From Planctomycetota bacterium (lineage in GTDB: Bacteria > Planctomycetota > PUPC01 > DSUN01), in the NCBI GenBank assembly GCA_035527715.1, contig DATKZY010000187.1, positions 49,388 through 113,387 on the forward strand: 64,000 nt of DNA, written 5' to 3'. How positions within the stretch are numbered: position 1 is the first letter of the stretch; the number at the start of each line of letters is the position of its first letter. The notes under the pieces are model-generated. The model worked only from the letters and a program-made list of their open reading frames with translations, searched no databases and had not been told where the DNA came from. The position numbers and the translations under genes are program-made. Below, in pieces: positions 1 to 64,000 of the stretch.

Positions 1-404
1 ACGCTCGGGTCCTTCGGCGAGCCCCTCAGCAGCGCGTCGGGCAGGTAGAGGAGCGCCGTGCCCAGGCTGCCCGAGCGATAGCTGTGCTGCCACTCCATCA
101 GCAGCGTGTCGCCGTGCTTTGCGAGAACCTCCCGCGCCCCCTCGCGGCTGAACACCACGTCGTCCTTCTCCGTCGCGACCGGGAAGAGACCCAGGTAGTA
201 GAGAAAGTAGACGAACTTCTCCTGCATGAGCTTGCCGGTGGACGCCTGGAGGCGGTAGCGGGCGTCGAGGCGGTCACCGGCCCGGTAGAACGTGTATTGC
301 CAGAGCGGGATCAGCAGGCAGCCGAGCGCGAGGGTGAGCGCCCGTGCCCGTCTGCCCTCGGCGAGGTGCGACTGCCGCTCCAGATTGCAAATGGGGACAG
401 TCAC
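1..404 (-). CDS. Hypothetical membrane protein. This is the N-terminal part only; the 3' end lies beyond the window start.
   Basis: The minus-strand frame is open from GTG at 404..402, immediately after the TAG of the upstream gene at 407..405, to the window edge. The translation VTVPICNLERQSHLAEGRRARALTLALGCLLIPLWQYTFY... is hydrophobic and protein-like with high GC3. It is absent from the ORF track only because it has no stop inside the window. Confidence 0.4.
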   Translation of the reverse strand, partial: MTVPICNLERQSHLAEGRRARALTLALGCLLIPLWQYTFYRAGDRLDARYRLQASTGKLMQEKFVYFLYYLGLFPVATEKDDVVFSREGAREVLAKHGDTLLMEWQHSYRSGSLGTALLYLPDALLRGSPKDPS

Positions 405-1394
405 CTATTTTTCCTCACGTATTCCCTCGGTCGCTTCGGCTTTCCACGCGACGACGTTGTGCTGGGGCAGGATGGGCCGGGCGATGGCCTCGAAAGGGCG
501 GACGAGGGCCCGCGCTAGGGCGCTCCGCGGCAGGAGCGAGCGGATGGCGAAGTGCGGCCCGAACGCCGCGCGCAGCAGGCGCCGCAACTCGAAGAGCGAG
601 AGCAGGCGCTTGCTGCGATAGGGCTTTCCCCGGCGCCATCGCACGTAGGGCTCCATCCAGCGCCGCGGCAGCCAGCCCACGCCCCAGAGCTTCACGTGCG
701 GCTCGCGCGTGAGCAGGGTGAAGCGGTTGGGCGAGTTGAAGAAGAACAGGCCGCCCGGGCGGAGGGCCCGGCGCACCTCGCCCAGCAGCCGCTCCTGGTC
801 GGGCACGTGCTCGACGACGTCGGTCGCGTTCGCCAGGTCGAAGCTCTGCTCGGCGAAGGGGAGCTCGAGCGCGGAGGCGGCGACGAAGGCCACGTTCGCG
901 ATCCCGGCCTCGGCGAAGCGCTTCTTCGCCAGCAGCAGATCGGTCAGCAGGATGTCGAGTCCGACCGCCAGGCGGGCCCGCCGCGCCAGGGCGAAGAGGG
1001 CGCTCCCCGCGCCGCAGCCGACGTCGAGGGCCGAGGCGTCCATCGGCACCGTGCGTCCGGCCGCCGCGGCGTGGCAGGCGATCTGTTCCCAGCGGCGCGC
1101 GCCGCGCTGGGGGGCCTCGGCCTCGTGCTTGTCCCAGAGGCGCTGAAGGGCGTCCCCCTCCTCGCGGTGATACAGCCCCCAAAGCTCGCGGTAGGAGCTG
1201 TCGAGCCAGCGGCGGATCACCTCGAGGCAGAAGTCCCCGTGGCGCGGGCCTTCGGGCGGGTCGGGCCGGAAGTCCGGGATGCCGTGGATGACCTCGAAGG
1301 TGCGCGGGCACGCGGGGCAGGTAAGCCCCGCCGAGGCCACTGTGAGCGCGCCCCGGCACGCTGGGCATCGGAGGAGGGGAAGCAGCTCCGCCAT
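405..1394 (-). CDS. Class I SAM-dependent methyltransferase with an N-terminal Trm112-like zinc ribbon
   Basis: 329 aa. The N-terminus has CPACRG...CPACP. A DVGCGAGS SAM-binding motif is present, together with Methyltransf_11-like motifs II and III (LPFAEQSFD, LRPGG). The ATG at 1394 is preceded directly by a heptamer array. Confidence 0.8.
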   Translation of the reverse strand: MAELLPLLRCPACRGALTVASAGLTCPACPRTFEVIHGIPDFRPDPPEGPRHGDFCLEVIRRWLDSSYRELWGLYHREEGDALQRLWDKHEAEAPQRGARRWEQIACHAAAAGRTVPMDASALDVGCGAGSALFALARRARLAVGLDILLTDLLLAKKRFAEAGIANVAFVAASALELPFAEQSFDLANATDVVEHVPDQERLLGEVRRALRPGGLFFFNSPNRFTLLTREPHVKLWGVGWLPRRWMEPYVRWRRGKPYRSKRLLSLFELRRLLRAAFGPHFAIRSLLPRSALARALVRPFEAIARPILPQHNVVAWKAEATEGIREEK

Positions 1395-1414
1395 TTCGGA
1401 TTCCGGATTTCGGA
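1395..1414. repeat. Heptanucleotide tandem array: coding-strand ATCCGAA ATCCGGA ATCCGAA, three units, directly abutting the ATG of the 405..1394 gene
   Basis: The plus strand reads TTCGGAT TCCGGAT TTCGGAT. On the coding (minus) strand the last unit runs straight into the start codon (…ATCCGAAATG). Confidence 0.8.
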
Positions 1415-1574
1415 TGTCGCTCTCTCCCGGTGGCCTTCGCGTTGAGGGTACGCGCCGTCCGCGCCCCTGTCAAGTTCCCCTCGCCGCTTGCGAAAGGGCA
1501 TGGGCCGTGGTATTATCCCTTCCGCGTTGATGTACGGCGTCTCCTCGCCCCTCCGGAGCTTGCAGGGAGCATCC

Positions 1575-3158
1575 ATGGACAGCGGCGAACAGGGTGCGTG
1601 TGGCATGCGGCGAACCGTCCTGTGGGTCGCCGCTGTCGTCCTGGCCACGTTCCTGGTGCGGGTGCCCACGTTCCGCCTGCCGCTCGACCAGGATGGCTCG
1701 GTGTTTGCCACCGTGGCGACGACGTGGGCGGATGGAGGCCTGCCCTACCGCGACGCGTGGGACCACAAGCCGCCACTGACCTATCTGGTCTACCGCGGCC
1801 TGTTCCTCTTCGGCCCCGCCACAGGCCCCGGGGTGAACTTCACCCTGCGGGTCGGCTCGGCGCTGTGCGACGCGGCGGCCGCGGTGCTGCTGTTTCTGCT
1901 GGCGCGGCGGTTCTTTGGCTTCCGGGCGGGGGTCGGGGCGGGGCTGGTCTACACGGTGTTCGCGGGGATGCCCATCCTTCAGCTCGAGGCGTTCCAGCCC
2001 GAGCGGCTCGCTGTCCTGTGCACCGTTGCAGGGGTGCTGGCGGCGGTGGCGTATGCCGATTGCCGCAGGTATTCGCTCGCGGCCCTGAGCGGGCTGCTGT
2101 TCGGCTTCGGCTTGATTGCCAAGCAGATCGTGGCCCCCGTGGGCGTGCTCGTGTGGGCGTGGCTCACGTGGGACGCCTTCCGCGCCGAGGGGCGGGCGGC
2201 CGTCCGCCGCGTCGTCATTCACTCCGTCCTGCTCGCCGTGGGGGCCGTGCTGCCGTGGGGGCTGTGCGTGGCGTACTTCGCGGCGCACGGGGCGTTCGGG
2301 GAGTTCTGGGAGTGCACCTGGCGCTTCAACCTGTTCTACGCGGAGGAGCATCGCAAGGGCTCGCTCCTGGCCGGCGCGGTGACGGCCGCCAGGACGATGG
2401 TCTTTGACCACGGCTTCCTCTGGCTCTCGGCCCTCGGCGGGATGGCGGTCGCCCTAGCTCGGCCGGCGTTGCGCCGCTGGGGCGTTCTCCTCGTCGGGTG
2501 GGTCCTCGTGGCCTTCCTGGCGCTGATCCTGCCCGGCCAGTTCGCCTACTACTACTACGTGCCGACCGTGGCGCCGCTGGCCATTGCCGCCGGCGTGGCC
2601 CTGGGCGGCTTGTGGCGGGCGGCTCGGACCTCCCCGGCGGCCGCCGTGGGAGCCGCACTGGCCGCGCTGGCGCTCCTGGCCCCGTTGGGCCTCGCCGCGA
2701 AGCGCTCGCACGCCGTCCTCGTCGGCCACGTGCGCCCCGACCAGACGAATGTCGTCGTGGCCGACGTGGCGCGCTACGTGCGCTCGAAGACGAACGAGGG
2801 CGCCCGCATCTACATGCGCGGCGGGCGGCCCCAGGTCTACGTCCTCGCCGGCCGCCGCAACATCTGCCCCTTCCTCTACGACTTCTACTACGGCCTGCCG
2901 CCCGACAAGGCCTACCACTATCAGCCGCACAAGCTCGAGGCCATCCTCGAGGCCCTCGACCGCTGGCAGCCCCCGTTCATCGTCGTCACCACCCGGGGCG
3001 ATGGGCCCGACACGGAGGTGTTCGGCGGCGCCTACGAGAAGCTCGGGGAGTACTTCCCCGAGTTCCTGAAGCGCCTGGGGGCGCAGTACGAGCTGGACAG
3101 GAAGTGGCCGGCGCGGCCCGTCTCCCTGATGGTCTTCCGCCGCAAGGAGGCGCCGTGA
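1575..3158 (+). CDS. GT-C fold membrane glycosyltransferase (GT39/ArnT/PMT-like)
   Basis: It has many TM segments and the DHKPPL motif typical of ArnT/PMT-family enzymes. AGGGAG lies 7 nt upstream of ATG 1575. The track ORF begins at 1488, so the start is somewhat uncertain. Confidence 0.75.
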   Translation: MDSGEQGACGMRRTVLWVAAVVLATFLVRVPTFRLPLDQDGSVFATVATTWADGGLPYRDAWDHKPPLTYLVYRGLFLFGPATGPGVNFTLRVGSALCDAAAAVLLFLLARRFFGFRAGVGAGLVYTVFAGMPILQLEAFQPERLAVLCTVAGVLAAVAYADCRRYSLAALSGLLFGFGLIAKQIVAPVGVLVWAWLTWDAFRAEGRAAVRRVVIHSVLLAVGAVLPWGLCVAYFAAHGAFGEFWECTWRFNLFYAEEHRKGSLLAGAVTAARTMVFDHGFLWLSALGGMAVALARPALRRWGVLLVGWVLVAFLALILPGQFAYYYYVPTVAPLAIAAGVALGGLWRAARTSPAAAVGAALAALALLAPLGLAAKRSHAVLVGHVRPDQTNVVVADVARYVRSKTNEGARIYMRGGRPQVYVLAGRRNICPFLYDFYYGLPPDKAYHYQPHKLEAILEALDRWQPPFIVVTTRGDGPDTEVFGGAYEKLGEYFPEFLKRLGAQYELDRKWPARPVSLMVFRRKEAP

Positions 3159-3205
3159 CCGCCTTGGCGGGTGCCGAACGCTCATAGCTCGTTCCTCGTG
3201 GGCTC

Positions 3206-3237
3206 GACGACGAGGACGACGACGAGGACGACGACGA
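3206..3237. repeat. Simple 12-nt repeat (GACGACGAGGAC)n
   Basis: The sequence gacgacgaggacgacgacgaggacgacgacgag sits immediately upstream of the GTG at 3238. Confidence 0.7.
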
Positions 3238-4446
3238 GTGAGCGACATCGAAGTCCAGACCATCACCACGGACGCCGCCTGGACGGAGCTGGAGGGGGAG
3301 TGGAACGCCCTCGTCGAGCGCTCCGCGAGCGCGACGGTGTTCCTCACGTGGGAGTGGCTTCGGCCCTGGTGGCGCCACTTTCGCCGCGCGGGCGACGAGT
3401 TGTGCATCCTGGCCGCGCGGGATGGGGCGGCGCTCGTCGGCCTCGCGCCGCTCTACCGCTGCCGCATCCGCGCCTCCTACGGCCTCGGCTCCCTGCGCCG
3501 CCTCGGGTTCCTGGGCGACCACTCGGGCGATTCGGAGTACCTGGACTTCGCCATCGAGCCGGGGCGCGAGGAGGAGGTGCTGCGGGCCTTCCTCGGCCAC
3601 ATCGAGACCGACCCGGCGGGCTGGGACCTCGTGCAGCTCTGGCTGCTGCCCGAGGGCTCGCCGAACCACGGTGTCCTGCGCCGCATGGCCGCCGAGCGCC
3701 ACTGGCTGGTCGAGAGCCGCCGATGGCCCTGCCTCGCCATCCCGCTGCCGGGCGACTGGGAGAGCTACCTGGCGATGCTTCAGCCCCGCTTCCGCTCGAA
3801 GCTGCGCTCGCTCCTGCGCAAGCTGCCCGATGAGCAGGGCGCCTCGTTCGACCAGTGCACCGACGCGGCGGAGCTGCCGGAGCGGCTGGAGTCGCTCTTC
3901 GCGCTCCACCAGCAGCGCTGGCGGGCGCAGGGCAAGCCGGGCAGCTTCGCGTCGGAGGCCAGGCGGGGCTTCTACCGCGAGATGGCCGAGGCGTTCCTGC
4001 GGCGCGGCTGGCTCCGCTTTCACTCGCTGCGCCTGGGCGGCCGCTTCGTCGCCCACGAGTTCAGCTTCGAGCACCTGGGCCGCGTGTACTTCCTCCAGCA
4101 GGCATTCGACACCGCCTGCGTGGAGCTCAACGTGGGCACGGCGCTGAAGGCCCACGTCATCCGCGAGAGCATCGCCCGCGGTGCCCGCGAGTACGATTTT
4201 CTGGGCGGCGACGCCGCCTACAAGCAGAAGTGGGGCACGCAGCGGAACGAGAGCGTGTTCCTCACGCTGGCGCGCCCCACGGGCCGCACCCGCGTGCATC
4301 TCGGGCTGCCGCGCCTGGGCCGGCGGCTGCGCGATGGCGGGCGCGCACTGACACCCGCTCCGCTGCTTCGCCTGAAGCGCCGGGCGCAGGAATGGCTGCG
4401 CCGCCGGCGCTTGCCGCCCTCGGAGGGCCAGGAGGCGAGCGAATGA
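3238..4446 (+). CDS. FemAB-like GNAT acetyltransferase (Acetyltransf_6, CelD/BioF2-like; the FemAB-related type found in exosortase-associated EPS loci)
   Basis: 402 aa. The HQQRWRAQGKPG...FYREMAEAFLRRGWLRF...YDFLGGDAAYKQKWG pattern matches FemAB/CelD-like GNATs. It starts at GTG and its stop overlaps the next start (ATGA). Confidence 0.75.
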   Translation: MSDIEVQTITTDAAWTELEGEWNALVERSASATVFLTWEWLRPWWRHFRRAGDELCILAARDGAALVGLAPLYRCRIRASYGLGSLRRLGFLGDHSGDSEYLDFAIEPGREEEVLRAFLGHIETDPAGWDLVQLWLLPEGSPNHGVLRRMAAERHWLVESRRWPCLAIPLPGDWESYLAMLQPRFRSKLRSLLRKLPDEQGASFDQCTDAAELPERLESLFALHQQRWRAQGKPGSFASEARRGFYREMAEAFLRRGWLRFHSLRLGGRFVAHEFSFEHLGRVYFLQQAFDTACVELNVGTALKAHVIRESIARGAREYDFLGGDAAYKQKWGTQRNESVFLTLARPTGRTRVHLGLPRLGRRLRDGGRALTPAPLLRLKRRAQEWLRRRRLPPSEGQEASE

Positions 4447-5576
4447 GGGTCGCCCTCGTCAACCGCTTCTTCCGCCGACCCGGCGCCGTGCCGAGCGTGG
4501 TCCGCGAGTGGGCCGACCACCTCGAGGCCGCGGGCCACGAGGTCGTCGTGTTCGCCAGCGACGTGGACGCGGCGCAGAGCTCTGCCCTGCGCACCTACGT
4601 GCCCGTGCGGATGGGCGGAACACGGGCCTTCGACCTGGCCGGGTGGGTCCTCGCCTGGAACGTCCGCAGGGCGCTGCGGCGGCAGGAGCGGGTGCCCGAC
4701 CTCGTGCTCGCGACCGACTCGACGGCGTACGTCGGCGCGTGGCTGGCCTGCCGACGCCTCGGCGTGCCCGCGATCATGGCCTTCCAGGGCTGGGTCTACA
4801 GCCCGGGCAAGCGCGGCCTCTATCCGCGCACAGTGACCTGGGTCTACAAGTGGTCGGTGCGCTTCTGCGCGCGGCGGGCGCCGCTGATCGCGTGCATCAG
4901 CCGGGAAATCTACGACGGGTTCCGCAACCTGGGCGTGCCGCCCGAGCGGCTGTGGCTGGCGGCGAACTGCATTGACCTGGCGGCGTGGGACACGGGGAAG
5001 GCGGGCGCTCACCAGCGGGCAGAGCGGCGGCTCCTCTTCGTCGGCCGCTTCTCGCCCGAGAAGGGGCTGCGCTATCTCCTGGAGGCCCTGCCGGCCATCG
5101 TCGCGCGCTTCCCCCAGGTGCGGGTCGTGCTCGTTGGCACGGATGAGCCCGACGACGGCGAATTCCACCAGATGGCCCGCCGGCTCGGGGTGGCCGAGCA
5201 CGTGACGTTTGGCGGCGTGGTGGCGCGCGAGGCTTTGCCGGCGATGTATGCGGAGGCCGATCTCCTGGTGGCGCCCTCGCTCGCCGAGGGGCACCCGCTG
5301 GCGCCCGTGGAGGCCCTCGCCAGCGGCACGCCCGTTGTCGGCAGCGACATCCCCGGCCTCAACGAGACCGTGAGCGACGGCTCGAACGGCTTGCTCGTGC
5401 CGCCGCGCGACCCCGCGGCGCTGGCTGAGGCCCTCTGCCGCGTGCTGGGCGACGAGGCGCTGCTCGACCGCCTCACACGCGCCGCGCGGCCCTCGGTCGA
5501 GCGTTATGCCTGGGAGCCGCGAATCCGCGAGCTGGCCGAAGTCCACGCGCGCCTCACCGCGCCCCGAGCGACGTGA
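4443..5576 (+). CDS. GT4-family glycosyltransferase (Pfam Glycos_transf_1)
   Basis: The N-terminus is MRVALVNRFF. The C-terminal half carries the GT4 E-X7-E region (FVGRFSPEKG...LLVAPSLAEGHPLAPVEALASGTPVV). Its start overlaps the preceding stop. Confidence 0.85.
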   Translation: MRVALVNRFFRRPGAVPSVVREWADHLEAAGHEVVVFASDVDAAQSSALRTYVPVRMGGTRAFDLAGWVLAWNVRRALRRQERVPDLVLATDSTAYVGAWLACRRLGVPAIMAFQGWVYSPGKRGLYPRTVTWVYKWSVRFCARRAPLIACISREIYDGFRNLGVPPERLWLAANCIDLAAWDTGKAGAHQRAERRLLFVGRFSPEKGLRYLLEALPAIVARFPQVRVVLVGTDEPDDGEFHQMARRLGVAEHVTFGGVVAREALPAMYAEADLLVAPSLAEGHPLAPVEALASGTPVVGSDIPGLNETVSDGSNGLLVPPRDPAALAEALCRVLGDEALLDRLTRAARPSVERYAWEPRIRELAEVHARLTAPRAT

Positions 5577-5579
5577 AGG

Positions 5580-7073
5580 ATGGTGCAGGGAATGCCCGAC
5601 GGCCTGCGCGAAAAAGCGATCAGCGGCGCGAAGTGGCGGGTGCTCACCACCTACTCGACGAAGGGCGTGCAACTCGTCGGTGCCGTCATCTTCGCCTGGC
5701 TGCTGGACAAGAATGACTACGGCCTGATGGCCGCCGCGATGGTCGTCGTGAGCCTCATCCGCGCCTGCACCAGCCTCGGCATCCACTACGCCATCATCCA
5801 GCGCCGCGACCGCGTGCAGGAGGCGGTGGACACGGGCCTCGTCCTCCTCCTGGCCACGGGGGCCTTGAGCTACCTCGTCCTGCTGGCCGTGGGGCCGTTC
5901 ACCAAAGCCTATGCTCTCGACAAGGCGCTGATGTTGGCGCTCGGCCTCCTGTCGTTCTTCCGCCCCGTCGCCGCCGTGACCGAGGGCGTCCTGTACCGGG
6001 AGTTCCACTTCGGGCGGCTGTTCGTCGTCGAGGTGGGCAGCATGGTGCTCAGCACGGGCCTGGGCGTCGGGCTGGCCTGGGCGCTGCCGGCGGGCAGCCG
6101 CTACTGGGCGCTCGCAGCCTCGGGCCTCACGCGCGAGGCCCTGCACTCGCTGCTTGGATGGACGGTGTCGCCCATTCGCCCCAAGCTGCGGTTCGACCGG
6201 GGCATGGCCAGGGACCTCCTGCACTACGGTAAGTACCTGTGGGGGGCCGCCCTCGTGATGGTGCTCTACGGCAATCTGGAGCGGCTTGTCCTGGTGGAGC
6301 TGCTCACGGTGGGCGCTCTGGGCCTCTACGCGTTCGCGGCCACCTGGGTGTCGCAGGCGGGGCTGATCAGCGAGACGATCTTCGGCAGCGTGGCCGTCTC
6401 GGTCTACGCGAAGTTGCAGGACGACGTGCCGCGCCTGCGGACGAGCTACTGCCGCATCGTGCGGCTCTCGGCGCTCCTCTCGACCGCGCTGCTGGGGGGC
6501 CTCGTGCTGTTGGCGCCCGAGGCGGTGCCGCTTGCGTTCCCCGTCCGCTGGCTGCCCAGCGTGCCCATCTTCCTGGTGTTCGGGTTGTTCTACCTCGTGC
6601 GGGCGGTGGACACCACGACGGGGCAGCTCTACGTCGCCGTGGGCAAGCCGAAGTACAACATGTACCTCGGCGTCGTGAACCTGGCTGTTCTGGCCGCGGT
6701 TGTCGTGCCGCTGGTGCTGTGGCGGGGCGCCGTGGGCGCAGCCCTGGCCCTCCTGATCGCCCGGGTCGTCACGATGGTCTGCAACGCCTTCGTCCTGCGG
6801 CGCGTGCTCCGGTGTCGGCTGAGACTCCTGGTCCGGGTGGTCACGCCCGCGTTGAGGGCGGCGCTCGTGATGGCGTTCGCGGTGTGTGCGGGCCTCGTCG
6901 CCGCCTATCGGCACTGGGGCCTCATCGGCTGGCTGCCGCTGGGCGGACTGGTCGTGCTGGGCGGCGTCGCCTATGCCGCCGGCATCTTCTTCTTCGAGCG
7001 CGAGCTGTTCCGGGAGGTGGTGACCCTGCTGCGCGACGCGCTGAGGGGCAAGAAGGCGGGGAGCAATGGGTGA
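5580..7073 (+). CDS. Polysaccharide biosynthesis protein / Wzx-like oligosaccharide flippase (MOP superfamily)
   Basis: 497 aa with 12 or more predicted TM helices. The N-terminus (KWRVLTTYSTKGVQLVGAVIFAWLL) is typical of PST/Wzx family proteins. An alternative start lies at ATG 5592. Confidence 0.8.
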   Translation: MVQGMPDGLREKAISGAKWRVLTTYSTKGVQLVGAVIFAWLLDKNDYGLMAAAMVVVSLIRACTSLGIHYAIIQRRDRVQEAVDTGLVLLLATGALSYLVLLAVGPFTKAYALDKALMLALGLLSFFRPVAAVTEGVLYREFHFGRLFVVEVGSMVLSTGLGVGLAWALPAGSRYWALAASGLTREALHSLLGWTVSPIRPKLRFDRGMARDLLHYGKYLWGAALVMVLYGNLERLVLVELLTVGALGLYAFAATWVSQAGLISETIFGSVAVSVYAKLQDDVPRLRTSYCRIVRLSALLSTALLGGLVLLAPEAVPLAFPVRWLPSVPIFLVFGLFYLVRAVDTTTGQLYVAVGKPKYNMYLGVVNLAVLAAVVVPLVLWRGAVGAALALLIARVVTMVCNAFVLRRVLRCRLRLLVRVVTPALRAALVMAFAVCAGLVAAYRHWGLIGWLPLGGLVVLGGVAYAAGIFFFERELFREVVTLLRDALRGKKAGSNG

Positions 7074-8073
7074 GCCTGCCGAGCGCGATGCCCCGACGAG
7101 TTGTCCGCTCTGCGGCGGGACGGAGCGGCGGCGCCTCGTGACGAAGCGCGGCTGCGACGTCGTGCGCTGCCGCGACTGCCGCCTTGTCTACGTGTGGCCG
7201 CCCCCGTCGCGCGAGGAGGTCGAGGCCCTTTATTCGGCGGGGGACTACCACGCCGTCATTGACGAGTCGGAGCGGCGGCGCTACTTCGCCCGACGGCTTC
7301 GCCAGATCGAGAAGTTCGCCCCGCGGGGTGGCCGCATCCTTGACGTCGGCTGCTCGAAGGGCTACTTCCTGGAGGCGGCCCGGGCCAACGGCTGGGAGGC
7401 CGTGGGGGTCGAGTTGAACCGCCGAGCCGTCGAGGACGCGCGAGCGCGCGGTCTCGACGTGCGGCATGGCGACCTGTGCGACCTGGCGCTCGACGAGGAG
7501 AGCTTCGACGTGGTGACCCTCTTCGACGTCCTCGAGCACACGGCGGCCCCGCGGGCGCTGCTGGCCGCGTGCCGCGCGGTGCTGCGGCTCGGGGGCCTCC
7601 TGGTGGTGACGACGCCCGACATTGGGGGCCTGGTGCCGCGCGTCACCTACGGCCTCTTCGCCTGCACGCTGGGGGCGTGGGAGCATCCGACCCCGCCCGG
7701 CCACCTCGTGCAGTTCTCGCGGCGCACGCTGCGGCGGGCACTTGGGGCCGAGGGCTTCGAGGCCCTGCGGGAGCGCTCCGAGCACATCCCCATCGCCTAC
7801 AGCGTCGGGAAGCTCGAGAACTCGATCATGGCCGTGTTGGCCGGCCGCCACCGGAACCCCCCGACGGCCGATGGCCGACGGCCGACGGCGGACGGAAGAC
7901 GACAGTCGCCCCTCCGTCGGGTGCCGCGATACGGGGTGCGCGCGCTGTCGTGGCTGGCCATCGGGCTGGCCGGCCTGGCGGCGCGCGCCACGGGTTGGGG
8001 CGATTCGATGTTCGTCGCTGCACGGCGCACCCAGACCGAGGGCGGAAGGAGCGAGCCGCTTGAGAGCAGCTAG
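7066..8073 (+). CDS. Class I SAM-dependent methyltransferase with an N-terminal Cys4 zinc ribbon
   Basis: CPLCGG...CRDCR is followed by ILDVGCSKGYF (motif I) and LRLGGLLVVTTPD. It overlaps the previous gene by 8 nt. It also contains a 21-nt tandem duplication encoding PTADGRR twice at about 7858..7899. Confidence 0.8.
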   Translation: MGEPAERDAPTSCPLCGGTERRRLVTKRGCDVVRCRDCRLVYVWPPPSREEVEALYSAGDYHAVIDESERRRYFARRLRQIEKFAPRGGRILDVGCSKGYFLEAARANGWEAVGVELNRRAVEDARARGLDVRHGDLCDLALDEESFDVVTLFDVLEHTAAPRALLAACRAVLRLGGLLVVTTPDIGGLVPRVTYGLFACTLGAWEHPTPPGHLVQFSRRTLRRALGAEGFEALRERSEHIPIAYSVGKLENSIMAVLAGRHRNPPTADGRRPTADGRRQSPLRRVPRYGVRALSWLAIGLAGLAARATGWGDSMFVAARRTQTEGGRSEPLESS

Positions 8074-8250
8074 CGGCGAGCAGACATGGGCAGTTCAGGG
8101 GCAGGGACGAGGCCGGAGAGAAGAATTGCATACTTGTTCAAGTATGCAATTCTCTCCGTCAGGCACGGGCGTGCCGGGGGCGCGTCCGGGACGGCCCACG
8201 CTCCAGTCAACGGTCTCCCTGGAGCGAGAGAAGGAGTTGGCCGTTTGAAC

Positions 8251-8278
8251 TCCGCACTCCGCACTCCGCACTCCGCAA
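8251..8278. repeat. Heptanucleotide tandem array TCCGCAC x3 + TCCGCAA
   Basis: tccgcactccgcactccgcactccgcaa lies just upstream of the GTG at 8287, the probable start of the GT-C-like gene. Confidence 0.8.
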
Positions 8279-8286
8279 TCTCACAC

Positions 8287-10434
8287 GTGGCGCCTTTCGC
8301 CGTGCTGGCGGGGGTGGTGCTTCTCACGGCGATCGTGGTGCCGCCGTTCTTCGAGACGCCGGTGTACGACGACTGGTCGTTCGCGCCGCAGGTGCTGCGG
8401 CTGGCCGAGACGGGGCAGCTCCGCTACATGGGCTACAACGTGCCCTGCCTGCTGAGCCAGGTGCTCCTGGGGGCGGGGTGGCTGCGGATCGTCGGGTCGA
8501 GCTTCTCGAACCTGCGGATCCTCAACCTGATGGTCAGCGCGGCGGGCGCGTGCGGGGCGTACGGGGTGCTGGCGGAGCTGGGTTGCGGGCGCCGCAGGAG
8601 CCTGCTGGGCGCGCTCGTGCTTGTGGCGAACCCGCTCTACGTGTTCTTCTCCTACGCCTGGATGACCGATGTGTTCTCATTGGCTTTCATGCTCCTCGCG
8701 TTGTGGGCCTACCTGGTCGCCTTCAGGCGGGGAGGGGGTTGGGCTGCCGCCCTCGCGGCGTTCCTGGCGTTGGTCGCGATCCTCGACCGGCAGACGATGG
8801 CGATGCTGCCGGTGGGGGTGCTGTTGTACCTCGTGTGGCGGCGGCGCGGTGCGCCGTGGGGCCTCTGGGCCGCGGCGGTCGCGCCGCTCGTCCTGGGCTT
8901 CGTGGGGGTGAAGCTCGCCGAGATGATCCCCGACTACCAGAAGACGGGGCTGCCGATGCCGTCGCTCCGCAAGCAGTACGCGGCCGCTCCGCGTGCGGTG
9001 AGCATCGGCCTGGGGTATCTGGCCTTCTCGCTCCTGCCGCTGGGCCTGGCGTACGGGCGGGCGCTGTGGCGTGCCGCGGCGCAGCGGCCCGGGCGCGCGG
9101 TGGTGGCGGTGGTGAGCGCGCTGCTGCTCGTGGCGGCCCTCGGCGCCCCGGGGCCGCGGCTGACGGAGGGCCGGCCGTGGACGTTCGACCTGGCCGCGGT
9201 TGCCTCGCGGGCGAGCGTGCCGTGGATCGAGCGCGGCAGCGGGCTCCTCATCGGGCTGGGCACCGACGTGTTGCCTCGGTCGGCGGGGCTGGCGATCGGC
9301 GCCGCGTCGTGCGTGTGGCTGGCGGTCCTGCTGGTGGCGTCGTGGGGCCGACTGGTCGCGCCCCGGCTGGCGGGCCGAGTGTGCCTCGAGCCACGGGGCG
9401 CGCGGTTCGGCCGGGTGGCCGCCGTGGCCCTCGCCGCGGCGCTGGCGCTCCTCGTGGCCGGGCTGCCGCTGCTGAAGCACCTGGCGTCGAGGCTGGTCAC
9501 CGTCGCCTACGAGCGGGGCGCCGGGCGGGCGATGGGCCTCGACTACTGGCTCGCGACGGCTCGCGTGGCGACGGTCCACGCGGCGTTGGTCCTGGGCGCG
9601 GTGTTGGCGTTCGGCCTCAGCGAGTTGGGTTGGCAGGCGGCCGCGCGGCGCTCCGCGGCTTGGGCGGGCCGGCTCCGGGGCGTGTGGGTGCTGTGGGGCT
9701 TTGTCGAGCTCTTCGTCCTGGCGGTGCTCGTGGGCTTCGTCGGCGGCTTCGTCGGCGTGGTCGTGCTCCGGTGCCTCTGGCGCTGGCGCCGTGGGAAAGC
9801 GGAAATCCGGAATCCGGAATCCGAAATCCGAAACGGGGAGTCGGGGCCACTGCCCGACGGGCGAGCGTGGCTCGTGCTCCTGCCCGCAGGCATCTACGCC
9901 GTGTTCCTCGTCGGGTTGATGAGTCGCTGGGACATCTTTCCCCGGTACTTCCTGCCGCTGCTCGTGCCTGCCGCGCTGCTGGGTCTCGTCGTCGGGCGCG
10001 GGGCCAGGCCGTCGTGGCTCGCGCCCGGTCTGGCGTTCGCCGCCTTCCTTGTCTACGCGTGGGTGCGGACGGACCTCTACGTGACGCGGGTCGTGGCGAC
10101 GGAGCGGCTGCGTCGGGAGCTGGTCGCCGAGGGCATCCCGCCGAAGCAGATCCGCGCGGGCCTGGAGATTGACGGCTGGCACTGGCGCTGGTACTGCCTC
10201 GACCACCCCGACGAGGGCGGCACGACGACGGGGCAGGCGTGGTGGCCCGGAGGCCTGACCCCCGCACTGGTGGAGAACTACGTCATCTCCGACCGTCCCG
10301 CCCCCTTGAACATGTGGGGGATAGACCTGTCGAACTACGAAGTCCTGCGCACGGAGGCGGTTCGGGCGAGGCTCTGGCCCCGCCCGTGCCCGCTCTACGT
10401 GATGCGCCGCGTGCCGCTCCTGGCCCCCGACTAA
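8287..10434 (+). CDS. Large polytopic membrane protein, GT-C/GT39-like glycosyltransferase family
   Basis: The translation from the GTG at 8287 begins VAPFAVLAGVVLLTAIVVPPFF and has many TM helices. The track ORF starts at 8086, but its first 67 codons look non-coding and include the heptamer array. The protein contains an in-frame heptamer array at 9801..9834 (see that entry). Confidence 0.6.
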   Translation: MAPFAVLAGVVLLTAIVVPPFFETPVYDDWSFAPQVLRLAETGQLRYMGYNVPCLLSQVLLGAGWLRIVGSSFSNLRILNLMVSAAGACGAYGVLAELGCGRRRSLLGALVLVANPLYVFFSYAWMTDVFSLAFMLLALWAYLVAFRRGGGWAAALAAFLALVAILDRQTMAMLPVGVLLYLVWRRRGAPWGLWAAAVAPLVLGFVGVKLAEMIPDYQKTGLPMPSLRKQYAAAPRAVSIGLGYLAFSLLPLGLAYGRALWRAAAQRPGRAVVAVVSALLLVAALGAPGPRLTEGRPWTFDLAAVASRASVPWIERGSGLLIGLGTDVLPRSAGLAIGAASCVWLAVLLVASWGRLVAPRLAGRVCLEPRGARFGRVAAVALAAALALLVAGLPLLKHLASRLVTVAYERGAGRAMGLDYWLATARVATVHAALVLGAVLAFGLSELGWQAAARRSAAWAGRLRGVWVLWGFVELFVLAVLVGFVGGFVGVVVLRCLWRWRRGKAEIRNPESEIRNGESGPLPDGRAWLVLLPAGIYAVFLVGLMSRWDIFPRYFLPLLVPAALLGLVVGRGARPSWLAPGLAFAAFLVYAWVRTDLYVTRVVATERLRRELVAEGIPPKQIRAGLEIDGWHWRWYCLDHPDEGGTTTGQAWWPGGLTPALVENYVISDRPAPLNMWGIDLSNYEVLRTEAVRARLWPRPCPLYVMRRVPLLAPD
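9801..9834. repeat. Heptanucleotide tandem array GGAAATCC GGAATCC GGAATCC GAAATCC GAAAC, in-frame inside a CDS
   Basis: Period-7 repeat of the same GGAATCC/ATCCGAA family found at 1395. It encodes AEIRNPESEIRNGE. Confidence 0.8.
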
Positions 10435-10888
10435 GTGCTTCGTTTCGCAATTGCCGTGACGTATGTTCGCCGCCGAGACGAAGCACTTCCATAGGGGCTA
10501 CCGCCCCTCTGGTGTTGCGCGGTGCTGCACCTGCTCGCGCCGCTCCACTGTCCCCCCAAGCCCCCCGCAGAGTGGCCGCTTCGGGGCGCTTGATACGTCA
10601 CTGGAAATCCGGATGCGGCCACTGAGCGCCCCCGCCACAGAATGCCAAGTCCAGGGAATGGAGGCTGGCACTCTGTGGTGGCACGCGGAGCGCCGGGAGG
10701 TGGCGGAACGCGTCTTGCGGAGGCGTAAGCTGCTGCCGTTGGAGCAGTTATGGCGGGGCAGCCCCTGGGGCGCCGCCTGCTCAGGTTGGGAGACACAGGA
10801 TGCCAACCCCAGGGGTACGCGGTTGGCATTCTGTGGCGGAATCGCGGCGGGGCAGGGGGGGCCGTCGCGTTGGATGAAAGGCGGGACA

Positions 10889-10897
10889 TATGGTAGA
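10889..10897 (+). promoter_or_regulatory. Putative extended -10 promoter element TGGTAGAAT about 9 nt upstream of ATG 10907, suggesting a leaderless or near-leaderless mRNA
   Basis: It lies in an AT-richer patch, atatggtagaattactgcgATG, within a 470-bp intergenic region. There is no SD sequence. Confidence 0.3.
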
Positions 10898-10906
10898 ATT
10901 ACTGCG

Positions 10907-11845
10907 ATGAGCACGAGCGCTCCAGCACAAGCGGCGGAGGGAGCGGGCCGATGGTTGGCGCTCCTGGCGGCCATGCGCCCGCACCAGTGGACGAAGAACC
11001 TGTTAGTCTTCGCCGCGTTGCTCTTTGCCAGGAAGTTCCTGGAGCCGGAGGCGGTTCGCTTCATCCTCCTGAGCGTGGCGGGGTTCGCCATCTTCTGTGC
11101 GGCGTCGAGCGCGTCGTATCTCCTGAACGACGTGTTGGATGCGGAGGCCGACCGGCAGCATCCGCTGAAGCGGCTGCGGCCCGTGGCGAGCGGGGCGCTG
11201 CCGACGGGCCGGGCGCTGGGGGTCGGGGCGCTGCTGGCGGCTGGGGCGGTGGCCGCGGGGTTCGCACTCGGCGTGCCGTTCGGCGCCGTGGTCGCGGCCT
11301 ACCTGGTGCTCCAGGTCGGCTATTCGCTGGTGCTCAAGCACGTGGTGATCCTGGACGTGTTGTGCATCGCGGCGAGCTTCGTGCTGCGGGCGGGCGCGGG
11401 GGCGCTGGTGATCGGCGTGGCGCTCTCCCACTGGCTGCTCATCTGCGCGGCGCTCCTCGCGCTCTTCCTGGCCCTGGCGAAGCGGCGGCACGAGCTGGTG
11501 GAGGTGGCGGAGGCATCGAGCCACCGGCGGAGCCTGGCCGACTACACGCCGCAGATGCTCGACCAGATGATCGCCGTGGTGACGGCCTCGACGCTGATGG
11601 CCTACACCCTCTACACGATTGACCGGGAGACGGTGGCGAAGTTCGGCACCGACAACCTGAAGTTCACCATCCCCTTCGTCCTCTACGGCGTGTTCCGATA
11701 CCTCTACCTCGTCTACGCGCAGCGCGGGGGCGGCAATCCGTCGCGACACCTGTTGACCGACAAGCCGCTGCTTCTCGACGTCTTCCTCTATGCCCTCACC
11801 AGCGCCTGGATCCTCTGGCGCTGGGGCGGGAGCGGAGCCCCATGA
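10907..11845 (+). CDS. UbiA-family prenyltransferase, decaprenyl-phosphate phosphoribosyltransferase (DPPR synthase)-like
   Basis: 312 aa with about 8 TM helices. The motifs NDVLDAEADRQHPLKRLRPVASG (Asp-rich site) and KNLLVFAALLFA are characteristic of the Rv3806c-like UbiA subfamily. Confidence 0.75.
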   Translation: MSTSAPAQAAEGAGRWLALLAAMRPHQWTKNLLVFAALLFARKFLEPEAVRFILLSVAGFAIFCAASSASYLLNDVLDAEADRQHPLKRLRPVASGALPTGRALGVGALLAAGAVAAGFALGVPFGAVVAAYLVLQVGYSLVLKHVVILDVLCIAASFVLRAGAGALVIGVALSHWLLICAALLALFLALAKRRHELVEVAEASSHRRSLADYTPQMLDQMIAVVTASTLMAYTLYTIDRETVAKFGTDNLKFTIPFVLYGVFRYLYLVYAQRGGGNPSRHLLTDKPLLLDVFLYALTSAWILWRWGGSGAP

Positions 11846-12927
11846 GCAAAGTCGCCGTCCTCAAGGCCACGCCCGAGACCGTCCTCGACGACTACGGTCG
11901 CCTGCTGGGCCTGGCCGACGTGTCGGCTCATCTGCCCAAGGGCCGCGAGACGGCTCTGAAGATCAACATCTCCTGGCACCGCTTCTACCCCGCGTGCTCG
12001 ACGACCCCCTGGCAGCTCGAGGGCGTCATCCGCGGCCTCGTGGCCGCCGGCTACCCCCCGGAAAACCTCTACGGCGCCCACAACCGCACCGTCGTCGTCA
12101 GCGCCCGGAAGGGCGAGGTCGCCAACAAGCACAAACCCGTCCTCGAAAAATACGGGGTCCGCAACGTCCACCTCTACGAGAAGGGCGAGGAGTGGGTGCG
12201 CTTCGAGCCGAAGCAGCACAAGTTCCACGTCCTCCACGAAATCTTCCCCGACGGCGTCAAGATCCCCAAGCGCTTCCTCGGCAGCAACATCGTCCACCTG
12301 CCGACCATGAAGACACACGTCTTCACCACGATGACGGGCGCGATGAAAAACGCCTTCGGCGGCCTGCTGAGCGAGCGGCGGCACTGGACCCACAGCCGCA
12401 TCCACGAGACGCTGGTGGACCTGTTGGCCATCCAGAAGGAGATTCACCCGGGCCTGTTCGCGGTGATGGACGGCACGTTCGCGGGCGACGGCCCGGGCCC
12501 GCGGTGCATGGTGCCGCACACGCCGGGCTACATCCTGGCGAGCGGCGACCCGGTGGCCATTGACGCCATTGCGGCGAAGATGATGGGCTTCGACCCGCTC
12601 GGGCTCGACTTCCTCCGCCTCGCCCACGAGGACGGGCTCGGCTGCGCCGACCCGCGCGAGATCGAGGTCGTGGGCGAGGACATTGCGGGCGTGAACTTCG
12701 GCTTCCGCGGCAACCAGAACACCTTCGCCAGCCGCGGCCAGAAGCTCATTTACTGGGGGCCGCTGAAGTTCCTCGAAAGGCTCCTGCTCCGGACCTTTCT
12801 CGTCCCCTGGTCCTACGCCGCCTCGATCCTCTACCACGACTTCTACTGGTATCCCTTCATCGGCCGGCGACGGGTGCGCCAGGCCCTGAAGACACCCTGG
12901 GGGAAGCTTTTTGAGCGCTACGAGTGA
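11842..12927 (+). CDS. DUF362-like domain protein
   Basis: 361 aa and soluble. The ATGA overlap with the previous gene indicates coupling. Sequence features are KINISWHRFYPACSTTPW and GDGPGPRCMVPHTPGYILASGDPVAIDAIAAKMMGF. The family assignment comes from memory of DUF362 and is not certain. Confidence 0.6.
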   Translation: MSKVAVLKATPETVLDDYGRLLGLADVSAHLPKGRETALKINISWHRFYPACSTTPWQLEGVIRGLVAAGYPPENLYGAHNRTVVVSARKGEVANKHKPVLEKYGVRNVHLYEKGEEWVRFEPKQHKFHVLHEIFPDGVKIPKRFLGSNIVHLPTMKTHVFTTMTGAMKNAFGGLLSERRHWTHSRIHETLVDLLAIQKEIHPGLFAVMDGTFAGDGPGPRCMVPHTPGYILASGDPVAIDAIAAKMMGFDPLGLDFLRLAHEDGLGCADPREIEVVGEDIAGVNFGFRGNQNTFASRGQKLIYWGPLKFLERLLLRTFLVPWSYAASILYHDFYWYPFIGRRRVRQALKTPWGKLFERYE

Positions 12928-12997
12928 CACGGCGGGGCGTCGAGAGGCGGCCGCTGCCACCGCCGCGGACGCGAAGCCCAGGACGGCGCGCGGCGAG

Positions 12998-14836
12998 ATG
13001 GCGTTGCTCGTCGCCATTCTCGCGGTGGCCGCCGCGCTCCGCCTGTGGGGCATCGGCCACGACCTGCCATTCGTCTACTACGGCGACGAAGTCCACAAGA
13101 TGAACCTCGCGATGGGCTTTGGGACCGGCGACCTCAACCCCCACTGGTTCCACAAGCCGGCGCTGTATATGTACACCCTGTTTCTCCAGTTCGGCGCGTA
13201 CTTCCTCGGGGGCTGGCTGCTGGGCGTGTTTCCGAACGCCGATGCCTTCGCCGTGCACTACTTGCAGGACAAGACGGTGTTCGCCCTCTGCGGCCGGCTC
13301 ACCTCGGCCGCGTGCGGCATCGGGTGCGTGCTGGTGCTCTACCGGCTCGCGCGCCGCCACTACGGCAGAGCGACGGCTCTCGTGGCCGCGGGCCTCCTGT
13401 CGGTCGCCTACGCCCACGTGCGTTCGTCGCACTTTGCGAAGGCCGACCAGCTCGCCGCGCTCTTCACCCTGCTCGGCGCGCTGTTCATCTTCCGGATCGC
13501 GGAGGCCGGGCAGTGGCGCGACTACTTGCTGGCCGGCCTGTTCCTGGGGCTCGGCACGGCCTCGAAGTACACGCCGATCCTGCTCGCCGTGCCGCTCTAC
13601 GTGGCCCACGTGGCCTACTGGCGGCGCAGCGAGGCCCCGTGGTGGAGCAAGGTAGCGGGCGCGCGGCTCTGGGCGGCGGCGGGCATGCTTCTCCTTGCCT
13701 TCTTCGTGGCGTCGCCGTACAACTTCCTCGACTCGTTCTGGCTGCGCGAGAACGTGCTCCCGCTTCTCGGGCTGGGCAAGGCCAGCAACCTCTACCACGC
13801 GCGGGGTCCCCTGGGCGAACAGGGCCTGCCCGCCCGGCTCTGGCGCTGGTCCCAGGTCGTGTTCAGCCCCCACGCCCTCGGCCCCGCGCTGGCGACGGCG
13901 GGCTGCCTGGGGTTGCTCTTCGTCGTCGCCCGCCTTCTGACGGGCTCAAGGCAGGCCGAGCCTGTCGAGGCCCGCCGGCGGCGCCAGGACGTGGTGCTCC
14001 TGGCGTGCATCGCCACGCTGTGGGCGCTGGCCTCGGTGTTGTGGCACGTGTACGAGCCGTGGCTGCTCAACGGCCTCTACCCGTTCTTGTGCCTCAGCGC
14101 CGCCGTCCTGGTCGTCAGCGGCATCGAGCTGGCGTCGCGACGCGTCGCTTGGCTCAAGGAGCGGCAGGCCCTGGCCACCGCGGTCGTGGCCATCGCCCTG
14201 GCCGGCCCATCGGCCGTCTGGTCGGTGCGGCTGGGGTATCTGCTCGGTCTGCCCGACACCCGGACCCTGGCGTGCCGGTGGGTGGAGGCCCACGTGCCGC
14301 CACGCTCACGGCTCCTGCTGGACGAGTACGGCCCCAAGCTGTCGGCCACGCCGGAGAGCCTGGGCGGGCTGCTGGCAAAGGCCAAGGACCTGGAGAATTC
14401 CACGCCGTTCACCTACCATCTCTCGAAGTACTACAAGTATCGCATCCTGGCGGCCCGGTCACCGGGCTACGACATCACGGAGCTCAGCCACCTGTGGTGG
14501 CGCGATGAGCCCGAGGGGGACCGGCTGATCGTCCTGAACAACCCGGAGGACGCGGACTTCGGCAACCCTGCCAAGCCCCGCGGCGCGCTGTCGCTGCGGG
14601 AGTACGTGAGCCGCGGCTACCAGTACGCGGTCATCTGCTCGACCAACTACGCGCGGTATCTCGGGGTCGAGGGAGATTCCCATTACGCCAAGGTGGGCCA
14701 GTTCTACAGGGACCTGATGTCGCAGGGCGAGCCGTTGCACGAGGAGATGCAGTGCCCCGGGCGCAGCCGCGGCCCAACGATCCGCGTCTACCGCCTGCCC
14801 GAGCAGGCCCTCCATGCGGACGGAGGTGGCCCATGA
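12998..14836 (+). CDS. GT-C fold glycosyltransferase family 39-like (ArnT/PMT-like) membrane protein
   Basis: It begins MALLVAILAVAAALRLWGIGHDLPFVYYGDE and has FHKPALYMY (a DKPPL-like loop) and more than 10 TM helices. An alternative upstream TTG lies at 12911. The stop overlaps the next gene's ATG. Confidence 0.75.
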   Translation: MALLVAILAVAAALRLWGIGHDLPFVYYGDEVHKMNLAMGFGTGDLNPHWFHKPALYMYTLFLQFGAYFLGGWLLGVFPNADAFAVHYLQDKTVFALCGRLTSAACGIGCVLVLYRLARRHYGRATALVAAGLLSVAYAHVRSSHFAKADQLAALFTLLGALFIFRIAEAGQWRDYLLAGLFLGLGTASKYTPILLAVPLYVAHVAYWRRSEAPWWSKVAGARLWAAAGMLLLAFFVASPYNFLDSFWLRENVLPLLGLGKASNLYHARGPLGEQGLPARLWRWSQVVFSPHALGPALATAGCLGLLFVVARLLTGSRQAEPVEARRRRQDVVLLACIATLWALASVLWHVYEPWLLNGLYPFLCLSAAVLVVSGIELASRRVAWLKERQALATAVVAIALAGPSAVWSVRLGYLLGLPDTRTLACRWVEAHVPPRSRLLLDEYGPKLSATPESLGGLLAKAKDLENSTPFTYHLSKYYKYRILAARSPGYDITELSHLWWRDEPEGDRLIVLNNPEDADFGNPAKPRGALSLREYVSRGYQYAVICSTNYARYLGVEGDSHYAKVGQFYRDLMSQGEPLHEEMQCPGRSRGPTIRVYRLPEQALHADGGGP

Positions 14837-15603
14837 CGGCTTCCGGGCGCGACGGCGCCGCCGCGGGGGCGCCGGCAGGCCTGGCGCTCTCGATCGTGAT
14901 CCCGGCGTACAACGAGAGCGCCGACATCGAGGCCGCGATGGAGGCCGCCGACGCCTACCTGCGCGAAGCCGGGCTGCACGGCGAGGTGGTCGTGGTGGAC
15001 GACGGGAGCACGGACGACACGGCGCAGCTCGTGGCCCGCTACGCCGAGCAGCACCCGGTGGTGCGCCTCCTCCGCAACGACCGAAACCGCGGCAAGGGCC
15101 ACTCGGTGCGGCACGGGGCGCTGGACGCGCGCGGCCAGATCATCCTCTTCAGCGACGCCGACCGCTCGACCCCGTTCAGCGAGGCCCCCAAGCTCCTCGC
15201 GGCGATCGGGTCGGGCGGAGCCGACGTCGCCATCGGCTCGCGGGCGCTCTCGGAGTCCCGGCTCGAGCGGCCGCAGCCCTGGTTCCGGCGAGTCATGGGC
15301 TGGGTGTTCCGCAACCTGGTGCGCCTCATCGTCTTGAGAGGGTTCCGAGACACCCAGTGCGGGTTCAAGGCGTTTCGTGCCGAGGCGGCCCGCGAAGTCT
15401 TCCGCCGCCAGACCCTCGAGGGCTTTGCCTTCGACGTCGAGGCCCTTTGGATCGCACGGCACTTGGGGTATCATATTAGGGAAGTGCCTGTGCGTTGGCT
15501 GGACTCGCGCGACTCGCGGGTCCATCCCGTGCGCGATTCGGCTCGCATGTTTCTCGATCTCGTGCGCATCCGCCTTCGGGCCCTGCGCGGCGTGTACCGG
15601 TAG
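14833..15603 (+). CDS. GT2 polyprenol-phosphate glycosyltransferase (DPM1/ArnC/GtrB-like)
   Basis: LSIVIPAYNESADI...[12 protein letters not shown]...ILFSDADRSTPF...QCGFKAFR is the classic DPM1-like GT2 pattern. GGAGGTGG is its RBS. It is translationally coupled to the upstream GT39-like gene. Confidence 0.85.
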   Translation: MTASGRDGAAAGAPAGLALSIVIPAYNESADIEAAMEAADAYLREAGLHGEVVVVDDGSTDDTAQLVARYAEQHPVVRLLRNDRNRGKGHSVRHGALDARGQIILFSDADRSTPFSEAPKLLAAIGSGGADVAIGSRALSESRLERPQPWFRRVMGWVFRNLVRLIVLRGFRDTQCGFKAFRAEAAREVFRRQTLEGFAFDVEALWIARHLGYHIREVPVRWLDSRDSRVHPVRDSARMFLDLVRIRLRALRGVYR

Positions 15604-15620
15604 GTTGTCAGGGGCCGCCC

Positions 15621-16979
15621 GTGTTCCGAGTGCCCATCTTCGTCGCCTGGCTGGCCATCGTCGTGCTGGTCACGATCCGCAGGCCGTTCTTCGGCTCCCT
15701 GGTGATCCTCGTGCATTACGTGCTCCGCGACGTCCTGGTCGCCGAGACCTACTGGTGGTTCCGCCACAACAGCAACTTCGAGCTCCTCTATCTGGCCACA
15801 GTCGTGGGTGTGCTGACCACGCGGGGCGGCCGCCTGGGAGAGTTCATGCCGTCCGGCCCCGTGGACTGGGGGGTGCTGGGCTTCCTGTTCGTGCTGGTCG
15901 CCGCCGCGCTGGTCAACGGGGTCGTGGTCGTGGGCCACAAGTACATTGACCTGTACTTCAAGGCCATGGTGCTGTACTTCCTGCTGTCGCGGTTGGCCGA
16001 CACGCCGCGGCGGGTGACCACTGTGGCCCTCTGCCTGGTGTTCGCCACGGGCTACCTGGCGTACGTGGCGTGGCGCAAGTACCGCACCGGCGAGCTCACC
16101 ATCGCCCGGCCGTACTGGTTCTCCAGCTTCCACGAGTTCGGGCTCCAGATCATCATCACTCTTCCCTTGGCCGGGGCGCTCGTGCTGGCGCGGTTCCGTC
16201 CCTACGTGCGCGTGCTCCTGTTCGCGCTGATCCCCCTCTTTGTCCTGATGGCCCTGCGTTCGTACTCGCGTTCCGCCTACCTGGGCGCGGGTCTGGGGGT
16301 GGCCATGCTGCTCTGGCACTACCGGCGCCATTGGTACCTCGCGTTCGCTGCCGCGCCGCTCGTCGTGTATGCTGTGCTGCACCAGCCGGCGCGCGTCAGC
16401 GCGCGGCTCGAGAGCATCTGGACCCACAAGACGGCCGAGGGCTCGGTTGACACCTCGATCGAGATGCGGCTGGAGCAGATGCGCACCGCCATGAACGTCC
16501 TCTCCTCCCACCCCGTGCTCGGCATCGGCCCGCGCCAGTTCTTCCAGCAGTACGATCAGTATGCTAACCCAGAGGACTTCGGCCAGCACGAGTGGACCTA
16601 CACGATGCACAGCGTGCCCCTGCTGATCCTGTGCGAGGAGGGGATACTAGGCTTTGCCGTCTACTATGGGCTGATCGTCTTCGGCGCGATCCGCGCCGCC
16701 AGGCTCGCGGTGCGAAGGTCCCGCGACGTGCCGGGGCTCGAAACGGTCGGCATTGTTGGCGTCGGCGCGCTCATGGGCTATCTGGCCTACCTCGCCTACA
16801 GCCTCACGCAGCCGACCATGTGGACGATCAACATCTACGGCACGGTGGCGCTCGTCGAGGCGGCGCGCCGCGTGGTCGTCGCCCACTTCCGTGAGGCGGC
16901 GGAGGAGCGCGAGACCGTGCCGAGCGCTGCGCCCGGCTGGGCCCCGTCGCAGCCCACGACCCAAGTCCTCTTCCCCTGA
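15621..16979 (+). CDS. O-antigen ligase / O-antigen polymerase family protein (Wzy_C domain)
   Basis: It is polytopic. The Wzy_C-like signature LMALRSYSRSAYLGAGLGVAMLL is followed by a periplasmic loop and more TM helices. It starts at GTG. Confidence 0.7.
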   Translation: MFRVPIFVAWLAIVVLVTIRRPFFGSLVILVHYVLRDVLVAETYWWFRHNSNFELLYLATVVGVLTTRGGRLGEFMPSGPVDWGVLGFLFVLVAAALVNGVVVVGHKYIDLYFKAMVLYFLLSRLADTPRRVTTVALCLVFATGYLAYVAWRKYRTGELTIARPYWFSSFHEFGLQIIITLPLAGALVLARFRPYVRVLLFALIPLFVLMALRSYSRSAYLGAGLGVAMLLWHYRRHWYLAFAAAPLVVYAVLHQPARVSARLESIWTHKTAEGSVDTSIEMRLEQMRTAMNVLSSHPVLGIGPRQFFQQYDQYANPEDFGQHEWTYTMHSVPLLILCEEGILGFAVYYGLIVFGAIRAARLAVRRSRDVPGLETVGIVGVGALMGYLAYLAYSLTQPTMWTINIYGTVALVEAARRVVVAHFREAAEERETVPSAAPGWAPSQPTTQVLFP

Positions 16980-17000
16980 TGCCCCGCGAGGAGAGCGCGT

Positions 17001-17972
17001 GTGCGATACCTGGTCACGGGCGGCGCGGGCTTCATCGGCTCCCACCTCGTTGAGGCGCTCCTCGCCCGCGGCGGCGAGGTGGACATCGTGGACGACCTCT
17101 CGACCGGGCGCGCCGCCAACATCGAGCCGCTCAAGAGCGACCCGCGGTTCCACTATCACATCGACTCGGTGATGAACGGCCCGCTGGTTGCGGAGCTGGT
17201 GGACGAGGCGGATGTGGTGTTCCACCTTGCGGCCGCCGTGGGCGTCTTCCTGGTGGTCGAGAGCCCCGTCCGCACCATCGAGACGAACGTGCGCGGCACC
17301 GAGACGGTGCTGCGCCACGCCGCCAAGAAGCGGCGCAAGGTGCTGCTGGCCTCCACCTCCGAGGTCTACGGGAGCACGGTGAGCGCGCGCTTCCGCGAGG
17401 ACGACGACCTGGTGCTCGGCCCGCCTACTCAGGGGCGTTGGAGCTACGCGTGCTCGAAGGCGCTCGACGAGTTCCTCGCCCTCGCCTACCACCGCGAGCG
17501 CGGGCTGCCCGTCGTCATCGCGCGCCTCTTCAACACCGTGGGGCCGCGGCAAACGGGGCGCTACGGCATGGTGATCCCGCGCTTCGTCGCCCAGGCCCTC
17601 GCCGGCGGGCCGATCACCGTCTACGGCGAGGGCACGCAGACCCGCGCCTTCTGCCACGTGGGCGACACGGTGCGCGCGCTGGTCGGCCTCGCCGGCGACG
17701 AGCGGGCCGTCGGCCAGGTCTTCAACGTCGGCAGCGACCACGAGGTCACCATCAACGACCTCGCCGAGCGCGTCCGCCGCATCGTCAACCCCGAGGCCCC
17801 CATCGTGCACGTGCCCTACGACGAGGCATACGCCCCCGGCTTTCGCGACATGCTCCGCCGCGTGCCTGACATCACGAAGCTCCGCCAGTTCCTCGGCTTC
17901 GAGCCCTCGATGCCCATAGACGGCATTATCGAGAGCGTCCGCGACCACATTGCGGCCCACGGCGACCGATGA
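17001..17972 (+). CDS. NAD-dependent epimerase/dehydratase, UDP-glucuronate decarboxylase (UXS/ArnA-C)-like
   Basis: MRYLVTGGAGFIGSHL (GxxGxxG), ASTSEVYG and YACSK (catalytic YxxxK) are present. GAGGAGAG is the RBS before GTG 17001. Confidence 0.85.
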   Translation: MRYLVTGGAGFIGSHLVEALLARGGEVDIVDDLSTGRAANIEPLKSDPRFHYHIDSVMNGPLVAELVDEADVVFHLAAAVGVFLVVESPVRTIETNVRGTETVLRHAAKKRRKVLLASTSEVYGSTVSARFREDDDLVLGPPTQGRWSYACSKALDEFLALAYHRERGLPVVIARLFNTVGPRQTGRYGMVIPRFVAQALAGGPITVYGEGTQTRAFCHVGDTVRALVGLAGDERAVGQVFNVGSDHEVTINDLAERVRRIVNPEAPIVHVPYDEAYAPGFRDMLRRVPDITKLRQFLGFEPSMPIDGIIESVRDHIAAHGDR

Positions 17973-17974
17973 GG

Positions 17975-18023
17975 AAATGCGGATTGCGGAATCCGGATTG
18001 CGGAATGCCGAATGCCGAATGTG
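17975..18023. repeat. Heptanucleotide tandem array of 7 units: AATGCGG ATTGCGG AATCCGG ATTGCGG AATGCCG AATGCCG AATGTGG
   Basis: It starts 3 nt after the TGA of the epimerase gene and fills the spacer before the GT4 gene. Confidence 0.85.
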
Positions 18024-18079
18024 GCACAGCCGCCCCCGGCTGTGCTGCCACAGGCAAGGGCGCCTGTGCCACACGCGCG

Positions 18080-19174
18080 GTGCTGCAATTCGTAGACGCG
18101 CTGCTCCGCGGCGGGGCCGAGCGGCTGCTCGTGGAGTTGGCTGTGCGCCTCGACCGCGCCCGCTTCGCCCCCGCCGTTGCGTGCTTCCGTCAGGAGGCGT
18201 TCGGCGCCGAGCTGGCCGCCGCGGGGCGCACGGTGCACGTCGTCCCAAAGCGGCGCGCGTTCGACGTCGGGTTGCTCTTCCGCCTCACGCGCCTGTTGCG
18301 CCGCGAGAAGATCGCCGCCGTGCACGCGCACGACCTCCAGTCGGCCACCTACGGCCTGCTGGCGGGGGTCGTGGCGAGGGTGCCCGTGGTGCTGACGGTG
18401 CACGGCCTGGGCATCTTCCGCCAGAAGCGCGCGGCCTGGCTTCTCCCGCGCCTGGGGCGATGGCTCGCCCGCGTGGTCTTCGTGGGCCACTGGCTCCAGC
18501 GCGCCGCGGCCGACGAGTTCGGCGTCCGTCCTCGCCGCCCGATGGTCGTGCACAATGGGGTGGACCTCTCCGCGTTCCAGCCCGGCCCGCCCGAGCCGGA
18601 GCTGCGGGCCGACATGCGGGTGGGGGAGGGGACACTGGTTGTCGGCACCGTGGGCAACCTGAGGGCGGTGAAGGACTATCCGTGCCTGCTTCGCGCCTTC
18701 GCCGTGGCCCGCGCGCGCGCGGCGAATGCGGTGCTGGTGTTCGTGGGCGAGGGGGCGGAGCGCCCGGCCCTCGAGGCCCTGGCGCGCGAGCTCGGCATCG
18801 AGCGCGCCGTGCGCTTCGCCGGGGCGAGGAGCGACGTGGCGCGCCTGCTGCGCCTCTTCGACATCTTCGCCCTCTCGTCGCAGACCGAGGGCATCTCGGT
18901 GGCGCTCCTCGAGGCCATGGCCACGGGCCTCCCCGCCGTCGTGACCCACACGGGCGGCAACCCCGAGGTCGCCATCGAGGGGCGGACGGCGCACCTCGTG
19001 CCCGTCGGCGACCCGGCGCAGATGGGCGAGGCGCTCGCCAGGCTCCTCGCCGACCCCGCTCGTCGCCGCGCCTGGGGGCAGGCCGCCCGCACGCGCGTCG
19101 AGGAGGAGTTCTCGCTCGACAGGATGGTGCGAGCCTATGAGGCCGTCTACGAGGAACTCACGCGGCGGCGCTGA
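18080..19174 (+). CDS. GT4-family glycosyltransferase
   Basis: From GTG 18080 the translation reads VLQFVDALLRGGAERLLVELA, a typical GT4 N-terminus. The C-terminal part has FVGEGAER...ALSSQTEGISVALLEAMATGLPAVVT. The track ORF starts at 17969 inside the repeat array, and an in-frame ATG at 18008 is also possible. Confidence 0.75.
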   Translation: MLQFVDALLRGGAERLLVELAVRLDRARFAPAVACFRQEAFGAELAAAGRTVHVVPKRRAFDVGLLFRLTRLLRREKIAAVHAHDLQSATYGLLAGVVARVPVVLTVHGLGIFRQKRAAWLLPRLGRWLARVVFVGHWLQRAAADEFGVRPRRPMVVHNGVDLSAFQPGPPEPELRADMRVGEGTLVVGTVGNLRAVKDYPCLLRAFAVARARAANAVLVFVGEGAERPALEALARELGIERAVRFAGARSDVARLLRLFDIFALSSQTEGISVALLEAMATGLPAVVTHTGGNPEVAIEGRTAHLVPVGDPAQMGEALARLLADPARRRAWGQAARTRVEEEFSLDRMVRAYEAVYEELTRRR

Positions 19175-19976
19175 CGAGGTCGCCGTCCTCACCTACCACG
19201 CTCTCGCGGCGCAGGCGGGCGAGCTGGAGCGTCGCCCGGCCGGCACGCGGCTCTACGTCTTCACCCTCGACGAGTTCCGCCGCCATCTCGACCACCTCGC
19301 CGCCGAGGGGTTCACAACAATCTTGATGGCCGACTTCGTGCAGTGGCACCAGGGTGAGGCGAAGGAACTGCCCGAGCGGCCGATCGTCGTGTCGTTCGAC
19401 GACGGCCACCGCAGCCAGGCCGAGCTCGCCCTGCCCGAGTTGCGGCAGCGCGGCCTGAAGGCCATCTTCTTCATCACCGCCGGCCGCGTCGGCGCCGGCG
19501 ACTGGGTCACGTGGGACCACGTGCGCGCGATGCGGGCCGCCGGCATGGAGGTCGGCTCCCACACCCTCACGCACCCGAGCCCTTCGACCCTGGCGCCCGA
19601 CGCGCTGCGCCGCGAGCTGGCCGAGTCGAAGCGCGTGCTCGAGTCGGGGCTGGGCGGGGCCGTGGACTTCGTGGCGTCGCCGACGGGCTACGACAGCCGC
19701 CACTTTGGCCGCCTCGCCCGCGAGGTCGGCTACAAGGCCGCTCTTCAGGGCGTGATCGGCCGCAACCGCCGCTCGACCGGCCTCTTCGCGCTGCGCCGCC
19801 TCGTGCTCAAGCGCTCCTACGGCTTCGAGCTGTTCTGCCGACTGGTGGACCCCGTGCGGCGCGCCTATCGGCCTCTTCGGATGCGGCAGGCGCTCCGCAA
19901 TGCGGCGCGCCGCGCGATCGGCGCGTCCGCCTACGAGGCCATCCGCAGCCTTGTCCTCAAGCGCCGGGGGGACTAG
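19137..19976 (+). CDS. Polysaccharide deacetylase (NodB/CE4) family protein
   Basis: IVVSFDDGHRS (catalytic Asp-Asp motif), HTLTHPS and a His-containing motif are present. The ATG at 19137 overlaps the previous gene by 38 nt, so the start is uncertain. Confidence 0.75.
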   Translation: MRPSTRNSRGGADEVAVLTYHALAAQAGELERRPAGTRLYVFTLDEFRRHLDHLAAEGFTTILMADFVQWHQGEAKELPERPIVVSFDDGHRSQAELALPELRQRGLKAIFFITAGRVGAGDWVTWDHVRAMRAAGMEVGSHTLTHPSPSTLAPDALRRELAESKRVLESGLGGAVDFVASPTGYDSRHFGRLAREVGYKAALQGVIGRNRRSTGLFALRRLVLKRSYGFELFCRLVDPVRRAYRPLRMRQALRNAARRAIGASAYEAIRSLVLKRRGD

Positions 19977-19979
19977 TCC

Positions 19980-21134
19980 GTGGCCATCGCGTTCTGGGTG
20001 CTTGTTGGCCTGGTCGGCTTCGCCTATGCGGGCTATCCGCTGCTGCTGGCGCTGCTGGTGCCGCTCTTCCGCCGGCCGCCCAGAAGCGCCGACGTGACGC
20101 CGAGCGTCACGCTGTTGGTGCCCGCCTACAACGAGGAGCGCTCCCTGGCCGCGAAGCTCGAGACCTGTCTCGCGCTCGACTACCCGCGCGAGAGGCTCCA
20201 GATCCTCGTGCTCAGCGACGGCTCGACCGATGGCACGGCCGGCGTCGCCGCCCGGTACGCCCGGCACGGCATCGGCCTCATGGCCTTCCAGGAGAACCGG
20301 GGGAAGCTGGCCGTGCTGCGCGACGGCCTGGCCGCGGCGACGGGCGAGATCGTGGCCTTCTCCGACGCCGCGTCGCGCCTGCGGCCCGACAGCCTGCGGC
20401 GGCTCGTTCGCGCGTTCGCTGACCCCGCGGTCGGTTGCGTGAGCGGCGTCTACCAGGTGCTGCGCTCCGAGGCTACGCGGCTCGGCGGCGAGGAGGGCTT
20501 CTACTGGAGGTACGAGACGTTTGTGAAGCGTTGCGAGAGCGACCTGGGGAGCATCCTGGGCGCCCACGGCTCGCTCTACGCCATCCGTCGCTCGTTGTGC
20601 CCCGACCTCGGCCGCATCCGCGTCAACGACGACTACGAGATCCCCGTCCACATTGTCGCGGGCGGCCACCGCGCCGTCTACGCCCCCGACGCGGTGGCGT
20701 GCGAGGAGGCGGCGGAGATGGGCGGCTTCGACCGCCGCGTGCGCATCGCCATCGGCAACTTCCGCCAAGTACGCCTCCTGGGCCTGCTGCTGTGGCCGCC
20801 GAGGCCGTGGCTCGTCTTCGGGTTCGTGGCCCACAAGCTCCTGCGGCTTCTGGGGCCGCTATGCCTTCTCGCGGCGCTCGCGCTCAATGTGTTCCTGCCG
20901 GGCCCCGTCTATCGCGTCACGTTGGCCGCGCAGGGGGCCTTCTACGTGGCGGCCGCGGCGGGGGGACTGGCCGGGCGGCGGCTGGCGCGGGCGCGGCTGT
21001 TGAAGCTGCCCTTCTACTTTTGTATGATCAATGCCGCCTACCTGGTTGGCCTGGTGCGTCTCCTGACACGGTCGGGGCGCGTGCGCTGGAACGCCCCGCG
21101 CGGCGGCAATTCCCCCGGCAGGGAAGGGGTCTGA
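19980..21134 (+). CDS. Membrane GT2-family glycosyltransferase (NodC/IcaA/cellulose-synthase-like processive type)
   Basis: It has an N-terminal TM, then TLLVPAYNEE, VLSDGSTDGT and FSDAASR, and a C-terminal TM bundle. It starts at GTG. Confidence 0.8.
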   Translation: MAIAFWVLVGLVGFAYAGYPLLLALLVPLFRRPPRSADVTPSVTLLVPAYNEERSLAAKLETCLALDYPRERLQILVLSDGSTDGTAGVAARYARHGIGLMAFQENRGKLAVLRDGLAAATGEIVAFSDAASRLRPDSLRRLVRAFADPAVGCVSGVYQVLRSEATRLGGEEGFYWRYETFVKRCESDLGSILGAHGSLYAIRRSLCPDLGRIRVNDDYEIPVHIVAGGHRAVYAPDAVACEEAAEMGGFDRRVRIAIGNFRQVRLLGLLLWPPRPWLVFGFVAHKLLRLLGPLCLLAALALNVFLPGPVYRVTLAAQGAFYVAAAAGGLAGRRLARARLLKLPFYFCMINAAYLVGLVRLLTRSGRVRWNAPRGGNSPGREGV

Positions 21135-21136
21135 CG

Positions 21137-21853
21137 TTGGGCTCTGTGGGGCAGAAAGTTCGCTCGCACTTTCACGCCACGGCGCGCGAGTTCGACGCGA
21201 TCTACAGCGGCGAGAAGGGCGCCGCGGCGCGCTGGCTCGACCGCCTGCTGCGCTGGGACATGTACGAGCGCTTCCGCCGCACCGTGGGCGAGTGCTCCGA
21301 GCCCGGGCTGCGCGTGCTCGACGTCGGCTGCGGCTCCGGCCGCTTCAGCGTCGCCGTGGCCAGGGCGGGGGCGAGCGAGGTGCTGGGCCTCGACTTCGCC
21401 GAGAACATGCTCGAGATCGCTCGGCAGCTCGCGCAAAGGGAGGGGGTGGGCGAGCGCTGCCGCTTCCTCGCCGGCGACTTCATGGAACGCACGTTCGACC
21501 AGCCGTTCGACGTCACGCTGGCGATCGGGCTGTTCGACTACGTGGCGGACTGCCGCCCCTTCCTGCGGAAGATGCGCCGGGTGAGCCGCAGGAAGGTGGT
21601 CGCCACGTTCCCGCGGCGCTGGACGTGGCGGGCACCCGTCCGCAAGCTGCGCCTGGCCCTGTGCGGCTGCCCCGTCTTCTTCTTCACCCGCTCTGAGGTC
21701 GAGCGGCTTATGGCCGACGCGGGGTTTGCCCGCTTTGCCATCCAGCGCATCGGTAAGATCTACTTCGTGGTCGGCCACTGCGAGGGGTCACATCTTCATT
21801 TGGCACCTGGCCGCCCGGTGCGAAATGAAGATGTGACCCCGGGGGCAAGCTGA
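21137..21853 (+). CDS. Class I SAM-dependent methyltransferase. Its C-terminal 20 codons are supplied by a palindromic element.
   Basis: VLDVGCGSGRFSVAVA is motif I. The start is TTG 21137 or GTG 21146, after GGGAAGGGG. The last ~20 codons (GSHLHLAPGRPVRNEDVTPG) are encoded by palindromic element copy A1. Confidence 0.65.
   Translation: MGSVGQKVRSHFHATAREFDAIYSGEKGAAARWLDRLLRWDMYERFRRTVGECSEPGLRVLDVGCGSGRFSVAVARAGASEVLGLDFAENMLEIARQLAQREGVGERCRFLAGDFMERTFDQPFDVTLAIGLFDYVADCRPFLRKMRRVSRRKVVATFPRRWTWRAPVRKLRLALCGCPVFFFTRSEVERLMADAGFARFAIQRIGKIYFVVGHCEGSHLHLAPGRPVRNEDVTPGAS
21784..21840. mobile_element. Palindromic element family A, copy A1, about 57 bp: GGGGTCACATCTTCATTTGGCAC-11 nt-GTGCGAAATGAAGATGTGACCCC
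   Basis: The 23-nt arms are complementary at 22 of 23 positions. The element is in-frame at the 3' end of the methyltransferase CDS. Confidence 0.8.
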
Positions 21854-23289
21854 TGCGCGTGTGCGTCGTGGTCAACGGCTTGGGCGAGGAGCGGGCGGCG
21901 CTGGCTTCCTACGTGCTGCGAACGCTGCTCGGAACCATGGGCCTGTCCCTTTCTCCGCGCCGAGCGGACGGCCTTCTTGTGAGCTATGGGTGCCCCATCC
22001 CTGCCGATGGCGCAGGGGTCGAGATCGCGTGCGGCGACCCTCCGACGCCTGAGGAGGCAATTCAGGTGCACCGCCGCGTGACGAGCGAGGGGCCATCCCT
22101 CCTCGTGGCGGAGGGGCCGCGGGTGCGCGTGACGGCGGACCTCGTGGGCGCGGCGGGCCTCTGGCTCGCCGGCGGCGAGGAGCGAGCGGAGGGCTTCGAC
22201 GCATTCGGCCGCGCGTGCGGCGCCGCGAGCCCCCGCGCCGCTGCCGGCCTGCTTCGCACCCCCATGGTCCACGACCTGATGAGCCTGTTGTGCGCGGCGC
22301 TCTCCCGAGCGGCTGAGGCGGCCGGGCTTTCGCTCTCGCGTGTTCCCGCGTGGCCCGAGGGCCGCAAGTTCGCCGTCCTCCTGAGCCACGACGTGGACCT
22401 CTGGCGCAAGCGAACCGCTCGGCAGCTTGCCAAGGAGACGGTGAAGAGCCTCGCGCGCCCCTGGCGACTGCCCGGTGTCGCACGGGCCTTCTGCTGCGGG
22501 CCGGACCCGTGGAGCGATCTCGACGCCATCGCCGACCTCGAGGGACGCTACGGCATGCACTCGACCTTCTTCGCGCTGCCTGGCCGCCCGAACCGGGTAG
22601 TGGATGGCGTGGGGGTGGTGAACTCCTATGGCGCGAGGGCTGGCGCCGTCGGGGAGGCGTTGCGCCGCCTCGTCGCCCGCGGCTGGGAGGTGGGCCTCCA
22701 CGGCAGCTTCGACTCGTATCGGTCGACCGAGGCCCTCGCCGGCGAGCGGCGCGACGTGGCGGCGCTCCTGGGGGTCACATCTTCATTTGCCACTTCTCGG
22801 CAAGTGCGAAATGAAGATGTGACCCTCGTCACGGGCTGCCGCCAGCACTTCCTGCGCTTCGAGCGACCCGTCACATGGCGTGCCCAGGCCGAGGCCGGCC
22901 TGCGCTACGACGCGACCCTCGGCTACCACGACACCGACGGCTACCGCGCCGGCTTCTCGTTCCCCTTCCGGCCCTTCGCGGGCGAGGAACTGCTGCTCCT
23001 GGAGCTCCCGCTCGCCGTGATGGACGGGGCGCTCCTCGAGCGACAGGGGCTCGACGCCGAGGCCGCCTGGGGCCTCGTTGAGGGGTATCTCAAGCGCACG
23101 GAGGCGGACGGCGCGATGCTGGGCCTCCTGTGGCACAACAACTACTTCTGCGACCTGGACGCGCCCGGCTACCGAGGCGTCTACGAGCGAGCGCTCGGCT
23201 GGACCCGCGACCACGGCGGCTGGGGCGCCTCGGCGCGCGAGATTGCCGAGTGGTGGGAGCGCCGCGCCGCGCTCCTCCAGGAGGGCTGA
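21853..23289 (+). CDS. Polysaccharide deacetylase (NodB/CE4-like) family protein with an N-terminal extension
   Basis: 478 aa. FAVLLSHDVDLW, LHGSFDSYRS and GCRQHFLRFERP are deacetylase-like motifs. Element copy A2 is inserted in-frame, encoding GVTSSFATSRQVRNEDVTLV. Confidence 0.75.
   Translation: MRVCVVVNGLGEERAALASYVLRTLLGTMGLSLSPRRADGLLVSYGCPIPADGAGVEIACGDPPTPEEAIQVHRRVTSEGPSLLVAEGPRVRVTADLVGAAGLWLAGGEERAEGFDAFGRACGAASPRAAAGLLRTPMVHDLMSLLCAALSRAAEAAGLSLSRVPAWPEGRKFAVLLSHDVDLWRKRTARQLAKETVKSLARPWRLPGVARAFCCGPDPWSDLDAIADLEGRYGMHSTFFALPGRPNRVVDGVGVVNSYGARAGAVGEALRRLVARGWEVGLHGSFDSYRSTEALAGERRDVAALLGVTSSFATSRQVRNEDVTLVTGCRQHFLRFERPVTWRAQAEAGLRYDATLGYHDTDGYRAGFSFPFRPFAGEELLLLELPLAVMDGALLERQGLDAEAAWGLVEGYLKRTEADGAMLGLLWHNNYFCDLDAPGYRGVYERALGWTRDHGGWGASAREIAEWWERRAALLQEG
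22771..22825. mobile_element. Palindromic element family A, copy A2
   Basis: GGGGTCACATCTTCATTTGCCAC-10 nt-GTGCGAAATGAAGATGTGACCC, in-frame inside a deacetylase gene. Confidence 0.8.
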
Positions 23290-23292
23290 GGC

Positions 23293-23904
23293 GTGGCGGC
23301 GTTGCTGAGGGCGGCCAGGCGGGTTGGCGGCATCATCCGGGTCCGGCGCCAGCAGCTCTTCGAGCTGACCGACCCGGCGGACATCCTTGCGGTGCAGCCG
23401 AAGCTGGACATCGCTATGGTGTTCGTGACCGAGGAGAATGTGGACCGCGTGACGGACTTCCGCGACGAGACCGTTGCCGCCGCGTTCCGCGGGTTCCTGC
23501 GCGAGGGGCAGCTCGGCGTCTACGCGGTCGCGGGCGGCCGCGTGGTCGGCCACGCCTGGGCGCTCGTGTGCGCCCGGGAGCGGTGCCGCGCCAACGGCTA
23601 CCTCGCGCTCCGCCAGGGCGAGGCCTGCATCCACTTCTGCCAGGTGCGGGAAGAGCGTCGCGGGCGGAACGTGTACCCCGCCATGCTCGTGGCCCTGTGC
23701 GGGCGGCTGTTCCAGGAGGCGAAGGTGCGCAGGGTCATCATTGACGCGGCGCTGGACAACACGGCCTCGCTCCGCGGCATCCGCAAGGTCGGCTTCCGGC
23801 CCACGGAGCGGCGGCTCTATGTCCAGCTCGCGGGCCGGCTGCTCCTCGGGAGACGGCTGACGGACGCCATCGGCGCGGCGCAACACGGCGGCTCAGGGGG
23901 CTAG
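23293..23904 (+). CDS. GNAT-family N-acetyltransferase
   Basis: 203 aa. The acetyl-CoA-binding-like segment is QVREERRGRNVYPAMLVAL. It starts at GTG after GGAGGGC. Confidence 0.65.
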   Translation: MAALLRAARRVGGIIRVRRQQLFELTDPADILAVQPKLDIAMVFVTEENVDRVTDFRDETVAAAFRGFLREGQLGVYAVAGGRVVGHAWALVCARERCRANGYLALRQGEACIHFCQVREERRGRNVYPAMLVALCGRLFQEAKVRRVIIDAALDNTASLRGIRKVGFRPTERRLYVQLAGRLLLGRRLTDAIGAAQHGGSGG

Positions 23905-23909
23905 ACGCT

Positions 23910-24929
23910 ATGGACAGCGACCCGGGCTCGAACATTGCGGTGCTGCGGCCCACGGATGCGCTCGACGAGTGGGACCGGTTCGTAGACGAGTCGCCCCAGG
24001 GCTGCCTTTTCTGCCGCTCCTGGTGGCTCCAGGCGGTCTCCCCCGGCCAGTTTGAGGTTCTCGTGCTGCGTAAGGGTGGGCGAATCGTGGCCGGGATGCC
24101 ACTCGTCCGCTACCGCAGGTGGGGCTTCCAGGCCATCCACATGCCGCAGCTCACCCAGACGCTCGGCCCGCTCCTTGGGCCGCCGACCAGCGAGAACTAT
24201 GAGAAGCAGCTCTCGAACGAGATGGAGCTTCTGGCCGACCTCGTCGCGGCGATCCCACGGGTTGCCCACACGAGCTTCTTCTGCCACTACAGCTTCACGA
24301 ACTGGCTGCCCTTCTACTGGGCCGGCTACCAGCAGACCACCCGCTACACCTACGTCATCGAGGACCTGAGCGACCCCGAGGCCGCGTTCGCCCGCTTCGC
24401 GCACTCGAAACGCAAGAACGTCAAGAAGGCCGAGCGCCTCGTCGAGGTGCGCGAGGACATGCCGCCCCGCGAGTTCTACGACCACCACGCGGCGAGCCTC
24501 CGGAAGCAGGGCGACGCGATCTTCTACACGTACGAGCTCTTCGAGCGCATCCACCGCGCCACAGCCGAGCGCGGCGCGGGCAAGACGTGGCTCGCCGTGG
24601 ACGCCGAGGGTCACGTGCACTCCGCGATCTTCGTCGTCTTCGACGCCAGGTCGGCCTACTACCTGATCAGCACGATTGACCCCGACCACCGCAGCAGCGA
24701 CTCGGCGACGCTGCTGGTCCAGCGCGCCATCGGCTACGTCGCCAGCCGCACGAGGCGGTTCGACTTCGAGGGCTCGATGATCCAGAGCGTCGAGGGCTCC
24801 TTCCGCAAGTTCGGCGCCGTCCAGAAGCCCTACTTCCACATCCACAGGAACGACCTGCCGCTCGTCGTGAGGCTGGCGCTCGCGGCGCGCACCGAGGTGG
24901 CCAGGAGCTTTCGCAAGCTGGGGCGTTGA
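23910..24929 (+). CDS. FemAB-like GNAT (Acetyltransf_6), paralog of the 3238..4446 gene
   Basis: 339 aa. The region FARFAHSKRKNVKKAERLVEVRED...DFEGSMIQSVEGSFRKFGAVQKPYF is typical of FemAB-related proteins of exosortase EPS loci. Confidence 0.75.
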   Translation: MDSDPGSNIAVLRPTDALDEWDRFVDESPQGCLFCRSWWLQAVSPGQFEVLVLRKGGRIVAGMPLVRYRRWGFQAIHMPQLTQTLGPLLGPPTSENYEKQLSNEMELLADLVAAIPRVAHTSFFCHYSFTNWLPFYWAGYQQTTRYTYVIEDLSDPEAAFARFAHSKRKNVKKAERLVEVREDMPPREFYDHHAASLRKQGDAIFYTYELFERIHRATAERGAGKTWLAVDAEGHVHSAIFVVFDARSAYYLISTIDPDHRSSDSATLLVQRAIGYVASRTRRFDFEGSMIQSVEGSFRKFGAVQKPYFHIHRNDLPLVVRLALAARTEVARSFRKLGR

Positions 24930-26128
24930 TGCCTACTCCGCGATCCGCAACCCGCGACCCGCAGTCCCGGTCAGGCCCTCTCCGTGTCCTCGTCCTCGCC
25001 GGTATCTTCCCCTACGAGGGGAACGAGACGTTCGGCCTGTCCACCTGTCGCCGCACCATCGAGCTGGCGCGGCTGTGCGACGTCAAGGTGCTGGCGCCGA
25101 CGTGGCGGCGGGGCCTCCCGGCCAGGGAGGCGTTGGCCGGCGTGGACGTGCTCCGCCCGCGGTGGCGCCGCGTGCCGAAGCTGGGCGTGCTTGTGGACGG
25201 CTTTCGCTACGCGGCGCGCGCGGCCAGGGCGATTGACGCCATCCGGCCCCCCTTCGACTTCGACCTGATAGATGCCCACTGGCTCTACCCCGACGCCTTC
25301 GCCGCCGTGCGCCTCGGGCGGCGGTTCGGCAGGCCGGTCGTGGTCACAGGCCGCGGCAGCGATGTGGACGAGTTTCTCGTCCGCTGGCCCGTGCGATACT
25401 TCGCCCGTGCGGCGCTTCGCGGGGCGGCCCAGATCGTTGCCCTCACGCGCCACCACGAGCAGAAGATGATCGAGGCCGGCGCCCCGGCCGGGCGAATCGC
25501 CGTGATCGCCAACGGCGTGGACACGGCGCTCTTCCGCCCGGGCGACCGCGGGGAGGCGCGGCGGGCGTTGGGCCTGCCGCCCGACGGTTTCGTGCTGTTC
25601 TCCGCCGGCGCACTCGTCGAGGACAAGGGCCACCACCACCTCATCCGGGGGCTTTCGCTCCTCGGCAGCGAGGCCCAGGCGAGCCTCTACATCGCTGGGC
25701 CAGGCTCGTACCGGGAGACGCTCCTGCGGCTCATCGAGTCGCTGAGCCTTCGGGACAGGGTCGCCCTCCTCGGGCGCGTCGAGCAGCGGCAGATGCCGCT
25801 CTGGTATCAGGCGGCGGACTTCTTCTGCTTCGGGAGCTATCACGAGGGCTGCCCAAACGTGGTTCTGGAGGCTGTCGCGTGCGGCACCCCGGTTGTCTCG
25901 ACCAACGTCGGTGGCATCCCCGACCTCGTCGAGGAGGGGCGCTCGGGCATTCTCTTCAAGCCGCGCTCCGACGAGGCATTCGCCTCCGCCCTTCGCACGG
26001 CGCTGGAGCGGCCCTGGGACCGGGCCGCGATTGCCGCCCTGGGCGCCCGACGCTCCTGGGCACACGTCGCCGCCGAATACCTGGCCCTCTTCGAGCGGCT
26101 CTTGGCAGGCAAGCATGGAGCAGTCTGA
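24926..26128 (+). CDS. GT4-family glycosyltransferase
   Basis: The C-terminus has FSAGALVEDKGHHHL...CFGSYHEGCPNVVLEAVACGTPVVST. It overlaps the neighbouring genes at both ends. Confidence 0.85.
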   Translation: MMPTPRSATRDPQSRSGPLRVLVLAGIFPYEGNETFGLSTCRRTIELARLCDVKVLAPTWRRGLPAREALAGVDVLRPRWRRVPKLGVLVDGFRYAARAARAIDAIRPPFDFDLIDAHWLYPDAFAAVRLGRRFGRPVVVTGRGSDVDEFLVRWPVRYFARAALRGAAQIVALTRHHEQKMIEAGAPAGRIAVIANGVDTALFRPGDRGEARRALGLPPDGFVLFSAGALVEDKGHHHLIRGLSLLGSEAQASLYIAGPGSYRETLLRLIESLSLRDRVALLGRVEQRQMPLWYQAADFFCFGSYHEGCPNVVLEAVACGTPVVSTNVGGIPDLVEEGRSGILFKPRSDEAFASALRTALERPWDRAAIAALGARRSWAHVAAEYLALFERLLAGKHGAV

Positions 26129-27221
26129 AATCGGAAATCGAAGAACCCTGCTTCTCCTCACAGTGGATACCGAGTCGAGCATGGCCGGCGTGCGCCCGCT
26201 GCCGCCCGAGGCGATGGTGTGGGGGTCACCTCTTCATTTCGCACATGGCGGCTATGTGCCAAATGAAGATGTGACCCCTGGCGGCACCTGGGGCATCGAG
26301 CGGCTGATGGACTGCTTCGACGCCCGCGGCCTCAAGGCCACGTTCTTCGTGAGCACGCTGGAGGAACTCCACCACGGTGAGGAGCACGTGAAACGCATTT
26401 GCTCGGCCGTTCTGGACCGCGGCCACGACGCGCAGCTCCACCTCCACCCCAACTGGTGGAAGGGCGATTTCGCCCGCAAACGGCTCACCGACTACTCGCT
26501 CGAGGAGCAGACCGAGCTCGTGCGTCTCGCCAAGGAGGCATATCGCCGCGCGTGCGGCTCGGAGCCCGTAGCGCATCGCGCCGGCGGGCTGCTCGTGAAT
26601 GCCGACACGTTCCGCGCCCTGGCGGCGAATGGGATTCCGATGGATTCCTCGGTCGCCATCGGCCACATCCCCTATGAGCTTGGCGAAGGGGTGACGCCGC
26701 CCAACGTGCCCCGACGGCTCGGCTCCGTCATCGAGGTGCCCGTCACTACCTTTGCCCAGATGCGCCTCGGCCCCTGGGCGCCGCGGCGCCACTTCGACCT
26801 GAATGCCGATTCCCTCTCGGAGCTGAAGCTCGTGGTGGACCGCGCCGTGCAGCAAGGCGCGGCGGCGGCGTGCCTGCTGATGCACAGTTTCTCGCTCATT
26901 GCTCGGAACCGCGAGGGGACGGAGTTCAGGCCCGCCGAAGCCGAGTGCCGCAAACTCGAGCGATTCCTCGACTATATTGCCACGCGTGGGGATGTGGAGG
27001 TCGTGACCGTTCGCGAGGTGGCCCGCCGCATCGAGGGCGAGCCCGCGCTGCTCGCGGGGCCGGACCTCGAGGCGACCGCAGGCGTCTTCCGCACGTGGCG
27101 GCGGAGCTGCGAACGCTTCGGCGCGGGCTGGAAGAGCAAGGCATTCGCGCTGGGCCTCCCCCTCGGGCTGGCGGCCCTTGCGGCGCTGGTGATAGGAGCC
27201 ATCTGGTGGCTGACGTCCTGA
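26115..27221 (+). CDS. Polysaccharide deacetylase-like protein (divergent NodB-like LTVDTE type). Palindromic element A3 is inserted in-frame.
   Basis: It begins MEQSEIGNRRTLLLLTVDTESS and contains HLHPNWW plus a C-terminal TM. ATG 26115 overlaps the previous gene by 14 nt, and ATG 26181 is an alternative start. A heptamer array at 26124..26144 spans the junction. Confidence 0.6.
   Translation: MEQSEIGNRRTLLLLTVDTESSMAGVRPLPPEAMVWGSPLHFAHGGYVPNEDVTPGGTWGIERLMDCFDARGLKATFFVSTLEELHHGEEHVKRICSAVLDRGHDAQLHLHPNWWKGDFARKRLTDYSLEEQTELVRLAKEAYRRACGSEPVAHRAGGLLVNADTFRALAANGIPMDSSVAIGHIPYELGEGVTPPNVPRRLGSVIEVPVTTFAQMRLGPWAPRRHFDLNADSLSELKLVVDRAVQQGAAAACLLMHSFSLIARNREGTEFRPAEAECRKLERFLDYIATRGDVEVVTVREVARRIEGEPALLAGPDLEATAGVFRTWRRSCERFGAGWKSKAFALGLPLGLAALAALVIGAIWWLTS
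26124..26144. repeat. Heptanucleotide array TCTGAAA TCGGAAA TCGAAGA overlapping the TGA stop of the GT4 gene
   Basis: It is period-7 and belongs to the same family as the 28251 and 59637 arrays. Confidence 0.75.
26222..26278. mobile_element. Palindromic element family A, copy A3, in inverted orientation relative to A1/A4
   Basis: GGGGTCACCTCTTCATTTCGCAC-11 nt-GTGCCAAATGAAGATGTGACCCC. It is in-frame and encodes GSPLHFAHGGYVPNEDVTPG. Confidence 0.8.
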
Positions 27222-28285
27222 AGCTCGCCGCGCGGCAGGCCGTGGCGTTCCTGGCGGTGCGCTCGCGGCTGTGGCCCGTCGTGCCGAAGGGCCGCGCCCT
27301 CGTGCTTCGCTACCACCGGGTCGCCCGTGCCGGCGCGCCGCCCGTGCCGCTCGCGGTGCCTGCGGCGGAGTTCGAGGCCCAGTTGCGCTTTCTCGCCGCG
27401 CGCGCTCACGCGATGACCGCGGGCGAGATCGCCGCCGCAGCGGCCGGCGGCCAGCCCTTGCCCCCCAACGCCGTCGCTATCACCTTCGACGACGGCTACG
27501 AGGACAACTGCTCGCAGGCCCTCCCGCTCCTCCAGCGCTACGGCCTGCGAGCCACCTTCTTCGTCACCGCAGGCTGGATCGGCACCGAGAACGTCCTGTG
27601 GTGGGACCGGCTCCACGACTACATCCGCCAGGCGGCGGCGCTGGCCGCGCGGCCCATAGACTACCAGGACCTCCCGAAGCCGCTGGTCGCCGCACTGGCG
27701 GCCGCGGACCTCCGCACCGGCGCCGGCGCCGCGCGGCTCGAGCGCGACCTCGCCGCGGCGCTCGGCGGCCTGGCCCTCACGCCCGAGGAGACCGATCTCC
27801 TCGTCGAGCGCGTCGCCTCCGCGCTGGGGTCCGACGTGGCCGACCCCGAGCCCTACCGCCCCATGACCTGGGACCAGGTGCGCGAACTGCACCAGGCGGG
27901 CATGGAGATCGGCTCGCACACCATGTCGCATGGCCGCCTGGTCCACGTGCCTGCCGAGCGCGCCTACGAGGAGCTGGAACGGTCAAAGCAGGCTATCGAG
28001 CGGGAGTTGGGTGCCCCCGTCTCGCTCCTCGCCTATCCTGCCGGGAGCCACAACCAGGACGTCGTGGACCTCGCGGTGGAGACGGGCTACGAGGCCGCCT
28101 TCACGACGGCCAGCGGCCCCGTGGCCCCGGGCGACGACCTGTTCCGCCTCCGCCGCATCGGCGTCTGGGCGGGCGGCTATCGTGGGGCGCTCAACAGCTT
28201 TTCTGATTCCGTCTTTGGCCTCCAGCTCGGACGCTTGGCGCGTCAGCCAAGCGGAAATCGGAAACCGGAAACCGGCAATGCCTAG
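27206..28285 (+). CDS. Polysaccharide deacetylase (NodB/CE4) family protein
   Basis: [19 protein letters not shown] and LAYPAGSHN are present. It starts at GTG 27206, overlapping the previous gene by 16 nt, so the start is uncertain. Confidence 0.75.
28251..28278. repeat. Heptanucleotide array GCGGAAA TCGGAAA CCGGAAA CCGGCAA ending exactly on the A of the ATG at 28278
   Basis: Four units. It encodes the C-terminal tail ([11 protein letters not shown]) of the upstream gene and forms the immediate 5' context of the next start codon. Confidence 0.85.
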
Positions 28286-29261
28286 GGTCAGCGTGGTGAT
28301 CCCAGCGTTCAACGCCGAGCGGTATCTCCGCGAGACGCTGGAGTCGGTGCTGGCCCAGACGTACCGGGACTTCGAGGTGGTGGTGGTGGACGATGGGTCG
28401 TCGGACGGCACGGCGGAGCTGGCAGCCAGCTTTGGCGAGCCCGTGCGGTGCATCCGCCAGGCCAACGCCGGGCCGTCCGCCGCCCGCAACCGCGGCATTC
28501 GCGAGGCCCGGGGCGAGCTGATCGCCTTCGTGGATTCCGACGACCTGTGGCTGCCCGAGAAGCTGGCCGAGCAGGTGCCGCTCTTCGATGGTGGCACAGG
28601 CTTCCAGCCTGTGGGCCTCGTCTACTGCCACGCAGAGCGGGTGGACGCCGAGGGGCGGCCGCTGCCCACGGCGCAGGCGCCGAAGCCGGTCGGCCGGGTT
28701 CCCGGGGACTTCCTTTTCCGCAACCACTGCCCGACCTCGGCCGCAGTGATCCGCCGCGAGTGCTTCGAGCGGTGCGGCTACCTCCCCGAGGACATGATTT
28801 GGGCGGAGGACTGGCATCTGTGGCTGCGGATCGCCCGCCGCTACGAGTTCGCCGCCGTTCCGCGCGTCCTCGTGCGGCACCGCGTCCACTCGGGCGCGCT
28901 CACGAAGCACATTGAGAAGGCGTATCTGGGCGCACGCCGCGTGCTCGAGACGGCGCTGGAGCCGGGCGACCCGCCGGAGTTGCGCGCCGCGCGGCGAAGC
29001 GGCCTCCACCGCCTCGACCGCAACCAGGCCCTCAACCTGCTGGCTTTGGGCGAGACGCGCGCGGCCCGCCGCTGCTTCCGCCGGGCCATCGGCAACGGGC
29101 CGGGCGACCCGCACGTCTGGGCCGGCTGCGCCCTGAGCCTTCTCCCCGCGGCTCTGCGGAGGCCCCTGATGCGCGCGTGGAAGCGCCGCGTGCCCTGGGT
29201 GCCCTGGGGCCCCGACGGACGGGCCGAGGCCCGAAGGTGGATGGACAGTGCAGGCGATTAA
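28278..29261 (+). CDS. GT2-family glycosyltransferase (soluble type)
   Basis: [17 protein letters not shown]...[12 protein letters not shown]...[16 protein letters not shown]-ttcca-GCCTGTG hairpin is inserted in-frame at 28595..28613. Confidence 0.85.
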
Positions 29262-30210
29262 GGACCTGGTCAAGAACACCTATGGTGGGGCGCTCTGGCA
29301 TACGGGCGCCCTGGCAGCTTGGCTGCGCCTGCGCCCCGGCCGCCGCTGGCCGTGGATCCTCAACTACCACCACATCGCCCCCGCGGCGTTCGAGGACCAC
29401 TTGCGCTGTCTCGTGCGCCGCTACCGCATCGTCCCCCTCGACGCCTGCATGGCGACGCTGAGCAGCGGCGAGCCGCTCCCAGACAATGCCGTGGCCATCA
29501 CGTTCGACGACGGCTATCAACAGGTCTACAACGAGCTGTTTCCCCTGCTGGCCAGGTACGAGGCGCCCGCCACAGTCTTCGTGCCCACGACGCCCGTGGA
29601 CACAGGGCAGCCGCTCTGGTTCAACCGCGTGAAGACCCTCGTCCGCACGACGACGGAGACCTCCTTACGCCTCGGCGACAAGGAGTTTCCCCTTGGGGGC
29701 GACCGCGAGGCGGCCTATGTGGCCGTGATGCGGCACCTCAATGCCCAAGGCATCTGCGCCCGCGACGCGATGCTGGCCGACTTGCTCGAAGGCGTGGACC
29801 TGCCGCCGGACAGGATGCTCCGCTACCAGCCCCTCACGTGGGACCAGATGCGGGCGATGCAGGGGCTGGTGACGATGGGCGGCCACACGCGGACGCATCC
29901 CTGGCTGAGCCGGCTGTCGCGCGCCGAGGCGGAGGATGAAATCCTGGGCTCGAAGGCGCGCCTCGAGGAGATGCTCGGCGCCCCCGTGCGCCATTTCGCC
30001 TACCCATTCGGCTCGCCCGACTCGTTCACGGACGAGACGGTGGAGGTCCTCAAGGCGGGCGGGTTCGTGAGCGCGGCGACGACGTGCCGCGGCCCGTGCA
30101 GGCCCGGCGTGTCGCCCTTCGCGCTGCCGCGCATCCTCTTCGATGGCAGTGTCGGAGGCAAGGTCGTCGCCGCCCGCCTCAGCGGCCTGTGGCTCTTCCT
30201 CTCCACGTGA
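29248..30210 (+). CDS. Polysaccharide deacetylase (NodB/CE4) family protein
   Basis: [18 protein letters not shown] and AYPFGSPD are present. It starts at GTG, overlapping the previous stop. Confidence 0.8.
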
Positions 30211-30275
30211 GGCAGGGGGCCGAAACAAATGGTACAATACTCCAGTGAGGGAGTCCTGGCCTGGGAAGCGACCGG

Positions 30276-31163
30276 ATGAACCAGAAAGCGGCGGTTGTCG
30301 AGCACTTCGACCGGTTCGCAGCGGACGATCGTTGGTCGAGTCTCTACGACGAGATCCGGGATCCGTTGGCGGCCCACAGCTTCCTGATGCGCAAGCGGCG
30401 GGTCGAAGAGCTGTCCGAGCCGCTCGTGGGGCAGGGCTCGAAGGTGCTCGACGTCGGCTGCGGCACGGGCCTCAGCGCGCCCTTCTACATCGAGAAGGGC
30501 TGCCGCTACCAGGGCGTGGACATCGCGGCGAAGATGATCGAGCAGGCGCGGACCAAGGTATGTGGGCGGGGGCTCTGTCCCCCGAGAGAAGCAGGAGAAG
30601 AAGCGGGGCGCGGAGGCCCCGCCCACAACGGTACAGCCGTCTTCGCCATCGGCGACGTCGAGGCCGGCCTCGCCTTTCCCGACGGGCATTTCGACCTCGT
30701 CATCGGCCTCGGCCTGCTCGAGTACCTGGACCGGCTGGACGCGGCGCTCGACGAGATGGTGCGGGTGACACGGCCGGGCGGGAGTCTGATCCTCACGGTG
30801 CCGAATCGCAATTGTGTGAATTACTTCGCCACCCGCGCCCTCGGGCCAGTCGTGTCGAGCGCCTGGTGGCTCGTCAAGCGTCTGCTGCGGCGGCCCATCG
30901 AGAAGCACGGCGTCTATCATCGGCGGTTCACGGCGGCCCGATTCGCGCAGTGGCTCGCCGACCGCGGCTGCGCGAAGACCGGCCAGGCGTATTACAACCT
31001 GGAGGCGCTCTTCTACCCGCTCCACCGCATTTGCCCCAGGCTGGCCTACGCCCTCAAGCGCCGCGTCGAGCGCCGCCACGAGGGCTGGATGCACGTCCTT
31101 GCCACTGGCTACATCCTTCGCTGCCAGAAGGGTGGGGGAGAGGAGGGGGGCGCCGGTGCCTGA
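30276..31163 (+). CDS. Class I SAM-dependent methyltransferase carrying an in-frame compound palindromic insert
   Basis: VLDVGCGTGL is motif I and LILTVPNR is also present. An insert of about 68 nt at 30561..30628 (TGTGGGCGGGGGC...GCCCCGCCCACA) encodes VCGRGLCPPREAGEEAGRGGPAHNG between motifs. Confidence 0.8.
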   Translation: MNQKAAVVEHFDRFAADDRWSSLYDEIRDPLAAHSFLMRKRRVEELSEPLVGQGSKVLDVGCGTGLSAPFYIEKGCRYQGVDIAAKMIEQARTKVCGRGLCPPREAGEEAGRGGPAHNGTAVFAIGDVEAGLAFPDGHFDLVIGLGLLEYLDRLDAALDEMVRVTRPGGSLILTVPNRNCVNYFATRALGPVVSSAWWLVKRLLRRPIEKHGVYHRRFTAARFAQWLADRGCAKTGQAYYNLEALFYPLHRICPRLAYALKRRVERRHEGWMHVLATGYILRCQKGGGEEGGAGA

Positions 31164-32223
31164 CGAGCGCCAGCTCGGGCTGGAGACAGAGCAGCGGCAC
31201 AGCCTCCTCGGCAAGGTGCGCCGCGGGCTCGGGATGTGGTGGCGGGGCGAGGCATCGCTCCGCCGCGTCGTCAACGCCGGGCTGTGCAATCTCTCGCTCC
31301 GCTGGCGCCTCGGGCGCGTGCTCGGCAGGCCCTACTTCCTGATGATCGAGCCGACCAACGCCTGCAACCTCCGCTGCCCGCTGTGCCCCACGGGGCGAGG
31401 CACCCTCGGCCGCGAGACCGCGTTCCTGCCGCTCGACCTGTTCCGCCGGTGCATCGCCGAGCTGGGCCGCTGCCTCATCGAGGTCAACGTGTCCAACTAC
31501 GGCGAGCCGATGATGCACAAGGACCTGCCCGCGATGATCGCCTGCGCGAAGGGGGCCGGCGCCCGCGTGTCCATCGGCTCCAACGGACACTTCCTCAACG
31601 ACGGATCGGCGCGGCAGCTCATCGAGAGCGGCCTCGACCTCATTTACATCTCGTTCGACGGCCTCGACCAGGCGACGTATGAGAAGTACCGCGTCCGCGG
31701 CAGCTTCGGGAAGGTCGTCGCAGGCGTCAAGTCCCTCCTCGCGCAGCGGAAGGCCCTTGGCAGGACGAACCCCTTCGTCGAGCTTCAGTTCCTCGTGATG
31801 AAGCACAACGAGCAGCAGCTCGACGGCTTCCGCACGCTCGCCGACGAGTTGGGCGCCGACCGGCGGGTCATCAAGCCCGTGAGCTTCAACGTCGCCGACT
31901 GGGACGACCCGGCCACCCAGGCCGCCTTCGGCGAGTTCTGCCCCACCAACGAGCAGTTCCAGGTCTATCGGCGGGAGGGCGAGGCGTGGCGCTGGAAGCG
32001 GGCCGAGCTGGCCTTCTGCACGGCCCCGTGGCGCTCGCTCACGGTGCTGGCCGACGGCTCGATCGTGCCCTGCTGCCGCGACCCGCGCGGCCACTACACG
32101 ATGGGCAACGCGGCCGACGGCGTGCTGCGGGTGTGGAACAACGCGCGCTTCCGCGCCTTCCGCAAGGCCCTGGCGCGCCGGCGTGGCCAGATGCCCATCT
32201 GCAAGGTGTGCCCAGGCGAGTGA
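31156..32223 (+). CDS. Radical SAM protein with a C-terminal SPASM/twitch domain
   Basis: CNLRCPLCP is the CxxxCxxC motif. The C-terminal Cys cluster is CCRDPRGHY...CKVCPG. GGAGAGGAGGGGGG is a strong RBS before GTG 31156. It overlaps the upstream stop by 8 nt. Confidence 0.8.
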   Translation: MPDERQLGLETEQRHSLLGKVRRGLGMWWRGEASLRRVVNAGLCNLSLRWRLGRVLGRPYFLMIEPTNACNLRCPLCPTGRGTLGRETAFLPLDLFRRCIAELGRCLIEVNVSNYGEPMMHKDLPAMIACAKGAGARVSIGSNGHFLNDGSARQLIESGLDLIYISFDGLDQATYEKYRVRGSFGKVVAGVKSLLAQRKALGRTNPFVELQFLVMKHNEQQLDGFRTLADELGADRRVIKPVSFNVADWDDPATQAAFGEFCPTNEQFQVYRREGEAWRWKRAELAFCTAPWRSLTVLADGSIVPCCRDPRGHYTMGNAADGVLRVWNNARFRAFRKALARRRGQMPICKVCPGE

Positions 32224-32231
32224 GGACCGCG

Positions 32232-33173
32232 ATGGCCGAGCCGCAGATGCCCTTCGTTTCGGTCGTCGTCGCGGCCTACAACTCGCGCGACACGATGGCC
32301 CGCTGTATCGAGGCCCTCCAGGGGCTCGACTACCCGAGCTTCGAGATCATCGTGGTGGACAACGCTTCGACCGACGGTACGCGGGACATTGCGGCGCGCT
32401 ATCCGGTCACGGTGCTCGACGAGTCGCGCCGCGGCTGGCCCGCCGCCCGCAACCGCGCCTGGCACTGGTCGAAGGCGCCCTTCGTGGCGAACATTGACGC
32501 CGATTGCTTCGCCGAGCCGTCGTGGCTGCGCGAGCTGGTCGCCGCCCTCCTGGCCGACCCTGGGGCCGGCTGCGCCGTCGGCCGCACGAAGGTCGAGCCG
32601 GGGAAGACCCTCGCCGAGCAGCACTATGCGGCGTGCGACCCGTTCAACATCGAGAAGTACGTGCAAGGCACGGCGCGGGCCTTCGGGCGGGCCTGCCCCT
32701 GGGGCGGGGGGAACAACTGCTTTCGCCGCGAGGTGCTCGAGGCCGTGGGCGGCTACGACGCCGAAACCTACACCTCGGGCGCCGACCGCGAGTTCCACCG
32801 CCGCTTCGAGGAGGCCACGGGCCTCCGCACCGTCTACGCCCCCAAGGCCGTCATCTGGCACGCCGCGCGCGGCTCCGTGCGCGAGCTGTTCCGCAACGCC
32901 GCGAAGTACGCCTCCGACGCCGTCCTCCACGCCCGGTTCGACCCCGGCGTGCGCGACCACCTGCGCGGCTTCGTCCGCCGCAACCTTGGCTTCATCGCCC
33001 GCAACGCCGCGGGCCTCGTGTGGCGGGCCGCGAAGTTCCTGATCGGGCGCGAGACGCGGCTGGGCGTATCACGCCCCTTCTTCTATAGCGTGCAGGAGTC
33101 GGGCTCGATCTGGGGCTATCTCAAGGGCCGGCGCCGCGTCAGGAGGATGCAGAGGAACCTCCCGCAGGTTTGA
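32232..33173 (+). CDS. GT2-family glycosyltransferase
   Basis: VSVVVAAYNS...IIVVDNASTDGT...DADCF. The stop codon TGA forms the loop of a perfect 13-bp hairpin. Confidence 0.8.
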   Translation: MAEPQMPFVSVVVAAYNSRDTMARCIEALQGLDYPSFEIIVVDNASTDGTRDIAARYPVTVLDESRRGWPAARNRAWHWSKAPFVANIDADCFAEPSWLRELVAALLADPGAGCAVGRTKVEPGKTLAEQHYAACDPFNIEKYVQGTARAFGRACPWGGGNNCFRREVLEAVGGYDAETYTSGADREFHRRFEEATGLRTVYAPKAVIWHAARGSVRELFRNAAKYASDAVLHARFDPGVRDHLRGFVRRNLGFIARNAAGLVWRAAKFLIGRETRLGVSRPFFYSVQESGSIWGYLKGRRRVRRMQRNLPQV

Positions 33174-33186
33174 AACCTGCGGGAGG
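33158..33186. repeat. Palindromic element family B: 29-nt perfect hairpin CCTCCCGCAGGTT-tga-AACCTGCGGGAGG whose loop is the stop codon of the GT2 gene
   Basis: A 13-bp perfect stem. A second copy at 61262..61290 has a compensatory base-pair change. There is no U-tract, so it is not a classical intrinsic terminator. Confidence 0.75.
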
Positions 33187-33208
33187 CTGAGACAAGGGGT
33201 GAGCCAAC

Positions 33209-34420
33209 ATGCCGGACGCGCCCGCAGTCGTCCTGTATATGAGCTATCTCGGCCTCGGGCTCGTGCGGGCCTTGGGGCGCGAGGGCGTGCGCGTCTTCGC
33301 CCTCGACCCGCACCCCGACGCCTTGGGCATGAACTCCCGCTACTGCCAGCCCGTCGTCACCCCCGACATCAAGCAGGACGAGGCGCGCTACCTGGAGTTC
33401 CTGCTGGACTTCGGCCGCCGCCTGCCCGCGAAGGCCGTGCTCTATCCCACCGGCGATCCGACGGTGGTGCTCCTGTCGCGCGAGCGTGAGGTCCTGTCGC
33501 AGTACTACCATTTCGTCATGCCGGACCACGCGACCGTGCTGAAGCTGCTGACGAAGGACGGGCTGGACGCCGTGGCCCGCGAGCACGGCATCCCGGCCCC
33601 CCGCACGGCCATCCCCGCCGACCGCGCGGCGGTGGAGGCCGCGGCGCGCGACCTCCAGTTCCCCGTCCTTCTCAAGCCCGCGGAGAGCCACGCCTGGAAG
33701 GCGAAGGCCATCGTGGACCTCATTGGCGTCGGCACCAAGGTCATCCCGTGCTCCAGTCCAGAGGAGTTGCTCGTCCAGTACGACCGCATCGCCGCCCACA
33801 ACCCCAACGTGATTGTCCAGGAACTCGTCCCCGGCGAGGACGAGCGGCTGGTGTACTTCTGCTTCTACGTCGGGCGGGACGGCGAGCCACTGGGCGTCTT
33901 CGCGGGGCGGAAGCGCCGCGTGCTGCCGCCCGGCCTCGGCTCGGCCAGCTTCGCCGAGACCATGGCCGACCCCGCGCTCACCGACGTGGCGCTGCGGCTC
34001 CTCCGCGCCGTGGACTATCGCGGACTCGGCGGCGTCGAGTTCAAGCTCGACCCGCGCGACAATACGTACAAGCTCATCGAGTTCAACGTGCGGTTCGGCC
34101 TCTGGGACGCGTTGGGCGCCCGCTGCGGGGTGAACCTGGCGCACCTCGCCTGGCGCGATGCGCTCGGGCTGCCCGTCGAGCCGCAGGTCCGCTGCCGCAC
34201 GGGCGTCAAGTGGGTCTCGATGCAGCGCGACCTGTCGGCATTCCGGCTCTACCGTCGCCAGGGCAAGCTGACCACGTGGCGCTGGCTCCGCTCGCTCGCC
34301 GGCGAGAAGATGTGGGCCGTCCTGGCGTGGGACGACCTGGCCCCGTTCTTGTCGAGCGCCCCAGGCTACGTGTGGGGACTCCTCGCGCCGCGGCTGGGAA
34401 TCGGGCGGGGCAGGGTGTAG
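33209..34420 (+). CDS. ATP-grasp domain protein (carbamoyl-phosphate-synthase/D-Ala-D-Ala-ligase-like fold)
   Basis: 403 aa. The patterns VLLKPAESHAWKAK...VIVQELVPGED...GVEFKLDPRDNTYKLIEFNVRFG resemble the ATP-grasp B and C subdomains. Confidence 0.7.
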   Translation: MPDAPAVVLYMSYLGLGLVRALGREGVRVFALDPHPDALGMNSRYCQPVVTPDIKQDEARYLEFLLDFGRRLPAKAVLYPTGDPTVVLLSREREVLSQYYHFVMPDHATVLKLLTKDGLDAVAREHGIPAPRTAIPADRAAVEAAARDLQFPVLLKPAESHAWKAKAIVDLIGVGTKVIPCSSPEELLVQYDRIAAHNPNVIVQELVPGEDERLVYFCFYVGRDGEPLGVFAGRKRRVLPPGLGSASFAETMADPALTDVALRLLRAVDYRGLGGVEFKLDPRDNTYKLIEFNVRFGLWDALGARCGVNLAHLAWRDALGLPVEPQVRCRTGVKWVSMQRDLSAFRLYRRQGKLTTWRWLRSLAGEKMWAVLAWDDLAPFLSSAPGYVWGLLAPRLGIGRGRV

Positions 34421-34434
34421 AATGGGAGAAGGCA

Positions 34435-34560
34435 GTGCGAAATGTAAAATGCAAAAGGCAAAGTGCAAAATCCAGAACACACCTGGGGCTAGGGGAGTAA
34501 GCGACATCGGGGCTCACCATTTTGCCTTTTGCACTTTGCCTTCTGCATTTTGCATTGGGA
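34435..34560. promoter_or_regulatory. AT-rich long imperfect inverted repeat immediately upstream of the B12-radical-SAM gene. It could be an operator/promoter or an RNA hairpin.
   Basis: The arms are gtgcgaaatgtaaaatgcaaaaggcaaagtgcaaaatcc and cattttgccttttgcactttgccttctgcattttgcattggga, separated by about 45 nt. It is the only strongly AT-rich patch in a 70% GC locus. Confidence 0.4.
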
Positions 34561-34570
34561 TTTCTCCGCG

Positions 34571-35953
34571 ATGAAGGTTGCGCTGATCCAGCCGCCAATG
34601 GATTCGGACTACCCGCCGCTGAGCCTCGGCTCGCTGGCGGCGTATCTGGCGTCGAAGGGGCACACGCCGCGCGTCTTCGACCTCCAGGTGCCGGCGCAGC
34701 GGGCCGAATGGCCGCGGGCGTTGGCGGAGTTCGCGCCCCAGCTCGTCGGCGTCACGGCGATGACCCCCACCATCGCCGCCGCGGCCGAGGTCGGTCGCAC
34801 CTGCAAGCAGGCCCTCCCCGACGCCACACTCGTCCTCGGCGGCTATCACGTGAGCTTCCTGCCCGAGGAGACGATGCGGCGCTACCCTGCCTTCGACGTG
34901 GGGGTGATCGGCGAGGGCGAGGTGACGCTGCACGAGCTGGTCGAGGCACTGGACGCGGGCCGCGAGTTGGACCAGGTGAGCGGGCTGATCCTCCGCCGTG
35001 GCGACGGCCTGGTGACGACCCCGCCGCGCGCGCGCATCCAGGACCTGGACGCCCTGCCCTGGCCCCACGAGCACTACGACCTCGGCCACTACCTGTGGTA
35101 CGGCGGCTACACGGGGCGCTGGACGTTCAAGTGCGCGAGCGCCATCGTCTCGCGCGGCTGCCCGTTTCGCTGCCGCTTTTGCGCCTCGCAGCGCTTCTGG
35201 TCGAAGCGTTACCTCGTCGGCTCGCCCGAGCACGTGGTGGACGAGATGCGGTGGCTGGCCCGCCACGGCGCGCGGAGCGTGTACTTCCGCGACAGCACGT
35301 TCAACGTCAAGAGGAAATGGCTCCGCGAGTTCTGCGCGGCGAAGCGGCGGGCGGGCCTCCGCATGCGCTGGCTGTGCAACAGCCGCGTGGACACGCTGGA
35401 CGAGGAGCAGCTCACGCTGATGGCCGAGGCGGGCCTCGAGGCCCTCTACTTCGGCGTCGAGAGCGGCAGCCAGCGCATCCTCGATTACTACAACAAAGGC
35501 GTCACCGTCGAGCAGACCCGCGAGGCATTCCGCCTCTGCCACAAGTACCGCGTCGCCACGGCGGCCTACTTCATGATCGGCGCGCCCATCGAGACGCGGG
35601 CCGACATCGAGGAGAGCCGCAAGCTCGCCCGCGAGCTGCGGGCGAAGTACACCTACTGGTTCATCTACACGCCGCTGCCGGGCGCCCCGCTTTACGACGA
35701 CTTCGTCGAGCGGGGCTACAAGCCCGACTTCGAGCACTTCGTCTTCAGCCGTGCGACGATTCCCGTGGGCGACCTGGCCCCCGAGGAGCTGGAGGCCCTC
35801 CACCACCAGCTCGTCGCCGAGTTCCGCCGCAAGACCACGCGGGGCGATGTCTGGCGGCGACGCTGGGAGATTCTCCGGTCCGTCCGCTCCTGGCGCGACG
35901 TGCGCCACCTGGGCCGCAAGCTCGCGCGGCGAATGGGGCTAGGTGGCCAGTAG
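34571..35953 (+). CDS. B12-binding domain radical SAM protein (class B radical SAM)
   Basis: The N-terminal B12-binding-like region is MKVALIQPP...VGVTAMT. SRGCPFRCRFC is the CxxxCxxC motif. The track ORF start at 34529 lies inside the AT-rich repeat, so the ATG at 34571 is preferred. Confidence 0.85.
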   Translation: MKVALIQPPMDSDYPPLSLGSLAAYLASKGHTPRVFDLQVPAQRAEWPRALAEFAPQLVGVTAMTPTIAAAAEVGRTCKQALPDATLVLGGYHVSFLPEETMRRYPAFDVGVIGEGEVTLHELVEALDAGRELDQVSGLILRRGDGLVTTPPRARIQDLDALPWPHEHYDLGHYLWYGGYTGRWTFKCASAIVSRGCPFRCRFCASQRFWSKRYLVGSPEHVVDEMRWLARHGARSVYFRDSTFNVKRKWLREFCAAKRRAGLRMRWLCNSRVDTLDEEQLTLMAEAGLEALYFGVESGSQRILDYYNKGVTVEQTREAFRLCHKYRVATAAYFMIGAPIETRADIEESRKLARELRAKYTYWFIYTPLPGAPLYDDFVERGYKPDFEHFVFSRATIPVGDLAPEELEALHHQLVAEFRRKTTRGDVWRRRWEILRSVRSWRDVRHLGRKLARRMGLGGQ

Positions 35954-36166
35954 TGGGCAAGTCAAGATGCTCACCCCCTCCCGTCCGGAGTGGTCTGAGC
36001 GCCTTGACTCAGCTCCACAACGAGGGTTCAGGAGAGCCACATGTCATTGCTGTGTATATGGTTGTGGCTCCGTCCGCGGCGCCGGTCGTCGGCCCGCCAA
36101 GATGTTCACCCCCTATTGCGCGCGCGTGAGCATCTTGAACACCTTGAGTTCGAGGTCTGACCCCGA

Positions 36167-37525
36167 ATGCGCGTGACGCTGGTGCAACCCGACACGGGCG
36201 GGAGCTATCCGCCGCTGAGCCTGGGCTACCTGGCGGCCTATGCCGCCGCGCGGGGCCACGAGGCGCGGATTCTCGACCTCCAGGTGCCCGCGCAGCGCGA
36301 GCGCTGGGAAGAGCTTCTCGTCGAGGCTCGGCCCGACCTCGTCGGCTTCACGGCCCTCACGCCGAGCATTCGCCAGGCGGGTGAGCTGGCCGCCCGCGCC
36401 CGCGAGCTTCTCCCCAGCGCGAAGCTCATCGTCGGCGGATTTCACGCCTCGATGGAGCCTGAACAGACGCTTCGCGACTATCCCGCCTTCGACTACCTGT
36501 GCATTGGCGAAGGCGAGGAAACGCTGGCCGAGCTGTGCGGGCGGCTCCAGGACGGCCAGTCGCCGGAAGGCATCGCGGGCCTCGCGTGGCGGAAGGGCGA
36601 GGCCGTCGAGCTCGGGCCGCCGCGGGGCCGGATCGCCGACCTCGATCTTCTGCCGAGCCCCCATGGCTTCTACGGCCTCGAGCACTACCTCGAATCGGGC
36701 AGTTTCACCTACCAGTATGGCTATCGCTGCGCGTCGGTCATCGCGTCGCGGGGTTGCCCGTTTCGCTGCCGGTTCTGCTCGATTCCGGGCAAGTACGTTC
36801 ATCAGTCGGTCGAGCGCCTGGCCGACGAGATTGCGGAGCTGCTTCGGCGGGGGGCCGACGGCGTGTTCTTCCGCGACAGCACGTTCACGATCCGGCGCGA
36901 CTGGGTGCTGGCCTTCTGCGAGGCCGTGCGCCAGCGGCGGATGCGGTTCCACTGGATCGCGAACGCGCGGCCGGACCTCGTGGACGACGAGCTGCTGGCG
37001 GCGATGAAGCGCGCGGGCTGCTTCGCCCTCTGCTACGGCGTCGAGAGCGGCCGCGACAGCGTGCTCGACTACTATGGCAAGGACCACACGGTCGAGGACA
37101 CCCGCCGCGCCGTGGCCGCGACGAAGCGCGCGGGCATTCGTGTCATCGCCTACTTCATGCTCGGCGCGCCCATCGAGACGCGGGCCGACATCGAGGCGAG
37201 CCACCAGTTCGCCCGCGAGCTGGGCGCCGAGCGCACGATCTGGAAGATCTTCGCCCCGCTCCCCGGCTGCGAGATCTACAACGAGCTGAAGGCCAAAGGC
37301 GTGAAGCTGGACTTCGATGCGATTCGCACCGACCGGGCCTCGTATCCGCTGGCAGACATGACCGAGGCGGAGATCGAGCAGCGGTTCCGCGAGCTACAGG
37401 CAGAGTTCGCCTACACCCGCGGCAGCCGCCTCCGCGTCTTCTGGCGTCAGCTTCGCCGCGTCCGCTCGCCCCGCGACGCCTGGCGCCTCGCCCGCCGGGT
37501 GGCAGCCAGGCTGCTTCGTGGGTAG
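36167..37525 (+). CDS. B12-binding domain radical SAM protein, tandem paralog of the 34571..35953 gene
   Basis: MRVTLVQPD...SRGCPFRCRFCSIPGKY. The domain order matches the upstream paralog and the two are about 50% identical by eye. Confidence 0.85.
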   Translation: MRVTLVQPDTGGSYPPLSLGYLAAYAAARGHEARILDLQVPAQRERWEELLVEARPDLVGFTALTPSIRQAGELAARARELLPSAKLIVGGFHASMEPEQTLRDYPAFDYLCIGEGEETLAELCGRLQDGQSPEGIAGLAWRKGEAVELGPPRGRIADLDLLPSPHGFYGLEHYLESGSFTYQYGYRCASVIASRGCPFRCRFCSIPGKYVHQSVERLADEIAELLRRGADGVFFRDSTFTIRRDWVLAFCEAVRQRRMRFHWIANARPDLVDDELLAAMKRAGCFALCYGVESGRDSVLDYYGKDHTVEDTRRAVAATKRAGIRVIAYFMLGAPIETRADIEASHQFARELGAERTIWKIFAPLPGCEIYNELKAKGVKLDFDAIRTDRASYPLADMTEAEIEQRFRELQAEFAYTRGSRLRVFWRQLRRVRSPRDAWRLARRVAARLLRG

Positions 37526-37630
37526 GATGGTTGGATGAATGGATGACTGGATGATTGTCAGAGGAGCCTTGCCGCCTTCCCATTCATCCATCCATCCACC
37601 CATCCATTCATCCTCCTCCAGGAGGCGCAT

Positions 37631-38647
37631 GTGAGCCGCTGGGCCAGGCAACTCGTCGTCACCGTGTCCGTCGAGCCCGACGATCCGTCGGTCGTGGGCC
37701 GGTCGGGAGCGTATCGCTCACTCGACGGGCTTGAGCGGTTCCACGAGCTGTGCCGACGCTACGGCGTGCGGCCGACGTATCTCGCCACGTACTCGGCGGC
37801 GGGGGAGACCCGGTGCGTGGACCTCTTCCGCTCCTGCGGCGACGAGGCCGAGGTCGGGGCGCACCTGCACCCCGAGGAGGTGCCGCCCATCGCCGAGGGC
37901 GAGCGTGGCAACCACACGCTGCGCCCGAGCGCGGTCGAGCCCGGCCGCCTGCGGGAAAAGCTGGCCAACCTCGTCGAGCGCGTGGCGGAGGCGGCGGGGC
38001 GGCGGCCCACCGCGTATCGCGCCGGCTTCTTCGACCTCACGCCCAGCCAGGTCGTCGCGCTTGTTGGGCTGGGGATCGAAGCCGACTCCAGCCTTGGCCC
38101 CCTGGAAAAGGTCGGCGGCAAGTACCCGTTTCTTCGCGTTCCCTTTGAGCCATACGTCGCTGACCCCGCGAACCCGTGCACAGAGGCTCACGCGTCACGC
38201 GTCACGCGTCACGCATCACTCGTCGAGGTTCCCCTCACCAGCGTCTTCCGCCGTCCTTTTCCCAGGCGGCTTTTTGGTGTATACTTCGGGATGCCGGGTG
38301 TCGTGCGAGGGGCGCTGCGCGCGCTCGGCGCCGCCGAGGTGCTGCGGTTCCGCCCGGCAGTGGCCTCCGCCGACGACTTGCTGGCCGTGTGCCGGCGCAC
38401 GGAGCGGCTGGGCGTGCCCGCGGTCATGACCATTCACTCGAACGAGTTGTGGCCGGGCACGAGCGCGGGGTCACATCTTCATTTGGCACCTGGCGGCGAA
38501 GTGCGAAATGAAGATGTGACCCCCGAGGCGGCCTGTGCCGCCTACTTCGAGCGCCTCGAGCGGGTGTTCGCGCATTGCCAGGCGGACGGCTGGGCGAGCC
38601 GCACGCTCACGGAGATCGCCCGCGCAACCCGGGGGAATGCGGGATGA
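37631..38647 (+). CDS. Polysaccharide deacetylase-like protein (LTVDTE-type paralog of 26115..27221). It carries palindromic element A4 and an in-frame GTCACGC heptamer array.
   Basis: VVTVSVEPDD...HLHPEE. Element A4 encodes GSHLHLAPGGEVRNEDVTPE. The array at 38187..38214 encodes AHASRVTRHAS. Confidence 0.65.
   Translation: MSRWARQLVVTVSVEPDDPSVVGRSGAYRSLDGLERFHELCRRYGVRPTYLATYSAAGETRCVDLFRSCGDEAEVGAHLHPEEVPPIAEGERGNHTLRPSAVEPGRLREKLANLVERVAEAAGRRPTAYRAGFFDLTPSQVVALVGLGIEADSSLGPLEKVGGKYPFLRVPFEPYVADPANPCTEAHASRVTRHASLVEVPLTSVFRRPFPRRLFGVYFGMPGVVRGALRALGAAEVLRFRPAVASADDLLAVCRRTERLGVPAVMTIHSNELWPGTSAGSHLHLAPGGEVRNEDVTPEAACAAYFERLERVFAHCQADGWASRTLTEIARATRGNAG
38187..38214. repeat. Heptanucleotide array CTCACGC GTCACGC GTCACGC ATCACTC, in-frame in a CDS
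   Basis: The same GTCACGC array recurs at 63815..63842 inside the last gene. Confidence 0.8.
38467..38523. mobile_element. Palindromic element family A, copy A4
   Basis: GGGGTCACATCTTCATTTGGCAC-11 nt-GTGCGAAATGAAGATGTGACCCC. It is nearly identical to A1. Confidence 0.8.
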
Positions 38648-39051
38648 TGGGGCCGGCGACCCACTTCTTGTTCGGCATGCTGTGCGGAGCGGCGATCGGG
38701 GGGGTGGCCGTGGCCCTGCGCCGCAGGTGGCTGGCGTGGCTGCCGGCTTTCATCCTGGCCTGCGGCTTCTGGGCCGAGATGCCCTGCCTCGTCGGCGTGC
38801 GCGACGTCGCCCACCCGCTGGCCAATGTGTTCTTCGGCTACGCCTGGCTGCATCCGTGGCTCGAGGCCGACGAGCTGACGGGCTTCTCCTTCGTCCTCGG
38901 GCTGGCGAACCTGATGATGCTGGCCTGCGTGGTCTTCCTGTACCGGTTCTTCGCCGCGGTGGACTTGGTGCGGTGGGAACGCGAGGAGCCTCCGCGCGAG
39001 CGGGAGCGCTCCCGGCCGCATCGCTCCCGCCGCCATCGCGCGAGGGAGTGA
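38644..39051 (+). CDS. Small membrane protein. It is a paralog of the N-terminal domain of the downstream giant protein.
   Basis: 135 aa. It shares the conserved blocks RRRWL.WLP, ACG and ANVFF...WL with residues 1-110 of the 39059 gene. ATGATG overlaps the previous stop. Confidence 0.5.
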   Translation: MMGPATHFLFGMLCGAAIGGVAVALRRRWLAWLPAFILACGFWAEMPCLVGVRDVAHPLANVFFGYAWLHPWLEADELTGFSFVLGLANLMMLACVVFLYRFFAAVDLVRWEREEPPRERERSRPHRSRRHRARE

Positions 39052-39058
39052 CGCCGCC

Positions 39059-42000
39059 ATGCCGATGCCCCAGGTGCACTTCGCGGTCGGCATGGGAGCG
39101 GCCTCGCTGCTGGGCGTGCCGCTGCTCGTGCTGCGCCGGCGCTGGCTCCTGTGGCTGCCGCTCGTCATGACCGCGTGCGGCGCGCTGGCGCTGGTGCCCG
39201 ACGTGGTAGCGCGGGGCAGGGACTTCCTGCCCGGGCCCGCGGCCGAGCGGGGGCGCACGCACACCCCCGCGGCCAACGTGTTCTTCCTGCACACGTGGCT
39301 CGACCGGCAGCCGGCCCTCTACGCGCCGGCCGTGGCCGACCTGGCGTTCCAGGCCGTGGCGCTGATGTACCTGGCCTCCGCCATCGGCTATGCGGCCTTC
39401 CTCCGCTGGGGGCTCCCTCGGATGGCCGAAGCGGGGGAGGCGTTAGCGCGGCTGCGGCGCGAGACGGCGAGCTATCGCCCCGTGGCCGCCCTGCTCGGCC
39501 TGCTGCCGCTCGTGGTGGCCGGCGCGGCGGCGGTGTGGACGCTGTGGCCCAAACGCCCCGCGGGCGCGCCCGCCCAGGGGCAGGAGGCGCTCGACCCCGC
39601 GCAGTGGGCGCAACTTGTCTCGCGGCGCCTCGGCGTCGCGGTCGGCCAGCGCCTCGGCGTCGTCCATTCGACATGGGACAGCCATGGGGCCTGGCTGTGC
39701 GGCGACCTGGGGGCGAGGGTGTCGCCCGACGCGCCGGGCGCCGCCGAGCTCGTCGAGCGCGCGAAGGCCAATGGCTGCGATTTCGTGGCGTTGCTGGACG
39801 GCGCGAGCCCTGACGACCTTGCCGCGGCGCGACAGAAGCACCCCGACATGGCCCTCCTGGCGGGCCTGGTGTGGGACGCGCCGACGAGGCGGGGGGCCGA
39901 GCGAGCCATCGTGCTGGTGCCGCCGCAAGCGCGCGAGGCCGCGGTGCTGGCCGACTTCCGCCGGCAGTTCGCCGGCCCGGGCGGATCGGCAGAGGATGCC
40001 CTGCGATGGCTCGACGCCCACGGCGCCTCGCCCAAGGCACAGCCCGTGGTCCTGGCGGCACAGGCTTCCAGCCTGTGGGCCACAGGCAAGATGCCTGTGC
40101 CACCGGGCAGCGGGGAGGGCTGGCCGGATCTCTTCTCGTGGCGGCGGACGAATGGGCTGTTCATCGGCTTCCTCGGCCTTCCGGGCGCCGAACGCCTGTC
40201 CGCCCGCGAGGCCCGCAGCCAGTGGGACCCCCGCGTGGCCGCCGTGGGGGGCATGTGGGACAGGTTCCTGGACGGGGGCTTCCGGCTCTGGGGCGCGGCC
40301 GCGGCATCCGGCTTCCAGGACCCTGCCCGGCAGTTCTGGCCGGGCGAGTTCGCCCGCACCCACGTGTGGTGCCGCGGGCGCGCCGCGGAGGACGTGTTGG
40401 GCGGCCTCCGGGACGGGTGCTTCTGGGCCGTCGAGGGCGCGGTCGTGCGCGCGCTGGACTTCGGGGTCAACGCCCCGACGCTCGAGCGGCCCGCGCGGAT
40501 GGGCGAGGTGGCCCGCGTGGCGCCGGGCGACGAGGTGACCGTGGAGCTGGCCCTGGACGTGCCGCCCACCGACTTCGCCGGGCGCCCGAGCCAGCTCGAC
40601 GAGGTGGAGCTGGTCTCGAACTTCGGCGGCGAGGCCGAGGTCGTCGCGCGGTTCCGCAACGTGCACGACGTGCGCCGCCTCGAGCACCGCCTGCCGCCGG
40701 CCCAGGACGCCAACGGCGGCCTCGGCTTCTACGTGCGCGCCCGAGGCTCCCGCCGCGTGGATGCGGGAGCGCGGCTGTTCTTCTACACGAACCCCATCCG
40801 CGTCCTCGTGCGGCCGGGGCTGGCGCCGCCGGCGCCGCCGGGCGCGGCCCCCGTCCGCGTGGCCTCGGCGCACCGCCCCGTCGAGCCCGCGCCGCCGAAG
40901 CCCAAGACGGCGACGCCCGTAGCGCCGCCGCCCGAGGACGACGTGCGGGCGCGGCTCGCCGCCGTCGGCCTGCCGGCCGGCGTGAGCCCCGTGTGCGTCG
41001 AAACGTTTCAGAAGCCGCCCGGGCGCCAGTGGCTTGGCGCCCACGTGAGCATCATCGGCGACCGCGGCCCGGCCCTGGGCGACGAGGAGCTGCGCGTCGA
41101 GCTCCTCCAGCGCATCCCCCTTGGCGAGGCCACCCGACTGTTCTTCCGGTGCTACGCCTTGGACTGTGCCCGGCTGACGCTTGTCGCGCGCCCCGGCGGC
41201 GGAGCGGCCGCCTGCCAGGCCGTCCGCGAGCTCCCCGAGCGTCAGTGGGTCGAGTTCGACCTCTCGCTCGGCGACGACTTCCTGCCCCTGCGCGGGACCT
41301 CGGGCCGCCTGGGGCCGCCGGGCGAGGTCCAGGCCCTCGAGTGGGCTGGCGCCCGCCTCGGGCCGCTCTCGCGCTTCTACGTGACCGATGTCGTCGTCTA
41401 CGAGCCCACGCCTGCCAGCCGCCAGGGGCTGGCCCTGAAGCAAGCGGTGGACCTGGACGCGGCGCTGCGCGAGACGGCGGGCCGAGGGGCGACCGCAGCC
41501 ATGCAGCAACGGGCCCAGGCCGCCCTGGACCGCCTCGCCGCCTGGCGCGCGCGGCTCGACCCCAGACGAGGGCCACCGACGCCCGACGAACTGGCCGCCG
41601 TCCGCCGCGACCTGGCCGAGTTGGCCGCCGAGAGCCGTTGTCTTGGCTGGCAGGCCGCCATGACTCGCACCTTCCGCCTCGGCGACCCCAGGTTCGCCGT
41701 CACCCTCGCCGCCCCCGGCCAGCGCATCTCGGCGCGCAACCCCGCGCTCAACCCGTCGCCACAGATCGCCCGCTCGTGGGACCTGGCCGCCGCCGGCGCC
41801 GAGGCCGAGAGCGTCCAGATCGTCGTCATCGCCCTCTGGGACAGGCTCGAGGCCGTCGCCGTCGGCGTCTCGCCGTTCGTCCCTGTGGCTCGGGATGGGG
41901 CCGAGGGCCCGCCCGGCGGCGAGCGGGCCGCCACGCTGCCGACCTCGCTTGCCCTCGTGGGCGAGGCGATGGTGCGCCCAGGCCCCCTCCTCGCCCCCGA

Positions 42001-43882
42001 GCAGGCGGGGTGGATGCCCGACCCGTTGCTGCCGTTCCAGCTCTTCGACGTCGAGCCGGGCGAGGCCCGCTCGCTGCTTCTCACCGTGGAGGTGCCGCCC
42101 GACCTGTTGCCCGGCGAGTACGAGAGCGAGGTCACCGTGCAGCCGCGGGGCATGGAGCCCGTGCGAGTGGCGGTGCGCCTGCGCCGCTGGGGCTTCACCC
42201 TCGAGGGCCACCCCCTCGCGGTGTTCGGCCCGCTCGACGAGCGGGCGCTCAGCGCGCACTGCGCCTCCGGCAAGGCCGTTCCCCAGCCGCTTCGCCGCGC
42301 GCTCTACGAAATGCTGCTGCGCCACGGCGTGACCCCGGTGCCCCTGCTCGGCGGCGACGAGGCGGCGGACCTCGAGGAGGCCCTCTTCTGCCTCGAGGCC
42401 GGCGCGGGCGTAGTGGTCCTGCGCGAGGCTGCCTCCGTGGCCCCCGGGCCGCGGGAGGCCGACGTGGCTCGCGCCGCGCGCTGTGCCGACAGGATTCGCG
42501 AGGCCGGCTGGGGGCGCCGCGGCGCGCTCCTCCTGCCCCTGGCGCCCGACGCCGAGAGGGAGCGCTCCCGGATGGCCGCCTTCGCCCGCACCCTCGCCCG
42601 CGAGCACCCGGCGCTCCTGCTCCTCGCGGGGGGCGACAGCGACCCGCCCCTCGACCTGGTGACCCACGTGTGGCGCCGTCCCCTGGGCGCCGACCCGCCG
42701 CGCCGGCCCCACGACAACGACGTGGATGTCCGCCTCTCCCGCACCGCCCGCCGCGAGGGCTGGGAGCTTGTCGCCGGCTCGCCCGAATCCCCCGTGCCCG
42801 GTCTCCTCGTCACCAGCCCACTCCACCACGTCCGCCTCCTGCCCTGGCTCGCCTGGCAGCACGGCGTCCGAGCCCTCTTCCTCCGCGGCGTGACCCGGTG
42901 GCAGGAGGACGACGATTTGCGCGACGGCGCCCTCGTCTACCCGCTCCCTCTTCCCGCACACCCCGCTCCCGGGGGGGGAGGGTGCTGCGCCTCGCTGCGC
43001 CTCGTGGCCCTCCGCGACGGCATCGAGGACTACGCCTGCCTGCGCCTGCTCTGGGACCGCGCGCGCCTGCTGCGCGAGCGCGCCGCCGCACGACACGGGC
43101 CCCTCCTGGCCGCGGCGGAACGCCTTCTCGCCGACGCCGCCGGCGGCATCGGCACCCTCCAGCGCCCGTGCCGCGACCCACACGTGCTCGCGACCCTGCG
43201 CGCGCGGCTGGCCCGCGAGCTCGAGCGTCTCGACGCCGCCTGGTGGGCCGAGGTGGACGCCGCGAAGGACCTCCCGCCTCCGCCGCCCGCCCTCACCGCG
43301 AAGCCGGGCGACGGCCAGATCGTCCTCACCTGGGGCAGGAGCCCCGACGCCAAGGTCGTCGGCTACAACGTCTTCCGCAGCCGCGCTCCCGAGGCCGGCT
43401 TCGCGCGCCTCAACGCCCTTCCCATCGAGGGCCTCACCTACGTGGACCGCTCGGTGGCCAACGACGTCACCTACCACTACTTCCTGCGCTCGTGCCGCGA
43501 CGGGCTGGTGGACGGCCCTCGGAGCGCCCTGGCCTCCGCCCAGGCCCGCCCGGCGCCGCGCATCGTGTGGCTGCCCGGCGCCACGCCCCGCCACGGCGTC
43601 GCCGGGCCCTGCCGCATCGCGCTCCGCGTCGAGGGGCCCGGCACGGCCGGCCTCCTGCCCCTCGTGCGCCCGCAGATGGACTACGCGGCCGCCGGCGCCG
43701 CGTTCGACGGCTTCGAGGACATGACGCGCCAGGACGACGGCACCTGGGCCTTCGACATTCCCGACCTCGGCTGGCGCCGCCTCGCCGGCGAGAGGCTCCG
43801 CATCCAGGCGCGCATCGTGGACCGCCAGGGCCGCGTCGTCACGCCCCCGGTCGAGCGCAGCGAAACCATCGGCGCGCCCTGA
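39059..43882 (+). CDS. Large (1607 aa) membrane-anchored multidomain protein: N-terminal membrane domain, central DUF4091-like (glycoside-hydrolase-associated) region and C-terminal fibronectin type III-like domain
   Basis: The frame is continuous with high GC3. WMPDPLLPFQLFDVEPGEARSLLLTVEVPPDLLPGEYESEVTV resembles DUF4091. The Fn3-like region is PGDGQIVLTWGRSPDAKVVGYNVFRS. A double CACAGGC hairpin is inserted in-frame at 40057..40101. Confidence 0.65.
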   Translation: MPMPQVHFAVGMGAASLLGVPLLVLRRRWLLWLPLVMTACGALALVPDVVARGRDFLPGPAAERGRTHTPAANVFFLHTWLDRQPALYAPAVADLAFQAVALMYLASAIGYAAFLRWGLPRMAEAGEALARLRRETASYRPVAALLGLLPLVVAGAAAVWTLWPKRPAGAPAQGQEALDPAQWAQLVSRRLGVAVGQRLGVVHSTWDSHGAWLCGDLGARVSPDAPGAAELVERAKANGCDFVALLDGASPDDLAAARQKHPDMALLAGLVWDAPTRRGAERAIVLVPPQAREAAVLADFRRQFAGPGGSAEDALRWLDAHGASPKAQPVVLAAQASSLWATGKMPVPPGSGEGWPDLFSWRRTNGLFIGFLGLPGAERLSAREARSQWDPRVAAVGGMWDRFLDGGFRLWGAAAASGFQDPARQFWPGEFARTHVWCRGRAAEDVLGGLRDGCFWAVEGAVVRALDFGVNAPTLERPARMGEVARVAPGDEVTVELALDVPPTDFAGRPSQLDEVELVSNFGGEAEVVARFRNVHDVRRLEHRLPPAQDANGGLGFYVRARGSRRVDAGARLFFYTNPIRVLVRPGLAPPAPPGAAPVRVASAHRPVEPAPPKPKTATPVAPPPEDDVRARLAAVGLPAGVSPVCVETFQKPPGRQWLGAHVSIIGDRGPALGDEELRVELLQRIPLGEATRLFFRCYALDCARLTLVARPGGGAAACQAVRELPERQWVEFDLSLGDDFLPLRGTSGRLGPPGEVQALEWAGARLGPLSRFYVTDVVVYEPTPASRQGLALKQAVDLDAALRETAGRGATAAMQQRAQAALDRLAAWRARLDPRRGPPTPDELAAVRRDLAELAAESRCLGWQAAMTRTFRLGDPRFAVTLAAPGQRISARNPALNPSPQIARSWDLAAAGAEAESVQIVVIALWDRLEAVAVGVSPFVPVARDGAEGPPGGERAATLPTSLALVGEAMVRPGPLLAPEQAGWMPDPLLPFQLFDVEPGEARSLLLTVEVPPDLLPGEYESEVTVQPRGMEPVRVAVRLRRWGFTLEGHPLAVFGPLDERALSAHCASGKAVPQPLRRALYEMLLRHGVTPVPLLGGDEAADLEEALFCLEAGAGVVVLREAASVAPGPREADVARAARCADRIREAGWGRRGALLLPLAPDAERERSRMAAFARTLAREHPALLLLAGGDSDPPLDLVTHVWRRPLGADPPRRPHDNDVDVRLSRTARREGWELVAGSPESPVPGLLVTSPLHHVRLLPWLAWQHGVRALFLRGVTRWQEDDDLRDGALVYPLPLPAHPAPGGGGCCASLRLVALRDGIEDYACLRLLWDRARLLRERAAARHGPLLAAAERLLADAAGGIGTLQRPCRDPHVLATLRARLARELERLDAAWWAEVDAAKDLPPPPPALTAKPGDGQIVLTWGRSPDAKVVGYNVFRSRAPEAGFARLNALPIEGLTYVDRSVANDVTYHYFLRSCRDGLVDGPRSALASAQARPAPRIVWLPGATPRHGVAGPCRIALRVEGPGTAGLLPLVRPQMDYAAAGAAFDGFEDMTRQDDGTWAFDIPDLGWRRLAGERLRIQARIVDRQGRVVTPPVERSETIGAP
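40057..40101. repeat. Palindromic element family C: GGCACAGGC-ttcca-GCCTGTGGGCCACAGGC-aagat-GCCTGTGCC, nested hairpins, in-frame in a CDS
   Basis: 24 nt are identical to 28593..28616 in the GT2 gene. It encodes [17 protein letters not shown]. Confidence 0.75.
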
Positions 43883-43955
43883 GGCCACGCCGCGCCCACC
43901 CGGCCGGGTTTCGTCGCCCCGCGCCGAAGCGCATTGTGTTCGAAGGAGTGACCCG

Positions 43956-44786
43956 ATGTCGTTCGCCCAGAAGCTCCTCGCCGCCCTCTGGCTGGCCGCC
44001 GCCGCGCTCGCCGGCGGAGTGCCCGGCCGCGAGCCGCCCCTGAACTTCCCCGACATCGTGGCGCGCGTGCGCTGCGGGATCGGCGTCGTCGGCACCTACA
44101 ACCCGGCCAAGCGCCCCTCCCTCGAATTCCACGCCTCCGGCTTCTTCCTCAGCGACAAGGGCCACTTCGTCACCGCCAACCACGTGCTCGAAACCATCGC
44201 CCAGCGCAAGCGCCTCGGCGACCTGCGCGTCTTCCTGCCCAGCGACGCCACCCGCGACGGCCACCGCGCCACCGTCGTGGCCACCGACGCCAGGCACGAC
44301 GTCGCGCTGCTCCTGGTCGAGGGCGGCGACTTCGTCCCCCTCGAGCTGGGCGACTCCGCCCGCGTCCGCGAGGGGCAGGCCATCGCCCTCACCGGCTTCC
44401 CCTTCGGCTTCTTCCTCGACCTGCACCCCTCCACCTGCGTCGGCATCATCAGCAGCATCAGCCCCATCGCCCTCCCCATGCACGGCAGCCGCCTGCCGGA
44501 TGCCGAGATGCGCGAGGCCCTGCGCAGCCCGTTCAACGTCTTCCAGCTCGACGCCACGGCCAACCCCGGCCACAGCGGCGGGCCGCTCTTCGACCCCGAG
44601 ACCGGCAAGGTCCTGGGCGTCGTCAACAGCGGCTTCATCCGCAAGACCAAGGAACAAGTCATCTCCACCGGCATCAGCTACGCCATGCCCATCCACCTCG
44701 CCAGGCCCACGCTCGACGAGGGCCTGAAGGCCAAGCCGGGCCTCCTGCCGCTGAAGGTGGGTGGCCAAGAGCCTTTGAGGAAATGA
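43956..44786 (+). CDS. Secreted trypsin-like (S1/chymotrypsin-fold) serine protease
   Basis: It has a signal peptide. The catalytic triad context is TANHV (His), DVALLLV (Asp) and GHSGGPLF (Ser). GAAGGAG is the RBS. Confidence 0.8.
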   Translation: MSFAQKLLAALWLAAAALAGGVPGREPPLNFPDIVARVRCGIGVVGTYNPAKRPSLEFHASGFFLSDKGHFVTANHVLETIAQRKRLGDLRVFLPSDATRDGHRATVVATDARHDVALLLVEGGDFVPLELGDSARVREGQAIALTGFPFGFFLDLHPSTCVGIISSISPIALPMHGSRLPDAEMREALRSPFNVFQLDATANPGHSGGPLFDPETGKVLGVVNSGFIRKTKEQVISTGISYAMPIHLARPTLDEGLKAKPGLLPLKVGGQEPLRK

Positions 44787-44935
44787 GCCGCAACCACCCA
44801 CGTTGTCATTCCGAGCTTGTCGAGGAACCTTTCAAGGGTATTGCCGCAACAGCGAGTTCTGCCTCGATCTGCGTCAGTTCCCCGCCCGAGCGTTGTGCCA
44901 GGCCTTACAGCGGCGGCGTCGAGAAAGTCACCCCG

Positions 44936-45151
44936 CCCTTGCACGCCGGCTTGCCCCTCGCCCAGGTCGCCGCGGAGTTCCTCGGCCTGGAGCGCGGCCA
45001 CACGCCCCTGGTCCCCGCCCTCGAGTGGTCGCGCACCCACGGCTCCCGCCTCGCCGTCACGTTCGACGGCGCGGCCCTGTTCCGGGGCTTCCTTGCTGCC
45101 ATAGACCAGGCCTGGTCGAAGCCATTCGAGGAACGACCGGGCGACCGTTAG
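44936..45151 (+). CDS. Hypothetical small protein. It may be a spurious ORF.
   Basis: Only the 3' 70 codons of track ORF 44783..45151 have coding-like GC3. The 5' part has low GC3 and no homology was recognised. Confidence 0.2.
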   Translation, partial: PLHAGLPLAQVAAEFLGLERGHTPLVPALEWSRTHGSRLAVTFDGAALFRGFLAAIDQAWSKPFEERPGDR

Positions 45152-45187
45152 CCTGTAGCGGGGCCGCCGGAACACTGCGACCAGAGC

Positions 45188-45216
45188 GGGGTCACATCTT
45201 CCTTGTCATTTGGCAA
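45188..45216. mobile_element. Degenerate solo left arm of palindromic element family A (GGGGTCACATCTTC-cttgtc-ATTTGGCAA), intergenic
   Basis: It matches the A-family left arm apart from a 6-nt insertion. No right arm follows. Confidence 0.5.
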
Positions 45217-45343
45217 TCAGAGTCGGCCCATTGACTCCGGGGGGCGGTCGGGGTAGTCTATTGTGTTAGTGCGATGGCGGGGCGGGTCAGAAGGCGCGGA
45301 GCCTGGCGTGACACCCGTAACACGAAACCCGGAACAAGGCATC

Positions 45344-46258
45344 GTGAATGCGATGAGCTGCGACCTCGAGGAGTACTTCCAGGTGCAGTGCTGCGACGGG
45401 GTGATCGCGCCCGAGGCGTGGGACACCATGCCTTCGCGCCTGGAGCCGAGCACGGAACGGGTGCTGGCGCTGCTCGACGAGGCAGGCGTGAAAGCGACCT
45501 TTTTCGTCCTGGGCTGGAACGCCGAGCGGCACCCCGACCTGGTGCGGCGCATCGCGGCTGCGGGCCACGAGATCGCCTCGCACGGCTACGCGCACAAGAT
45601 GATCCCCGACCAGAGGCCCGAGGAGTTCCGGGCCGACGTGTGCCGGGCCAAAGCGCTGCTGGAGGACCTCACGGGCCGGCCCGTGCTGGGCTACCGGGCG
45701 CCGACCTTCTCGATCACCGAGCGCTCGCGGTGGGCCATCGCCATCCTGGCCGAGGCCGGCTACCGCTACGATTCGAGCGTCTTCCCCATCCGCCACGACC
45801 GCTACGGCATCCCCGACGCCCCGCGATTCCTGCATGAGCTGAACGGGGCGGAGTGCGGAATGCGGGGTGCGGAATGCGGGGTGCGGAATGCGGAAGGGAC
45901 GGACAGGCCGCACCTCATTGAGTTCCCGCCCACGACTCTGCGGGTGCTGGGCACGAACGTGCCGGTGGCGGGCGGCGGCTACCTGCGGCTCCTTCCCGCG
46001 CGGCTGATTCTGGCCGCGCTGCGCCGCGTGAACCGCCTGGGGCACCCGGCCATCGTGTACTTTCATCCCTGGGAGCTGGACCCCGAGGCGCCGCGGCTGC
46101 CGCTGCGGGGCCTGCGCCGCTTCCGCCACTACGTGGGCCTTGCCCGCGCGGCCGCCAAGTTGCGGCTCCTGCTGCGCGGCCTCGCCTTCACCACTGCCGC
46201 CACGGTCGTCGGGCACTGGGTGGCCGCGCACCACAAGGGGGAAACAGCGAATGGGTAG
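45344..46258 (+). CDS. Exosortase-system-associated polysaccharide deacetylase (TIGR03006-like, DUF3473 + NodB). It carries an in-frame 49-nt heptamer array.
   Basis: VNAMSCDLEEYFQV...ATFFVLGW...ASHGYAHK...LGYRAPTFS matches the XrtA/PEP-CTERM-locus deacetylase family. An alternative start is ATG 45352. The array at 45848..45896 encodes GAECGMRGAECGVRNAEG. Confidence 0.8.
   Translation: MNAMSCDLEEYFQVQCCDGVIAPEAWDTMPSRLEPSTERVLALLDEAGVKATFFVLGWNAERHPDLVRRIAAAGHEIASHGYAHKMIPDQRPEEFRADVCRAKALLEDLTGRPVLGYRAPTFSITERSRWAIAILAEAGYRYDSSVFPIRHDRYGIPDAPRFLHELNGAECGMRGAECGVRNAEGTDRPHLIEFPPTTLRVLGTNVPVAGGGYLRLLPARLILAALRRVNRLGHPAIVYFHPWELDPEAPRLPLRGLRRFRHYVGLARAAAKLRLLLRGLAFTTAATVVGHWVAAHHKGETANG
45848..45896. 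repeat. Heptanucleotide array of 7 units: GCGGAGT GCGGAAT GCGGGGT GCGGAAT GCGGGGT GCGGAAT GCGGAAG, in-frame in a CDS
   Basis: It also reads as a 14-mer (GTGCGGAATGCGGG) repeated three times. Confidence 0.85.
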
Positions 46259-46574
46259 TCTCGCAACCGTGCTGGATTGCGTGTTTATCGTCGCGTTCGG
46301 CGCCTGGGCCTACGTGGCAGCCGGGCGCAAACGACGCGATCAGGTGGGCTGGCCCCTCATCGCCGCCGTGGCCTTCTGGCTCCCCGGCTATCTCATGCAG
46401 GACGTGATCTTCCCGCTCCTGGCCGAGAAGCTGGGCTGGACGGCCGAGTGCCAGGCGGCGTGGCGAAAGCCGTCGGCCTACATCGTCGGCGGCCTGTGCG
46501 CCCTGGGGGTGGACCTGTACCTGACGTTCTTCGTGCGCCCGGCAGCGGAGCCGCCGAAGCAGGCGGCGCCGTAG
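46252..46574 (+). CDS. Small 2-TM membrane protein. It is a paralog of the N-terminal domain of the exosortase gene.
   Basis: 107 aa. It is about 75% identical to residues 1-100 of the 46623 gene (FIV.FGAWAYV...KRRD.VGW.LIAAVAFWLPGYLMQDV.FPLLA). Confidence 0.55.
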
Positions 46575-46622
46575 GCGGCCCCGCGCGGCCGCACGCCAGG
46601 CCCCCGGCGGGAGAATCTGCGA

Positions 46623-48191
46623 ATGGATAAGATCGCCGCTCTGCTGGATGGCGTCTTCATCGTCGTCTTCGGCGCCTGGGCCTACGTCGTCGCCAAGAGG
46701 AAGCGGCGCGACGAGGTCGGCTGGCTGCTCATTGCCGCCGTGGCCTTCTGGCTGCCGGGGTACCTGATGCAGGACGTCCTCTTCCCGCTTCTGGCGAAGC
46801 ACCTCGGGTGGACGCCCGAGTGCCAGGAGACGTGGCGGAAGCCCTCGGCCTTCATCGTCGGCGGCCTGTGTGCCCTGCTCGTGGACCTCTATCTGACGTT
46901 GTTCGTCAAGCCGCTGCCCCCGGCGCCCGAGGCGGGCGGCGGGGCGCCGCCGGCCGCCGGGGCCGGCCCGACCCCTCCGCCGGGCGAGGGCGGCGAGGCC
47001 CAGCCGCCCGCGGCCGGCGACGAGGGGGCCGCTGCACAGGAGATGGGCGCGCCCGCCCCAGCGGCCGGCCCCGACCTCCGCGCCGAGGGCCCCCTGGACT
47101 ACCTGGCCCGCTACTGGCCCACGGGCATCATCGTCCTCATGTACCTCCTCCCTACCCTCGATGCCTTCGAGCCGATCATGCCGCGCCTCGGCTTCACCCG
47201 AGTCCACGGCGGGCCCTACCCGCCCTATCGCGAGCTCGCGGCGTCCCTGCTCGTGGGCGTGCAGGTGTGGCTCTGGGGCCGGCGACTGGCGCCTGCGCTC
47301 CTGTGCGCCCTGTTCTGCGCGGCGTTCATCCCCGAGATGAACTGGATGGAGTGGCAGTGGAGCCGCGGCAGCTCCTACTACTCGCACGGCTACCTGGTGC
47401 CCTTCGTGACCCTGTGGCTCGTGTGGATGAACCGCCAGCGCCTGGCGAAGCTGGAGCCGAAGGGCGACCTGTGCGGCGTGGGGCTTCTCACCCTCGGGTT
47501 TGGCCTGCTGCTCCTGCTGGCGGGCGCCTACCTGCGCATGGGCTCCATTCAGGGGGCGAGCTTTCTCGTCGTGCTCTGCGGCCTCGTGTTCTTCCTCTAC
47601 GGCCGCGCGATCAGCCGCGTGCTCCTCTTCCCCCTGCTGTTCACCGCCTCGATGATCCCGCTGTCCATGTGGGCGCTCGACGCCTTCACGTTTCCGCTGA
47701 AGATGTTCGCCACCGCCGGCACGGTGCAGGTCGTCAACGGCCTCCACACCGCCGGGATGCATCCCCACCGCGTGGCGCAGGAGGGGAATGAGGTGACGTG
47801 GCGCCTGGCCGACGGCACGAAGGACAAGCTGACGGTGGCCGAGGCGTGCAGCGGCCTGAAATCGCTCATCGCCCTCCTCACCTTCGGCGCCCTGCTGGCC
47901 TACCTGGCCAAGCTCTCGCGGCGGCACAAGCTCGTGCTGTTCCTCGCCGGGATCCCCGTGGCGCTCCTGGCCAACATGTGGCGCATCATCACCCTGGTTC
48001 TGCTCGCGGGCCGCTGGGGCTCGAAGGTGGCGCAGCCCGACCACTTCGTGCACGATGCGACCGGCCTGGGCATTTTCGTCGTGGCCTTCATCCTTTTCTT
48101 CACCTTCGAGCGCGTGCTCCAGAGGTTCGAGCCCGGCGGCGCCGAGGCGGAGCCGCAGGACCTTGGACCCCTCGTCGCCGCCTCACCCTGA
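46623..48191 (+). CDS. xrtA: Exosortase (XrtA-like) fused to an N-terminal small-membrane-protein domain and a Pro/Gly/Ala-rich linker
   Basis: The exosortase hallmarks are SSYYSHGYLVPFV, the catalytic-Cys motif VAEACSGLKSLIAL and LANMWRIITL (N..R). It is polytopic. The first 100 aa duplicate the upstream small gene. Confidence 0.8.
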   Translation: MDKIAALLDGVFIVVFGAWAYVVAKRKRRDEVGWLLIAAVAFWLPGYLMQDVLFPLLAKHLGWTPECQETWRKPSAFIVGGLCALLVDLYLTLFVKPLPPAPEAGGGAPPAAGAGPTPPPGEGGEAQPPAAGDEGAAAQEMGAPAPAAGPDLRAEGPLDYLARYWPTGIIVLMYLLPTLDAFEPIMPRLGFTRVHGGPYPPYRELAASLLVGVQVWLWGRRLAPALLCALFCAAFIPEMNWMEWQWSRGSSYYSHGYLVPFVTLWLVWMNRQRLAKLEPKGDLCGVGLLTLGFGLLLLLAGAYLRMGSIQGASFLVVLCGLVFFLYGRAISRVLLFPLLFTASMIPLSMWALDAFTFPLKMFATAGTVQVVNGLHTAGMHPHRVAQEGNEVTWRLADGTKDKLTVAEACSGLKSLIALLTFGALLAYLAKLSRRHKLVLFLAGIPVALLANMWRIITLVLLAGRWGSKVAQPDHFVHDATGLGIFVVAFILFFTFERVLQRFEPGGAEAEPQDLGPLVAASP

Positions 48192-48856
48192 TGCCGGAGA
48201 AAACGCCCATGCGCACCCTCAACCAGCGCTACGCCGTGGCCAGCGTTCTCCTGGGGGCTGTGGCGCCCCTCGTCCTTTACCTGAGCTACAGCGTCCCGCC
48301 GCCCTCCGACGTCGGGAACATCGCCAAGGCCATCCCCTCGGACCTCGGGAAGTGGACGGCTGTGGACGAGAAGGTCGGCGGGACCCCTGAGGAAAGGGCG
48401 ATCCTCCAGACCGATGCCATCTTCACGCGCACCTACTCGTGCGGCACCTTCCCCAGTTTCGACCTCTCGATCGTCTACGCCCAGGACAACCCCAACGCCA
48501 TCCATCCCCCCGAGCTGTGCTACAAGGGCAGCGGCTGGACCGAGACGGTCCGCGACACGATCGCGCTCGCCGTCGGCGAGCAGGTGTTCCACCTGAATCG
48601 CCGGCACTTCGTCCGCGGCACGGGAGCCCGCATGTGGGTCCTCTACTGGTTCAAGGCCGGCTCGGAGAACACCCCCCGCTACCTGAGCTTCCACTGGGCG
48701 GCGCTCAAGGCGCGGCTGCTGCGGAGCGGCTGCTCGTGCGCCCTCCTCCAGGTGCGGGCCGAGTTCGACCCGTCCGCCCACGGCAGCGAGGTGCTGGCGG
48801 AGCTTCAGAAGTTCGCCGCTGTCGCCATACCGGCCGTCAGCGCCGCCATCCCCTAG
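48191..48856 (+). CDS. epsI: EpsI-family exosortase-associated protein
   Basis: It has an N-terminal TM. IHPPELCYKGSGW matches the EpsI signature (HsPe.Cl.G.GW). TGATG overlaps the exosortase stop. An alternative start is ATG 48209. Confidence 0.75.
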   Translation: MPEKTPMRTLNQRYAVASVLLGAVAPLVLYLSYSVPPPSDVGNIAKAIPSDLGKWTAVDEKVGGTPEERAILQTDAIFTRTYSCGTFPSFDLSIVYAQDNPNAIHPPELCYKGSGWTETVRDTIALAVGEQVFHLNRRHFVRGTGARMWVLYWFKAGSENTPRYLSFHWAALKARLLRSGCSCALLQVRAEFDPSAHGSEVLAELQKFAAVAIPAVSAAIP

Positions 48857-49318
48857 GCTCCCACGGGCGTCCCGCGGGGGCCGCCAGCCGCGCGCGTGGG
48901 ACCCATCACCTGTCCGAAATCCCTGAATGCCCGCCGGGCCGCCCCAACACTGTTTGCGAATGGACACATGCGGTTCCGGGGAGCGAACACGACGCCATGT
49001 CCAGACCCAGCCGCGACTTAGGTGCGCGGACCCTCTCTCAGGCGTCTGGTGCTGCTGACAACGGGCGGCCCCGTGCTCGGGGCGCCGCGGAGGGGGAGGG
49101 CGCCCCATGTCGGAGGCCGGCTCCGCAAGTCCTGCTTCCATAAGCCTTTAGCTATTCTCGCGGCGGCGGCTGCGCCCCGTGCCGCAACCGGCATGAATGT
49201 TGCTGTGTACCCCACCGGGCGGAGTGGTGCGCGAGGCGACGCTGCGCAGAGATGTGTTGGCGGCGAGCCGCCACCTTCCGCCAGAGAACCCCCGGACGGC
49301 TCGGTGGGAGTGCGCCCG

Positions 49319-49723
49319 ATGAGTGCCCCGACGCGACCATCGGTAGAGCGGCGCAGGTATCGGCGCTTCGAGCTCTCCGCGCCCCTCGTCTTCACCGTCA
49401 AGACGAAGGCCGGCACCAGCGTGTCCCACTCCGGCATCACCCGCAACGTGAGCCCCGGCGGCCTCTACTTCTGCACCCTCGCGGCGCAGGATCTCCATCC
49501 ACAGCAAGAAGTTACGGTGAACATCATCGTCCCGCGCCGGGGGAACCCCTCCGAGGCGACCGTGTCCCTCTCTGGCGAGGCGAGGGTCGTTCGAGCCGAG
49601 CGATTGCCTGCGTCGGCCGACGCCTTGGCCCGCGATGGCGAATGGTGGGGGGTCGCCGCGCAGTTCACGGGCCGGCCCCGCGTTGACCTCTCCAGCGTTG
49701 ACGACCTCTTCGGCGGCACGTAG
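49319..49723 (+). CDS. PilZ domain protein (putative c-di-GMP receptor)
   Basis: 134 aa. The RRYRRFEL (RxxxR) and NVSPGGLYF (DxSxxG-like) motifs are correctly spaced. The track ORF starts at 49022, but the upstream part is not protein-like. Confidence 0.7.
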   Translation: MSAPTRPSVERRRYRRFELSAPLVFTVKTKAGTSVSHSGITRNVSPGGLYFCTLAAQDLHPQQEVTVNIIVPRRGNPSEATVSLSGEARVVRAERLPASADALARDGEWWGVAAQFTGRPRVDLSSVDDLFGGT

Positions 49724-50041
49724 CCAACGGCCGTTTCCCACGCGCCGCAGCCATCCCGCGCCGCTCGAGCGGGGGCCTGCTGGGGCCATCGGCGGCCCGG
49801 ATTCCGAAAAACAAGACAGGCCCGCGCTGCGGAGCGGACAACTCGCCTGCCCGGCCGCGCGCCGCGGCGGGCCGGCTGCGGGTCGCCCGCGGAAGCTGCC
49901 GGCGTAAGCTACAGGTGCGTAACGACTTGTGAAGTGCCGCCAGAGCGAGGCCGCGAACTGGTATTTCCGCGTCGGACGGCACGGTTGTTGCAGCCTCCCA
50001 CCACAGGTGTGTGTGGCAGTTGCCTGTGAGGGTCTTTGTCG

Positions 50042-50725
50042 ATGCCAGAGCCGGCAACCATTCTCGTCCTTGGCGGTGGAGCGGGCGCGCTATACCTGCG
50101 CTTCTTCCGCAACCGCTACGCCGAGTTCAAGCGTGCGACTGACATCCTGTTCGCCCTGCCGGGTGTCGCGATCGCGGCCCCGATCACCCTGTTCCTCGCC
50201 CTCCTGGTCAAGCTCACCTCGCGCGGGCCGGCCTTCTACCTCCAGGAGCGGGTGGGCAAGGACGGTAGGGTCTTCAAAATCATAAAGTTACGCACAATGG
50301 TCGCCAACGCCGAGGCGGCCACCGGCCCCGTGTGGGCGGCGGCGAACGACCCGCGCGAAACCTGGCTCGGCCGGATCCTGCGGCGCACCCATCTTGACGA
50401 GTTGCCGCAGTTCTGGAACGTTCTGCGCGGCGACATGAGCCTCATCGGCCCCCGGCCCGAGCGCCCCGTGTTCGTCGAGAAGTTCCGGAGGGAGATCCCC
50501 GGCTACGCCGCGCGCCTCACCGTCCGCCCGGGCATCACCGGCTGGGCACAAGTCAACCACCCCTACGACCGATCCGTCGAGGACGTGCGGCGCAAGGTCG
50601 AGTTCGACGCCGAGTACATCCGTAAAATGGGCTGGGGCATTGACTTGCGCATCATGGCCGCCACCGCCGCCCGCATGCTCAGCCTCCGTTCTCGTCCCGC
50701 CGCCAACGCGGGCAAGCACTCCTGA
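50042..50725 (+). CDS. Polyprenyl-phosphate sugar phosphotransferase (bacterial sugar transferase, WbaP/WcaJ C-terminal domain type; EpsL-like)
   Basis: KRATDILFALPGVAIAAPITLFLALLVKLTSRGPAFYLQERVGKDGRVFKIIKLRTM...DELPQFWNVLRGDMSLIGPRP is the canonical Bac_transf pattern. TTG 50036 is an alternative start. Confidence 0.85.
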   Translation: MPEPATILVLGGGAGALYLRFFRNRYAEFKRATDILFALPGVAIAAPITLFLALLVKLTSRGPAFYLQERVGKDGRVFKIIKLRTMVANAEAATGPVWAAANDPRETWLGRILRRTHLDELPQFWNVLRGDMSLIGPRPERPVFVEKFRREIPGYAARLTVRPGITGWAQVNHPYDRSVEDVRRKVEFDAEYIRKMGWGIDLRIMAATAARMLSLRSRPAANAGKHS

Positions 50726-50897
50726 CGTCCGGCAACCCCCTCTCCCTCCCACGGCCCATCGCACTGTGCTGCGTCTGCCACGCCCGTGGCAGCCCAGGCT
50801 GACCGGTTTGGCTGACACGGTCGGGGATGAGGCCCGCGCGACGAGAAGCTCGCTTCGCGACCACGGGCCAGGCCAGGAGTTCTTGGGGGGAGGTGGG

Positions 50898-50935
50898 CGG
50901 GGAGGGGACTTCCTTGCGAGGAAAGTCCCTCCCCG
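50898..50935. terminator. Strong GC hairpin cGGGGAGGGGACTTCCT-tgcg-AGGAAAGTCCCTCCCCg between convergent genes. It is a putative bidirectional terminator.
   Basis: About 16 bp of stem. It lies 12 nt downstream of the minus-strand TIM-barrel gene stop and about 170 nt downstream of the plus-strand sugar transferase. There is no clear U-tract. Confidence 0.4.
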
Positions 50936-50946
50936 CTGCATTCGTG

Positions 50947-51744
50947 TCAGCCGAGATAGCTTTTCATCGTGGCGAGTTCGCGGGGGAGGTGGGTCTGCCA
51001 GGGCTCCCAGTTGATCCATTCGCCGCTGAGGTAGCCGTCGTAGCCGATGCTGCGGAGGAGCGCGACGGCGCGGCGGTGGTCTATGAAGCCCTGGCCGATG
51101 GGGCAGAGCTGAGTGCCCTTGTCGCCGCGCGTGCCGTCGTGGAAGTGGACGTGGCGGATGTCGGGGCGGAGGACGTCGAACGCCTCGTCCATCGTCATGC
51201 CCGCGGCGTTGACGGGATGCATGATGTCCCAGTTGACGCGGACGTTGGGGTGTCCGACGCGCTCGATGACGGCGGCGAGGTCGTGGGCGTTGCACCAGGA
51301 GTCGTGGGTCTCGACGCAGAGGGTGACGCCGGCGGCGCGGGCCTCGGGGGCGAGGGCGGCGAGGGAGTCGGCGAGCTGCGTCGCGGCGGTGTCGCGGGTC
51401 ATGCCCTGGGGGATGCCGCCTCCGAAGACGCGCATGGTGGGGGCGCCGAGGTCGTGCGCGAGGGCGATGAGGGCGCGGGAGTCGGCCATCATGCGGCTCA
51501 GCTCGGCGGGGGTCGGCGCCGTGTAGGAGCAGGAGGTGGCGAGGCAGGCGATGCCCACGTCGGCGTCCTCGGCCATGCGGCGGAGCAGGGCGCGCTGGCC
51601 CGCGGTGGTGGACGGCTCGACGCCGTGGAGGTGCTTGGCCTGGGCGCGCGGCTCGACGCCGTCGTAGCCCAGGCGGCGGGCCACGTCGAGCACCTCGGCC
51701 CAGGTGAGGTCGGGGCACGAGAAGGTCATGAAGCTGAACTTCAC
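50947..51744 (-). CDS. Sugar phosphate isomerase/epimerase (xylose-isomerase-like TIM barrel)
   Basis: Metal-binding-like motifs CVETHDSW and HVHFHDG are present. AGGAG lies 8 nt upstream of GTG 51744. The track's upstream ATG at 51762 is less likely. Confidence 0.8.
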   Translation of the reverse strand: MKFSFMTFSCPDLTWAEVLDVARRLGYDGVEPRAQAKHLHGVEPSTTAGQRALLRRMAEDADVGIACLATSCSYTAPTPAELSRMMADSRALIALAHDLGAPTMRVFGGGIPQGMTRDTAATQLADSLAALAPEARAAGVTLCVETHDSWCNAHDLAAVIERVGHPNVRVNWDIMHPVNAAGMTMDEAFDVLRPDIRHVHFHDGTRGDKGTQLCPIGQGFIDHRRAVALLRSIGYDGYLSGEWINWEPWQTHLPRELATMKSYLG

Positions 51745-51783
51745 CGGCGAACTCCTAATCATGGCAAGACTCGATCAGCCGGC

Positions 51784-51817
51784 CGGGATTCCGCGTGCAA
51801 GTATGCACACGGAATTC
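51784..51817. promoter_or_regulatory. Imperfect palindrome GGGATTCCGCGTGCA-agta-TGCACACGGAATTCT in the 130-bp spacer between the TIR gene and the TIM-barrel gene
   Basis: Inverted repeat built from the GGATTCC/CGGAAT heptamer motif. It is followed by ATCCGAAATCG. It is a candidate operator or attenuator. Confidence 0.3.
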
Positions 51818-51874
51818 TGGCACCATCCGAAATCGAGCCGGCGGGCTTGCTACACGAACTCCTGAAACAGGACC

Positions 51875-54736
51875 CTACTTCGGGAGGGCGAAGAGAATGA
51901 CATGGTCGTCTCCTGCATACGCCACGCGCCGGCCGTTTGGGGAGAACGCGAAGTCGTGCCGCAGCAGAGGGGAAACCGCTTTGGGGTGTTCCATGCGTTC
52001 GAGAGACCGAAAGTGGCCGAGCGCTTGCGGCTTGTCGAGATCCCAGAGCTGCACGACGCACTCGCCGTCGCACGAGAGAAGGCGGCGCGAGTCCGGCGCA
52101 AATGCCACGCGGGCGACATCGGCGGAGGCATTCAGGTCGAAGAGCCGCTGTTCGGCGAGCACATCCCAGACCTGAATGATCATGGGGGAAGCGGCTGCCA
52201 GCATGGCAGCACGCCCTCCGTCGGGGGAAACAGCCGCTATCCCAGCCCCAGGAACCAGAAGATCGGCGATGAACACGTGAGACAGGCTGCCATCCTTCAC
52301 CGACCTCCGCCCGATAGTGGAGCCACCGCACGAGACGATCGAAGAGCCATCGGGGGTGAACCAGACGCGCCAGAAGTCATCAGTGTCCACCAACCGGTCA
52401 CAAGGTTCTGGGCCACCCAGCCACAACGGTTCTCCCGTTGCGGCATTCCAGAGTCTGATCGTCTTGTCATTGGCGCAGGATACGGCGTTTCGCCCGTCCG
52501 GGGAGATGGCCACGCAGTTCGCGAGCGCCGTGTGCCCTTCGAAGGAGCGCAGCTCCCTGTGCGCTTCCCACTCGAGAAGGTGAAGCCTGTTGTCGGCACC
52601 AGGAGCAAGGATCTGTGAGCCGTCCGGAGAGAAGGCCAAGTTGCCACCCGGTGCGAACTGGATGCCCCTTTCAAACCTGGAGGTCACGAGCCCCGTCCCG
52701 GCGTCCAGCACGACGATTTCGTCACCCGAGCCCACTGCGATACGGTCACCCTGGGGTGAGAAAGCGATGCAGTGCAGGTGGGCAAGTGGCCATCGCCACA
52801 GTTCGCCTACGACCTGTTCCTCAATGGCCTGCATGGCCCGCCGGACATTGTCCTTGGTGGGGTCCTTCTGCAGCAAGCCGAGCAGAATGCCGTGGGCCCG
52901 CGACACATCGCCCTTGCTCATAGCTGAGAGCGCCGCGGTGAGGCGTTCGAGCTCGTCGGTCGGGCACCGCGGGTACTCGCTGCCACCGGGGCCCAGGAAG
53001 CGGGTGAATAGCGACGCGAACCCGAAGTCACCCGAATCATCCGGTTTGAAGCCCACCAGCCGCGCTAGGGCCAGGAACCACGCGCCGACGTCACCAGACT
53101 GGGACGCCCTGACCGCGAGTGCCCTGAGTCTCATGAGCTCAGTGGCTTGCCGTTCTGCGTGCGTAAGAGCCTTCTCGGTCTCTGGGCTGCGAAGCTCCTT
53201 CGGAATCTGGTCCAACGCTCCCCACGCCTTCACGTAATCCTGTTTGTCGTAACCAGCCTTGGAGGCGGCTTGTTGGTCGCGGACGGCCTTGGCCAGAAAT
53301 TCGCGGCCCTTCTCGTGGTCCGGCTTGAGTTGCAGGTAACGATGAAGGCTGGTTAGCATGGCCTTCACTTCACCTGCACCGCGCGCTCGGTTGAACTCTT
53401 CGGTCAGCCTCTTGAGCGCCTCCGCGGTCTGGCTCGCGCGGTCTTGAAGTTCATTGATGGCCTTCGTCCGTAGTCGCTCAGGCACCTGCCGGAGGAGAGC
53501 TGCGGCCTGAGCATACTCGTAACGGCCCAGCGCGGCCTTGGCCGCATCACACACATTGCGGACCAGGGGGGCGCCGAGCTCTTCCACCTCATTCAGATAC
53601 GGCCTCAGTTCGAGATAGCGTTCGAGTCTAGGTGCGACGCTGGAGAGTTGGCCCGCCTGGGCGGCTTGCTCGATTTCGGCTCTCAGGCTGGCGAGCTCAG
53701 CGGCCTTGGCGCGGGCGTCGGCAAGAAGGCTCTGAATCTGAGGCGTGCGCAACGGCTCGGGGACCTGTTCCAGCAGCGCCACGGCCTCGGCATACTCGTG
53801 TCTGCCCAGGCATTCCGTGGCGCTGGCGAGGAGCTCGTCGCGCCGGCGCTCAAGCTGGTCGTTCTCGTCACGGACCGCCTGGACGACGCCGCTGGCCCAC
53901 TCGGCGAATGGTTTGAGCCGCGGGTGTTGGAGCGCGGCCATCTCCTCGAGGAGGCGGATGGCCTCGGCGTGCTGGTATCCGCTGCGAAGGGCTTCGACTT
54001 GCTCCTTCCTGGCCTGGAGTTCTCCGATGCGGCTCTGCCGCAGGGCGGGGAGATCGGCGCCGCAGTCGCCGCAGAACCTGTCCCAGGTGGAGTTGGTGTG
54101 GCCGCAGGCCAGGCACGGCTCCTGGAGGGGCTCGCCGCATCCGCCGCAGAACTTCCGGTCCGCCGGGTTCTTGCGGCCGCAGCCGGGGCATTGGCCCGCG
54201 GCCTCGGCGGGGGCAGGGGCCGCGGCTTCGTTTGGCGCGGCGGGAGCGCGCGTCGCTTCGTCCCCCTCCGGCAGCTCGGGGGCGGGCGGAAGGCTCTGGA
54301 CGAGGCGATCTACGTCCGCGCGGAAGGTGCGGCCGGAATTGACCTCTGCGGCATTGCGGAAGGCGAGGGGCTGGAGGTCCAAGGGGAGCTCTTCGGGCCT
54401 CGGCATGGCGGCCCCGTGGACGAGGACGGGGACGACGACGATGCCGCGCGCGAGGGCGAGCTCGATCTCGGCCCGCACGAAGTCCCCGGGGTCATCGAGC
54501 CGCCGTGTGCCGTCCCGGCCAAGCACCGTCAGCCACCTCTGGCCGATGATGGCGAGGAGGACGTGGCACTTGCCCAGCTCCTGCTCAATATGCCGGCGGA
54601 AGTCGGCGCCGTACGGGATCGTGTCCACATCAATGAAGAGCGATTGGGCGCCGAAGCGGGCCTCGAGGTGGTCGTAGATGCGCCCGGTGACGTCGGAGCT
54701 ATCCTCGCGTCGGTAGGAGACGAAAATCTTGGGCAT
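51875..54736 (-). CDS. TIR-domain protein with a double zinc ribbon, a long coiled-coil/helical region and C-terminal WD40 beta-propeller repeats
   Basis: 953 aa. The N-terminus IFVSYRREDS...DFVRAEIELAL has TIR motifs including the conserved Glu. CPGCGRK...CGGCG...CLACGH...CGDCG are two zinc ribbons. WD40-like repeats carry LWN, VWD and LWD motifs. GGGAG is the RBS. Confidence 0.85.
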   Translation of the reverse strand: MPKIFVSYRREDSSDVTGRIYDHLEARFGAQSLFIDVDTIPYGADFRRHIEQELGKCHVLLAIIGQRWLTVLGRDGTRRLDDPGDFVRAEIELALARGIVVVPVLVHGAAMPRPEELPLDLQPLAFRNAAEVNSGRTFRADVDRLVQSLPPAPELPEGDEATRAPAAPNEAAAPAPAEAAGQCPGCGRKNPADRKFCGGCGEPLQEPCLACGHTNSTWDRFCGDCGADLPALRQSRIGELQARKEQVEALRSGYQHAEAIRLLEEMAALQHPRLKPFAEWASGVVQAVRDENDQLERRRDELLASATECLGRHEYAEAVALLEQVPEPLRTPQIQSLLADARAKAAELASLRAEIEQAAQAGQLSSVAPRLERYLELRPYLNEVEELGAPLVRNVCDAAKAALGRYEYAQAAALLRQVPERLRTKAINELQDRASQTAEALKRLTEEFNRARGAGEVKAMLTSLHRYLQLKPDHEKGREFLAKAVRDQQAASKAGYDKQDYVKAWGALDQIPKELRSPETEKALTHAERQATELMRLRALAVRASQSGDVGAWFLALARLVGFKPDDSGDFGFASLFTRFLGPGGSEYPRCPTDELERLTAALSAMSKGDVSRAHGILLGLLQKDPTKDNVRRAMQAIEEQVVGELWRWPLAHLHCIAFSPQGDRIAVGSGDEIVVLDAGTGLVTSRFERGIQFAPGGNLAFSPDGSQILAPGADNRLHLLEWEAHRELRSFEGHTALANCVAISPDGRNAVSCANDKTIRLWNAATGEPLWLGGPEPCDRLVDTDDFWRVWFTPDGSSIVSCGGSTIGRRSVKDGSLSHVFIADLLVPGAGIAAVSPDGGRAAMLAAASPMIIQVWDVLAEQRLFDLNASADVARVAFAPDSRRLLSCDGECVVQLWDLDKPQALGHFRSLERMEHPKAVSPLLRHDFAFSPNGRRVAYAGDDHVILFALPK

Positions 54737-55099
54737 CGGCCACTCCCGCGGGGCCGCGCTCGTGCGCTTCCAGCACAGGCTCGCGACACAAGGGTAGCCT
54801 GAGACGCTGGCCGTGTCAAGTGAGTCCGATGCGGGGCAGGAGCGGGGAGAGCCAATCGAGCGATCTTACAGGGGCCTAGCTGCCCATGCGCACACACGAG
54901 ATCGCTGTTCCGCAGCGGCAGGGAGATTCTACCAAGCTTGCCGAAGGGAAAAGCTCGCTTGCTTTGCCCGCGCCAATCCGCTACCCTATGCACGCGGCTG
55001 GTGAGCACAGGAGCGACGCGTGGCAGCTTACCCCTGGTATCTCATCTCGGAACGAGTCCAGCGCCTCTACGGGAAAGCGGGGGGATAGGAGGGCCGCTC

Positions 55100-56965
55100 G
55101 TGTTCAGAAGGAAGCCCATCGTGCTCTGCTGCTGCTGCCTTCTGGGGAGAGCACTCGCCGGCGCGGGGGAGCCCGACGCGGCGGCCCCCGACACGGCCAT
55201 CCTCAAGACCCTTCGGCCGGGCCACCCGCGCCTGGTCGCGCTCGAGGCGGACCTCGCGCGGGTGCGGGAGATGATCGCGAAGGAGGCGCTGGCCAGGGAG
55301 TACCACGCCGCGCTGCGCGCGCAGGCCGAGCGCTACGTGAAGGAGCCGGTGCTGGAGTACAAGCTCGTCGGCCCGCGGCTCCTGCACGTGAGCCGCGCGG
55401 CGTGCGACCGCATCTACACCCTCGGCCTCCTGTTCCGCCTCGACGGCCACGCGGAGTTCGCCGACCGAGCCGTCCGCGAGCTCGTGAACGTGTGCGGGTT
55501 CAAGGACTGGCATCCCTCGCACTTCCTCGACACGGCCGAGATGACGCACGCGGCGGCGATCGGCTACGACTGGCTCCACGACAGGCTCACGGCCGAGCAG
55601 CGCCGCGCCGTGGTGGACGCCATCGTGGCGAAGGGGCTGCTGCCCGCGAAGAAGGTGTACGACGGCGGCGGCTGGTGGTCGCGCTCGACGCACAACTGGA
55701 ACCAGGTGTGCAACGGCGGCATCGCCATCGGCGCCCTGGCCGTGGCCGACGAGCGGCCCGAGCTGGCCGCCGAAATCCTCGCCGCCGCCCGCGCCTCCAT
55801 CGTGCGCGCCATGCGTAGCTACGAGCCCGAGGGCGGCTGGAACGAGGGCCCCGGCTACTGGCACTACGCCACCCGCTACAACGTCTACTACCTGGCCGCG
55901 CTCCAGACGGCGCTGGGCACGGACCTCGGCCTGATCCGCGAGATGCCCGGGTTCGCGAAGGCGGGCGACTTCCGCCTCTACTTCGCCGGGCCCGTGGGCC
56001 GCACGTTCAACTACGCCGACGCGGGCGACCGCACCGGTCGCGCCGCCGAGATGTTCTGGCTCGCCCGCACCCTCGACGCGCCGCGCTATGCGTGGCACGA
56101 GCGGTCCTGCGACGGACGCCCCGACGCCCTCGACCTCCTGTGGTTCGACCCGCGCGGCCAGGGGCCGAAGGCGGAGGTGTGGCCCCTCGACCGCTGGTTC
56201 CGCGGCGTCGAGGTCGCCTTCCTCCGCTCGGTCTGGGAGGACCGCGACGCCGTCTTCGTGGGTTTCAAGGGTGGCGACAACCGCGCCAACCACTCGCACC
56301 TCGACCTGGGGACCTTCGTGCTCGACGCCCTCGGCGTCCGCTGGGCGCTCGACCTCGGCGGCGACAACTACAACCTGCCCGCCTACTTCGGCGGCAAGCG
56401 CTGGACCTACTACCGCCTGCGCACCGAGGGCCATAACACCCTGACCCTCGGCGGCGAGAACCAGGACCCCGCCGCGAAGGCGCCCATCCTCGCCTTCGCC
56501 TCGTCGGAGGCTCGGGCATTCGCCGTCGCCGACCTCTCGCGCGCCAACAAGGGCGCCGCTCGCTGGTGGCGCGGCATCGCGCTCCTCGACCGCCGCGAGG
56601 TGCTCGTCCAGGACGAGGTCGAGTTGAAGGCACCATCGGATGTCGTGTGGGCGATGCACACCCCGGCGGTCGTGCAGGTCGCCGGCGCGACGGCCACGCT
56701 CAAGGTGGGGGAGGCCTGTCTGCGAGCATGGGTTCTGGAGCCGGCGGGGGCGAGGTTCGAAACCGCCTCGGCCACGCCGCCGAAGCCTCAGGCCCAGAAC
56801 GAGGGCGTGAGCCGCCTGTTCATCCGGTTGGCGGGGGCCAAGGAGGCGCGGGTCGCCGTGCTCCTCACGCCCTATCGCGGACCCGCGCCGCCGCCGACGG
56901 GCCGAGACGTCGTGCCGTTGAAGCAGTGGATCGCGGAGACGCCGGGCTCCGCCACCAGGCCGTGA
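55100..56965 (+). CDS. Secreted heparinase II/III-like family protein (polysaccharide lyase-like; DUF4962 + Hepar_II_III)
   Basis: The signal peptide is MFRRKPIVLCCCCLLGRALA. GGWNEGPGYWHYAT and ANHSHLDLGTFVLDALGVRWALDLG match the heparinase II/III C-terminal domain. It starts at GTG 55100 after GGAGGG. Confidence 0.8.
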   Translation: MFRRKPIVLCCCCLLGRALAGAGEPDAAAPDTAILKTLRPGHPRLVALEADLARVREMIAKEALAREYHAALRAQAERYVKEPVLEYKLVGPRLLHVSRAACDRIYTLGLLFRLDGHAEFADRAVRELVNVCGFKDWHPSHFLDTAEMTHAAAIGYDWLHDRLTAEQRRAVVDAIVAKGLLPAKKVYDGGGWWSRSTHNWNQVCNGGIAIGALAVADERPELAAEILAAARASIVRAMRSYEPEGGWNEGPGYWHYATRYNVYYLAALQTALGTDLGLIREMPGFAKAGDFRLYFAGPVGRTFNYADAGDRTGRAAEMFWLARTLDAPRYAWHERSCDGRPDALDLLWFDPRGQGPKAEVWPLDRWFRGVEVAFLRSVWEDRDAVFVGFKGGDNRANHSHLDLGTFVLDALGVRWALDLGGDNYNLPAYFGGKRWTYYRLRTEGHNTLTLGGENQDPAAKAPILAFASSEARAFAVADLSRANKGAARWWRGIALLDRREVLVQDEVELKAPSDVVWAMHTPAVVQVAGATATLKVGEACLRAWVLEPAGARFETASATPPKPQAQNEGVSRLFIRLAGAKEARVAVLLTPYRGPAPPPTGRDVVPLKQWIAETPGSATRP

Positions 56966-56994
56966 GGGCGGCTGAGATAGCTTCCGCCGACCGG

Positions 56995-58347
56995 TTACTT
57001 CGTCGCGTTCACCGTCCCATCGCTGTTGCGGACAGGGAGCCAGACGCTGAGGCCCTCATCCGCAATCCGTGGGGACGGGGACTTGCCGGCGGGCCTGTTG
57101 TCGAACAGGCAACTGCGGTCGCCCCATTCGTAGCTCACGATGTCCATGATGTTGTGCGGCATCGCGCGGCCGTCGAAGTAGAGGCAGGCGGTGCGCTTGT
57201 TGTGGCGCGGCACAGGCCGCCACGCGTTATTGTAATCGGGCAGACCCATGCCGTCGGGCGACGGGGTGTAGCGGGAGTAGAATGCCTTGTAGTATCCGAT
57301 GCGCTTCTTCGACAGCCAGTACACGTCGCTCCAGGCCAGATCCACGCCGGTGTAGAGCGGCGAGAGCGGGTAGCGGGTGTAGCCCATCCAGCACTCGGCG
57401 GCGAAGCCGCTGGTGTGCTCGGCCCACTCCAGGGGCGGGTGCGTCTCTTCGGTTGGCAGCCACGCGTCGGGCAGGCCGGCCATGACCTGCTGGTAGCCCC
57501 ACACGGGGTCGTTCGTGACCAGCCCGGTGTCGCACACGGCGATCTGCTGGCTGGGGATGGTCAGGGTGCCGAAGTGGACGGATTGCCCGTACCAGAGGAT
57601 GGGCGCCGCCGCCGACTCGCCGAGCATGTAGCACGGATAGGGCCTGAAGCCCTTGGGCTCGGTCGTCTCGGCGCCAGTCGTGTAGGGCCAGCAGAACTGG
57701 TCCTGCGAGGTGTCCTTGAGCGCTTTGGTGCCCGCATTCGCGTCGCGGCAGGCCCAGGAGGGGTAAACGTCCGCGTACTTCACCTTGTCAAAGGGGTAGA
57801 TGATCGACTCCCCGAACGGTGCCGCGTAGTTGTAGCCGTAGCCGAGCACGGCCTGCTTCTTGGCCGGGCAGGAGTACATCATGCACAGCCGGGCGATTTC
57901 CATGTAGATATACGTGTCGTCCTTCACGTCCGAGGGCCTCTTGCCCGTGCGCGCGCAGTAGGCGGTCAACGCGTTCTTCCACGTGGCGCTGGGGTTGACG
58001 TAGGGCGCCAGGGCGACGTACCAGAAGGGGAACTTGCCGCCGGTGACGATTTTCGTGGCATCTATGAGGCTCATGGGGGGCTCGCGGAAGGGGCCGCTGG
58101 TCGCCGACAGCTTCGTCGGGGCCCCCGCGGACACCATCCAGGAGTCAAAGTCCTTGTTGTAGTTCGTGAATGCCTGGCCCATCTGGCGCATGTTGCTCAG
58201 GCAGTTCGTGAGATCGGCCGTGCCCAAGGCATAGATGATGGCCGGCAGCAGCAGGCCGGCAAGGATCGTGATGATGCCGATCACGACGAGGAGCTCGACC
58301 AGGGTGAACCCCTGCGACCGCGATCTCGTAAGTGCTGTGATACTCAT
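56995..58347 (-). CDS. DUF1559 family protein with an N-terminal prepilin-type cleavage/methylation motif
   Basis: The N-terminus MSITALTRSRSQGFTLVELLVVIGIITILAGLLLPA is a class III signal with a type IV pilin-like N-methylation site. The C-terminal LYFDGRAMPH resembles the HX9DG region. Confidence 0.85.
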   Translation of the reverse strand: MSITALTRSRSQGFTLVELLVVIGIITILAGLLLPAIIYALGTADLTNCLSNMRQMGQAFTNYNKDFDSWMVSAGAPTKLSATSGPFREPPMSLIDATKIVTGGKFPFWYVALAPYVNPSATWKNALTAYCARTGKRPSDVKDDTYIYMEIARLCMMYSCPAKKQAVLGYGYNYAAPFGESIIYPFDKVKYADVYPSWACRDANAGTKALKDTSQDQFCWPYTTGAETTEPKGFRPYPCYMLGESAAAPILWYGQSVHFGTLTIPSQQIAVCDTGLVTNDPVWGYQQVMAGLPDAWLPTEETHPPLEWAEHTSGFAAECWMGYTRYPLSPLYTGVDLAWSDVYWLSKKRIGYYKAFYSRYTPSPDGMGLPDYNNAWRPVPRHNKRTACLYFDGRAMPHNIMDIVSYEWGDRSCLFDNRPAGKSPSPRIADEGLSVWLPVRNSDGTVNATK

Positions 58348-59636
58348 AGCTTAGGACCCCTGTGTTGCAGTCTCACCCCTACCTCGCTTCGCGCACTCCT
58401 CCCCGCCCTCATTATATCCCCGTGGCTCTTGCCTTGTCAAGCAATTCGCGCCGCTTTCCGGGGATTTGCGCTTTCGCCCTCGCCCGGTATAATCGCGCCC
58501 TCGTGTCCCGCAGTTCGGGCTTGCGGGAGAGCCCACGACAGGGGTTGGCAGGATGTGGCGAGCGTTTGCTCTGGCACTCGTTGTGCGGGCAGCAGGGGCG
58601 TGCGCGCCGAGGCATGCACGGCCCAAGGCCATGCCCAGTCCCGTGCCGCCCGCGCGAGCGGCGCCCGAGAGCAGGGGAGGGGAGGCCCCGCCGCTCTCCG
58701 CCTCCGCCGCGAGCCGTGACCCTCCTCGACTCGCCGTTTGGCGATTCTCGCCCTTCTGGCCAAGCGTTTCCCAAGCTCCCCGGCCTCGCGACTCGAGAAT
58801 CGGCGATCCTCGGCCTTCCGGCTCAAGGTCCCCCAAGCTCCCCATACTCCCCACTTCTGCGCCCCCTGGGGTCAGGCCGCAACTTACAACTTAACTGCCG
58901 TGGCACCCAACATGTTGTGGTGGCCTCCTAGCTGACCACAATATAGCCTAACTCGCCTGAGTCGCCTGACTCGCCGGTTCATGGGGGAGGTCCCGCCCGC
59001 CGCCGCGGAGCCGAGCCGGCAGTGGCAGAGAGCCGTCCACAGATTTCGCCGATGGACACAGATGAAAGTCGACGGTTGTCCAGTGTCCACCGGCCACTGC
59101 ATAGCGCGTCTAACTGGTCTTCTACAGTTGCTTTCCCTATCTATCCGCTTGGCAAGGGGTTAGGGAAATGCGAAATGGTGTTGGCACTACAGGAGCCTGA
59201 TCCAGCGATGGGGCGGGCCGGTGGTTCACCGACGAGTTCGGGGGACGCCTTACTCGATTGCCGCGACAGAGAGAAGAAGTGGCAGGGGAATGGGGGCAGG
59301 GGAATGGGGGAGGGAAGACCGCCTGAAGGCGGGACTACGAACAGGCAGCGCGGCGAAGCGAATCATGACCAGTCGTGAGCGATGCGTGAGCCCTTGGAGT
59401 GCGGCGGCTTGACGCCGCTTTCCATGCCGTCGAGAGCGGGGCGCTGAGCCCAAGGTCTTTGGAACGCGGCATCGAGATGCCGCACTCCGAAAGGCTGCCG
59501 CACGGCACGCGCCGCCGCGGTTCTCCCTTTGGCTCCATTCCCTTGTCCCACATTCCCTTGTCGTTCCTCTTCCTGCGCCGAGAGGGGAGGGTCGGTGTCT
59601 CGGCAACACGCCCGCTGAAGAGGGGAGGCCACTGTT

Positions 59637-59657
59637 CTGAAATCGGCAATCGCAAAT
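59637..59657. repeat. Heptanucleotide array TCTGAAA TCGGCAA TCGCAAA, intergenic
   Basis: Same unit family as 26124 and 28251. It lies about 160 nt upstream of the 59816 gene. Confidence 0.7.
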
Positions 59658-59696
59658 TTTTCCAAGCCCCCCTCCCCCACTGCCCCCCGCCCCGCG

Positions 59697-59706
59697 CCCC
59701 CCCCCC
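59697..59706. repeat. Homopolymeric C10 tract within a C-rich stretch upstream of the giant secreted gene
   Basis: ccccctcccccactgccccccgccccgcgCCCCCCCCCCgtgggg, 110 nt upstream of ATG 59816 and about 85 nt upstream of TATATAT. Confidence 0.7.
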
Positions 59707-59791
59707 GTGGGGCCATTCTGAGCGAGGCGAGATGCTTCGCAGGGCCTCAGCATGACCGACTGATGTCGTGTTGCGCTCGGCGGGCAATCGC

Positions 59792-59798
59792 GCTATAT
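59792..59798 (+). promoter_or_regulatory. Putative -10 element TATATAT followed by AAGGAAG RBS and ATG 59816
   Basis: cgcTATATATtAAGGAAGacccccTATG. The AT-rich hexamer is unusual in this GC-rich DNA. Confidence 0.3.
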
Positions 59799-59815
59799 AT
59801 TAAGGAAGACCCCCT

Positions 59816-62800
59816 ATGTCCCCCACGGAGAAGCCGATGCTTCGTGCCTGTCTCGCCTGCGTGCTTGCGATGGCGGCGTTCGCCGCGGAGGCGGCCGCCC
59901 CTCGACGCGCTCGGGGCGCCGTGAGCCTGCCGAGCGCCGCCGACCCCGCGTACTACGTGAAGAAGGCCACGTGGCAGGAAACGATGCTGGCCTCGCGCGA
60001 GGCCCTGGCCACGGCCCAGGCCGAGGCGCCCAAGGAGTCGGCCTTCAAGCCCTATGTGACAGGCGTCATTCGCGGCGGCCAGCCCGCTCAGCAGATTTCC
60101 CTCGATGTGTCCACGCTCGACCAGCTCTGGCTCCTGGCCGACGTGGGCGACGACAACTACGATTCCGACCAGGCCATCTGGGGCGAGCCCACGCTCGTCG
60201 CCAGGGACGGCACCAGGGTGCCCCTCACCACGCTCAAGCCCGTCTCGGTCAAGGTCGGCTGGGGCAACCTGATCGTCAACAACAACCACACCAAGGCTGG
60301 CCTCCGCATCGCCAACAAGAAGTACGAGCATGGCTTCTGGGCCCACGCCCCGAGCGCCCTGTGCTTCGCTCTGGGCAAGAAATACGTGAGGTTCGAGGCC
60401 TGGGCCGGCATTGACGCGACGGCGACCTCGCACGGCTCGGTGAGGTTCCACGTGCTCGACAAGGCCGGCCGCACGAGCGACCTCGATGCCCTCTGGTCGC
60501 TCGTGGGCCGCGACTTTCCCAACGCCAGCCGCGAGATGCAGTGGGAGCGCCAGGACCGCATCTGGGACGACGATTGGCGGCCTGGCGACCTCGCCATGCT
60601 CGGCGCCCGCTACGCGAAGTGCGCGGCGACCCGAGCCAAATCCATGGCCGCCGAGGCCCAGAAGCTTGCGCCCGCTGTGGCCGATGCCGTGGCCCTTCAG
60701 AAGGTGCGCGAGCTGTACTACCGCGCGCACACCATCGAGGAGAACCTGGCGAAGCTGGGCGACCTGAAGTTCGAGCCCCTCCGCCTCGCCCTCGCCGACC
60801 TCATCGAGACCCACGGCGACACGTATCCCAAGGGCCGCGAGTTTCTCCAGCGCCTCGACGCACTCGAGAAGTCGGCCTCGGCCGACGACAAGGCGGCGGA
60901 CCCCGAGCGCAAGGCGAAACTCGTCGAAGAGTTCGAGTCACTCAAGCGCGAGGCGCTGCTCGCCAATCCGCTGCTCTCGTTCGACAAGCTGCTTGTCGTG
61001 CGCCGCAGCGCGCGCAACCTCGCCCTGCCCGCCAACTGGCAGGGCAACTCGTGCCTGCCCCGCAGCGGACTCGACAACGAGATCGCCATCCTCTCGCTCC
61101 GCGCTGTGGGCGGGGCGTCCCTGCCCCGCGTCCAGACCCTCTACAAGCCCGAGGGCGGCAGGTTCGTGGGCGATGTGGACCTGCATTTCGATGCCGACCG
61201 CCTGCTCTTCTCCTCGCTCGACGCGAAGAACAAATGGCAGGTCTTCGAGATGACGCTCAAACCTCCCGCGGGTTCGCAACCCGCGGGAGGTTATCCCATC
61301 CGCCAGCTCACCGGCGAGCAGCCCGACGTGGACAGCTACGACGCCTGCTACCTGCCCGACGGCCGCATCATGTTCTGCTCGACCGCGCCCTTCGTCGGCG
61401 TGCCCTGCGTCTTCGGCTCCTCGCACGTCGCCATGCTCTACCGCATGGACGCCGACGGCAAGAACATCCGCCAGCTCTGCTTCGAGCAGGACCACGACTG
61501 GTGCCCCGCCGTGCTCAATAACGGCCGCGTGCTCTACCTCCGCTGGGAGTACACCGACACGCCGCACTCGCAGACCCGCATCCTCTTCCACATGAACCCC
61601 GACGGCACCGAGCAGATGGAGTACTACGGCAGCAACTCGTACTGGCCGAACGGCGTCTTCTACGCCCGCCCGATCCCCAATCACCCGACAAAGGTCGCGG
61701 GCATCGTGACCGGCCACCACGGCGTGCGGCGGATGGGCGAGCTGGTGATCTTCGACCCCGGCAAGGGGCGCCACGAAGCATCGGGCGCCATCCAGCGCAT
61801 CCCCGAGCGCGGCAAGGAGGTCGAGCCAATCATCCGCGACGGCCTGGTCAACGCCTCCTGGCCGAAGTTCCTCCACCCCTATCCCCTCAGCGACAAGTAT
61901 TTCCTCGTCGCCTGCCAGCCCACGGCGAAGTCACTCTGGGGCCTCTACCTGGTGGACACGTTTGACAACATGCTCCTCCTGCACGAGGAGCCGGGCTACG
62001 CAATCCTCGAGCCCGTGCCGCTCCAGAAGACCCTCAAGCCGCCCGTCATCCCCGACAAGGCCGACCCGAAGCGCAAGGACGCCGTGGTGTACATGGTGGA
62101 CGTCTACCAGGGCGACGGCCTGAAGGGCGTGCCGCGCGGCACGGTGAAGAAGCTGCGCATCTTCTCCTACCATTTCGCCTACCACGGCATGGGCGGCCTG
62201 CTCGGCGTGGTGGGCATGGACGGCCCGTGGGACCCGAAGCGGATCGTGGGCACGGTGCCCGTCGAGAGCGACGGGTCGGCGCTCTTCCGCGTGCCGGCCA
62301 ACACGCCCATCTCCATTCAGCCGCTCGATGCCGAGGGCAAGGCGCTTCAGCTCATGCGAAGCTGGATGACCGCCATGCCCGGCGAGGTGCTCTCGTGCGT
62401 CGGCTGCCACGAGCGGCAGAACAGCTCGCCGCCCGCGAGGCAAACGCTCGCCCAGGCCAGGCCGCCCGCCGAGATCGAGCCCTGGCGCGGCCCCGCACGC
62501 GCCTTCAGCTATCCCCGCGAGGTCCAGCCGGTCATTGACAAGTATTGCATTGGCTGCCACAACGGTGAGAAGCGGCCCGATGGCAAGGTGGCCGCCGACC
62601 TCCGCGGCGACAAGCGCCTCGCCGACTTCAGGCTCGTCACGCCCGGCAACGGCGGCGGCAACGCAGGCCGCTTCTCCGTCGGATACGGCGAGCTCCACCG
62701 CTACGTCCGCCGCAACGGCATCGAGGGCGACTACCACCTGCTCACGCCCCTGGAGTTCCACGCCGACACCACGGAGCTCGTCCAGCTCCTCCAGAAGGGC

Positions 62801-64000
62801 CACTACGGCGTGAAGCTCGACGCCGAGGCCTGGGACCGCTTGGTCACCTGGATTGACCTCAACACCCCCTACTATGGCACCTGGACCGACATGGGCCACA
62901 ACCCTGGCAAACAGCGCGAGCGGCGCCTCGAGCTGGCCCGGCTCTACGCCAACCTCGACACCGACCCCGAAGCCGACGCCGGTCAGCCCCCCGCCAAGCT
63001 CCAGGACCCGACCCCCCCTCCCCTTCCCTCTGCCGTACCCGAACACCGAACACCGAACACCGATGGCCCGGCTTTGGCCGGCTGGCCCTTCGACAAGGCC
63101 GAGGCCCAGCGTCGCCAGGCCGCCTTGGGTGTGGCGACGCGCTCGGTCGAGCTCGCGCCCGGGGTCAAGCTCGACCTCGTCCTCATCCCCGCCGGCGAGT
63201 TCCTCATGGGCGACCCCAGCGGCTCGCCCGACGAGCAGCCCGTCCACCGCGTCAAGATCGAGCGGCCCTTCTGGATGGGCCGCTGCGAGGTCTCCAACGA
63301 GCAGTTCGCCTGCCACGATTCCGCCCACGATAGCCGCGTGGAGGACAAGAATACCTACCAGTTCGGCGTCCACGGCTACCCCTGCAACGAGCCCAAGCAG
63401 CCCGTCGTCCGCCTCTCGTGGCACCAGGCCGTGGCTTTCTGCGAGTGGCTCTCGAAGAAGACCGGCGAGCACGTCACCCTGCCGACGGAGGCCCAATGGG
63501 AGTGGGCCTGTCGGGCAGGGACGGCCACGCCCTTCTGGTATGGTGGCCTCGACGCCGATTTCTCGAAGTGCGCCAACATGAGCGACGCCAAGATGCGCGA
63601 GTTCGCCAGCAACCCCTACACCATCTGGCAGCCCCAGCCCAACGCCACGAAGTACGACGACTGGATTCCCAAGGACACCCGCTTCAACGACGGCTATCTC
63701 GTGGCTGCCCCCATCGGCACCTACCAGCCCAACCCCTGGGGCCTCGCCGACATGCACGGCAACATGGCCGAATGGACCCGCTCACCCCATCGCCCCTACC
63801 CGTCCGACGGTTCGGTCACGCGTCACGCGTCACGCGTCACTGAACCCGCTGCGGCCACGCGCTACGTCGTCCGCGGCGGCTCCTGGCGCGATCGTCCCTA
63901 CCGCTGCACCTCCGCCTATCGCCTCGCCTACCCCGCCTTCCAGCGCCCCTACAACGTCACCTTCCGCATCGTGTCCGAGGGCCTCGTCAAGACCGCGGCG
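59816..64000 (+). CDS. Large secreted multidomain protein, 3'-truncated at the window end: signal peptide, NPCBM-like carbohydrate-binding domain, beta-propeller-like middle, two CXXCH motifs, C-terminal FGE-sulfatase (SUMF1/formylglycine-generating-enzyme-like) domain
   Basis: I translated this by hand from 59816 and found no stop to 64000; GC3 is high throughout. The NPCBM-like part is VKVGWGNLIVNNNHTKAGLRIANKKYEHGFWAHAPSALCF...GSVRFHVLD. CVGCHE and CIGCHN are the CXXCH motifs. FGE motifs include RVKIERPFWMGRCEVSN...HQAVAFCEWLS...RGGSWRDRP. It contains a family-B hairpin at 61262..61290 and a GTCACGC array at 63815..63842. Confidence 0.75.
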   Translation, partial: MSPTEKPMLRACLACVLAMAAFAAEAAAPRRARGAVSLPSAADPAYYVKKATWQETMLASREALATAQAEAPKESAFKPYVTGVIRGGQPAQQISLDVSTLDQLWLLADVGDDNYDSDQAIWGEPTLVARDGTRVPLTTLKPVSVKVGWGNLIVNNNHTKAGLRIANKKYEHGFWAHAPSALCFALGKKYVRFEAWAGIDATATSHGSVRFHVLDKAGRTSDLDALWSLVGRDFPNASREMQWERQDRIWDDDWRPGDLAMLGARYAKCAATRAKSMAAEAQKLAPAVADAVALQKVRELYYRAHTIEENLAKLGDLKFEPLRLALADLIETHGDTYPKGREFLQRLDALEKSASADDKAADPERKAKLVEEFESLKREALLANPLLSFDKLLVVRRSARNLALPANWQGNSCLPRSGLDNEIAILSLRAVGGASLPRVQTLYKPEGGRFVGDVDLHFDADRLLFSSLDAKNKWQVFEMTLKPPAGSQPAGGYPIRQLTGEQPDVDSYDACYLPDGRIMFCSTAPFVGVPCVFGSSHVAMLYRMDADGKNIRQLCFEQDHDWCPAVLNNGRVLYLRWEYTDTPHSQTRILFHMNPDGTEQMEYYGSNSYWPNGVFYARPIPNHPTKVAGIVTGHHGVRRMGELVIFDPGKGRHEASGAIQRIPERGKEVEPIIRDGLVNASWPKFLHPYPLSDKYFLVACQPTAKSLWGLYLVDTFDNMLLLHEEPGYAILEPVPLQKTLKPPVIPDKADPKRKDAVVYMVDVYQGDGLKGVPRGTVKKLRIFSYHFAYHGMGGLLGVVGMDGPWDPKRIVGTVPVESDGSALFRVPANTPISIQPLDAEGKALQLMRSWMTAMPGEVLSCVGCHERQNSSPPARQTLAQARPPAEIEPWRGPARAFSYPREVQPVIDKYCIGCHNGEKRPDGKVAADLRGDKRLADFRLVTPGNGGGNAGRFSVGYGELHRYVRRNGIEGDYHLLTPLEFHADTTELVQLLQKGHYGVKLDAEAWDRLVTWIDLNTPYYGTWTDMGHNPGKQRERRLELARLYANLDTDPEADAGQPPAKLQDPTPPPLPSAVPEHRTPNTDGPALAGWPFDKAEAQRRQAALGVATRSVELAPGVKLDLVLIPAGEFLMGDPSGSPDEQPVHRVKIERPFWMGRCEVSNEQFACHDSAHDSRVEDKNTYQFGVHGYPCNEPKQPVVRLSWHQAVAFCEWLSKKTGEHVTLPTEAQWEWACRAGTATPFWYGGLDADFSKCANMSDAKMREFASNPYTIWQPQPNATKYDDWIPKDTRFNDGYLVAAPIGTYQPNPWGLADMHGNMAEWTRSPHRPYPSDGSVTRHASRVTEPAAATRYVVRGGSWRDRPYRCTSAYRLAYPAFQRPYNVTFRIVSEGLVKTAA
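61262..61290. repeat. Palindromic element family B, second copy: CCTCCCGCGGGTT-cgc-AACCCGCGGGAGG, in-frame within a CDS
   Basis: A 13-bp perfect stem, identical to 33158..33186 except for one compensatory pair (A-T becomes G-C). It encodes KPPAGSQPAGGYP. Confidence 0.75.
63815..63842. repeat. Heptanucleotide array GTCACGC x3 + GTCACTG, in-frame in the FGE-domain gene
   Basis: It encodes SVTRHASRVTEP. The same array occurs at 38187. Confidence 0.8.

Follow-up and report, generated by a model that had tools for sequence, protein, structure and literature searches.

Short GTGG-tagged palindromic repeats, single and paired, inserted in frame in genes of a Planctomycetota bacterium

Palindromic small dispersed repeats of about 21–27 nt, located in genes as well as in spacers and sometimes nested, have reportedly been described in cyanobacteria (the account is said to be that of Elhai et al. 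in Genome Research, 2008); we know of no established link between these repeats and a transposase. Among the Rickettsia palindromic elements (RPE), RPE-1 is much longer than the repeats considered here, at about 100–150 bp. Classical REPINs are generally regarded as lineage-specific. Abstracts on the REPIN-RAYT system describe them as mostly vertically inherited (Bertels and Rainey 2011, PMC3116915).

In Opitutus terrae, GTAG-19 REPs, both singles and dimers, are found in frame within about 40 ORFs, according to Di Nocera, De Gregorio and Rocco (2013, BMC Genomics 14:522, PMC3733652). The encoded peptides given in Additional file 3 of that paper are GTGVPPV, GTGVSPV, TGGTPVP, HGRDARAT and WHGRPAR. 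We follow the family numbering of Additional file 3, with which the main text disagrees; the main text describes tail-to-tail dimers, 1–2 bp apart, for GTAG-19, and in the family that it numbers GTAG-20, most elements carry a GTGG tag. The same paper describes the short intragenic repeats RPE-4 and RPE-6 of Rickettsia conorii as CGTC-tagged, and it reports no associated transposase for CGTC-tagged repeats, these two included.

A tagged palindromic unit at three loci

As shown in Table 1, the window (the whole 64-kb stretch of Planctomycetota DNA that was analysed) contains five units of one repeat family at three loci, with GTGG/CCAC tags. A single unit comprises the 4-nt tag GTGG followed by a 5-nt loop closed by the perfect 7-bp stem CACAGGC/GCCTGTG; its length is 23 nt, to which a preceding G usually adds one (24 nt). 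We classify the unit GTGG-CACAGGC-N5-GCCTGTG as a repetitive extragenic palindrome (REP) of the GTAG type: it forms a short stem-loop of the 20–40 bp class and bears the GTAG/GTRG end tag, seen here as GTGG or CCAC and, at one end of the dimer in the 1607-aa ORF, as a degenerate GCGG.

Table 1. Repeat units and neighbouring genes in the window
Feature	Position	Strand	Basis
Degenerate tail-to-tail REP dimer upstream of probable GT4 start	18021-18072	+	Sequence, folding
GT4-side dimer, unit 1	GTGG 18021-18024; CACAGCC-GCCCCC-GGCTGTG 18025-18044; then spacer CTGC	+	
GT4-side dimer, unit 2	CACAGGC-AAGGGC-GCCTGTG 18049-18068; CCAC 18069-18072	+	
GT4 glycosyltransferase gene (start probable)	18080-19174	+	Pfam Glyco_transf_4 + Glycos_transf_1
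Host gene 1, family-2 glycosyltransferase (GT2), 327 aa	28278-29261	+	Pfam PF00535 (Glycos_transf_2), E 1.9e-36
Single REP unit in GT2 gene	28591-28613	+	Sequence, pattern match (none expected by chance)
GT2 unit parts	GTGG 28591-28594; CACAGGC 28595-28601; loop TTCCA 28602-28606; GCCTGTG 28607-28613	+	
Host gene 2, conserved 1607-aa protein	39059-43882	+	ORF; full-length orthologs
Tail-to-tail REP dimer (REPIN-like) in 1607-aa ORF	40055-40103	+	Sequence, ortholog absence
Dimer unit 1	GCGG degenerate tag 40055-40058; CACAGGC-TTCCA-GCCTGTG 40059-40077; then spacer GGC 40078-40080	+	
Dimer unit 2, inverted	CACAGGC-AAGAT-GCCTGTG 40081-40099; tag CCAC 40100-40103	+	

The first-pass annotation had reported two exact copies of a 24-mer, GCACAGGCTTCCAGCCTGTGGGCC. 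Both exist, the second at 40058-40081 and the first at 28594-28617, one base away from the position originally assigned to it. Extending the match leftward by one base yields a 25-nt identity, GGCACAGGCTTCCAGCCTGTGGGCC (28593-28617 and 40057-40081). The terminal GGCC shared by the two copies lies outside the element, being made up of ancestral Gly-Leu codons in the GT2 gene and, in the 1607-aa ORF, of the 3-nt spacer together with the base that opens the following unit.

When CACAGGC-N5-GCCTGTG was searched for with at most one mismatch, three matches were obtained in the window (at 28595, 40059 and 40081) and none in 100 dinucleotide-preserving shuffles. Generic 7-bp hairpins showed no clear enrichment (46 in the window vs 27–44 in shuffles); what stands out is the CACAGGC family, rather than hairpins generally.

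The inverted REP pairs at 40055-40103 and 18021-18072 have spacers of 3 and 4 nt, respectively, and each folds as one long hairpin, as is typical of REPINs. For single-stranded DNA, this long hairpin was the minimum-energy fold of both dimers (–23.2 kcal/mol, z = –4.44, and –24.5 kcal/mol, z = –4.84, respectively; in either case 0 of 200 shuffles were as good), and the single-unit hairpin of the GT2 gene gave –9.3 kcal/mol (z = –2.95). The second hairpin previously noted next to the 40058 copy, GCCACAGGC-aagat-GCCTGTGCC, does exist (40079-40101), but the "nested double hairpin" it was said to build is better described as a tail-to-tail REP dimer.

The locus at 18021-18072, whose two-unit architecture is that of 40055-40103, had been missed earlier. 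It falls between a TGA stop (17970-17972) and GTG 18080, the probable start of the GT4 gene, judging from the typical GT4 N-terminus that it opens (VLQFVDALLRGGAERLL). The public call for this gene (389 aa, ending at 19174) begins at 18005, crossing a heptamer tract and the REP dimer; the Pfam GT4 domain begins at residue 48 of this long ORF.

Filled and empty sites in host genes

The GTGG form of this GC-rich unit contains stop codons in none of the six frames. It can therefore be read through in any frame, giving GTGFQPV in one host protein and AQASSLW...TGKMPVP in the other.

In the GT2 gene, the peptide GTGFQPVG is encoded by the first copy, as initially proposed, with the REP unit proper covering residues 105–112 (GGTGFQPV). 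This is an insertion with respect to about 38 orthologs, which have a short loop, D-AEG-RVGL, but it does not amount to the eight residues first assumed: the hairpin took the place of some 4–5 ancestral codons, with a net gain of three codons (+9 nt, +3 aa). In the AlphaFold2 model, which is confident overall (mean pLDDT 93.6), residues 105–111 form a coil between a helix (95–104) and a strand (112–122) and fall within the part of the catalytic domain modelled with the lowest pLDDT. Proteins identical to this GT2 are encoded on seven public contigs (JGI, Logan, NCBI).

The second copy does lie in the 1607-aa ORF, one base out of the GT2 register, and is translated as AQASSLW followed by ATGKMPVP. 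The host protein has no match in Pfam, and NCBI names one of its homologs DUF4091 domain-containing. It has 21 full-length orthologs (45–71% identity); the 13 additional residues of the window protein are missing in 20 of 20 orthologs, and empty sites can be seen at the DNA level in L125 and L126. Based on these ortholog alignments, both intragenic window copies are lineage-specific insertions. The first-pass annotation was right to posit a palindromic insert family at the sequence level and not protein homology, since the two genes use different frames of one DNA; the further locus near the GT4 gene, the absence of the inserts from orthologs and the abundance of the motif elsewhere agree with this. 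It gave no name to the kind of element, which is REP/REPIN with its RAYT transposase.

Related MAGs carry the unit in other genes, whose window orthologs are without insert. One contig (L003) has six units within 7.9 kb: its deacetylase contains GGTGFQPV, the short form being present in the window, L004, L006 and L124; there are nine extra residues in the N-terminal part of its GT2 and nine at the C-terminus of its methyltransferase; and the unit also occurs in the intergenic gap 3523-3653. L004 has one pair, in a GT4 linker, missing in the window and in L006. Across host genes, one unit sequence is translated in all frames. Two other contigs from the same metagenome (L129 and L179) carry dimers and may belong to another organism (GC 66% vs 70% here).

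REPs are regarded as predominantly extragenic, whereas ortholog-confirmed ORFs contain two of the three loci in the window and four of the six L003 units. The intragenic position of the window loci is atypical for REPs, though with the documented O. terrae precedent (PMC3733652). In-frame REP insertion in genes is real, yet already described in other bacteria.

At the GT2 site, a hairpin is present in three lineages, with loops TTCCA, GTCCC and CTCCT, and unrelated palindromes occupy the site in two others; the close relatives L003 and L006 have the hairpin at the orthologous position, with loops differing from that of the window. Such variety at a single site requires repeated hits, replacement or gene conversion there. 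The L003 copy, GGCACAGGCGTCCCGCCTGTG, encodes the peptide GTGVPPV.

Comparing filled and empty sites at six loci, we found neither a target-site duplication nor a consistent target. The insertions were not clean unit-length additions, as about 9–15 ancestral nucleotides had apparently been replaced per site. Because the insertions are untidy and lack target-site duplications, the insertion chemistry is unreadable from these sites.

Two other element classes were rejected. MITEs do not fit, given the missing target-site duplication and the unit length of 23–51 nt, vs 70–300 bp for MITEs in PMC3733652. A CRISPR array does not fit either: the copies are 10–12 kb apart, or adjacent and inverted with a 3–4-nt spacer, and an array search found none.

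RAYT association and origin of the copies

In other genomes, CACAGGC units accompany genes for RAYT transposases. At four of four loci examined (L083, L247, L248 and L249), whose RAYT genes belong to one clade, the units were located at or overlapping both ends of the gene, or just downstream. The Elusimicrobia locus L083 encodes a REP_Tyr_transpos protein (NF047646, 74.6 bits); the gene is flanked upstream by GTAG-CACAGGC-TTCCA-GCCTGTG, has two CACAGGC-AAGAT-GCCTGTG-CCAC units at and just beyond its 3' end, and itself contains an in-frame TTCCA/AAGAT dimer. The homologous RAYT loci L247, L248 and L249 were flanked or overlapped by CACAGGC units in three cases out of three. A Phycisphaerae RAYT locus (L020) has another type of REP at its flanks, meaning that RAYT presence alone is not specific to the CACAGGC family.

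The TTCCA/AAGAT dimer occurs at at least 120 metagenome loci. Among 124 metagenome dimers, the left tags were GTGG (64), GTAG (32) and GGAG (14), with matching right tags (CCAC/CTAC/CTCC).

Our preferred reading, which we hold to be quite probable, is that the CACAGGC elements are GTAG/GTGG-tagged REPs, occurring singly and as REPIN-type dimers, that are mobilised by a RAYT and survive in frame in genes. Several points weigh against it: the untidy insertion sites, the varied palindromes at the GT2 site, the mostly intragenic position, the different REP at L020 and the lack of a transposase gene in the window. A phmmer search for Y1_Tnp homologs found no Y1/RAYT gene within the 64-kb window, so that for the present genome we infer mobilisation by a cognate RAYT. 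REP and REPIN elements being non-autonomous, this HUH/Y1 transposase would be encoded elsewhere in the genome. By analogy with published work on RAYTs and IS200/IS605, its substrate would be the tagged hairpin in single-stranded DNA, which it would recognise, cut and copy. The copies could land anywhere in the genome, and the intragenic ones would be those that kept the frame, within tolerant surface loops or linkers.

Alternatively, the hairpins could be selected host cis-elements (mRNA-stabilising or translation-pausing RNA hairpins, or sites for gyrase, IHF or another factor), with function and not transposition accounting for their spread. We deem this unlikely, as copies occur in unrelated genes, in every frame and at non-orthologous sites that vary between close relatives, and a close association with RAYT genes is what a mobile element predicts; by sequence, moreover, the window copies have no adjoining T-run or other terminator feature, and there was no match to an Rfam family. 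Some observations do suit a selected function: the CACAGGC stem is near-invariant across many phyla, as are its few loops (GTCTC, GTCCC, TTCCA, ATCTT), a compensatory change (G>C / C>G) in the stem at 18025-18044 preserves pairing, and the three lineages retaining the GT2-site hairpin have GT2 proteins 77–85% identical to that of the window. A part played by REPs in mRNA stability and in gyrase binding is also cited in PMC3733652, and function and mobility can coexist.

Spread without a dedicated transposase appears less probable still. Gene conversion, ectopic recombination of short palindromes or template switching at replication hairpins would create or homogenise palindromes at fragile loop-coding sites, and this would suit the replacement of sequence instead of pure addition, the overlap of the insert edges with ancestral bases (GTGGGCC in the GT2 gene, GCCAC in the methyltransferase), the different palindromes at one GT2 site, and the loop TTCCA common to both window copies, where the orthologous L003 copy has GTCCC. 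Template switching, however, fails to account for identical 19–38-nt units, their loops and tags fixed, that recur across many organisms at hundreds of unrelated loci, or for the consistent flanking of one RAYT clade. As for a shared selected peptide motif, or mere coincidence in GC-rich DNA, both copies do lie in ORFs with the frame kept, but their frames differ, yielding unrelated peptides, none of 100 shuffles had any match, and units also occur upstream of the probable GT4 start and in the L003 intergenic gap; the differing frames and the shuffles together refute this origin, to which we assign almost no probability.

Comparison with described repeat systems

The elements described here had been considered the same phenomenon as another palindrome family of the window, family A (GGGGTCACATCTTCATTT...). 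Both are Y1-transposase-associated palindromes, but they belong to distinct classes: family A fits the long terminal-inverted-repeat class with motif GGGGWSAS (PMC3733652), and in the relative L006 that class is found flanking another Y1 transposase, of 345 aa.

The cyanobacterial small dispersed repeats are a different sequence family, whereas CACAGGC units have a GTAG/GTGG tag and flank RAYT genes. The likeness to RPE is behavioural only: these are in-frame palindromic repeats in functional genes, adding loop peptides and leaving the protein intact. The sequences appear unrelated, with a CGTC tag in RPE-4 and RPE-6 (PMC3733652) vs GTGG here, and the hosts differ (Rickettsia vs a Planctomycetota MAG).

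As in the REPIN-RAYT system, or REPtron, set out by Bertels and Rainey (2011, PMC3116915), we find a non-autonomous inverted REP pair with a short spacer that forms a long hairpin, and a gene for a Y1/HUH transposase that these REPs flank (here at L083, L247 and L249). Classical REPINs are extragenic, whereas the CACAGGC unit is often inside genes; unlike them, it is almost unchanged in many phyla, together with its RAYT clade, and the spacer at 40055-40103 is merely 3 nt. It is conceivable, and we put this forward tentatively, that one REPIN lineage (GTRG-CACAGGC-TTCCA ... AAGAT-GCCTGTG-CYAC) and its RAYT clade have stayed near-unchanged across Planctomycetota, Verrucomicrobiota, Desulfobacterota, Elusimicrobiota, Chloroflexota, Cyanobacteria and Acidobacteriota, which would contradict the lineage-specific, vertical REPIN-RAYT picture, and that the stop-free GTGG variant is perhaps coding-adapted. 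The former would imply either horizontal transfer between phyla or an extremely conserved code for hairpin recognition by the transposase; the latter would make this variant, which also lies within its own transposase gene, a source from which protein loop insertions arise repeatedly.

Compared with O. terrae GTAG-19, the host is different (Verrucomicrobia vs a Planctomycetota MAG), and the loops implied by the peptides in PMC3733652 are mostly GTCCC/GTCTC, vs TTCCA and AAGAT in the window. By back-translation, on which the identity rests, these O. terrae peptides correspond to GGCACAGGC-GTCCC/GTCTC-GCCTGTG and its complement, i.e., the stem found in the window, and one of them, GTGVPPV, is the very peptide encoded by the L003 GT2 copy.

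REP hairpins and other repeats in the window

The pattern CACAGGC-N5-GCCTGTG matches the window three times (at 28595, 40059 and 40081) and none of 100 dinucleotide-preserving shuffles. Positions 28593–28617 and 40057–40081 have 25 nt in common, GGCACAGGCTTCCAGCCTGTGGGCC, whose closing GGCC corresponds to ancestral Gly-Leu codons of the GT2 gene and lies outside the element. The 24-mer reported twice by the first-pass annotation does occur exactly twice; its second copy is at 40058–40081, as reported, but its first is at 28594–28617, not 28593–28616. The central claim of that annotation, namely that a sequence-level palindromic insert is shared by two unrelated genes, was borne out, and the two genes read their copies in different registers. 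The second hairpin adjoining copy 2 in the 1607-aa ORF encodes ATGKMPVP.

The complete unit can be written as G-GTGG-CACAGGC-N5-GCCTGTG, frequently with CCACC on the far side. GTGG-tagged units are stop-free in all six frames; the GTAG-tagged version has a TAG in one frame per strand. By searching for half-sites, we found a third locus that had been overlooked, a dimer in which a base pair of the first stem has been exchanged with compensation (G>C / C>G). Folded as single strands of DNA, the dimers at 40050–40108 and 18018–18078 are each predicted to form one long hairpin, not two small ones, with energies of –23.2 kcal/mol (z –4.44) and –24.5 kcal/mol (z –4.84), respectively. Generic 7-bp hairpins were not in clear excess in the window (46 observed vs 27–44 in shuffles), and the signal is therefore specific to the CACAGGC family. 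An Rfam scan of the entire window, at gathering thresholds, matched no family.

The third locus sits between the TGA of the upstream gene (17970–17972) and the likely GT4 start, GTG 18080. The public gene call begins at ATG 18005 and reads through a heptamer tract and the REP dimer. Because the conserved GT4 N-terminus starts at GTG 18080, the start at 18005 is probably mis-called, for which the REP units would account.

Features of the window and of related loci (unprefixed positions refer to the window)
Feature	Position	Context	Sequence or peptide	Net change
REP copy 1	28591-28613	host 28278-29261, 327-aa family-2 glycosyltransferase (GT2), Pfam PF00535	GGTGFQPVG	
REP copy 2	40055-40103	host 39059-43882, 1607-aa ORF	AQASSLW, register shifted one base vs GT2 copy	
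Third REP locus	18021-18072	two-unit layout as at 40055-40103	GTGG-CACAGCC-gccccc-GGCTGTG-ctgc-CACAGGC-aagggc-GCCTGTG-CCAC	
GT2 loop, window		protein	GGTGFQP	+3
GT2 loop, P0004		GT2 homolog	GGTGVPP	+2
GT2 loop, P0007		GT2 homolog	SGSGLLP	+3
GT2 loop, P0017		GT2 homolog	PSASLGAGPQGS	+8
GT2 loop, P0002		GT2 homolog	EEKGTGSFFAREKGACPLF	+16
GT2 loop, P0003		GT2 homolog	EKGTGYFSAPGKVSDGERISCSSAPEKVACPLF	+29
GT2 site, window	28588-28617	DNA	GGTGGCACAGGC-TTCCA-GCCTGTGGGCC	
GT2 site, L003		DNA	stem as in window, loop GTCCC	
GT2 site, L006		DNA	stem slightly degraded, loop CTCCT	
GT2 site, L004 and L005	L004 10319-10372; L005 381-476	DNA	different, longer palindrome GAAAAGGGGACAGGC...GCCTGTCCCCTTTTC	
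Second GT4 insert, L004	about 6630-6720	gene 6370-7626	SRGRDAPPTVSRDGDVPPT	
RAYT gene with internal dimer	L083 965-1700	Elusimicrobia contig		
RAYT gene with flanking REPs	L247 3587-4555	between hsdS and hsdM		
RAYT gene with flanking REPs	L061 7100-7900	Desulfobacca MAG	GTAG-CCGCAGGC-TTTA-GCCTGCG	
Family A copies	21780-21846, 26218-26284, 38463-38529; half copy 22771-22804			
Family A-like inverted repeats	L006 17038-17062, 18108-18132		GGTGTCAAATCTTCTTTTTTCAC	
Heptamer arrays	1393, 7861, 8249, 9802, 17976, 24945, 28252, 34436/34518, 38188, 45848, 63039, 63815			
Radical SAM gene pair	34522-37525	B12-binding, adjacent paralogs		
298-nt direct repeat	46237 and 46609 (46237-46906)			

Other repeats are present as well. 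At least 12 short tandem heptanucleotide arrays, of 3–7 copies each, occur in the window, with units including AATGCGG, ACTCCGC, GAAATCC, GCGGAAT and TCACGCG. Among those checked, the arrays at 8249, 17976, 28252 and 34436/34518 are intergenic, just upstream of start codons; in the related contig L003, heptamer-like tracts are read through within ORFs (SDFGFRISDLGFQNPIRNPQSAIRN). The window arrays resemble cyanobacterial STRR heptamer repeats. The two radical SAM genes have stretches 77–79% identical, 1584–1596 nt apart, and the copies of the direct repeat (81% identity) are 372 nt apart; both are probably tandem duplications.

Family A, a separate and longer palindrome family (GGGGTCAC...), matches the GGGGWSAS motif, with which its palindrome GGGGTCACATCTTCATTTGGCAC...GTGCGAAATGAAGATGTGACCCC opens. 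According to PMC3733652, GGGGWSAS terminal inverted repeats flank TIRYTs, a second class of tyrosine transposases. In the relative L006, the family A-like repeats lie on either side of a 345-aa Y1_Tnp gene that belongs to the same gene cluster. Given this bracketed gene and the GGGGWSAS start, family A is probably a transposase-less form of the L006 element.

Insertion sites in the window and its relatives

When the window GT2 protein was aligned with 45 homologs, a comparison that the first-pass annotation had proposed, about 38 of the 45 showed the short loop VPLFD-AEG-RVGLVYC at the REP site, without the insert, and extra residues exactly at this site were confined to the closest relatives. 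In the related locus L124 the site is empty and reads GAC-GCCGAGGGCCGC-GTTGGGCTG, implying that the window hairpin replaced some 12–15 ancestral nucleotides, with a net gain of 9 nt. In an AlphaFold2 model of GT2 (mean pLDDT 93.6), the REP-encoded residues 105–112 occupy a coil between helix 95–104 and strand 112–122, which is the lowest-confidence block of the catalytic domain. The window sequence is included in JGI metagenome contig Ga0307379_10000229, and the window GT2 protein recurs unchanged in a Planctomycetota MAG at NCBI as well as in assemblies from Logan and ENA.

This one GT2 loop is a hot spot for insertions. The REP hairpin occupies it in three lineages, each with a different hairpin loop, and the longer palindrome (54 and 96 nt), which contains an inner palindrome within its loop, in two; the 8-aa insert of homolog P0017 is of yet another kind.

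As for the 1607-aa protein, its 13 REP-encoded residues were absent from all 20 full-length orthologs compared by BLASTP (45–71% identity). The two closest (L125 and L126) read, at the empty site, GCG/GCC, then TGCCC(A/G)T(G/C)C(G/T)C(C/G), then GGC.

Scanning the relatives, we found six units on contig L003 (7.9 kb) and one pair on L004, and presence or absence varied in both directions. The L003 polysaccharide deacetylase carries GGTGFQPV, the short form being found in the window, L004, L006 and L124; L003 also has 9 additional residues in the N-terminal part of GT2 (SEVAQASRLC) and 9 near the C-terminus of a methyltransferase (WRPQAGGLC). The inter-domain linker of the L004 GT4 holds a hairpin pair, and the window and L006 are without it. 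Sites with and without the insert, compared at six loci, revealed neither a target-site duplication nor a consistent target; the overlaps of insert ends with ancestral bases (GTGGGCC, GCCAC, CCNGTG) may reflect alignment ambiguity.

The same L004 GT4 has a second lineage-specific insert which, judging from its residues, looks as if it were translated from other REP-like hairpins, GC-rich and with GGGAC loops. On this resemblance, several REP families may colonise coding regions in this clade.

Distribution of the unit and of an associated transposase

The unit also recurs outside the window: with a single genome taken from each species, the pattern GGTGGCACAGGC-N5-GCCTGTG gave at least 116 loci, against a rough chance expectation of about 4–20. 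Among the matches listed, which come mostly from MAGs, such that mis-binning could explain some phylum assignments, the hosts were Phycisphaerae and other Planctomycetota, Gemmata, Desulfobaccales, Verrucomicrobiota, Chloroflexi, Cyanobacteria, Elusimicrobia, Terriglobia and several others. They include some isolates (Gemmata, Microcoleus) as well as several independent MAGs of Desulfobaccales and Phycisphaerae. The loops of the matches listed form a restricted set (GTCTC 36, GTCCC 33, TTCCA 22, ATCTT 8).

In metagenomes, the exact TTCCA unit followed after 0–30 nt by the AAGAT unit (38 fixed bases) was found at 120 loci or more; these totals, and the taxonomic spread of the CACAGGC unit, are lower bounds only. 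Among the matches listed, left tags were GTGG (64), GTAG (32) and GGAG (14), with complementary right tags, spacers peaked at 3 and 9 nt, and contigs ranged from 53% to 73% GC. The longest stop-free frame, tried as an intragenic proxy for metagenome loci, was uninformative at 66–70% GC.

phmmer and an ad hoc HMM, run on every stop-to-stop ORF of 90 aa or longer, found no Y1/RAYT gene (RAYT, REP-associated tyrosine transposase) in the window. A RAYT gene is present on the Elusimicrobia contig L083 (NCBIfam NF047646, 74.6 bits, the match being interrupted by an insert), with GTAG-CACAGGC-TTCCA-GCCTGTG upstream, two CACAGGC-AAGAT-GCCTGTG-CCAC units at and just beyond its 3' end, and an in-frame TTCCA/AAGAT dimer within the gene itself (peptide STGFQPVCMHSQDGCAT). 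Homology search with this RAYT returned 1,375 proteins from several phyla, many named RayT or REP-associated tyrosine transposase at source, and in all three homolog loci retrieved (L247, L248 and L249) CACAGGC units lie at, overlapping or just past the gene ends. We infer that a RAYT drives mobilisation in this genome, presumably through a single-stranded DNA mechanism.

Two other enzymes were discarded as cognate candidates: the REP that flanks the L020 RAYT is another one, GTAGGGCGTGCAAC, and the L006 Y1 gene has long inverted terminal repeats resembling family A.

The internal dimer of the L083 RAYT comes after the HUH motif (MPDHVHLL) and ahead of the domain's C-terminal half, and the terminal codons are REP-derived too (N-terminal STGFQPV, C-terminal TGKMPVPP). 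The L247 gene and its REPs are located between hsdS and hsdM of a type I restriction-modification system. In L061, a GGTGGCRCAGGC hairpin accompanies each REP directly flanking the RAYT, at a distance of about 30 nt, and the same heterodimer (CACAGGC unit plus GCGCAGGC-TAAA-GCCTGCGGCTAC) recurs in many Desulfobaccales loci.

Relation to known REPs

The hairpin is a real repeat with dispersed copies, and it forms in-frame insertions in two genes that are unrelated to each other. REP units account for odd lineage-specific insertions into loops of Planctomycetota proteins (GTGFQPV, TGKMPVP, VAQASRLC), and the peptides they encode should not be taken as protein homology. More interesting than the window copies is the occurrence of the tagged hairpin pair and of one RAYT clade flanked by it across many phyla, as seen in metagenomes and MAGs, often within genes. 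If this spread holds in complete genomes, it bears on the strict verticality of REPIN–RAYT systems and on the amount of protein loop variation that they generate.

Searching the literature for the sequences themselves (GGTGGCACAGGC and others) yielded nothing but unrelated matches to eukaryotic primers. The element is of a kind already described, namely REPs tagged GTAG or GTGG, together with REPIN-like dimers, that are linked to RAYT transposases. In Di Nocera, De Gregorio and Rocco 2013 (PMC3733652), GTAG-tagged REPs are defined and reported in PVC bacteria (the superphylum of Planctomycetes, Verrucomicrobia and Chlamydiae), and Opitutus terrae is described as having GTGG tags and tail-to-tail dimers 1–2 bp apart. 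Additional file 3 of that paper records GTAG-19 units in about 40 O. terrae ORFs, where they encode GTGVPPV, TGGTPVP, HGRDARAT and WHGRPAR. Such peptides result when GGCACAGGC-GTCCC-GCCTGTG, a consensus deduced from the listed peptides themselves, and its complement are translated, and the L003 GT2 copy encodes precisely GTGVPPV. In-frame intragenic copies had thus been catalogued before in another PVC bacterium; what is new is that the REP unit occurs in the present Planctomycetota lineage, that TTCCA and AAGAT units form a heterodimer, and that the unit and its RAYT clade are shared by such a breadth of phyla.

Follow-up and report, generated by a model that had tools for sequence, protein, structure and literature searches.

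The DNA analyzed here is a 64,000-nt stretch from a Planctomycetota bacterium (GCA_035527715.1 DATKZY010000187.1:49388-113387), hereafter the window, in which a gene encoding a class I SAM-dependent methyltransferase carries a compact GC-rich palindrome among its codons (Table 1). The product of this gene scores above the Pfam cut-offs for Methyltransf_11 (E = 2e-19), Methyltransf_25, Methyltransf_23, Methyltransf_12 and Methyltransf_31, and its motif I, VLDVGCGTG, which shows the GxGxG signature of Rossmann-like methyltransferases, is conserved among the aligned homologs. For Methyltransf_11, the 95 profile positions matched are spread over 116 residues, and the match to Methyltransf_25 falls into two stretches. 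The gene is found between those for a polysaccharide deacetylase and a radical SAM/SPASM protein, an order kept at two of the loci retrieved for comparison (L002 and L003), so that the methyltransferases compared below can be treated as orthologs. In the AF2 model of the protein (pLDDT 84.9, pTM 0.85), residues 97-120 form a coil with a pLDDT of about 63, located between a helix (85-96) and a strand (121-125), while the remaining fold is confidently predicted.

Table 1. Position and composition of the host gene, the inserted element and the other family units in the window.
Feature	Position	Strand	Sequence	Remarks
Host gene, class I SAM-dependent methyltransferase, 295 aa	30276..31163	+		Pfam, gene order, AF2 model
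Whole tail-to-tail REP dimer (REPIN-like), 67 nt	30561..30627	+		Inverted repeat I17, fold z-scores, filled versus empty alignment
Left REP unit	30561..30586	+	TGTGGGCGGGGGCTCTGTCCCCCGAG	GTGG head outward
Spacer, 15 nt, purine-rich	30587..30601	+	AGAAGCAGGAGAAGA	Loop of the long hairpin
Right REP unit, inverted	30602..30627	-	AGCGGGGCGCGGAGGCCCCGCCCACA (as read on the + strand)	Head outward
Second window copy, perfect single unit	61105..61130	+	TGTGGGCGGGGCGTCCCTGCCCCGCG	0 mismatches to the family pattern
Possible decayed unit, weak assignment	1311..1336	-	CGCGGGGCAGGTAAGCCCCGCCGAGG (as read on the + strand)	3 substitutions from the family pattern

The palindrome had been described in an earlier note as a compound structure at 30561-30628, with outer arms pairing over 11 bp and two hairpins inside, and its sequence is exactly the one given there. 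The 11-bp arms are real, and make up the perfect outer part of a longer, imperfect inverted repeat, I17, whose 24-nt arms (30561-30584 and 30604-30627, 83% complementary according to the repeat finder) are separated by 19 nt. The two internal hairpins are also real, and correspond to the stems of two 26-nt units in opposite orientation, each consisting of a GTGG head, a 7-bp stem and a 6-nt loop; in the left unit, the stem GCGGGGG/CCCCCG(C) closes the loop CTCTGT. Each unit differs by one substitution from the pattern of the dispersed family described below, and the two are of different subtypes, that of the left unit being seen 21 times in the fetched loci, the whole forming a spaced tail-to-tail pair. 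Folded as RNA, the palindrome reaches -51.3 kcal/mol, against -33.2 ± 3.6 for shuffled sequences (z = -5.1, with 0/200 equally stable), and its DNA fold is similarly outstanding (-28.6 kcal/mol, z = -5.4, again with 0/200 equally stable). Translation of the open reading frame yields VCGRGLCPPREAGEEAGRGGPAHNG for this stretch, matching the peptide previously reported. The sequence had further been called unrelated to three other palindrome families, A to C, which is consistent with the differing sequences of the other palindromes in the window. Two leads were abandoned. The flanks resemble splice sites (GTATGT...ACAG), a coincidence in a bacterial, gene-dense and syntenic genome where the element is a dispersed repeat; and the 10-mer arm GTGGGCGGGG, allowing one mismatch, matches the window 24 times for 22 expected, which is uninformative in DNA of 70% GC.

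Alignment with 27 close homologs confirms that the segment is extra sequence, lodged between the helix that follows motif I/post-I and the AVFAIGDVE strand. The claim that orthologs have no such segment is right for 24 of the 27; it does not extend to P0002, which has a variant of it, nor to P0008, which has an unrelated palindromic insert at the same place. P0002 (87% identity) is a homolog sharing the insert only in a formal sense, its near-identical sister allele P0003 being empty. Away from the site, the filled locus L001 (encoding P0002) and the empty locus L002 (encoding P0003) differ by 7 substitutions over about 780 nt, and this identity of some 99% is as one would see for a polymorphic insertion rather than an ancestral segment of the protein. 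Beside the insertion site, by contrast, 18 substitutions are found in about 80 aligned nt. The two loci are distinguished by a presence/absence polymorphism, borne by a short tract of recombination. At the empty site, the sequence is AAGGTG CGCTGTGAGCAG GCC. Relative to it, the window gene has gained a net 63 nt (21 aa) and stays intact, and L001 has gained 72 nt, for an element that itself measures 67 nt. In the alignment of filled and empty alleles, neither a target-site duplication nor a clean insertion boundary is readable at the window site.

Another explanation to weigh is that of a sequencing or assembly artefact, in which a repeat was collapsed, for instance, or sequences were joined into a chimera. 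In related metagenome-assembled genomes (MAGs), contigs are indeed broken by repeats of this family, many copies of which sit at contig ends. Here, however, contigs of four independent runs or samples show no difference in either gene or element, an ENA assembly, itself independent, has a related element at this position, and the reading frame is intact, which leaves an artefact with practically no likelihood.

The insert of P0008 (70% identity; L003:3654-4565) deserves separate description. It is a different segment of 28 residues in the same methyltransferase loop, encodes SDFGFRISDLGFQNPIRNPQSAIRN, and consists of an unrelated palindrome of hexamer repeats, (GATTTCG)n ... (AATCCGC)n. The same gene has a second insert near its C-terminus, GGCCACAGGCCGGAGGCCTGTGCCAC, encoding WRPQAGGLC. 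As far as these sequences can tell, this one methyltransferase loop has been occupied repeatedly, by at least two unrelated hairpin families.

The window element and its counterpart in L001 can be compared free of the bias introduced elsewhere by selecting loci with a 22-mer. Codon-position divergence between the two genes is 7.5%, 5.7% and 18.9% at positions 1, 2 and 3. The right units differ at 1/26 positions and the left units at 5/26, some of these being compensatory changes of the stem, while the loop is the same in both; the spacers differ at 11 of their 15 positions. Set against 19% at third codon positions, such a spacer divergence speaks against any single, simple insertion history, and points to conversion or replacement by another copy of the family, or to repeated occupation of the site.

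The palindrome is a REP-type pair from a dispersed, RAYT-associated family, whose copies were sought in genomes and in metagenomes with a 22-nt core of the right unit as probe. Within the species-representative genome collection, the probe matches 57 stretches, all in Planctomycetota MAGs and mostly in VGYV01 and JBGLNR01, with about 45 stretches in the former and 10 on a scaffold of the latter. The metagenomes add at least 119 stretches, from environments of many kinds; the window's own sample series is among them, and the copies on its contigs may belong to other organisms. The window itself has two clear family elements: in a blastn-short comparison of the element with the window, the one meaningful extra match is the single unit at 61105. 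In frame, the latter gives VGGASLPR, in a loop that is shorter by 4 aa in 10 of 11 homologs; the protein has more than 1399 aa (ORF from 59804 to the window end, + strand; GC 0.66/0.47/0.91 by codon position). As for the possible decayed unit, a Markov control gives 0.6 matches per window at 3 substitutions from the pattern.

The family unit is 26 nt long and comprises a T-GT[G/A]G head, a 7-bp stem GCGGGGC/GCCCCGC, a 6-nt loop and a final G. GTGG heads are common and GTAG heads a minority (14/146 intragenic units), with no clear difference in the use of the two by location. Units are found singly, in inverted pairs that either abut or are spaced, and in direct arrays with a period of 33-45 nt; inverted pairs account for 33 of 90 elements. 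The heterodimer found in the window recurs at about 18 other sites, where the spacers are purine-rich, measure 13-18 nt and in many cases terminate in GAGAAGA. Across 33 distinct unit variants, 99.1% of cells are paired; compensatory changes are present in all three stem pairs left free by the search pattern, and none of 500 shuffles reaches the observed covariation. The hairpin thus appears to be under selection, its stem being kept by compensatory changes.

At four sites common to VGYV01 and JBGLNR01, the flanks are 87-91% identical and the units mostly identical, while about half of the positions in the inter-unit spacers differ, a conservation of units that is biased upward, these loci having been chosen by an exact 22-mer. 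This contrast, together with the very stable fold and with the G-U pairs allowed on the sense strand, is what might lead one to regard the hairpin as kept for a role as a cis-acting RNA or DNA regulator of the operon, acting by translational pausing, mRNA stability or protein binding, with its repeat origin secondary. The selection bias weakens the first of these arguments. Moreover, the window element has no Rfam match, promoter and terminator scans were negative with no terminator-like U tract at the element, and a near-identical empty allele exists in nature. We therefore hold a cis-regulatory explanation to be very unlikely, and retain that of a dispersed REP pair.

What connects the family to a transposase is the presence of its units beside RAYT genes. 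Three orthologous RAYT genes exceed the 80-bit cut-off of NCBIfam REP_Tyr_transpos: P0241 (L024, VGYV01; 98.4 bits), P0244 (JBGLNR01; 100.9 bits) and P0249 (96.7 bits), the last found in several other MAGs, and each has family units on both sides. Around P0241 these form arrays on both flanks, around P0244 they are GTAG-headed, and P0249 has around it three heterodimers like the one in the window. Immediately downstream of P0249, the pair shares its spacer core, GAAGCAGGAGAAGA, with the window element; between the two there are about four substitutions and a single 3-nt indel. The RAYT of L024 (L024:4043-4780, - strand, VGYV01000034.1) is itself interrupted in frame by four tandem units with a 45-nt period (AGRGGPAHSEAPVKG x4), placed between the N-terminal strand and the HUH motif. 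No RAYT homolog lies within the 64-kb window; the genes found, including the members of the P0249 cluster, come from other MAGs, assemblies or samples, with differing protein accessions. A cognate RAYT flanked by its own units (a REPtron) is accordingly documented for the family, and one would be expected in the window's genome, where we consider RAYT-driven mobility somewhat more probable than its contrary. An indirect sign of mobility is the filled or empty state of the site in L001 and L002.

Two further Y1/RAYT-like genes, found by motif search in the VGYV01 MAG (L009:7268-7843 and L029:6961-7522), were rejected as cognate, being flanked by other REP families, CCTCCCGAAGG...CCTTCGGGAGG and GGTGCCACGCCCAA...TTGGGCGTGGCACC, respectively. 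Since each has a REP family of its own, several REPtron systems must coexist in one genome.

The same loci allow the element to be weighed as an IS-derived MITE, mobilized by a DDE transposase through terminal inverted repeats rather than as a RAYT-dependent REP pair. It is indeed short with inverted ends, and related MAGs hold a larger composite repeat with 29-nt terminal inverted repeats (CTAAATAACTCGCCACGATTCTGAATCAA) that contains a unit pair. Nevertheless, each arm is in itself a hairpin kept by compensatory changes; units also exist singly and in direct arrays; three RAYT genes are flanked by them, while no DDE transposase adjoins units in the inspected loci and no matching IS was seen. 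No target-site duplication is visible at the window site, where boundaries have been blurred by later change, or at the approximately 18 sister sites. A MITE is thus very unlikely, and a REP pair remains the reading adopted here.

The composite repeat is of interest in its own right. Its terminal inverted repeats (CTAAATAACTCGCCACGATTCTGAATCAA ... TTGATTCAGAATCGTGGCGAGTTATTTAG) surround about 100 nt including a REP pair, and it is multi-copy, in L011, L016, L019, L025, L040, L046 and L053 (VGYV01) and in L035 (JBGLNR01). So many of its copies are at contig ends that the assembly was evidently broken by it. This multi-copy flank had been considered as an end of the family's transposase and was rejected as such, being a separate repeat; judged from translations, its neighbors in L046 and L035 resemble a DNA methylase and a nucleotidyltransferase/HEPN pair.

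Where, then, do the copies reside? Location within genes was assessed by the codon-position GC periodicity, that is the codon phase, on both flanks, for which the chance of the phase being kept is one third. Among the genome loci, 46 of 80 are intragenic and in frame, and the codon phase is kept in 49 of the 51 with a coding signal on both flanks; the corresponding values for the metagenome loci are 57/122 and 60/67. After deduplication, 86 of 199 elements are intragenic and in frame, so that about half of the sampled copies depart from the extragenic location by which REPs are classically recognized. No unit has a stop codon in any frame. When the strand that is read head-first is also the coding strand, the use of the three frames is strongly skewed (4/71/7) in favor of VGGASxPR, and readings containing Cys or Trp are rare; in the opposite orientation, it is even (19/22/23). 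Such a bias is hard to explain by the mechanism of insertion, and would fit selection on the translated peptides.

The window copy is read in the rare frame, as CGRGLCPPR, and its two cysteines (CGRGLC) are the main reason to envisage the segment as a selected, functional part of the enzyme, for instance a Cys-containing metal-binding or regulatory loop whose palindromy would be incidental; its identity in four samples and the variant in P0002 go in the same direction. Against this, the same nucleotides are present at unrelated sites by the dozen, both in genes, where each of the six frames is used, and in non-coding DNA, and the Cys-containing frame represents only 4 of 82 same-orientation units family-wide. 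In addition, 24 of the 27 orthologs, a near-identical allele among them, do without the segment, and the AF2 model makes it a low-confidence coil. A functional segment is therefore extremely unlikely.

Direct tandem arrays of units were seen at L007:4661-4851, L008:1406-1560 and L050:6812-6936, with periods of 33 or 35 nt. Those of 33 nt (L007 and L050) are part of long ORFs, where they would be translated as 11-residue repeats such as AGRGGPAHRDS, while the 35-nt array of L008 has a stop codon in the reading frame of its flanks.

In its structure the family can be compared with the GTAG-tagged REPs of the PVC superphylum, whose stems are mostly of 6-9 bp and which occur in clusters or as dimers, either head-to-head or, with spacers that vary, tail-to-tail, in association with RAYT genes (Di Nocera et al., 2013, PMC3733652). 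In Opitutus terrae GTAG-20, the heads are mutated to GTGG in most units, and although most REPs are intergenic, intragenic GTAG REPs are known, more than half of them being dimers or groups that encode 20-30 aa (PMC3733652). Our family shares with GTAG-17 to GTAG-20 of O. terrae the GTAG-type head, the stem length, the occurrence as singletons, dimers and clusters, the RAYT genes and the intragenic copies. It differs in stem and loop sequence and in its uncultured Planctomycetota hosts, this comparison being made by description rather than by base-by-base consensus, and also in having about half of its sampled copies inside genes. The REPIN-RAYT systems of Pseudomonas and Enterobacteria (Bertels and Rainey, 2011, PMC3116915; PMC3337134) offer a second parallel. 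There too an inverted pair of units plus spacer is the replicating unit, the RAYT gene is flanked by units, elements are inherited vertically and persist for long periods at orthologous sites, and lineage-specific unit subtypes travel with RAYT orthologs. Unlike those REPINs, which are described as extragenic, many copies here lie in frame within genes, and one RAYT is interrupted by four units; REP insertion inside some RAYTs has been mentioned previously (PMC6006769).

A third parallel, with the palindromic elements of Rickettsia (RPEs), is limited to behavior, that is to in-frame insertion. RPEs are in-frame palindromes found in many unrelated protein genes, where they are tolerated as surface segments, and RPE-1 is much longer, at about 100-150 bp. 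The family described here is GC-rich, has a GTGG/GTAG head rather than CGTC, a 26-nt unit and a RAYT association, and does not match the RPE consensus; RPE-4 and RPE-6 are themselves CGTC-type REPs (Di Nocera et al., 2013, PMC3733652). Taken by its sequence features, the family has every structural attribute of a GTAG-type REP/REPIN and lacks only the historical label of being extragenic. The general phenomenon of intragenic GTAG-type REP dimers is already published, and what is new is this family; what is unusual about it is that so large a share of its copies is intragenic, that their use of frames is biased and that one methyltransferase loop has been reused by unrelated hairpin families.

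The palindrome is thus very probably a REPIN-like pair of GTGG/GTAG-headed REP units, from a RAYT-associated family, inserted in frame and tolerated as a surface loop of the methyltransferase. A REP pair was inserted, or recombined, into the codons of that loop. Because the net length is a multiple of three and the units are free of stops, the gene stays open, and the element is predicted to be translated as a flexible loop of 21 residues that leaves the Rossmann fold intact. In the scenario we favor, propagation of the family would be the work of the cognate RAYT, a Y1/HUH transposase. RAYTs recognize the unit hairpin and its GTRG head on single-stranded DNA. Once in place, the element would persist vertically, and would be spread or lost through homologous recombination between alleles. 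Selection would presumably purge copies that break the frame or encode badly tolerated peptides, and such purging would leave the surviving intragenic copies in frame, with the Gly/Ala/Ser/Pro-rich reading favored. The hairpin formed in the mRNA, of -51 kcal/mol, may possibly affect translation or mRNA stability.

A bolder proposal, which we put forward tentatively and consider rather less probable than its negation, is that in this clade of Planctomycetota the REPIN-RAYT systems have shifted to living largely inside coding sequence. The pointers toward it are that about half of the copies are translated, that units are stop-free with VGGASxPR favored, that units at orthologous sites remain constant while spacers diverge approximately neutrally, and that a single loop has received at least two unrelated hairpin families. 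If this were true, hairpin repeats would be a major and ongoing source of loop insertions in these proteomes, and it would be at the level of DNA or RNA, and not of the peptide, that selection or gene conversion preserves the units.

For annotation, a class of odd low-complexity loops in Planctomycetota proteins (CGRGLCPPR, VGGASLPR, AGRGGPAH and RGAEAPPT among them) should be read as repeat-derived insertions and not as lineage-specific domains, and it should be kept in mind that repeats of this family also break MAG assemblies. Since it combines identified RAYT genes, natural filled and empty alleles and a high share of translated copies, the family is a usable system for studying how REP pairs insert, how coding sequences tolerate them, and which of selection and gene conversion maintains the units. 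The finding extends a published phenomenon and overturns nothing.

Several other palindromes are present in the window. At 61262-61293, in frame within the gene that holds the single REP unit, a perfect palindrome with a 14-bp stem (ACCTCCCGCGGGTT CGC AACCCGCGGGAGGT) adds 9 residues (KPPAGSQPA) that are absent from 11/11 aligned homologs; it resembles the CCTCCCGAAGG REP family flanking the RAYT of L009. A family of 54-57-nt palindromes, GGGGTCACATCTTCATTTGGCAC...GTGCGAAATGAAGATGTGACCCC, has four window copies (21784-21840, 22772-22825, 26222-26278 and 38467-38523), of which that at 22772 has coding-type periodicity on either side of it, with no change of phase. Long, AT-richer palindromes made of short tandem motifs of the AATGCAAAA and GGATGAATGG types, with arms of 30-37 nt, are found at 34436-34556 and 37508-37614. 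Finally, GGCACAGGC...GCCTGTGCC palindromes at 18001-18092 and 40051-40107 give peptides such as HRLEACAT or PQAGGLCH, the one at 40051 again lying between flanks whose coding periodicity has the same phase, and the peptide GTGFQPVG, encoded in a glycosyltransferase ORF at 27930-29261, is similar to those of the 18001 and 40051 palindromes.

Follow-up and report, generated by a model that had tools for sequence, protein, structure and literature searches.

Two palindromic hairpins in the window (the whole stretch of DNA analysed, 64 kb in length) are most probably copies of a REP family inserted at both sites, the repeat of which flanks, elsewhere, a HUH/Y1 transposase gene of the RAYT/TnpA-REP type; this reading is given a probability of about 0.8. 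The assignment to a REP family follows from the repeat adjoining a Y1/HUH transposase gene in nine loci, an arrangement termed a REPtron. A "REP-like element" was among the readings offered in the original prediction and is borne out by the existence of both a repeat family and a REP-flanked Y1/HUH gene in related loci.

The repeat unit and its copies in the window

The repeat unit is a 33-nt palindrome composed of A-N-CCTCCCGC[A/G]GGTT, a 3-nt loop and AACC[T/C]GCGGGAGG-N'-T. The window contains two copies, and the coordinates (33158-33186 and 61262-61290) and sequences first given for them were confirmed:

33156..33188, no strand assigned: REP copy 1, AA-CCTCCCGCAGGTT-TGA-AACCTGCGGGAGG-CT, the 33-nt unit
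33158-33170 / 33174-33186: stem of REP copy 1, 13 bp, perfect
61260..61292, no strand assigned: REP copy 2, AA-CCTCCCGCGGGTT-CGC-AACCCGCGGGAGG-TT, with a 15-bp perfect stem

A perfect stem of 13 bp had been reported for copy 1, which is correct; the perfect stem of copy 2 is in fact 15 bp long (61260-61292). The copies differ at stem position 9, where A-T in copy 1 is replaced by G-C in copy 2 through a change in both arms, at the outermost -1/+1 pair, which is an A/C mismatch in copy 1 and A-T in copy 2, and in the loop. Both score highly against the covariance model of the family (54.6-54.8 bits, E ~7e-14 for copy 1; 55.8 bits, E 3e-14 for copy 2), and at 29-33 bp with a perfect stem of 13-15 bp they have the size and shape of REPs, which are GC-rich, hairpin-forming palindromes of ~20-40 bp.

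The two hairpins are genuine, and chance falls far short of explaining them. Shuffling of the window gives an expectation of 0.00 for the 29-mer pattern with up to 3 mismatches allowed, and Markov simulations give one of ~0.07 perfect hairpins of at least 13 bp per window, compared with six loop registers, representing three hairpins, that were observed. Predicted RNA folding energies range from -26 to -35 kcal/mol, with z-scores of -4.8 to -6.3.

Insertion of both copies into protein-coding genes

The genes concerned and the remnant of an older stop codon are as follows:

32232..33173, + strand: GT2 glycosyltransferase gene (gene call and Pfam families from L001, a near-identical contig; homologue C-termini)
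33200..33202, + strand: relic of the ancestral GT2 stop, TGA (alignment with orthologues L121 and L122, ...CAAGGGG-TGA-6 nt-start)
33209..34420, + strand: ATP-grasp-like gene of the same operon, downstream of GT2
59804..64000, + strand: open frame of a large secreted-type protein carrying copy 2, running past the end of the window (translation; homologues)

The GT2 gene now ends at the TGA loop of copy 1 (33171-33173), which serves as its stop codon, and its last codons, N-L-P-Q-V-stop, come from the repeat. About 35 nt are missing at this site from the GT2 orthologues L121 (84% identity) and L122 (80% identity), in which stop and start are separated by 6 nt, and the TGA relic lies 6 nt upstream of the next gene's start, as in these insertion-free orthologues. 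A third orthologue, L119 (88% identity), carries a decayed copy at the same place. Read from this alignment, copy 1 was inserted into the GT2 coding sequence at its 3' end, and the gap between the GT2 stop and the ATP-grasp-like start thereby grew from 6 to 35 nt. The location of copy 1 had been considered terminator-like; it lies instead within an operon, 22 nt upstream of the next ATG. The earlier remark that it has no U-tract holds, and a terminator scan of 32800-33600 left copy 1 uncalled because a T-tract is absent.

Copy 2 keeps the reading frame, a codon beginning at 61262, and encodes K-PPAGSQPAGG within a large protein that has TolB-like propeller, CxxCH and FGE-sulfatase-like regions, as judged from its translation, its homologues and their source names. 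The ~10 extra residues of copy 2 are absent from all 31 aligned homologues (31/31), which have a short D-G-x-G turn in their place. Comparison of these proteins identifies copy 2 as an insertion that adds ~10 amino acids. An exact flank-to-flank search of metagenomes found no empty-site allele of copy 2, so its presence or absence is judged against diverged orthologues.

A dispersed and mostly extragenic repeat family

A scan of one-genome-per-species contigs for the exact core, in which only position 9 and the loop were allowed to vary, recovered at least 116 loci. Labels among the matches listed are mostly Chloroflexota (Anaerolineae), the others being Planctomycetota, Latescibacterota and more; nearly all canonical matches derive from metagenome-assembled genomes, and at least five copies are present on one Planctomycetota scaffold. 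No match was found among 2.9 million viral contigs, which gives no sign of phage carriage. Matches in Lentzea, Georgenia and Segeticoccus (GGTC..GACC, in orthologous coding sequence) were excluded as a separate and probably chance class, and a half-site search allowing 2 mismatches was too noisy in GC-rich DNA to interpret. The family is biased towards extragenic positions, with 30 of 96 copies (31%) in open frames of at least 450 nt compared with 83% of positions drawn at random from these loci, and many copies lie 0-50 nt from stop codons. The 8 nt downstream of family copies contain a mean of 2.9 T.

The original prediction was to be abandoned if only the two copies existed, with a single covarying pair; hundreds exist elsewhere and more than one stem position covaries. 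The double change from A·T to G·C between the window copies, which had been judged beyond chance, is so, and fits pairing-preserving variation across a large repeat family. The position-9 pair is A-T in 70 copies, G-C in 20 and C-G in one, with similar counts in the model alignment, and at -1/+1 a Watson-Crick pair is kept by 83 of 96 copies, with all four pair types represented; these are the two stem positions that the search pattern left unconstrained. Compensatory variants occur at five further stem positions, and double compensatory changes elsewhere in the stem are found in L100, L023, L041, L095 and L119, among copies recovered with the covariance model and not selected by pattern. Selection on structure and templated correction from arm to arm would both be consistent with these sequences.

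The ends of the unit are sharp. An A is present at -2 in 177 of 190 arms, conservation has fallen to background by -3, and the -3/+3 positions pair in 24 of 96 copies, which is the chance level. The distance that separates the arms ranges from 2 to 7 nt and reaches ~65 nt, and the family falls into two discrete size classes, of 33 nt and ~92 nt, that share their arms. The ~92-nt long form is a single stem closing a non-palindromic core of ~65 nt; within one genome (L034) these cores are homologous. Locus L029 contains arrays of direct half-sites.

Insertion was without target-site duplication, direct repeats of at least 3 nt at offsets 0-3 being no more frequent than expected by chance. A weak excess of 2-nt direct repeats was seen at offset 2 (15 observed, 5.8 expected; 16% of copies). 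The guide tetranucleotides GT[AG]G and CGTC were likewise sought in the 10 nt beside the hairpin, where GTAG, CGTC and their complements are present in 1-3 of 190 arms and no base other than the A at -2 shows conservation. Some of the long forms carry GTAGGC or GTGAGC on their 3' side.

At gathering thresholds the window contains no match to Rfam 15, and a search of six related loci at E<=1 gave only a chance-level miRNA model elsewhere in L034. A full-text literature search for the arm sequences returned unrelated primers only, and searches on palindromic repeats of these phyla brought up general REP papers without this sequence.

Linkage to a RAYT-type transposase gene

Clustering of the open reading frames in hairpin-bearing metagenome loci revealed a 192-aa protein with the repeat on both sides of its gene in L164, L172 and L231. 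This protein matches Pfam Y1_Tnp (36.9 and 41.3 bits, cut-off 23) and the NCBIfam family 'REP-associated tyrosine transposase' with an E value of 4.5e-19, at a score of 68.8 that is below the curated cut-off of 80. The best solved relative of the family profile is E. coli TnpA-REP (4ER8, E 2e-4), which a single-sequence search of the PDB with the RAYT missed, giving only a spurious match to a designed repeat protein. The RAYT has 2150 homologues, with the JGI name 'REP element-mobilizing transposase RayT'. Six loci fetched by the protein alone (L243, L244, L248, L249, L251 and L252) all have the repeat flanking the gene on both sides, and the REPtron arrangement is thereby present in nine distinct related loci. 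The repeat beside the L252 gene is a compensatory variant, CCTCCCGAAGG..CCTTCGGGAGG.

In an alignment of 20 RAYT sequences, NHYH and R-Y-I-H-L-N-P are invariant or nearly so, and the linked gene has the HUH and catalytic tyrosine motifs and the IS200-like Y1 homology that characterise the RAYT family. Identity among the enzymes falls to 65%, yet the repeat stays conserved. The motifs NH[YF]H and Y[IV]HLNP resemble, judged by motif only, those of a transposase subclass reported as not REP-associated (Quentin et al. 2018).

The link with the RAYT is seen in metagenome loci only, and the taxon-named examples are Anaerolineales, not Planctomycetota. The 64-kb window contains no RAYT gene detectable by tblastn, and clustering of the neighbours of short-form genome loci, inspected by eye, gave generic families only (ABC ATPase, PBP, glycosyltransferases) and no transposase.

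Alternative explanations

The hairpins could instead be cis-acting RNA structures (a terminator, 3'-end stabiliser or RNase processing site) that arose or are kept for their function, with similarity that reflects a shared RNA-binding partner and not mobility. Such roles have been attributed to REPs (PMC6006769, PMC3733652), and would suit the very stable predicted RNA hairpins, the pairing kept despite sequence change, the enrichment just 3' of stop codons and between convergent genes, and the copy that two Planctomycetota MAGs (L032 and L110) share at apparently the same site between convergent stop codons. This explanation is nevertheless unlikely, given orthologues without either window copy, the position of copy 2 within coding sequence and of copy 1 within an operon, with the next start 22 nt downstream, the lack of a U-tract, of a terminator call at copy 1 and of any Rfam match, and the sharp unit ends with an adjoining transposase gene. 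A secondary RNA effect following insertion is possible. A Rho-independent terminator as such was ruled out by the missing T/U tract, as were an integron attC site, since the stem is perfect and without bulges and the copies are dispersed with no common neighbour gene, and a mimic of the tRNA T-arm or minihelix, which had been prompted by GGTTCGAAACC in some copies, since the three central loop bases are free. An attC hairpin is imperfect, has extrahelical bases and an unpaired central spacer, and occurs in cassette arrays beside intI.

An origin as MITEs of a cut-and-paste DDE transposon, with the 15-bp arms as terminal inverted repeats and the 33-bp form as the product of extreme internal deletion in the ~92-nt form, would account for the two size classes with the same arms, the sharp ends and the homologous cores of L034. 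It is very improbable: the inverted repeats are accompanied by no target-site duplication at any offset or length tested, the sole recurrent neighbour of the copies is the Y1/HUH enzyme and no DDE transposase recurs near them, and the -1/+1 positions vary but stay complementary within each copy, which independent terminal repeats would not do. The same covariation, with nothing conserved outside the unit, ruled out a transposon excision footprint or IS circle junction. Just as improbable is that a dimeric protein binds the repeat as double-stranded DNA (an operator, parS-like site or recombinase core), conserved across phyla; the half-site is indeed so conserved, it forms the direct arrays of L029 and the 13-3-13 layout is lox-sized, but the variable arm spacing misfits a fixed dimer footprint or recombinase overlap region and rules out a lox-like or Xer-like core or an operator, the copies lie in unrelated loci with no common neighbour gene, and they originated by insertion. 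Chance similarity, or an assembly or sequencing artefact, might be suspected from the predominance of MAGs among the canonical matches, but is barely credible in view of the 0.00 matches expected in window shuffles, the copies in assemblies with k141, NODE and contig_ names and hence from different assemblers, the in-frame position of copy 2, the decayed copy at the orthologous place in L119 and the consistent link to a transposase gene.

Comparison with known palindromic elements

The family resembles the REP, BIME and REPIN elements of E. coli and Pseudomonas in that its palindrome is short and GC-rich and its copies, taken over the family as a whole, are numerous, dispersed and for the most part extragenic, near the 3' ends of genes (two are seen in the 64 kb of the window), in its occasional in-frame genic copies and stop-codon donation, and in the single Y1/HUH transposase gene with repeat flanks and the absence of target duplication. 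In-frame gene copies and copies that donate stop codons are known for REPs (PMC3733652). It differs from them in that the guide tetranucleotide GT[AG]G or CGTC is missing, the palindrome is perfect and not bulged, the long form is one stem and not a doublet of two REPs, and the transposase is only a distant relative of E. coli TnpA-REP. The 26-nt core is also identical in genomes labelled as several phyla, unlike REPs, which are described as species-specific (PMC6006769).

Rickettsia palindromic elements, which insert in frame into coding genes and add a tolerated peptide according to work cited in PMC3733652, are similar in placing an in-frame palindrome in protein genes with the addition of a tolerated peptide segment. 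They are known only from Rickettsia and are unrelated in sequence to the present unit of 33 bp. Rickettsia elements are ~100-150 bp long and are not known to have a linked RAYT. In the IS200/IS605 family, a Y1/HUH enzyme recognises a single-stranded-DNA hairpin and no target duplication is made (PMC6006769), and by analogy the present repeat would be comparable to the subterminal hairpins of these elements. Those hairpins are asymmetric left and right ends, with their own transposase and with guide and cleavage tetranucleotides, whereas here one symmetric hairpin is the entire element.

Rho-independent terminators and 3' stabiliser hairpins are similarly stable GC-rich stem-loops found after stop codons in many copies, but the present family has no U-tract, its sequence and not its structure alone is conserved, and its window copies lie within an operon and within coding sequence. 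GC-rich palindromic clusters of fungal and algal organelles are small and mobile through the genome, sometimes into genes, and the family resembles them in the spread of small GC-rich palindromes, although they are organellar, unrelated in sequence and not known to have a dedicated enzyme.

Proposed mechanism and implications

Under the preferred reading of the two hairpins as inserted REP copies, and by analogy with characterised RAYT and IS200/IS605 enzymes, a RAYT would bind the extruded hairpin of single-stranded DNA, cleave it and join it to another site with no duplication of the target. Copy 1, which now gives the last five codons and the stop, would have landed ~12 nt upstream of the original GT2 stop, and copy 2 would have landed in a surface turn of the large propeller-containing protein, where it survives because the reading frame was kept. 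A RAYT presumably moved both copies in this genome. Once transcribed, the predicted hairpins (-26 to -35 kcal/mol) may affect mRNA stability or translational coupling. Copy 1 altered the GT2 C-terminus and has probably made the translational coupling of an exopolysaccharide operon looser, and copy 2 added a loop to a secreted protein.

The system may also represent an unusual kind of REP-RAYT pair, a tentative proposal that is somewhat more likely to be wrong than right, in which a 26-nt core is invariant across Chloroflexota, Planctomycetota, Latescibacterota and other phyla, the guide tetranucleotide is absent, the enzyme belongs to a Y1 clade resembling the REP-free subclass, and there are two discrete forms, of 33 nt and of ~92 nt, the latter with a core whose length is fixed and whose sequence is free. 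A guide tetranucleotide is thought necessary for RAYT cleavage, and if this proposal is true, recognition and cleavage would proceed in a different mode and the REP-RAYT pair would have spread horizontally between phyla, against the vertical, species-specific view.

On the preferred reading, the hairpins of the window are insertions of a selfish or domesticated palindromic repeat and not regulatory design. The family offers a clean test case for hairpin recognition by RAYT-type enzymes, because its palindrome is perfect and guide-free, is conserved despite divergence of the enzyme and has a compensatory variant in at least one enzyme lineage (L252), and it bears on whether REP-RAYT systems cross phyla. 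For annotation, peptide insertions of the 'PPAGSxPAGG' type and changed C-termini in these phyla can be repeat-derived.

Hairpins at a stop codon and within a reading frame

The two hairpins of the original prediction were verified in sequence and position, and are the only sites in the window to match their 29-mer pattern with up to three mismatches; shuffled sequences are expected to yield 0.00 such sites, and for perfect stems of 13 bp or more the expectation is about 0.07 per window. The features concerned are the following.

33158-33186: copy 1 hairpin, CCTCCCGCAGGTT-TGA-AACCTGCGGGAGG, read from the sequence
61262-61290: copy 2 hairpin, CCTCCCGCGGGTT-CGC-AACCCGCGGGAGG, read from the sequence
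32232..33173: GT2 glycosyltransferase gene, from the gene call on the near-identical metagenome contig L001
33200-33202: relic of the old GT2 stop (TGA), still present downstream of copy 1 with its 6-nt spacer

The TGA loop of copy 1 is the stop codon of the GT2 gene, and copy 2, whose stem reaches 15 bp when extended (61260-61292), is in frame within the open frame that extends from 59804 past the window end. In all 31 homologues of this large protein (53-74% identity) a short D-G-x-G turn precedes a conserved (L/I)RQ(V/L)T; in the window protein the turn position reads K-PPAGSQPAGG-YP, around ten residues more than the homologues, and these residues are the exact translation of the copy 2 hairpin. 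An exact search of metagenomes returned no empty-site allele of copy 2. The GT2 orthologues at two related loci, L121 (84% identity) and L122 (80%), end in ...AAG-RGG-stop, with the next gene starting 6 nt on, and alignment of the window with them opens a gap some 35 nt long in which copy 1 lies. Because these orthologues are without the hairpin, and the old stop and 6-nt spacer persist downstream, copy 1 has swapped the last GT2 residues for N-L-P-Q-V-stop, and the next gene now starts 35 nt rather than 6 nt after the stop. Locus L119, with an 88% identical GT2 orthologue, has a decayed copy at the equivalent site, including one compensatory T-A to C-G change, which makes the insertion older than the split between the window and L119. 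On these sequence comparisons, both copies are insertions.

The window also contains the palindromes listed below. The 57-nt repeat is presumably the 'family A' of the original prediction; the AT-rich palindrome falls some 36 nt into the mechanical ORF 8086..10434, and may represent an operator or point to a misplaced start of that ORF.

21784-21840, 22772-22825, 26222-26278 and 38467-38523: four copies of a second, unrelated, near-perfect palindromic repeat of 57 nt, GGGGTCACATCTTCATTTGGCAC...GTGCGAAATGAAGATGTGACCCC
8122-8153: AT-rich perfect palindrome with a 14-bp stem, AGAATTGCATACTT-GTTC-AAGTATGCAATTCT, in a window of 70% GC

A dispersed palindromic family

A scan of one-genome-per-species contigs with the pattern CCTCCCGCNGGT N3-9 ACCNGCGGGAGG matched at least 116 loci. 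Among the matches listed, with taxa taken from record titles, Anaerolineae and other Chloroflexota form the majority, several MAGs of independent origin bear the label Latescibacterota or Planctomycetota, among them one 5.97-Mb scaffold with at least five copies, and further phylum labels have one record each. Matches of the form GGTC..GACC in Lentzea (n=6, in orthologous coding sequence), Georgenia (n=1) and Segeticoccus (n=1) were set apart from the family as a separate class, probably of chance origin. The element had no match in 2.9 million viral contigs or in Rfam, and a literature search of limited reach found no publication giving this repeat sequence.

Across 96 canonical copies, 177 of 190 arms carry an A at position -2, with background-level conservation from -3. 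The -1/+1 pair is Watson-Crick in 83 copies and occurs in all four types (A-T 52, C-G 17, T-A 9, G-C 5), while the -3/+3 pair is so in 24, which is chance level. Since conservation ends at -2 and pairing extends to -1/+1 but is at chance at -3/+3, the family unit is a 33-bp palindrome, A-N-CCTCCCGCRGGTT-NNN-AACCYGCGGGAGG-N'-T, with a loop that is unconstrained in sequence and 3 nt long in 67 of the 96 copies. Stem pair 9, where the window copies differ by the A·T to G·C double change, is A-T in 70, G-C in 20 and C-G in 1 of the 96. A covariance model built from 51 copies, with which copies 1 and 2 score about 55 bits each, recovers copies outside the exact pattern with double pairing-preserving changes elsewhere in the stem.

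Compensatory stem changes in model-found copies, by locus
L100: C-G to T-A
L041: C-G to G-C
L095: C-G to A-T and T-A to C-G
L023: G-C to A-T

Stems are shortened symmetrically in two further loci, L101 and L107. The search pattern presets 12 of the 15 stem pairs, and evidence for pairing comes only from the positions left free and from copies found by the model. Weak matches to the model in the window (E ~1), at 40747-40769 (CTCCCGC-N9-GCGGGAG) and 58506-58528 (TCCCGCAG-TTCGGGCT-TGCGGGAG), could be decayed relics of this element, or chance.

Scanning metagenomes for these arms with 45-75 nt between them matched at least 120 loci; among the matches listed is a discrete long form, 91-93 nt in length. 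Over all loci, the spacing between the arms has two modes, 7 and 69-71 nt. The long-form core (L123-L242, e.g. L126 12150-12241) is constant in length at 65 +/- 1 nt and free in sequence, 118 unique cores forming 59 sequence clusters, and does not continue the hairpin.

Genomic context and maintenance of pairing

Canonical copies are strongly extragenic, 31% of them lying inside an open frame of at least 450 nt in any of six frames, compared with 83% of positions drawn at random from these loci. Many are 0-50 nt from stop codons, frequently between convergent genes. The family hairpins have no T-tract, and a terminator scan did not call copy 1, which the original prediction placed where an intrinsic terminator would be expected. 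RNA-level effects of the predicted hairpins (folding energy -26 to -35 kcal/mol, z -4.8 to -6.3) are plausible. Selection for recognition by the enzyme may maintain the perfect pairing, as may templated correction from arm to arm, the sequence being compatible with either.

Some copies are stably inherited, because two Planctomycetota MAGs (L032, in reverse complement, and L110) carry the G-C variant immediately between the stop codons of a convergent gene pair, apparently at a shared site, with loops one base apart. At locus L029 (4100-4530), two arrays of five to six degenerate direct copies of the left arm alone, with a period of about 19 nt, each terminate in one perfect hairpin followed by a GTTAAAGAGA-like tandem repeat; these arrays may reflect slippage around the hairpin.

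Linkage to a Y1/HUH transposase

No gene recurred when ORFs near the short-form genome loci were clustered. Clustering around the metagenome arm-scan loci yielded a protein of some 192 aa, encoded at L164, L172 and L231 and with the element on both sides. This protein matches Pfam Y1_Tnp (IS200-like transposase) above cut-off and the NCBIfam 'REP-associated tyrosine transposase' model at E 4.5e-19, under that model's curated cut-off. The HUH (NHYH) and tyrosine (RYIHLNP) motifs of its family are invariant or nearly so, and the best solved relative of the family profile is E. coli TnpA-REP (4ER8; E 2e-4). Its homologues at E<=1e-15 number 2150, and the best 120 are 65-93% identical; JGI names homologues 'REP element-mobilizing transposase RayT', and named members come from Anaerolineae or Anaerolineales.

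In six loci fetched by the protein alone (L243, L244, L248, L249, L251 and L252), the element flanks the gene on both sides in every case, at up to about 250 nt and mostly within 100 nt. The L252 homologue (1501-2157; 218 aa, 71% identical) is flanked on each side, some 230-240 nt off, by the compensatory variant CCTCCCGAAGG..CCTTCGGGAGG, also present in L095, which hints at co-variation of enzyme and repeat. The RAYT gene of L231 (4829-5437) is broken in its N-terminal part by a copy of its own REP (5202-5232). A tblastn search with the RAYT found none within the 64-kb window.

Comparison with REP elements

The element is a discrete palindromic insertion element with an extragenic bias and, in related genomes, linkage to a Y1/HUH enzyme, and no target-site duplication accompanies the family copies. 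The suggestion of a REP-like element is borne out by the flanking of RAYT-type genes, and the repeat-flanked Y1_Tnp loci have the REPtron arrangement, a RAYT gene with flanking repeat, described for REP/RAYT systems (PMC6006769). By analogy with IS200/IS605 and TnpA-REP (PMC6006769), the enzyme would bind the hairpin on single-stranded DNA, such as the lagging-strand template, and would then cut it and rejoin it at a new site.

In its behaviour the element resembles a REP, and it is one by most tests of membership, yet it is atypical. It has neither the GT[AG]G nor the CGTC guide of REPs, is perfectly palindromic, and has a long form whose fixed-length, free-sequence core does not continue the hairpin. 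The literature describes REPs as species-specific (PMC6006769), whereas this sequence is common to several species and phyla. The transposase motifs, judged on motif alone, resemble a subclass reported as not REP-associated (PMC6006769). Earlier work documents REPs that donate stop codons and REPs in frame within genes (PMC3733652). For the two hairpins in the window, REP identity is an explanation of little surprise; the family itself is of moderate interest.
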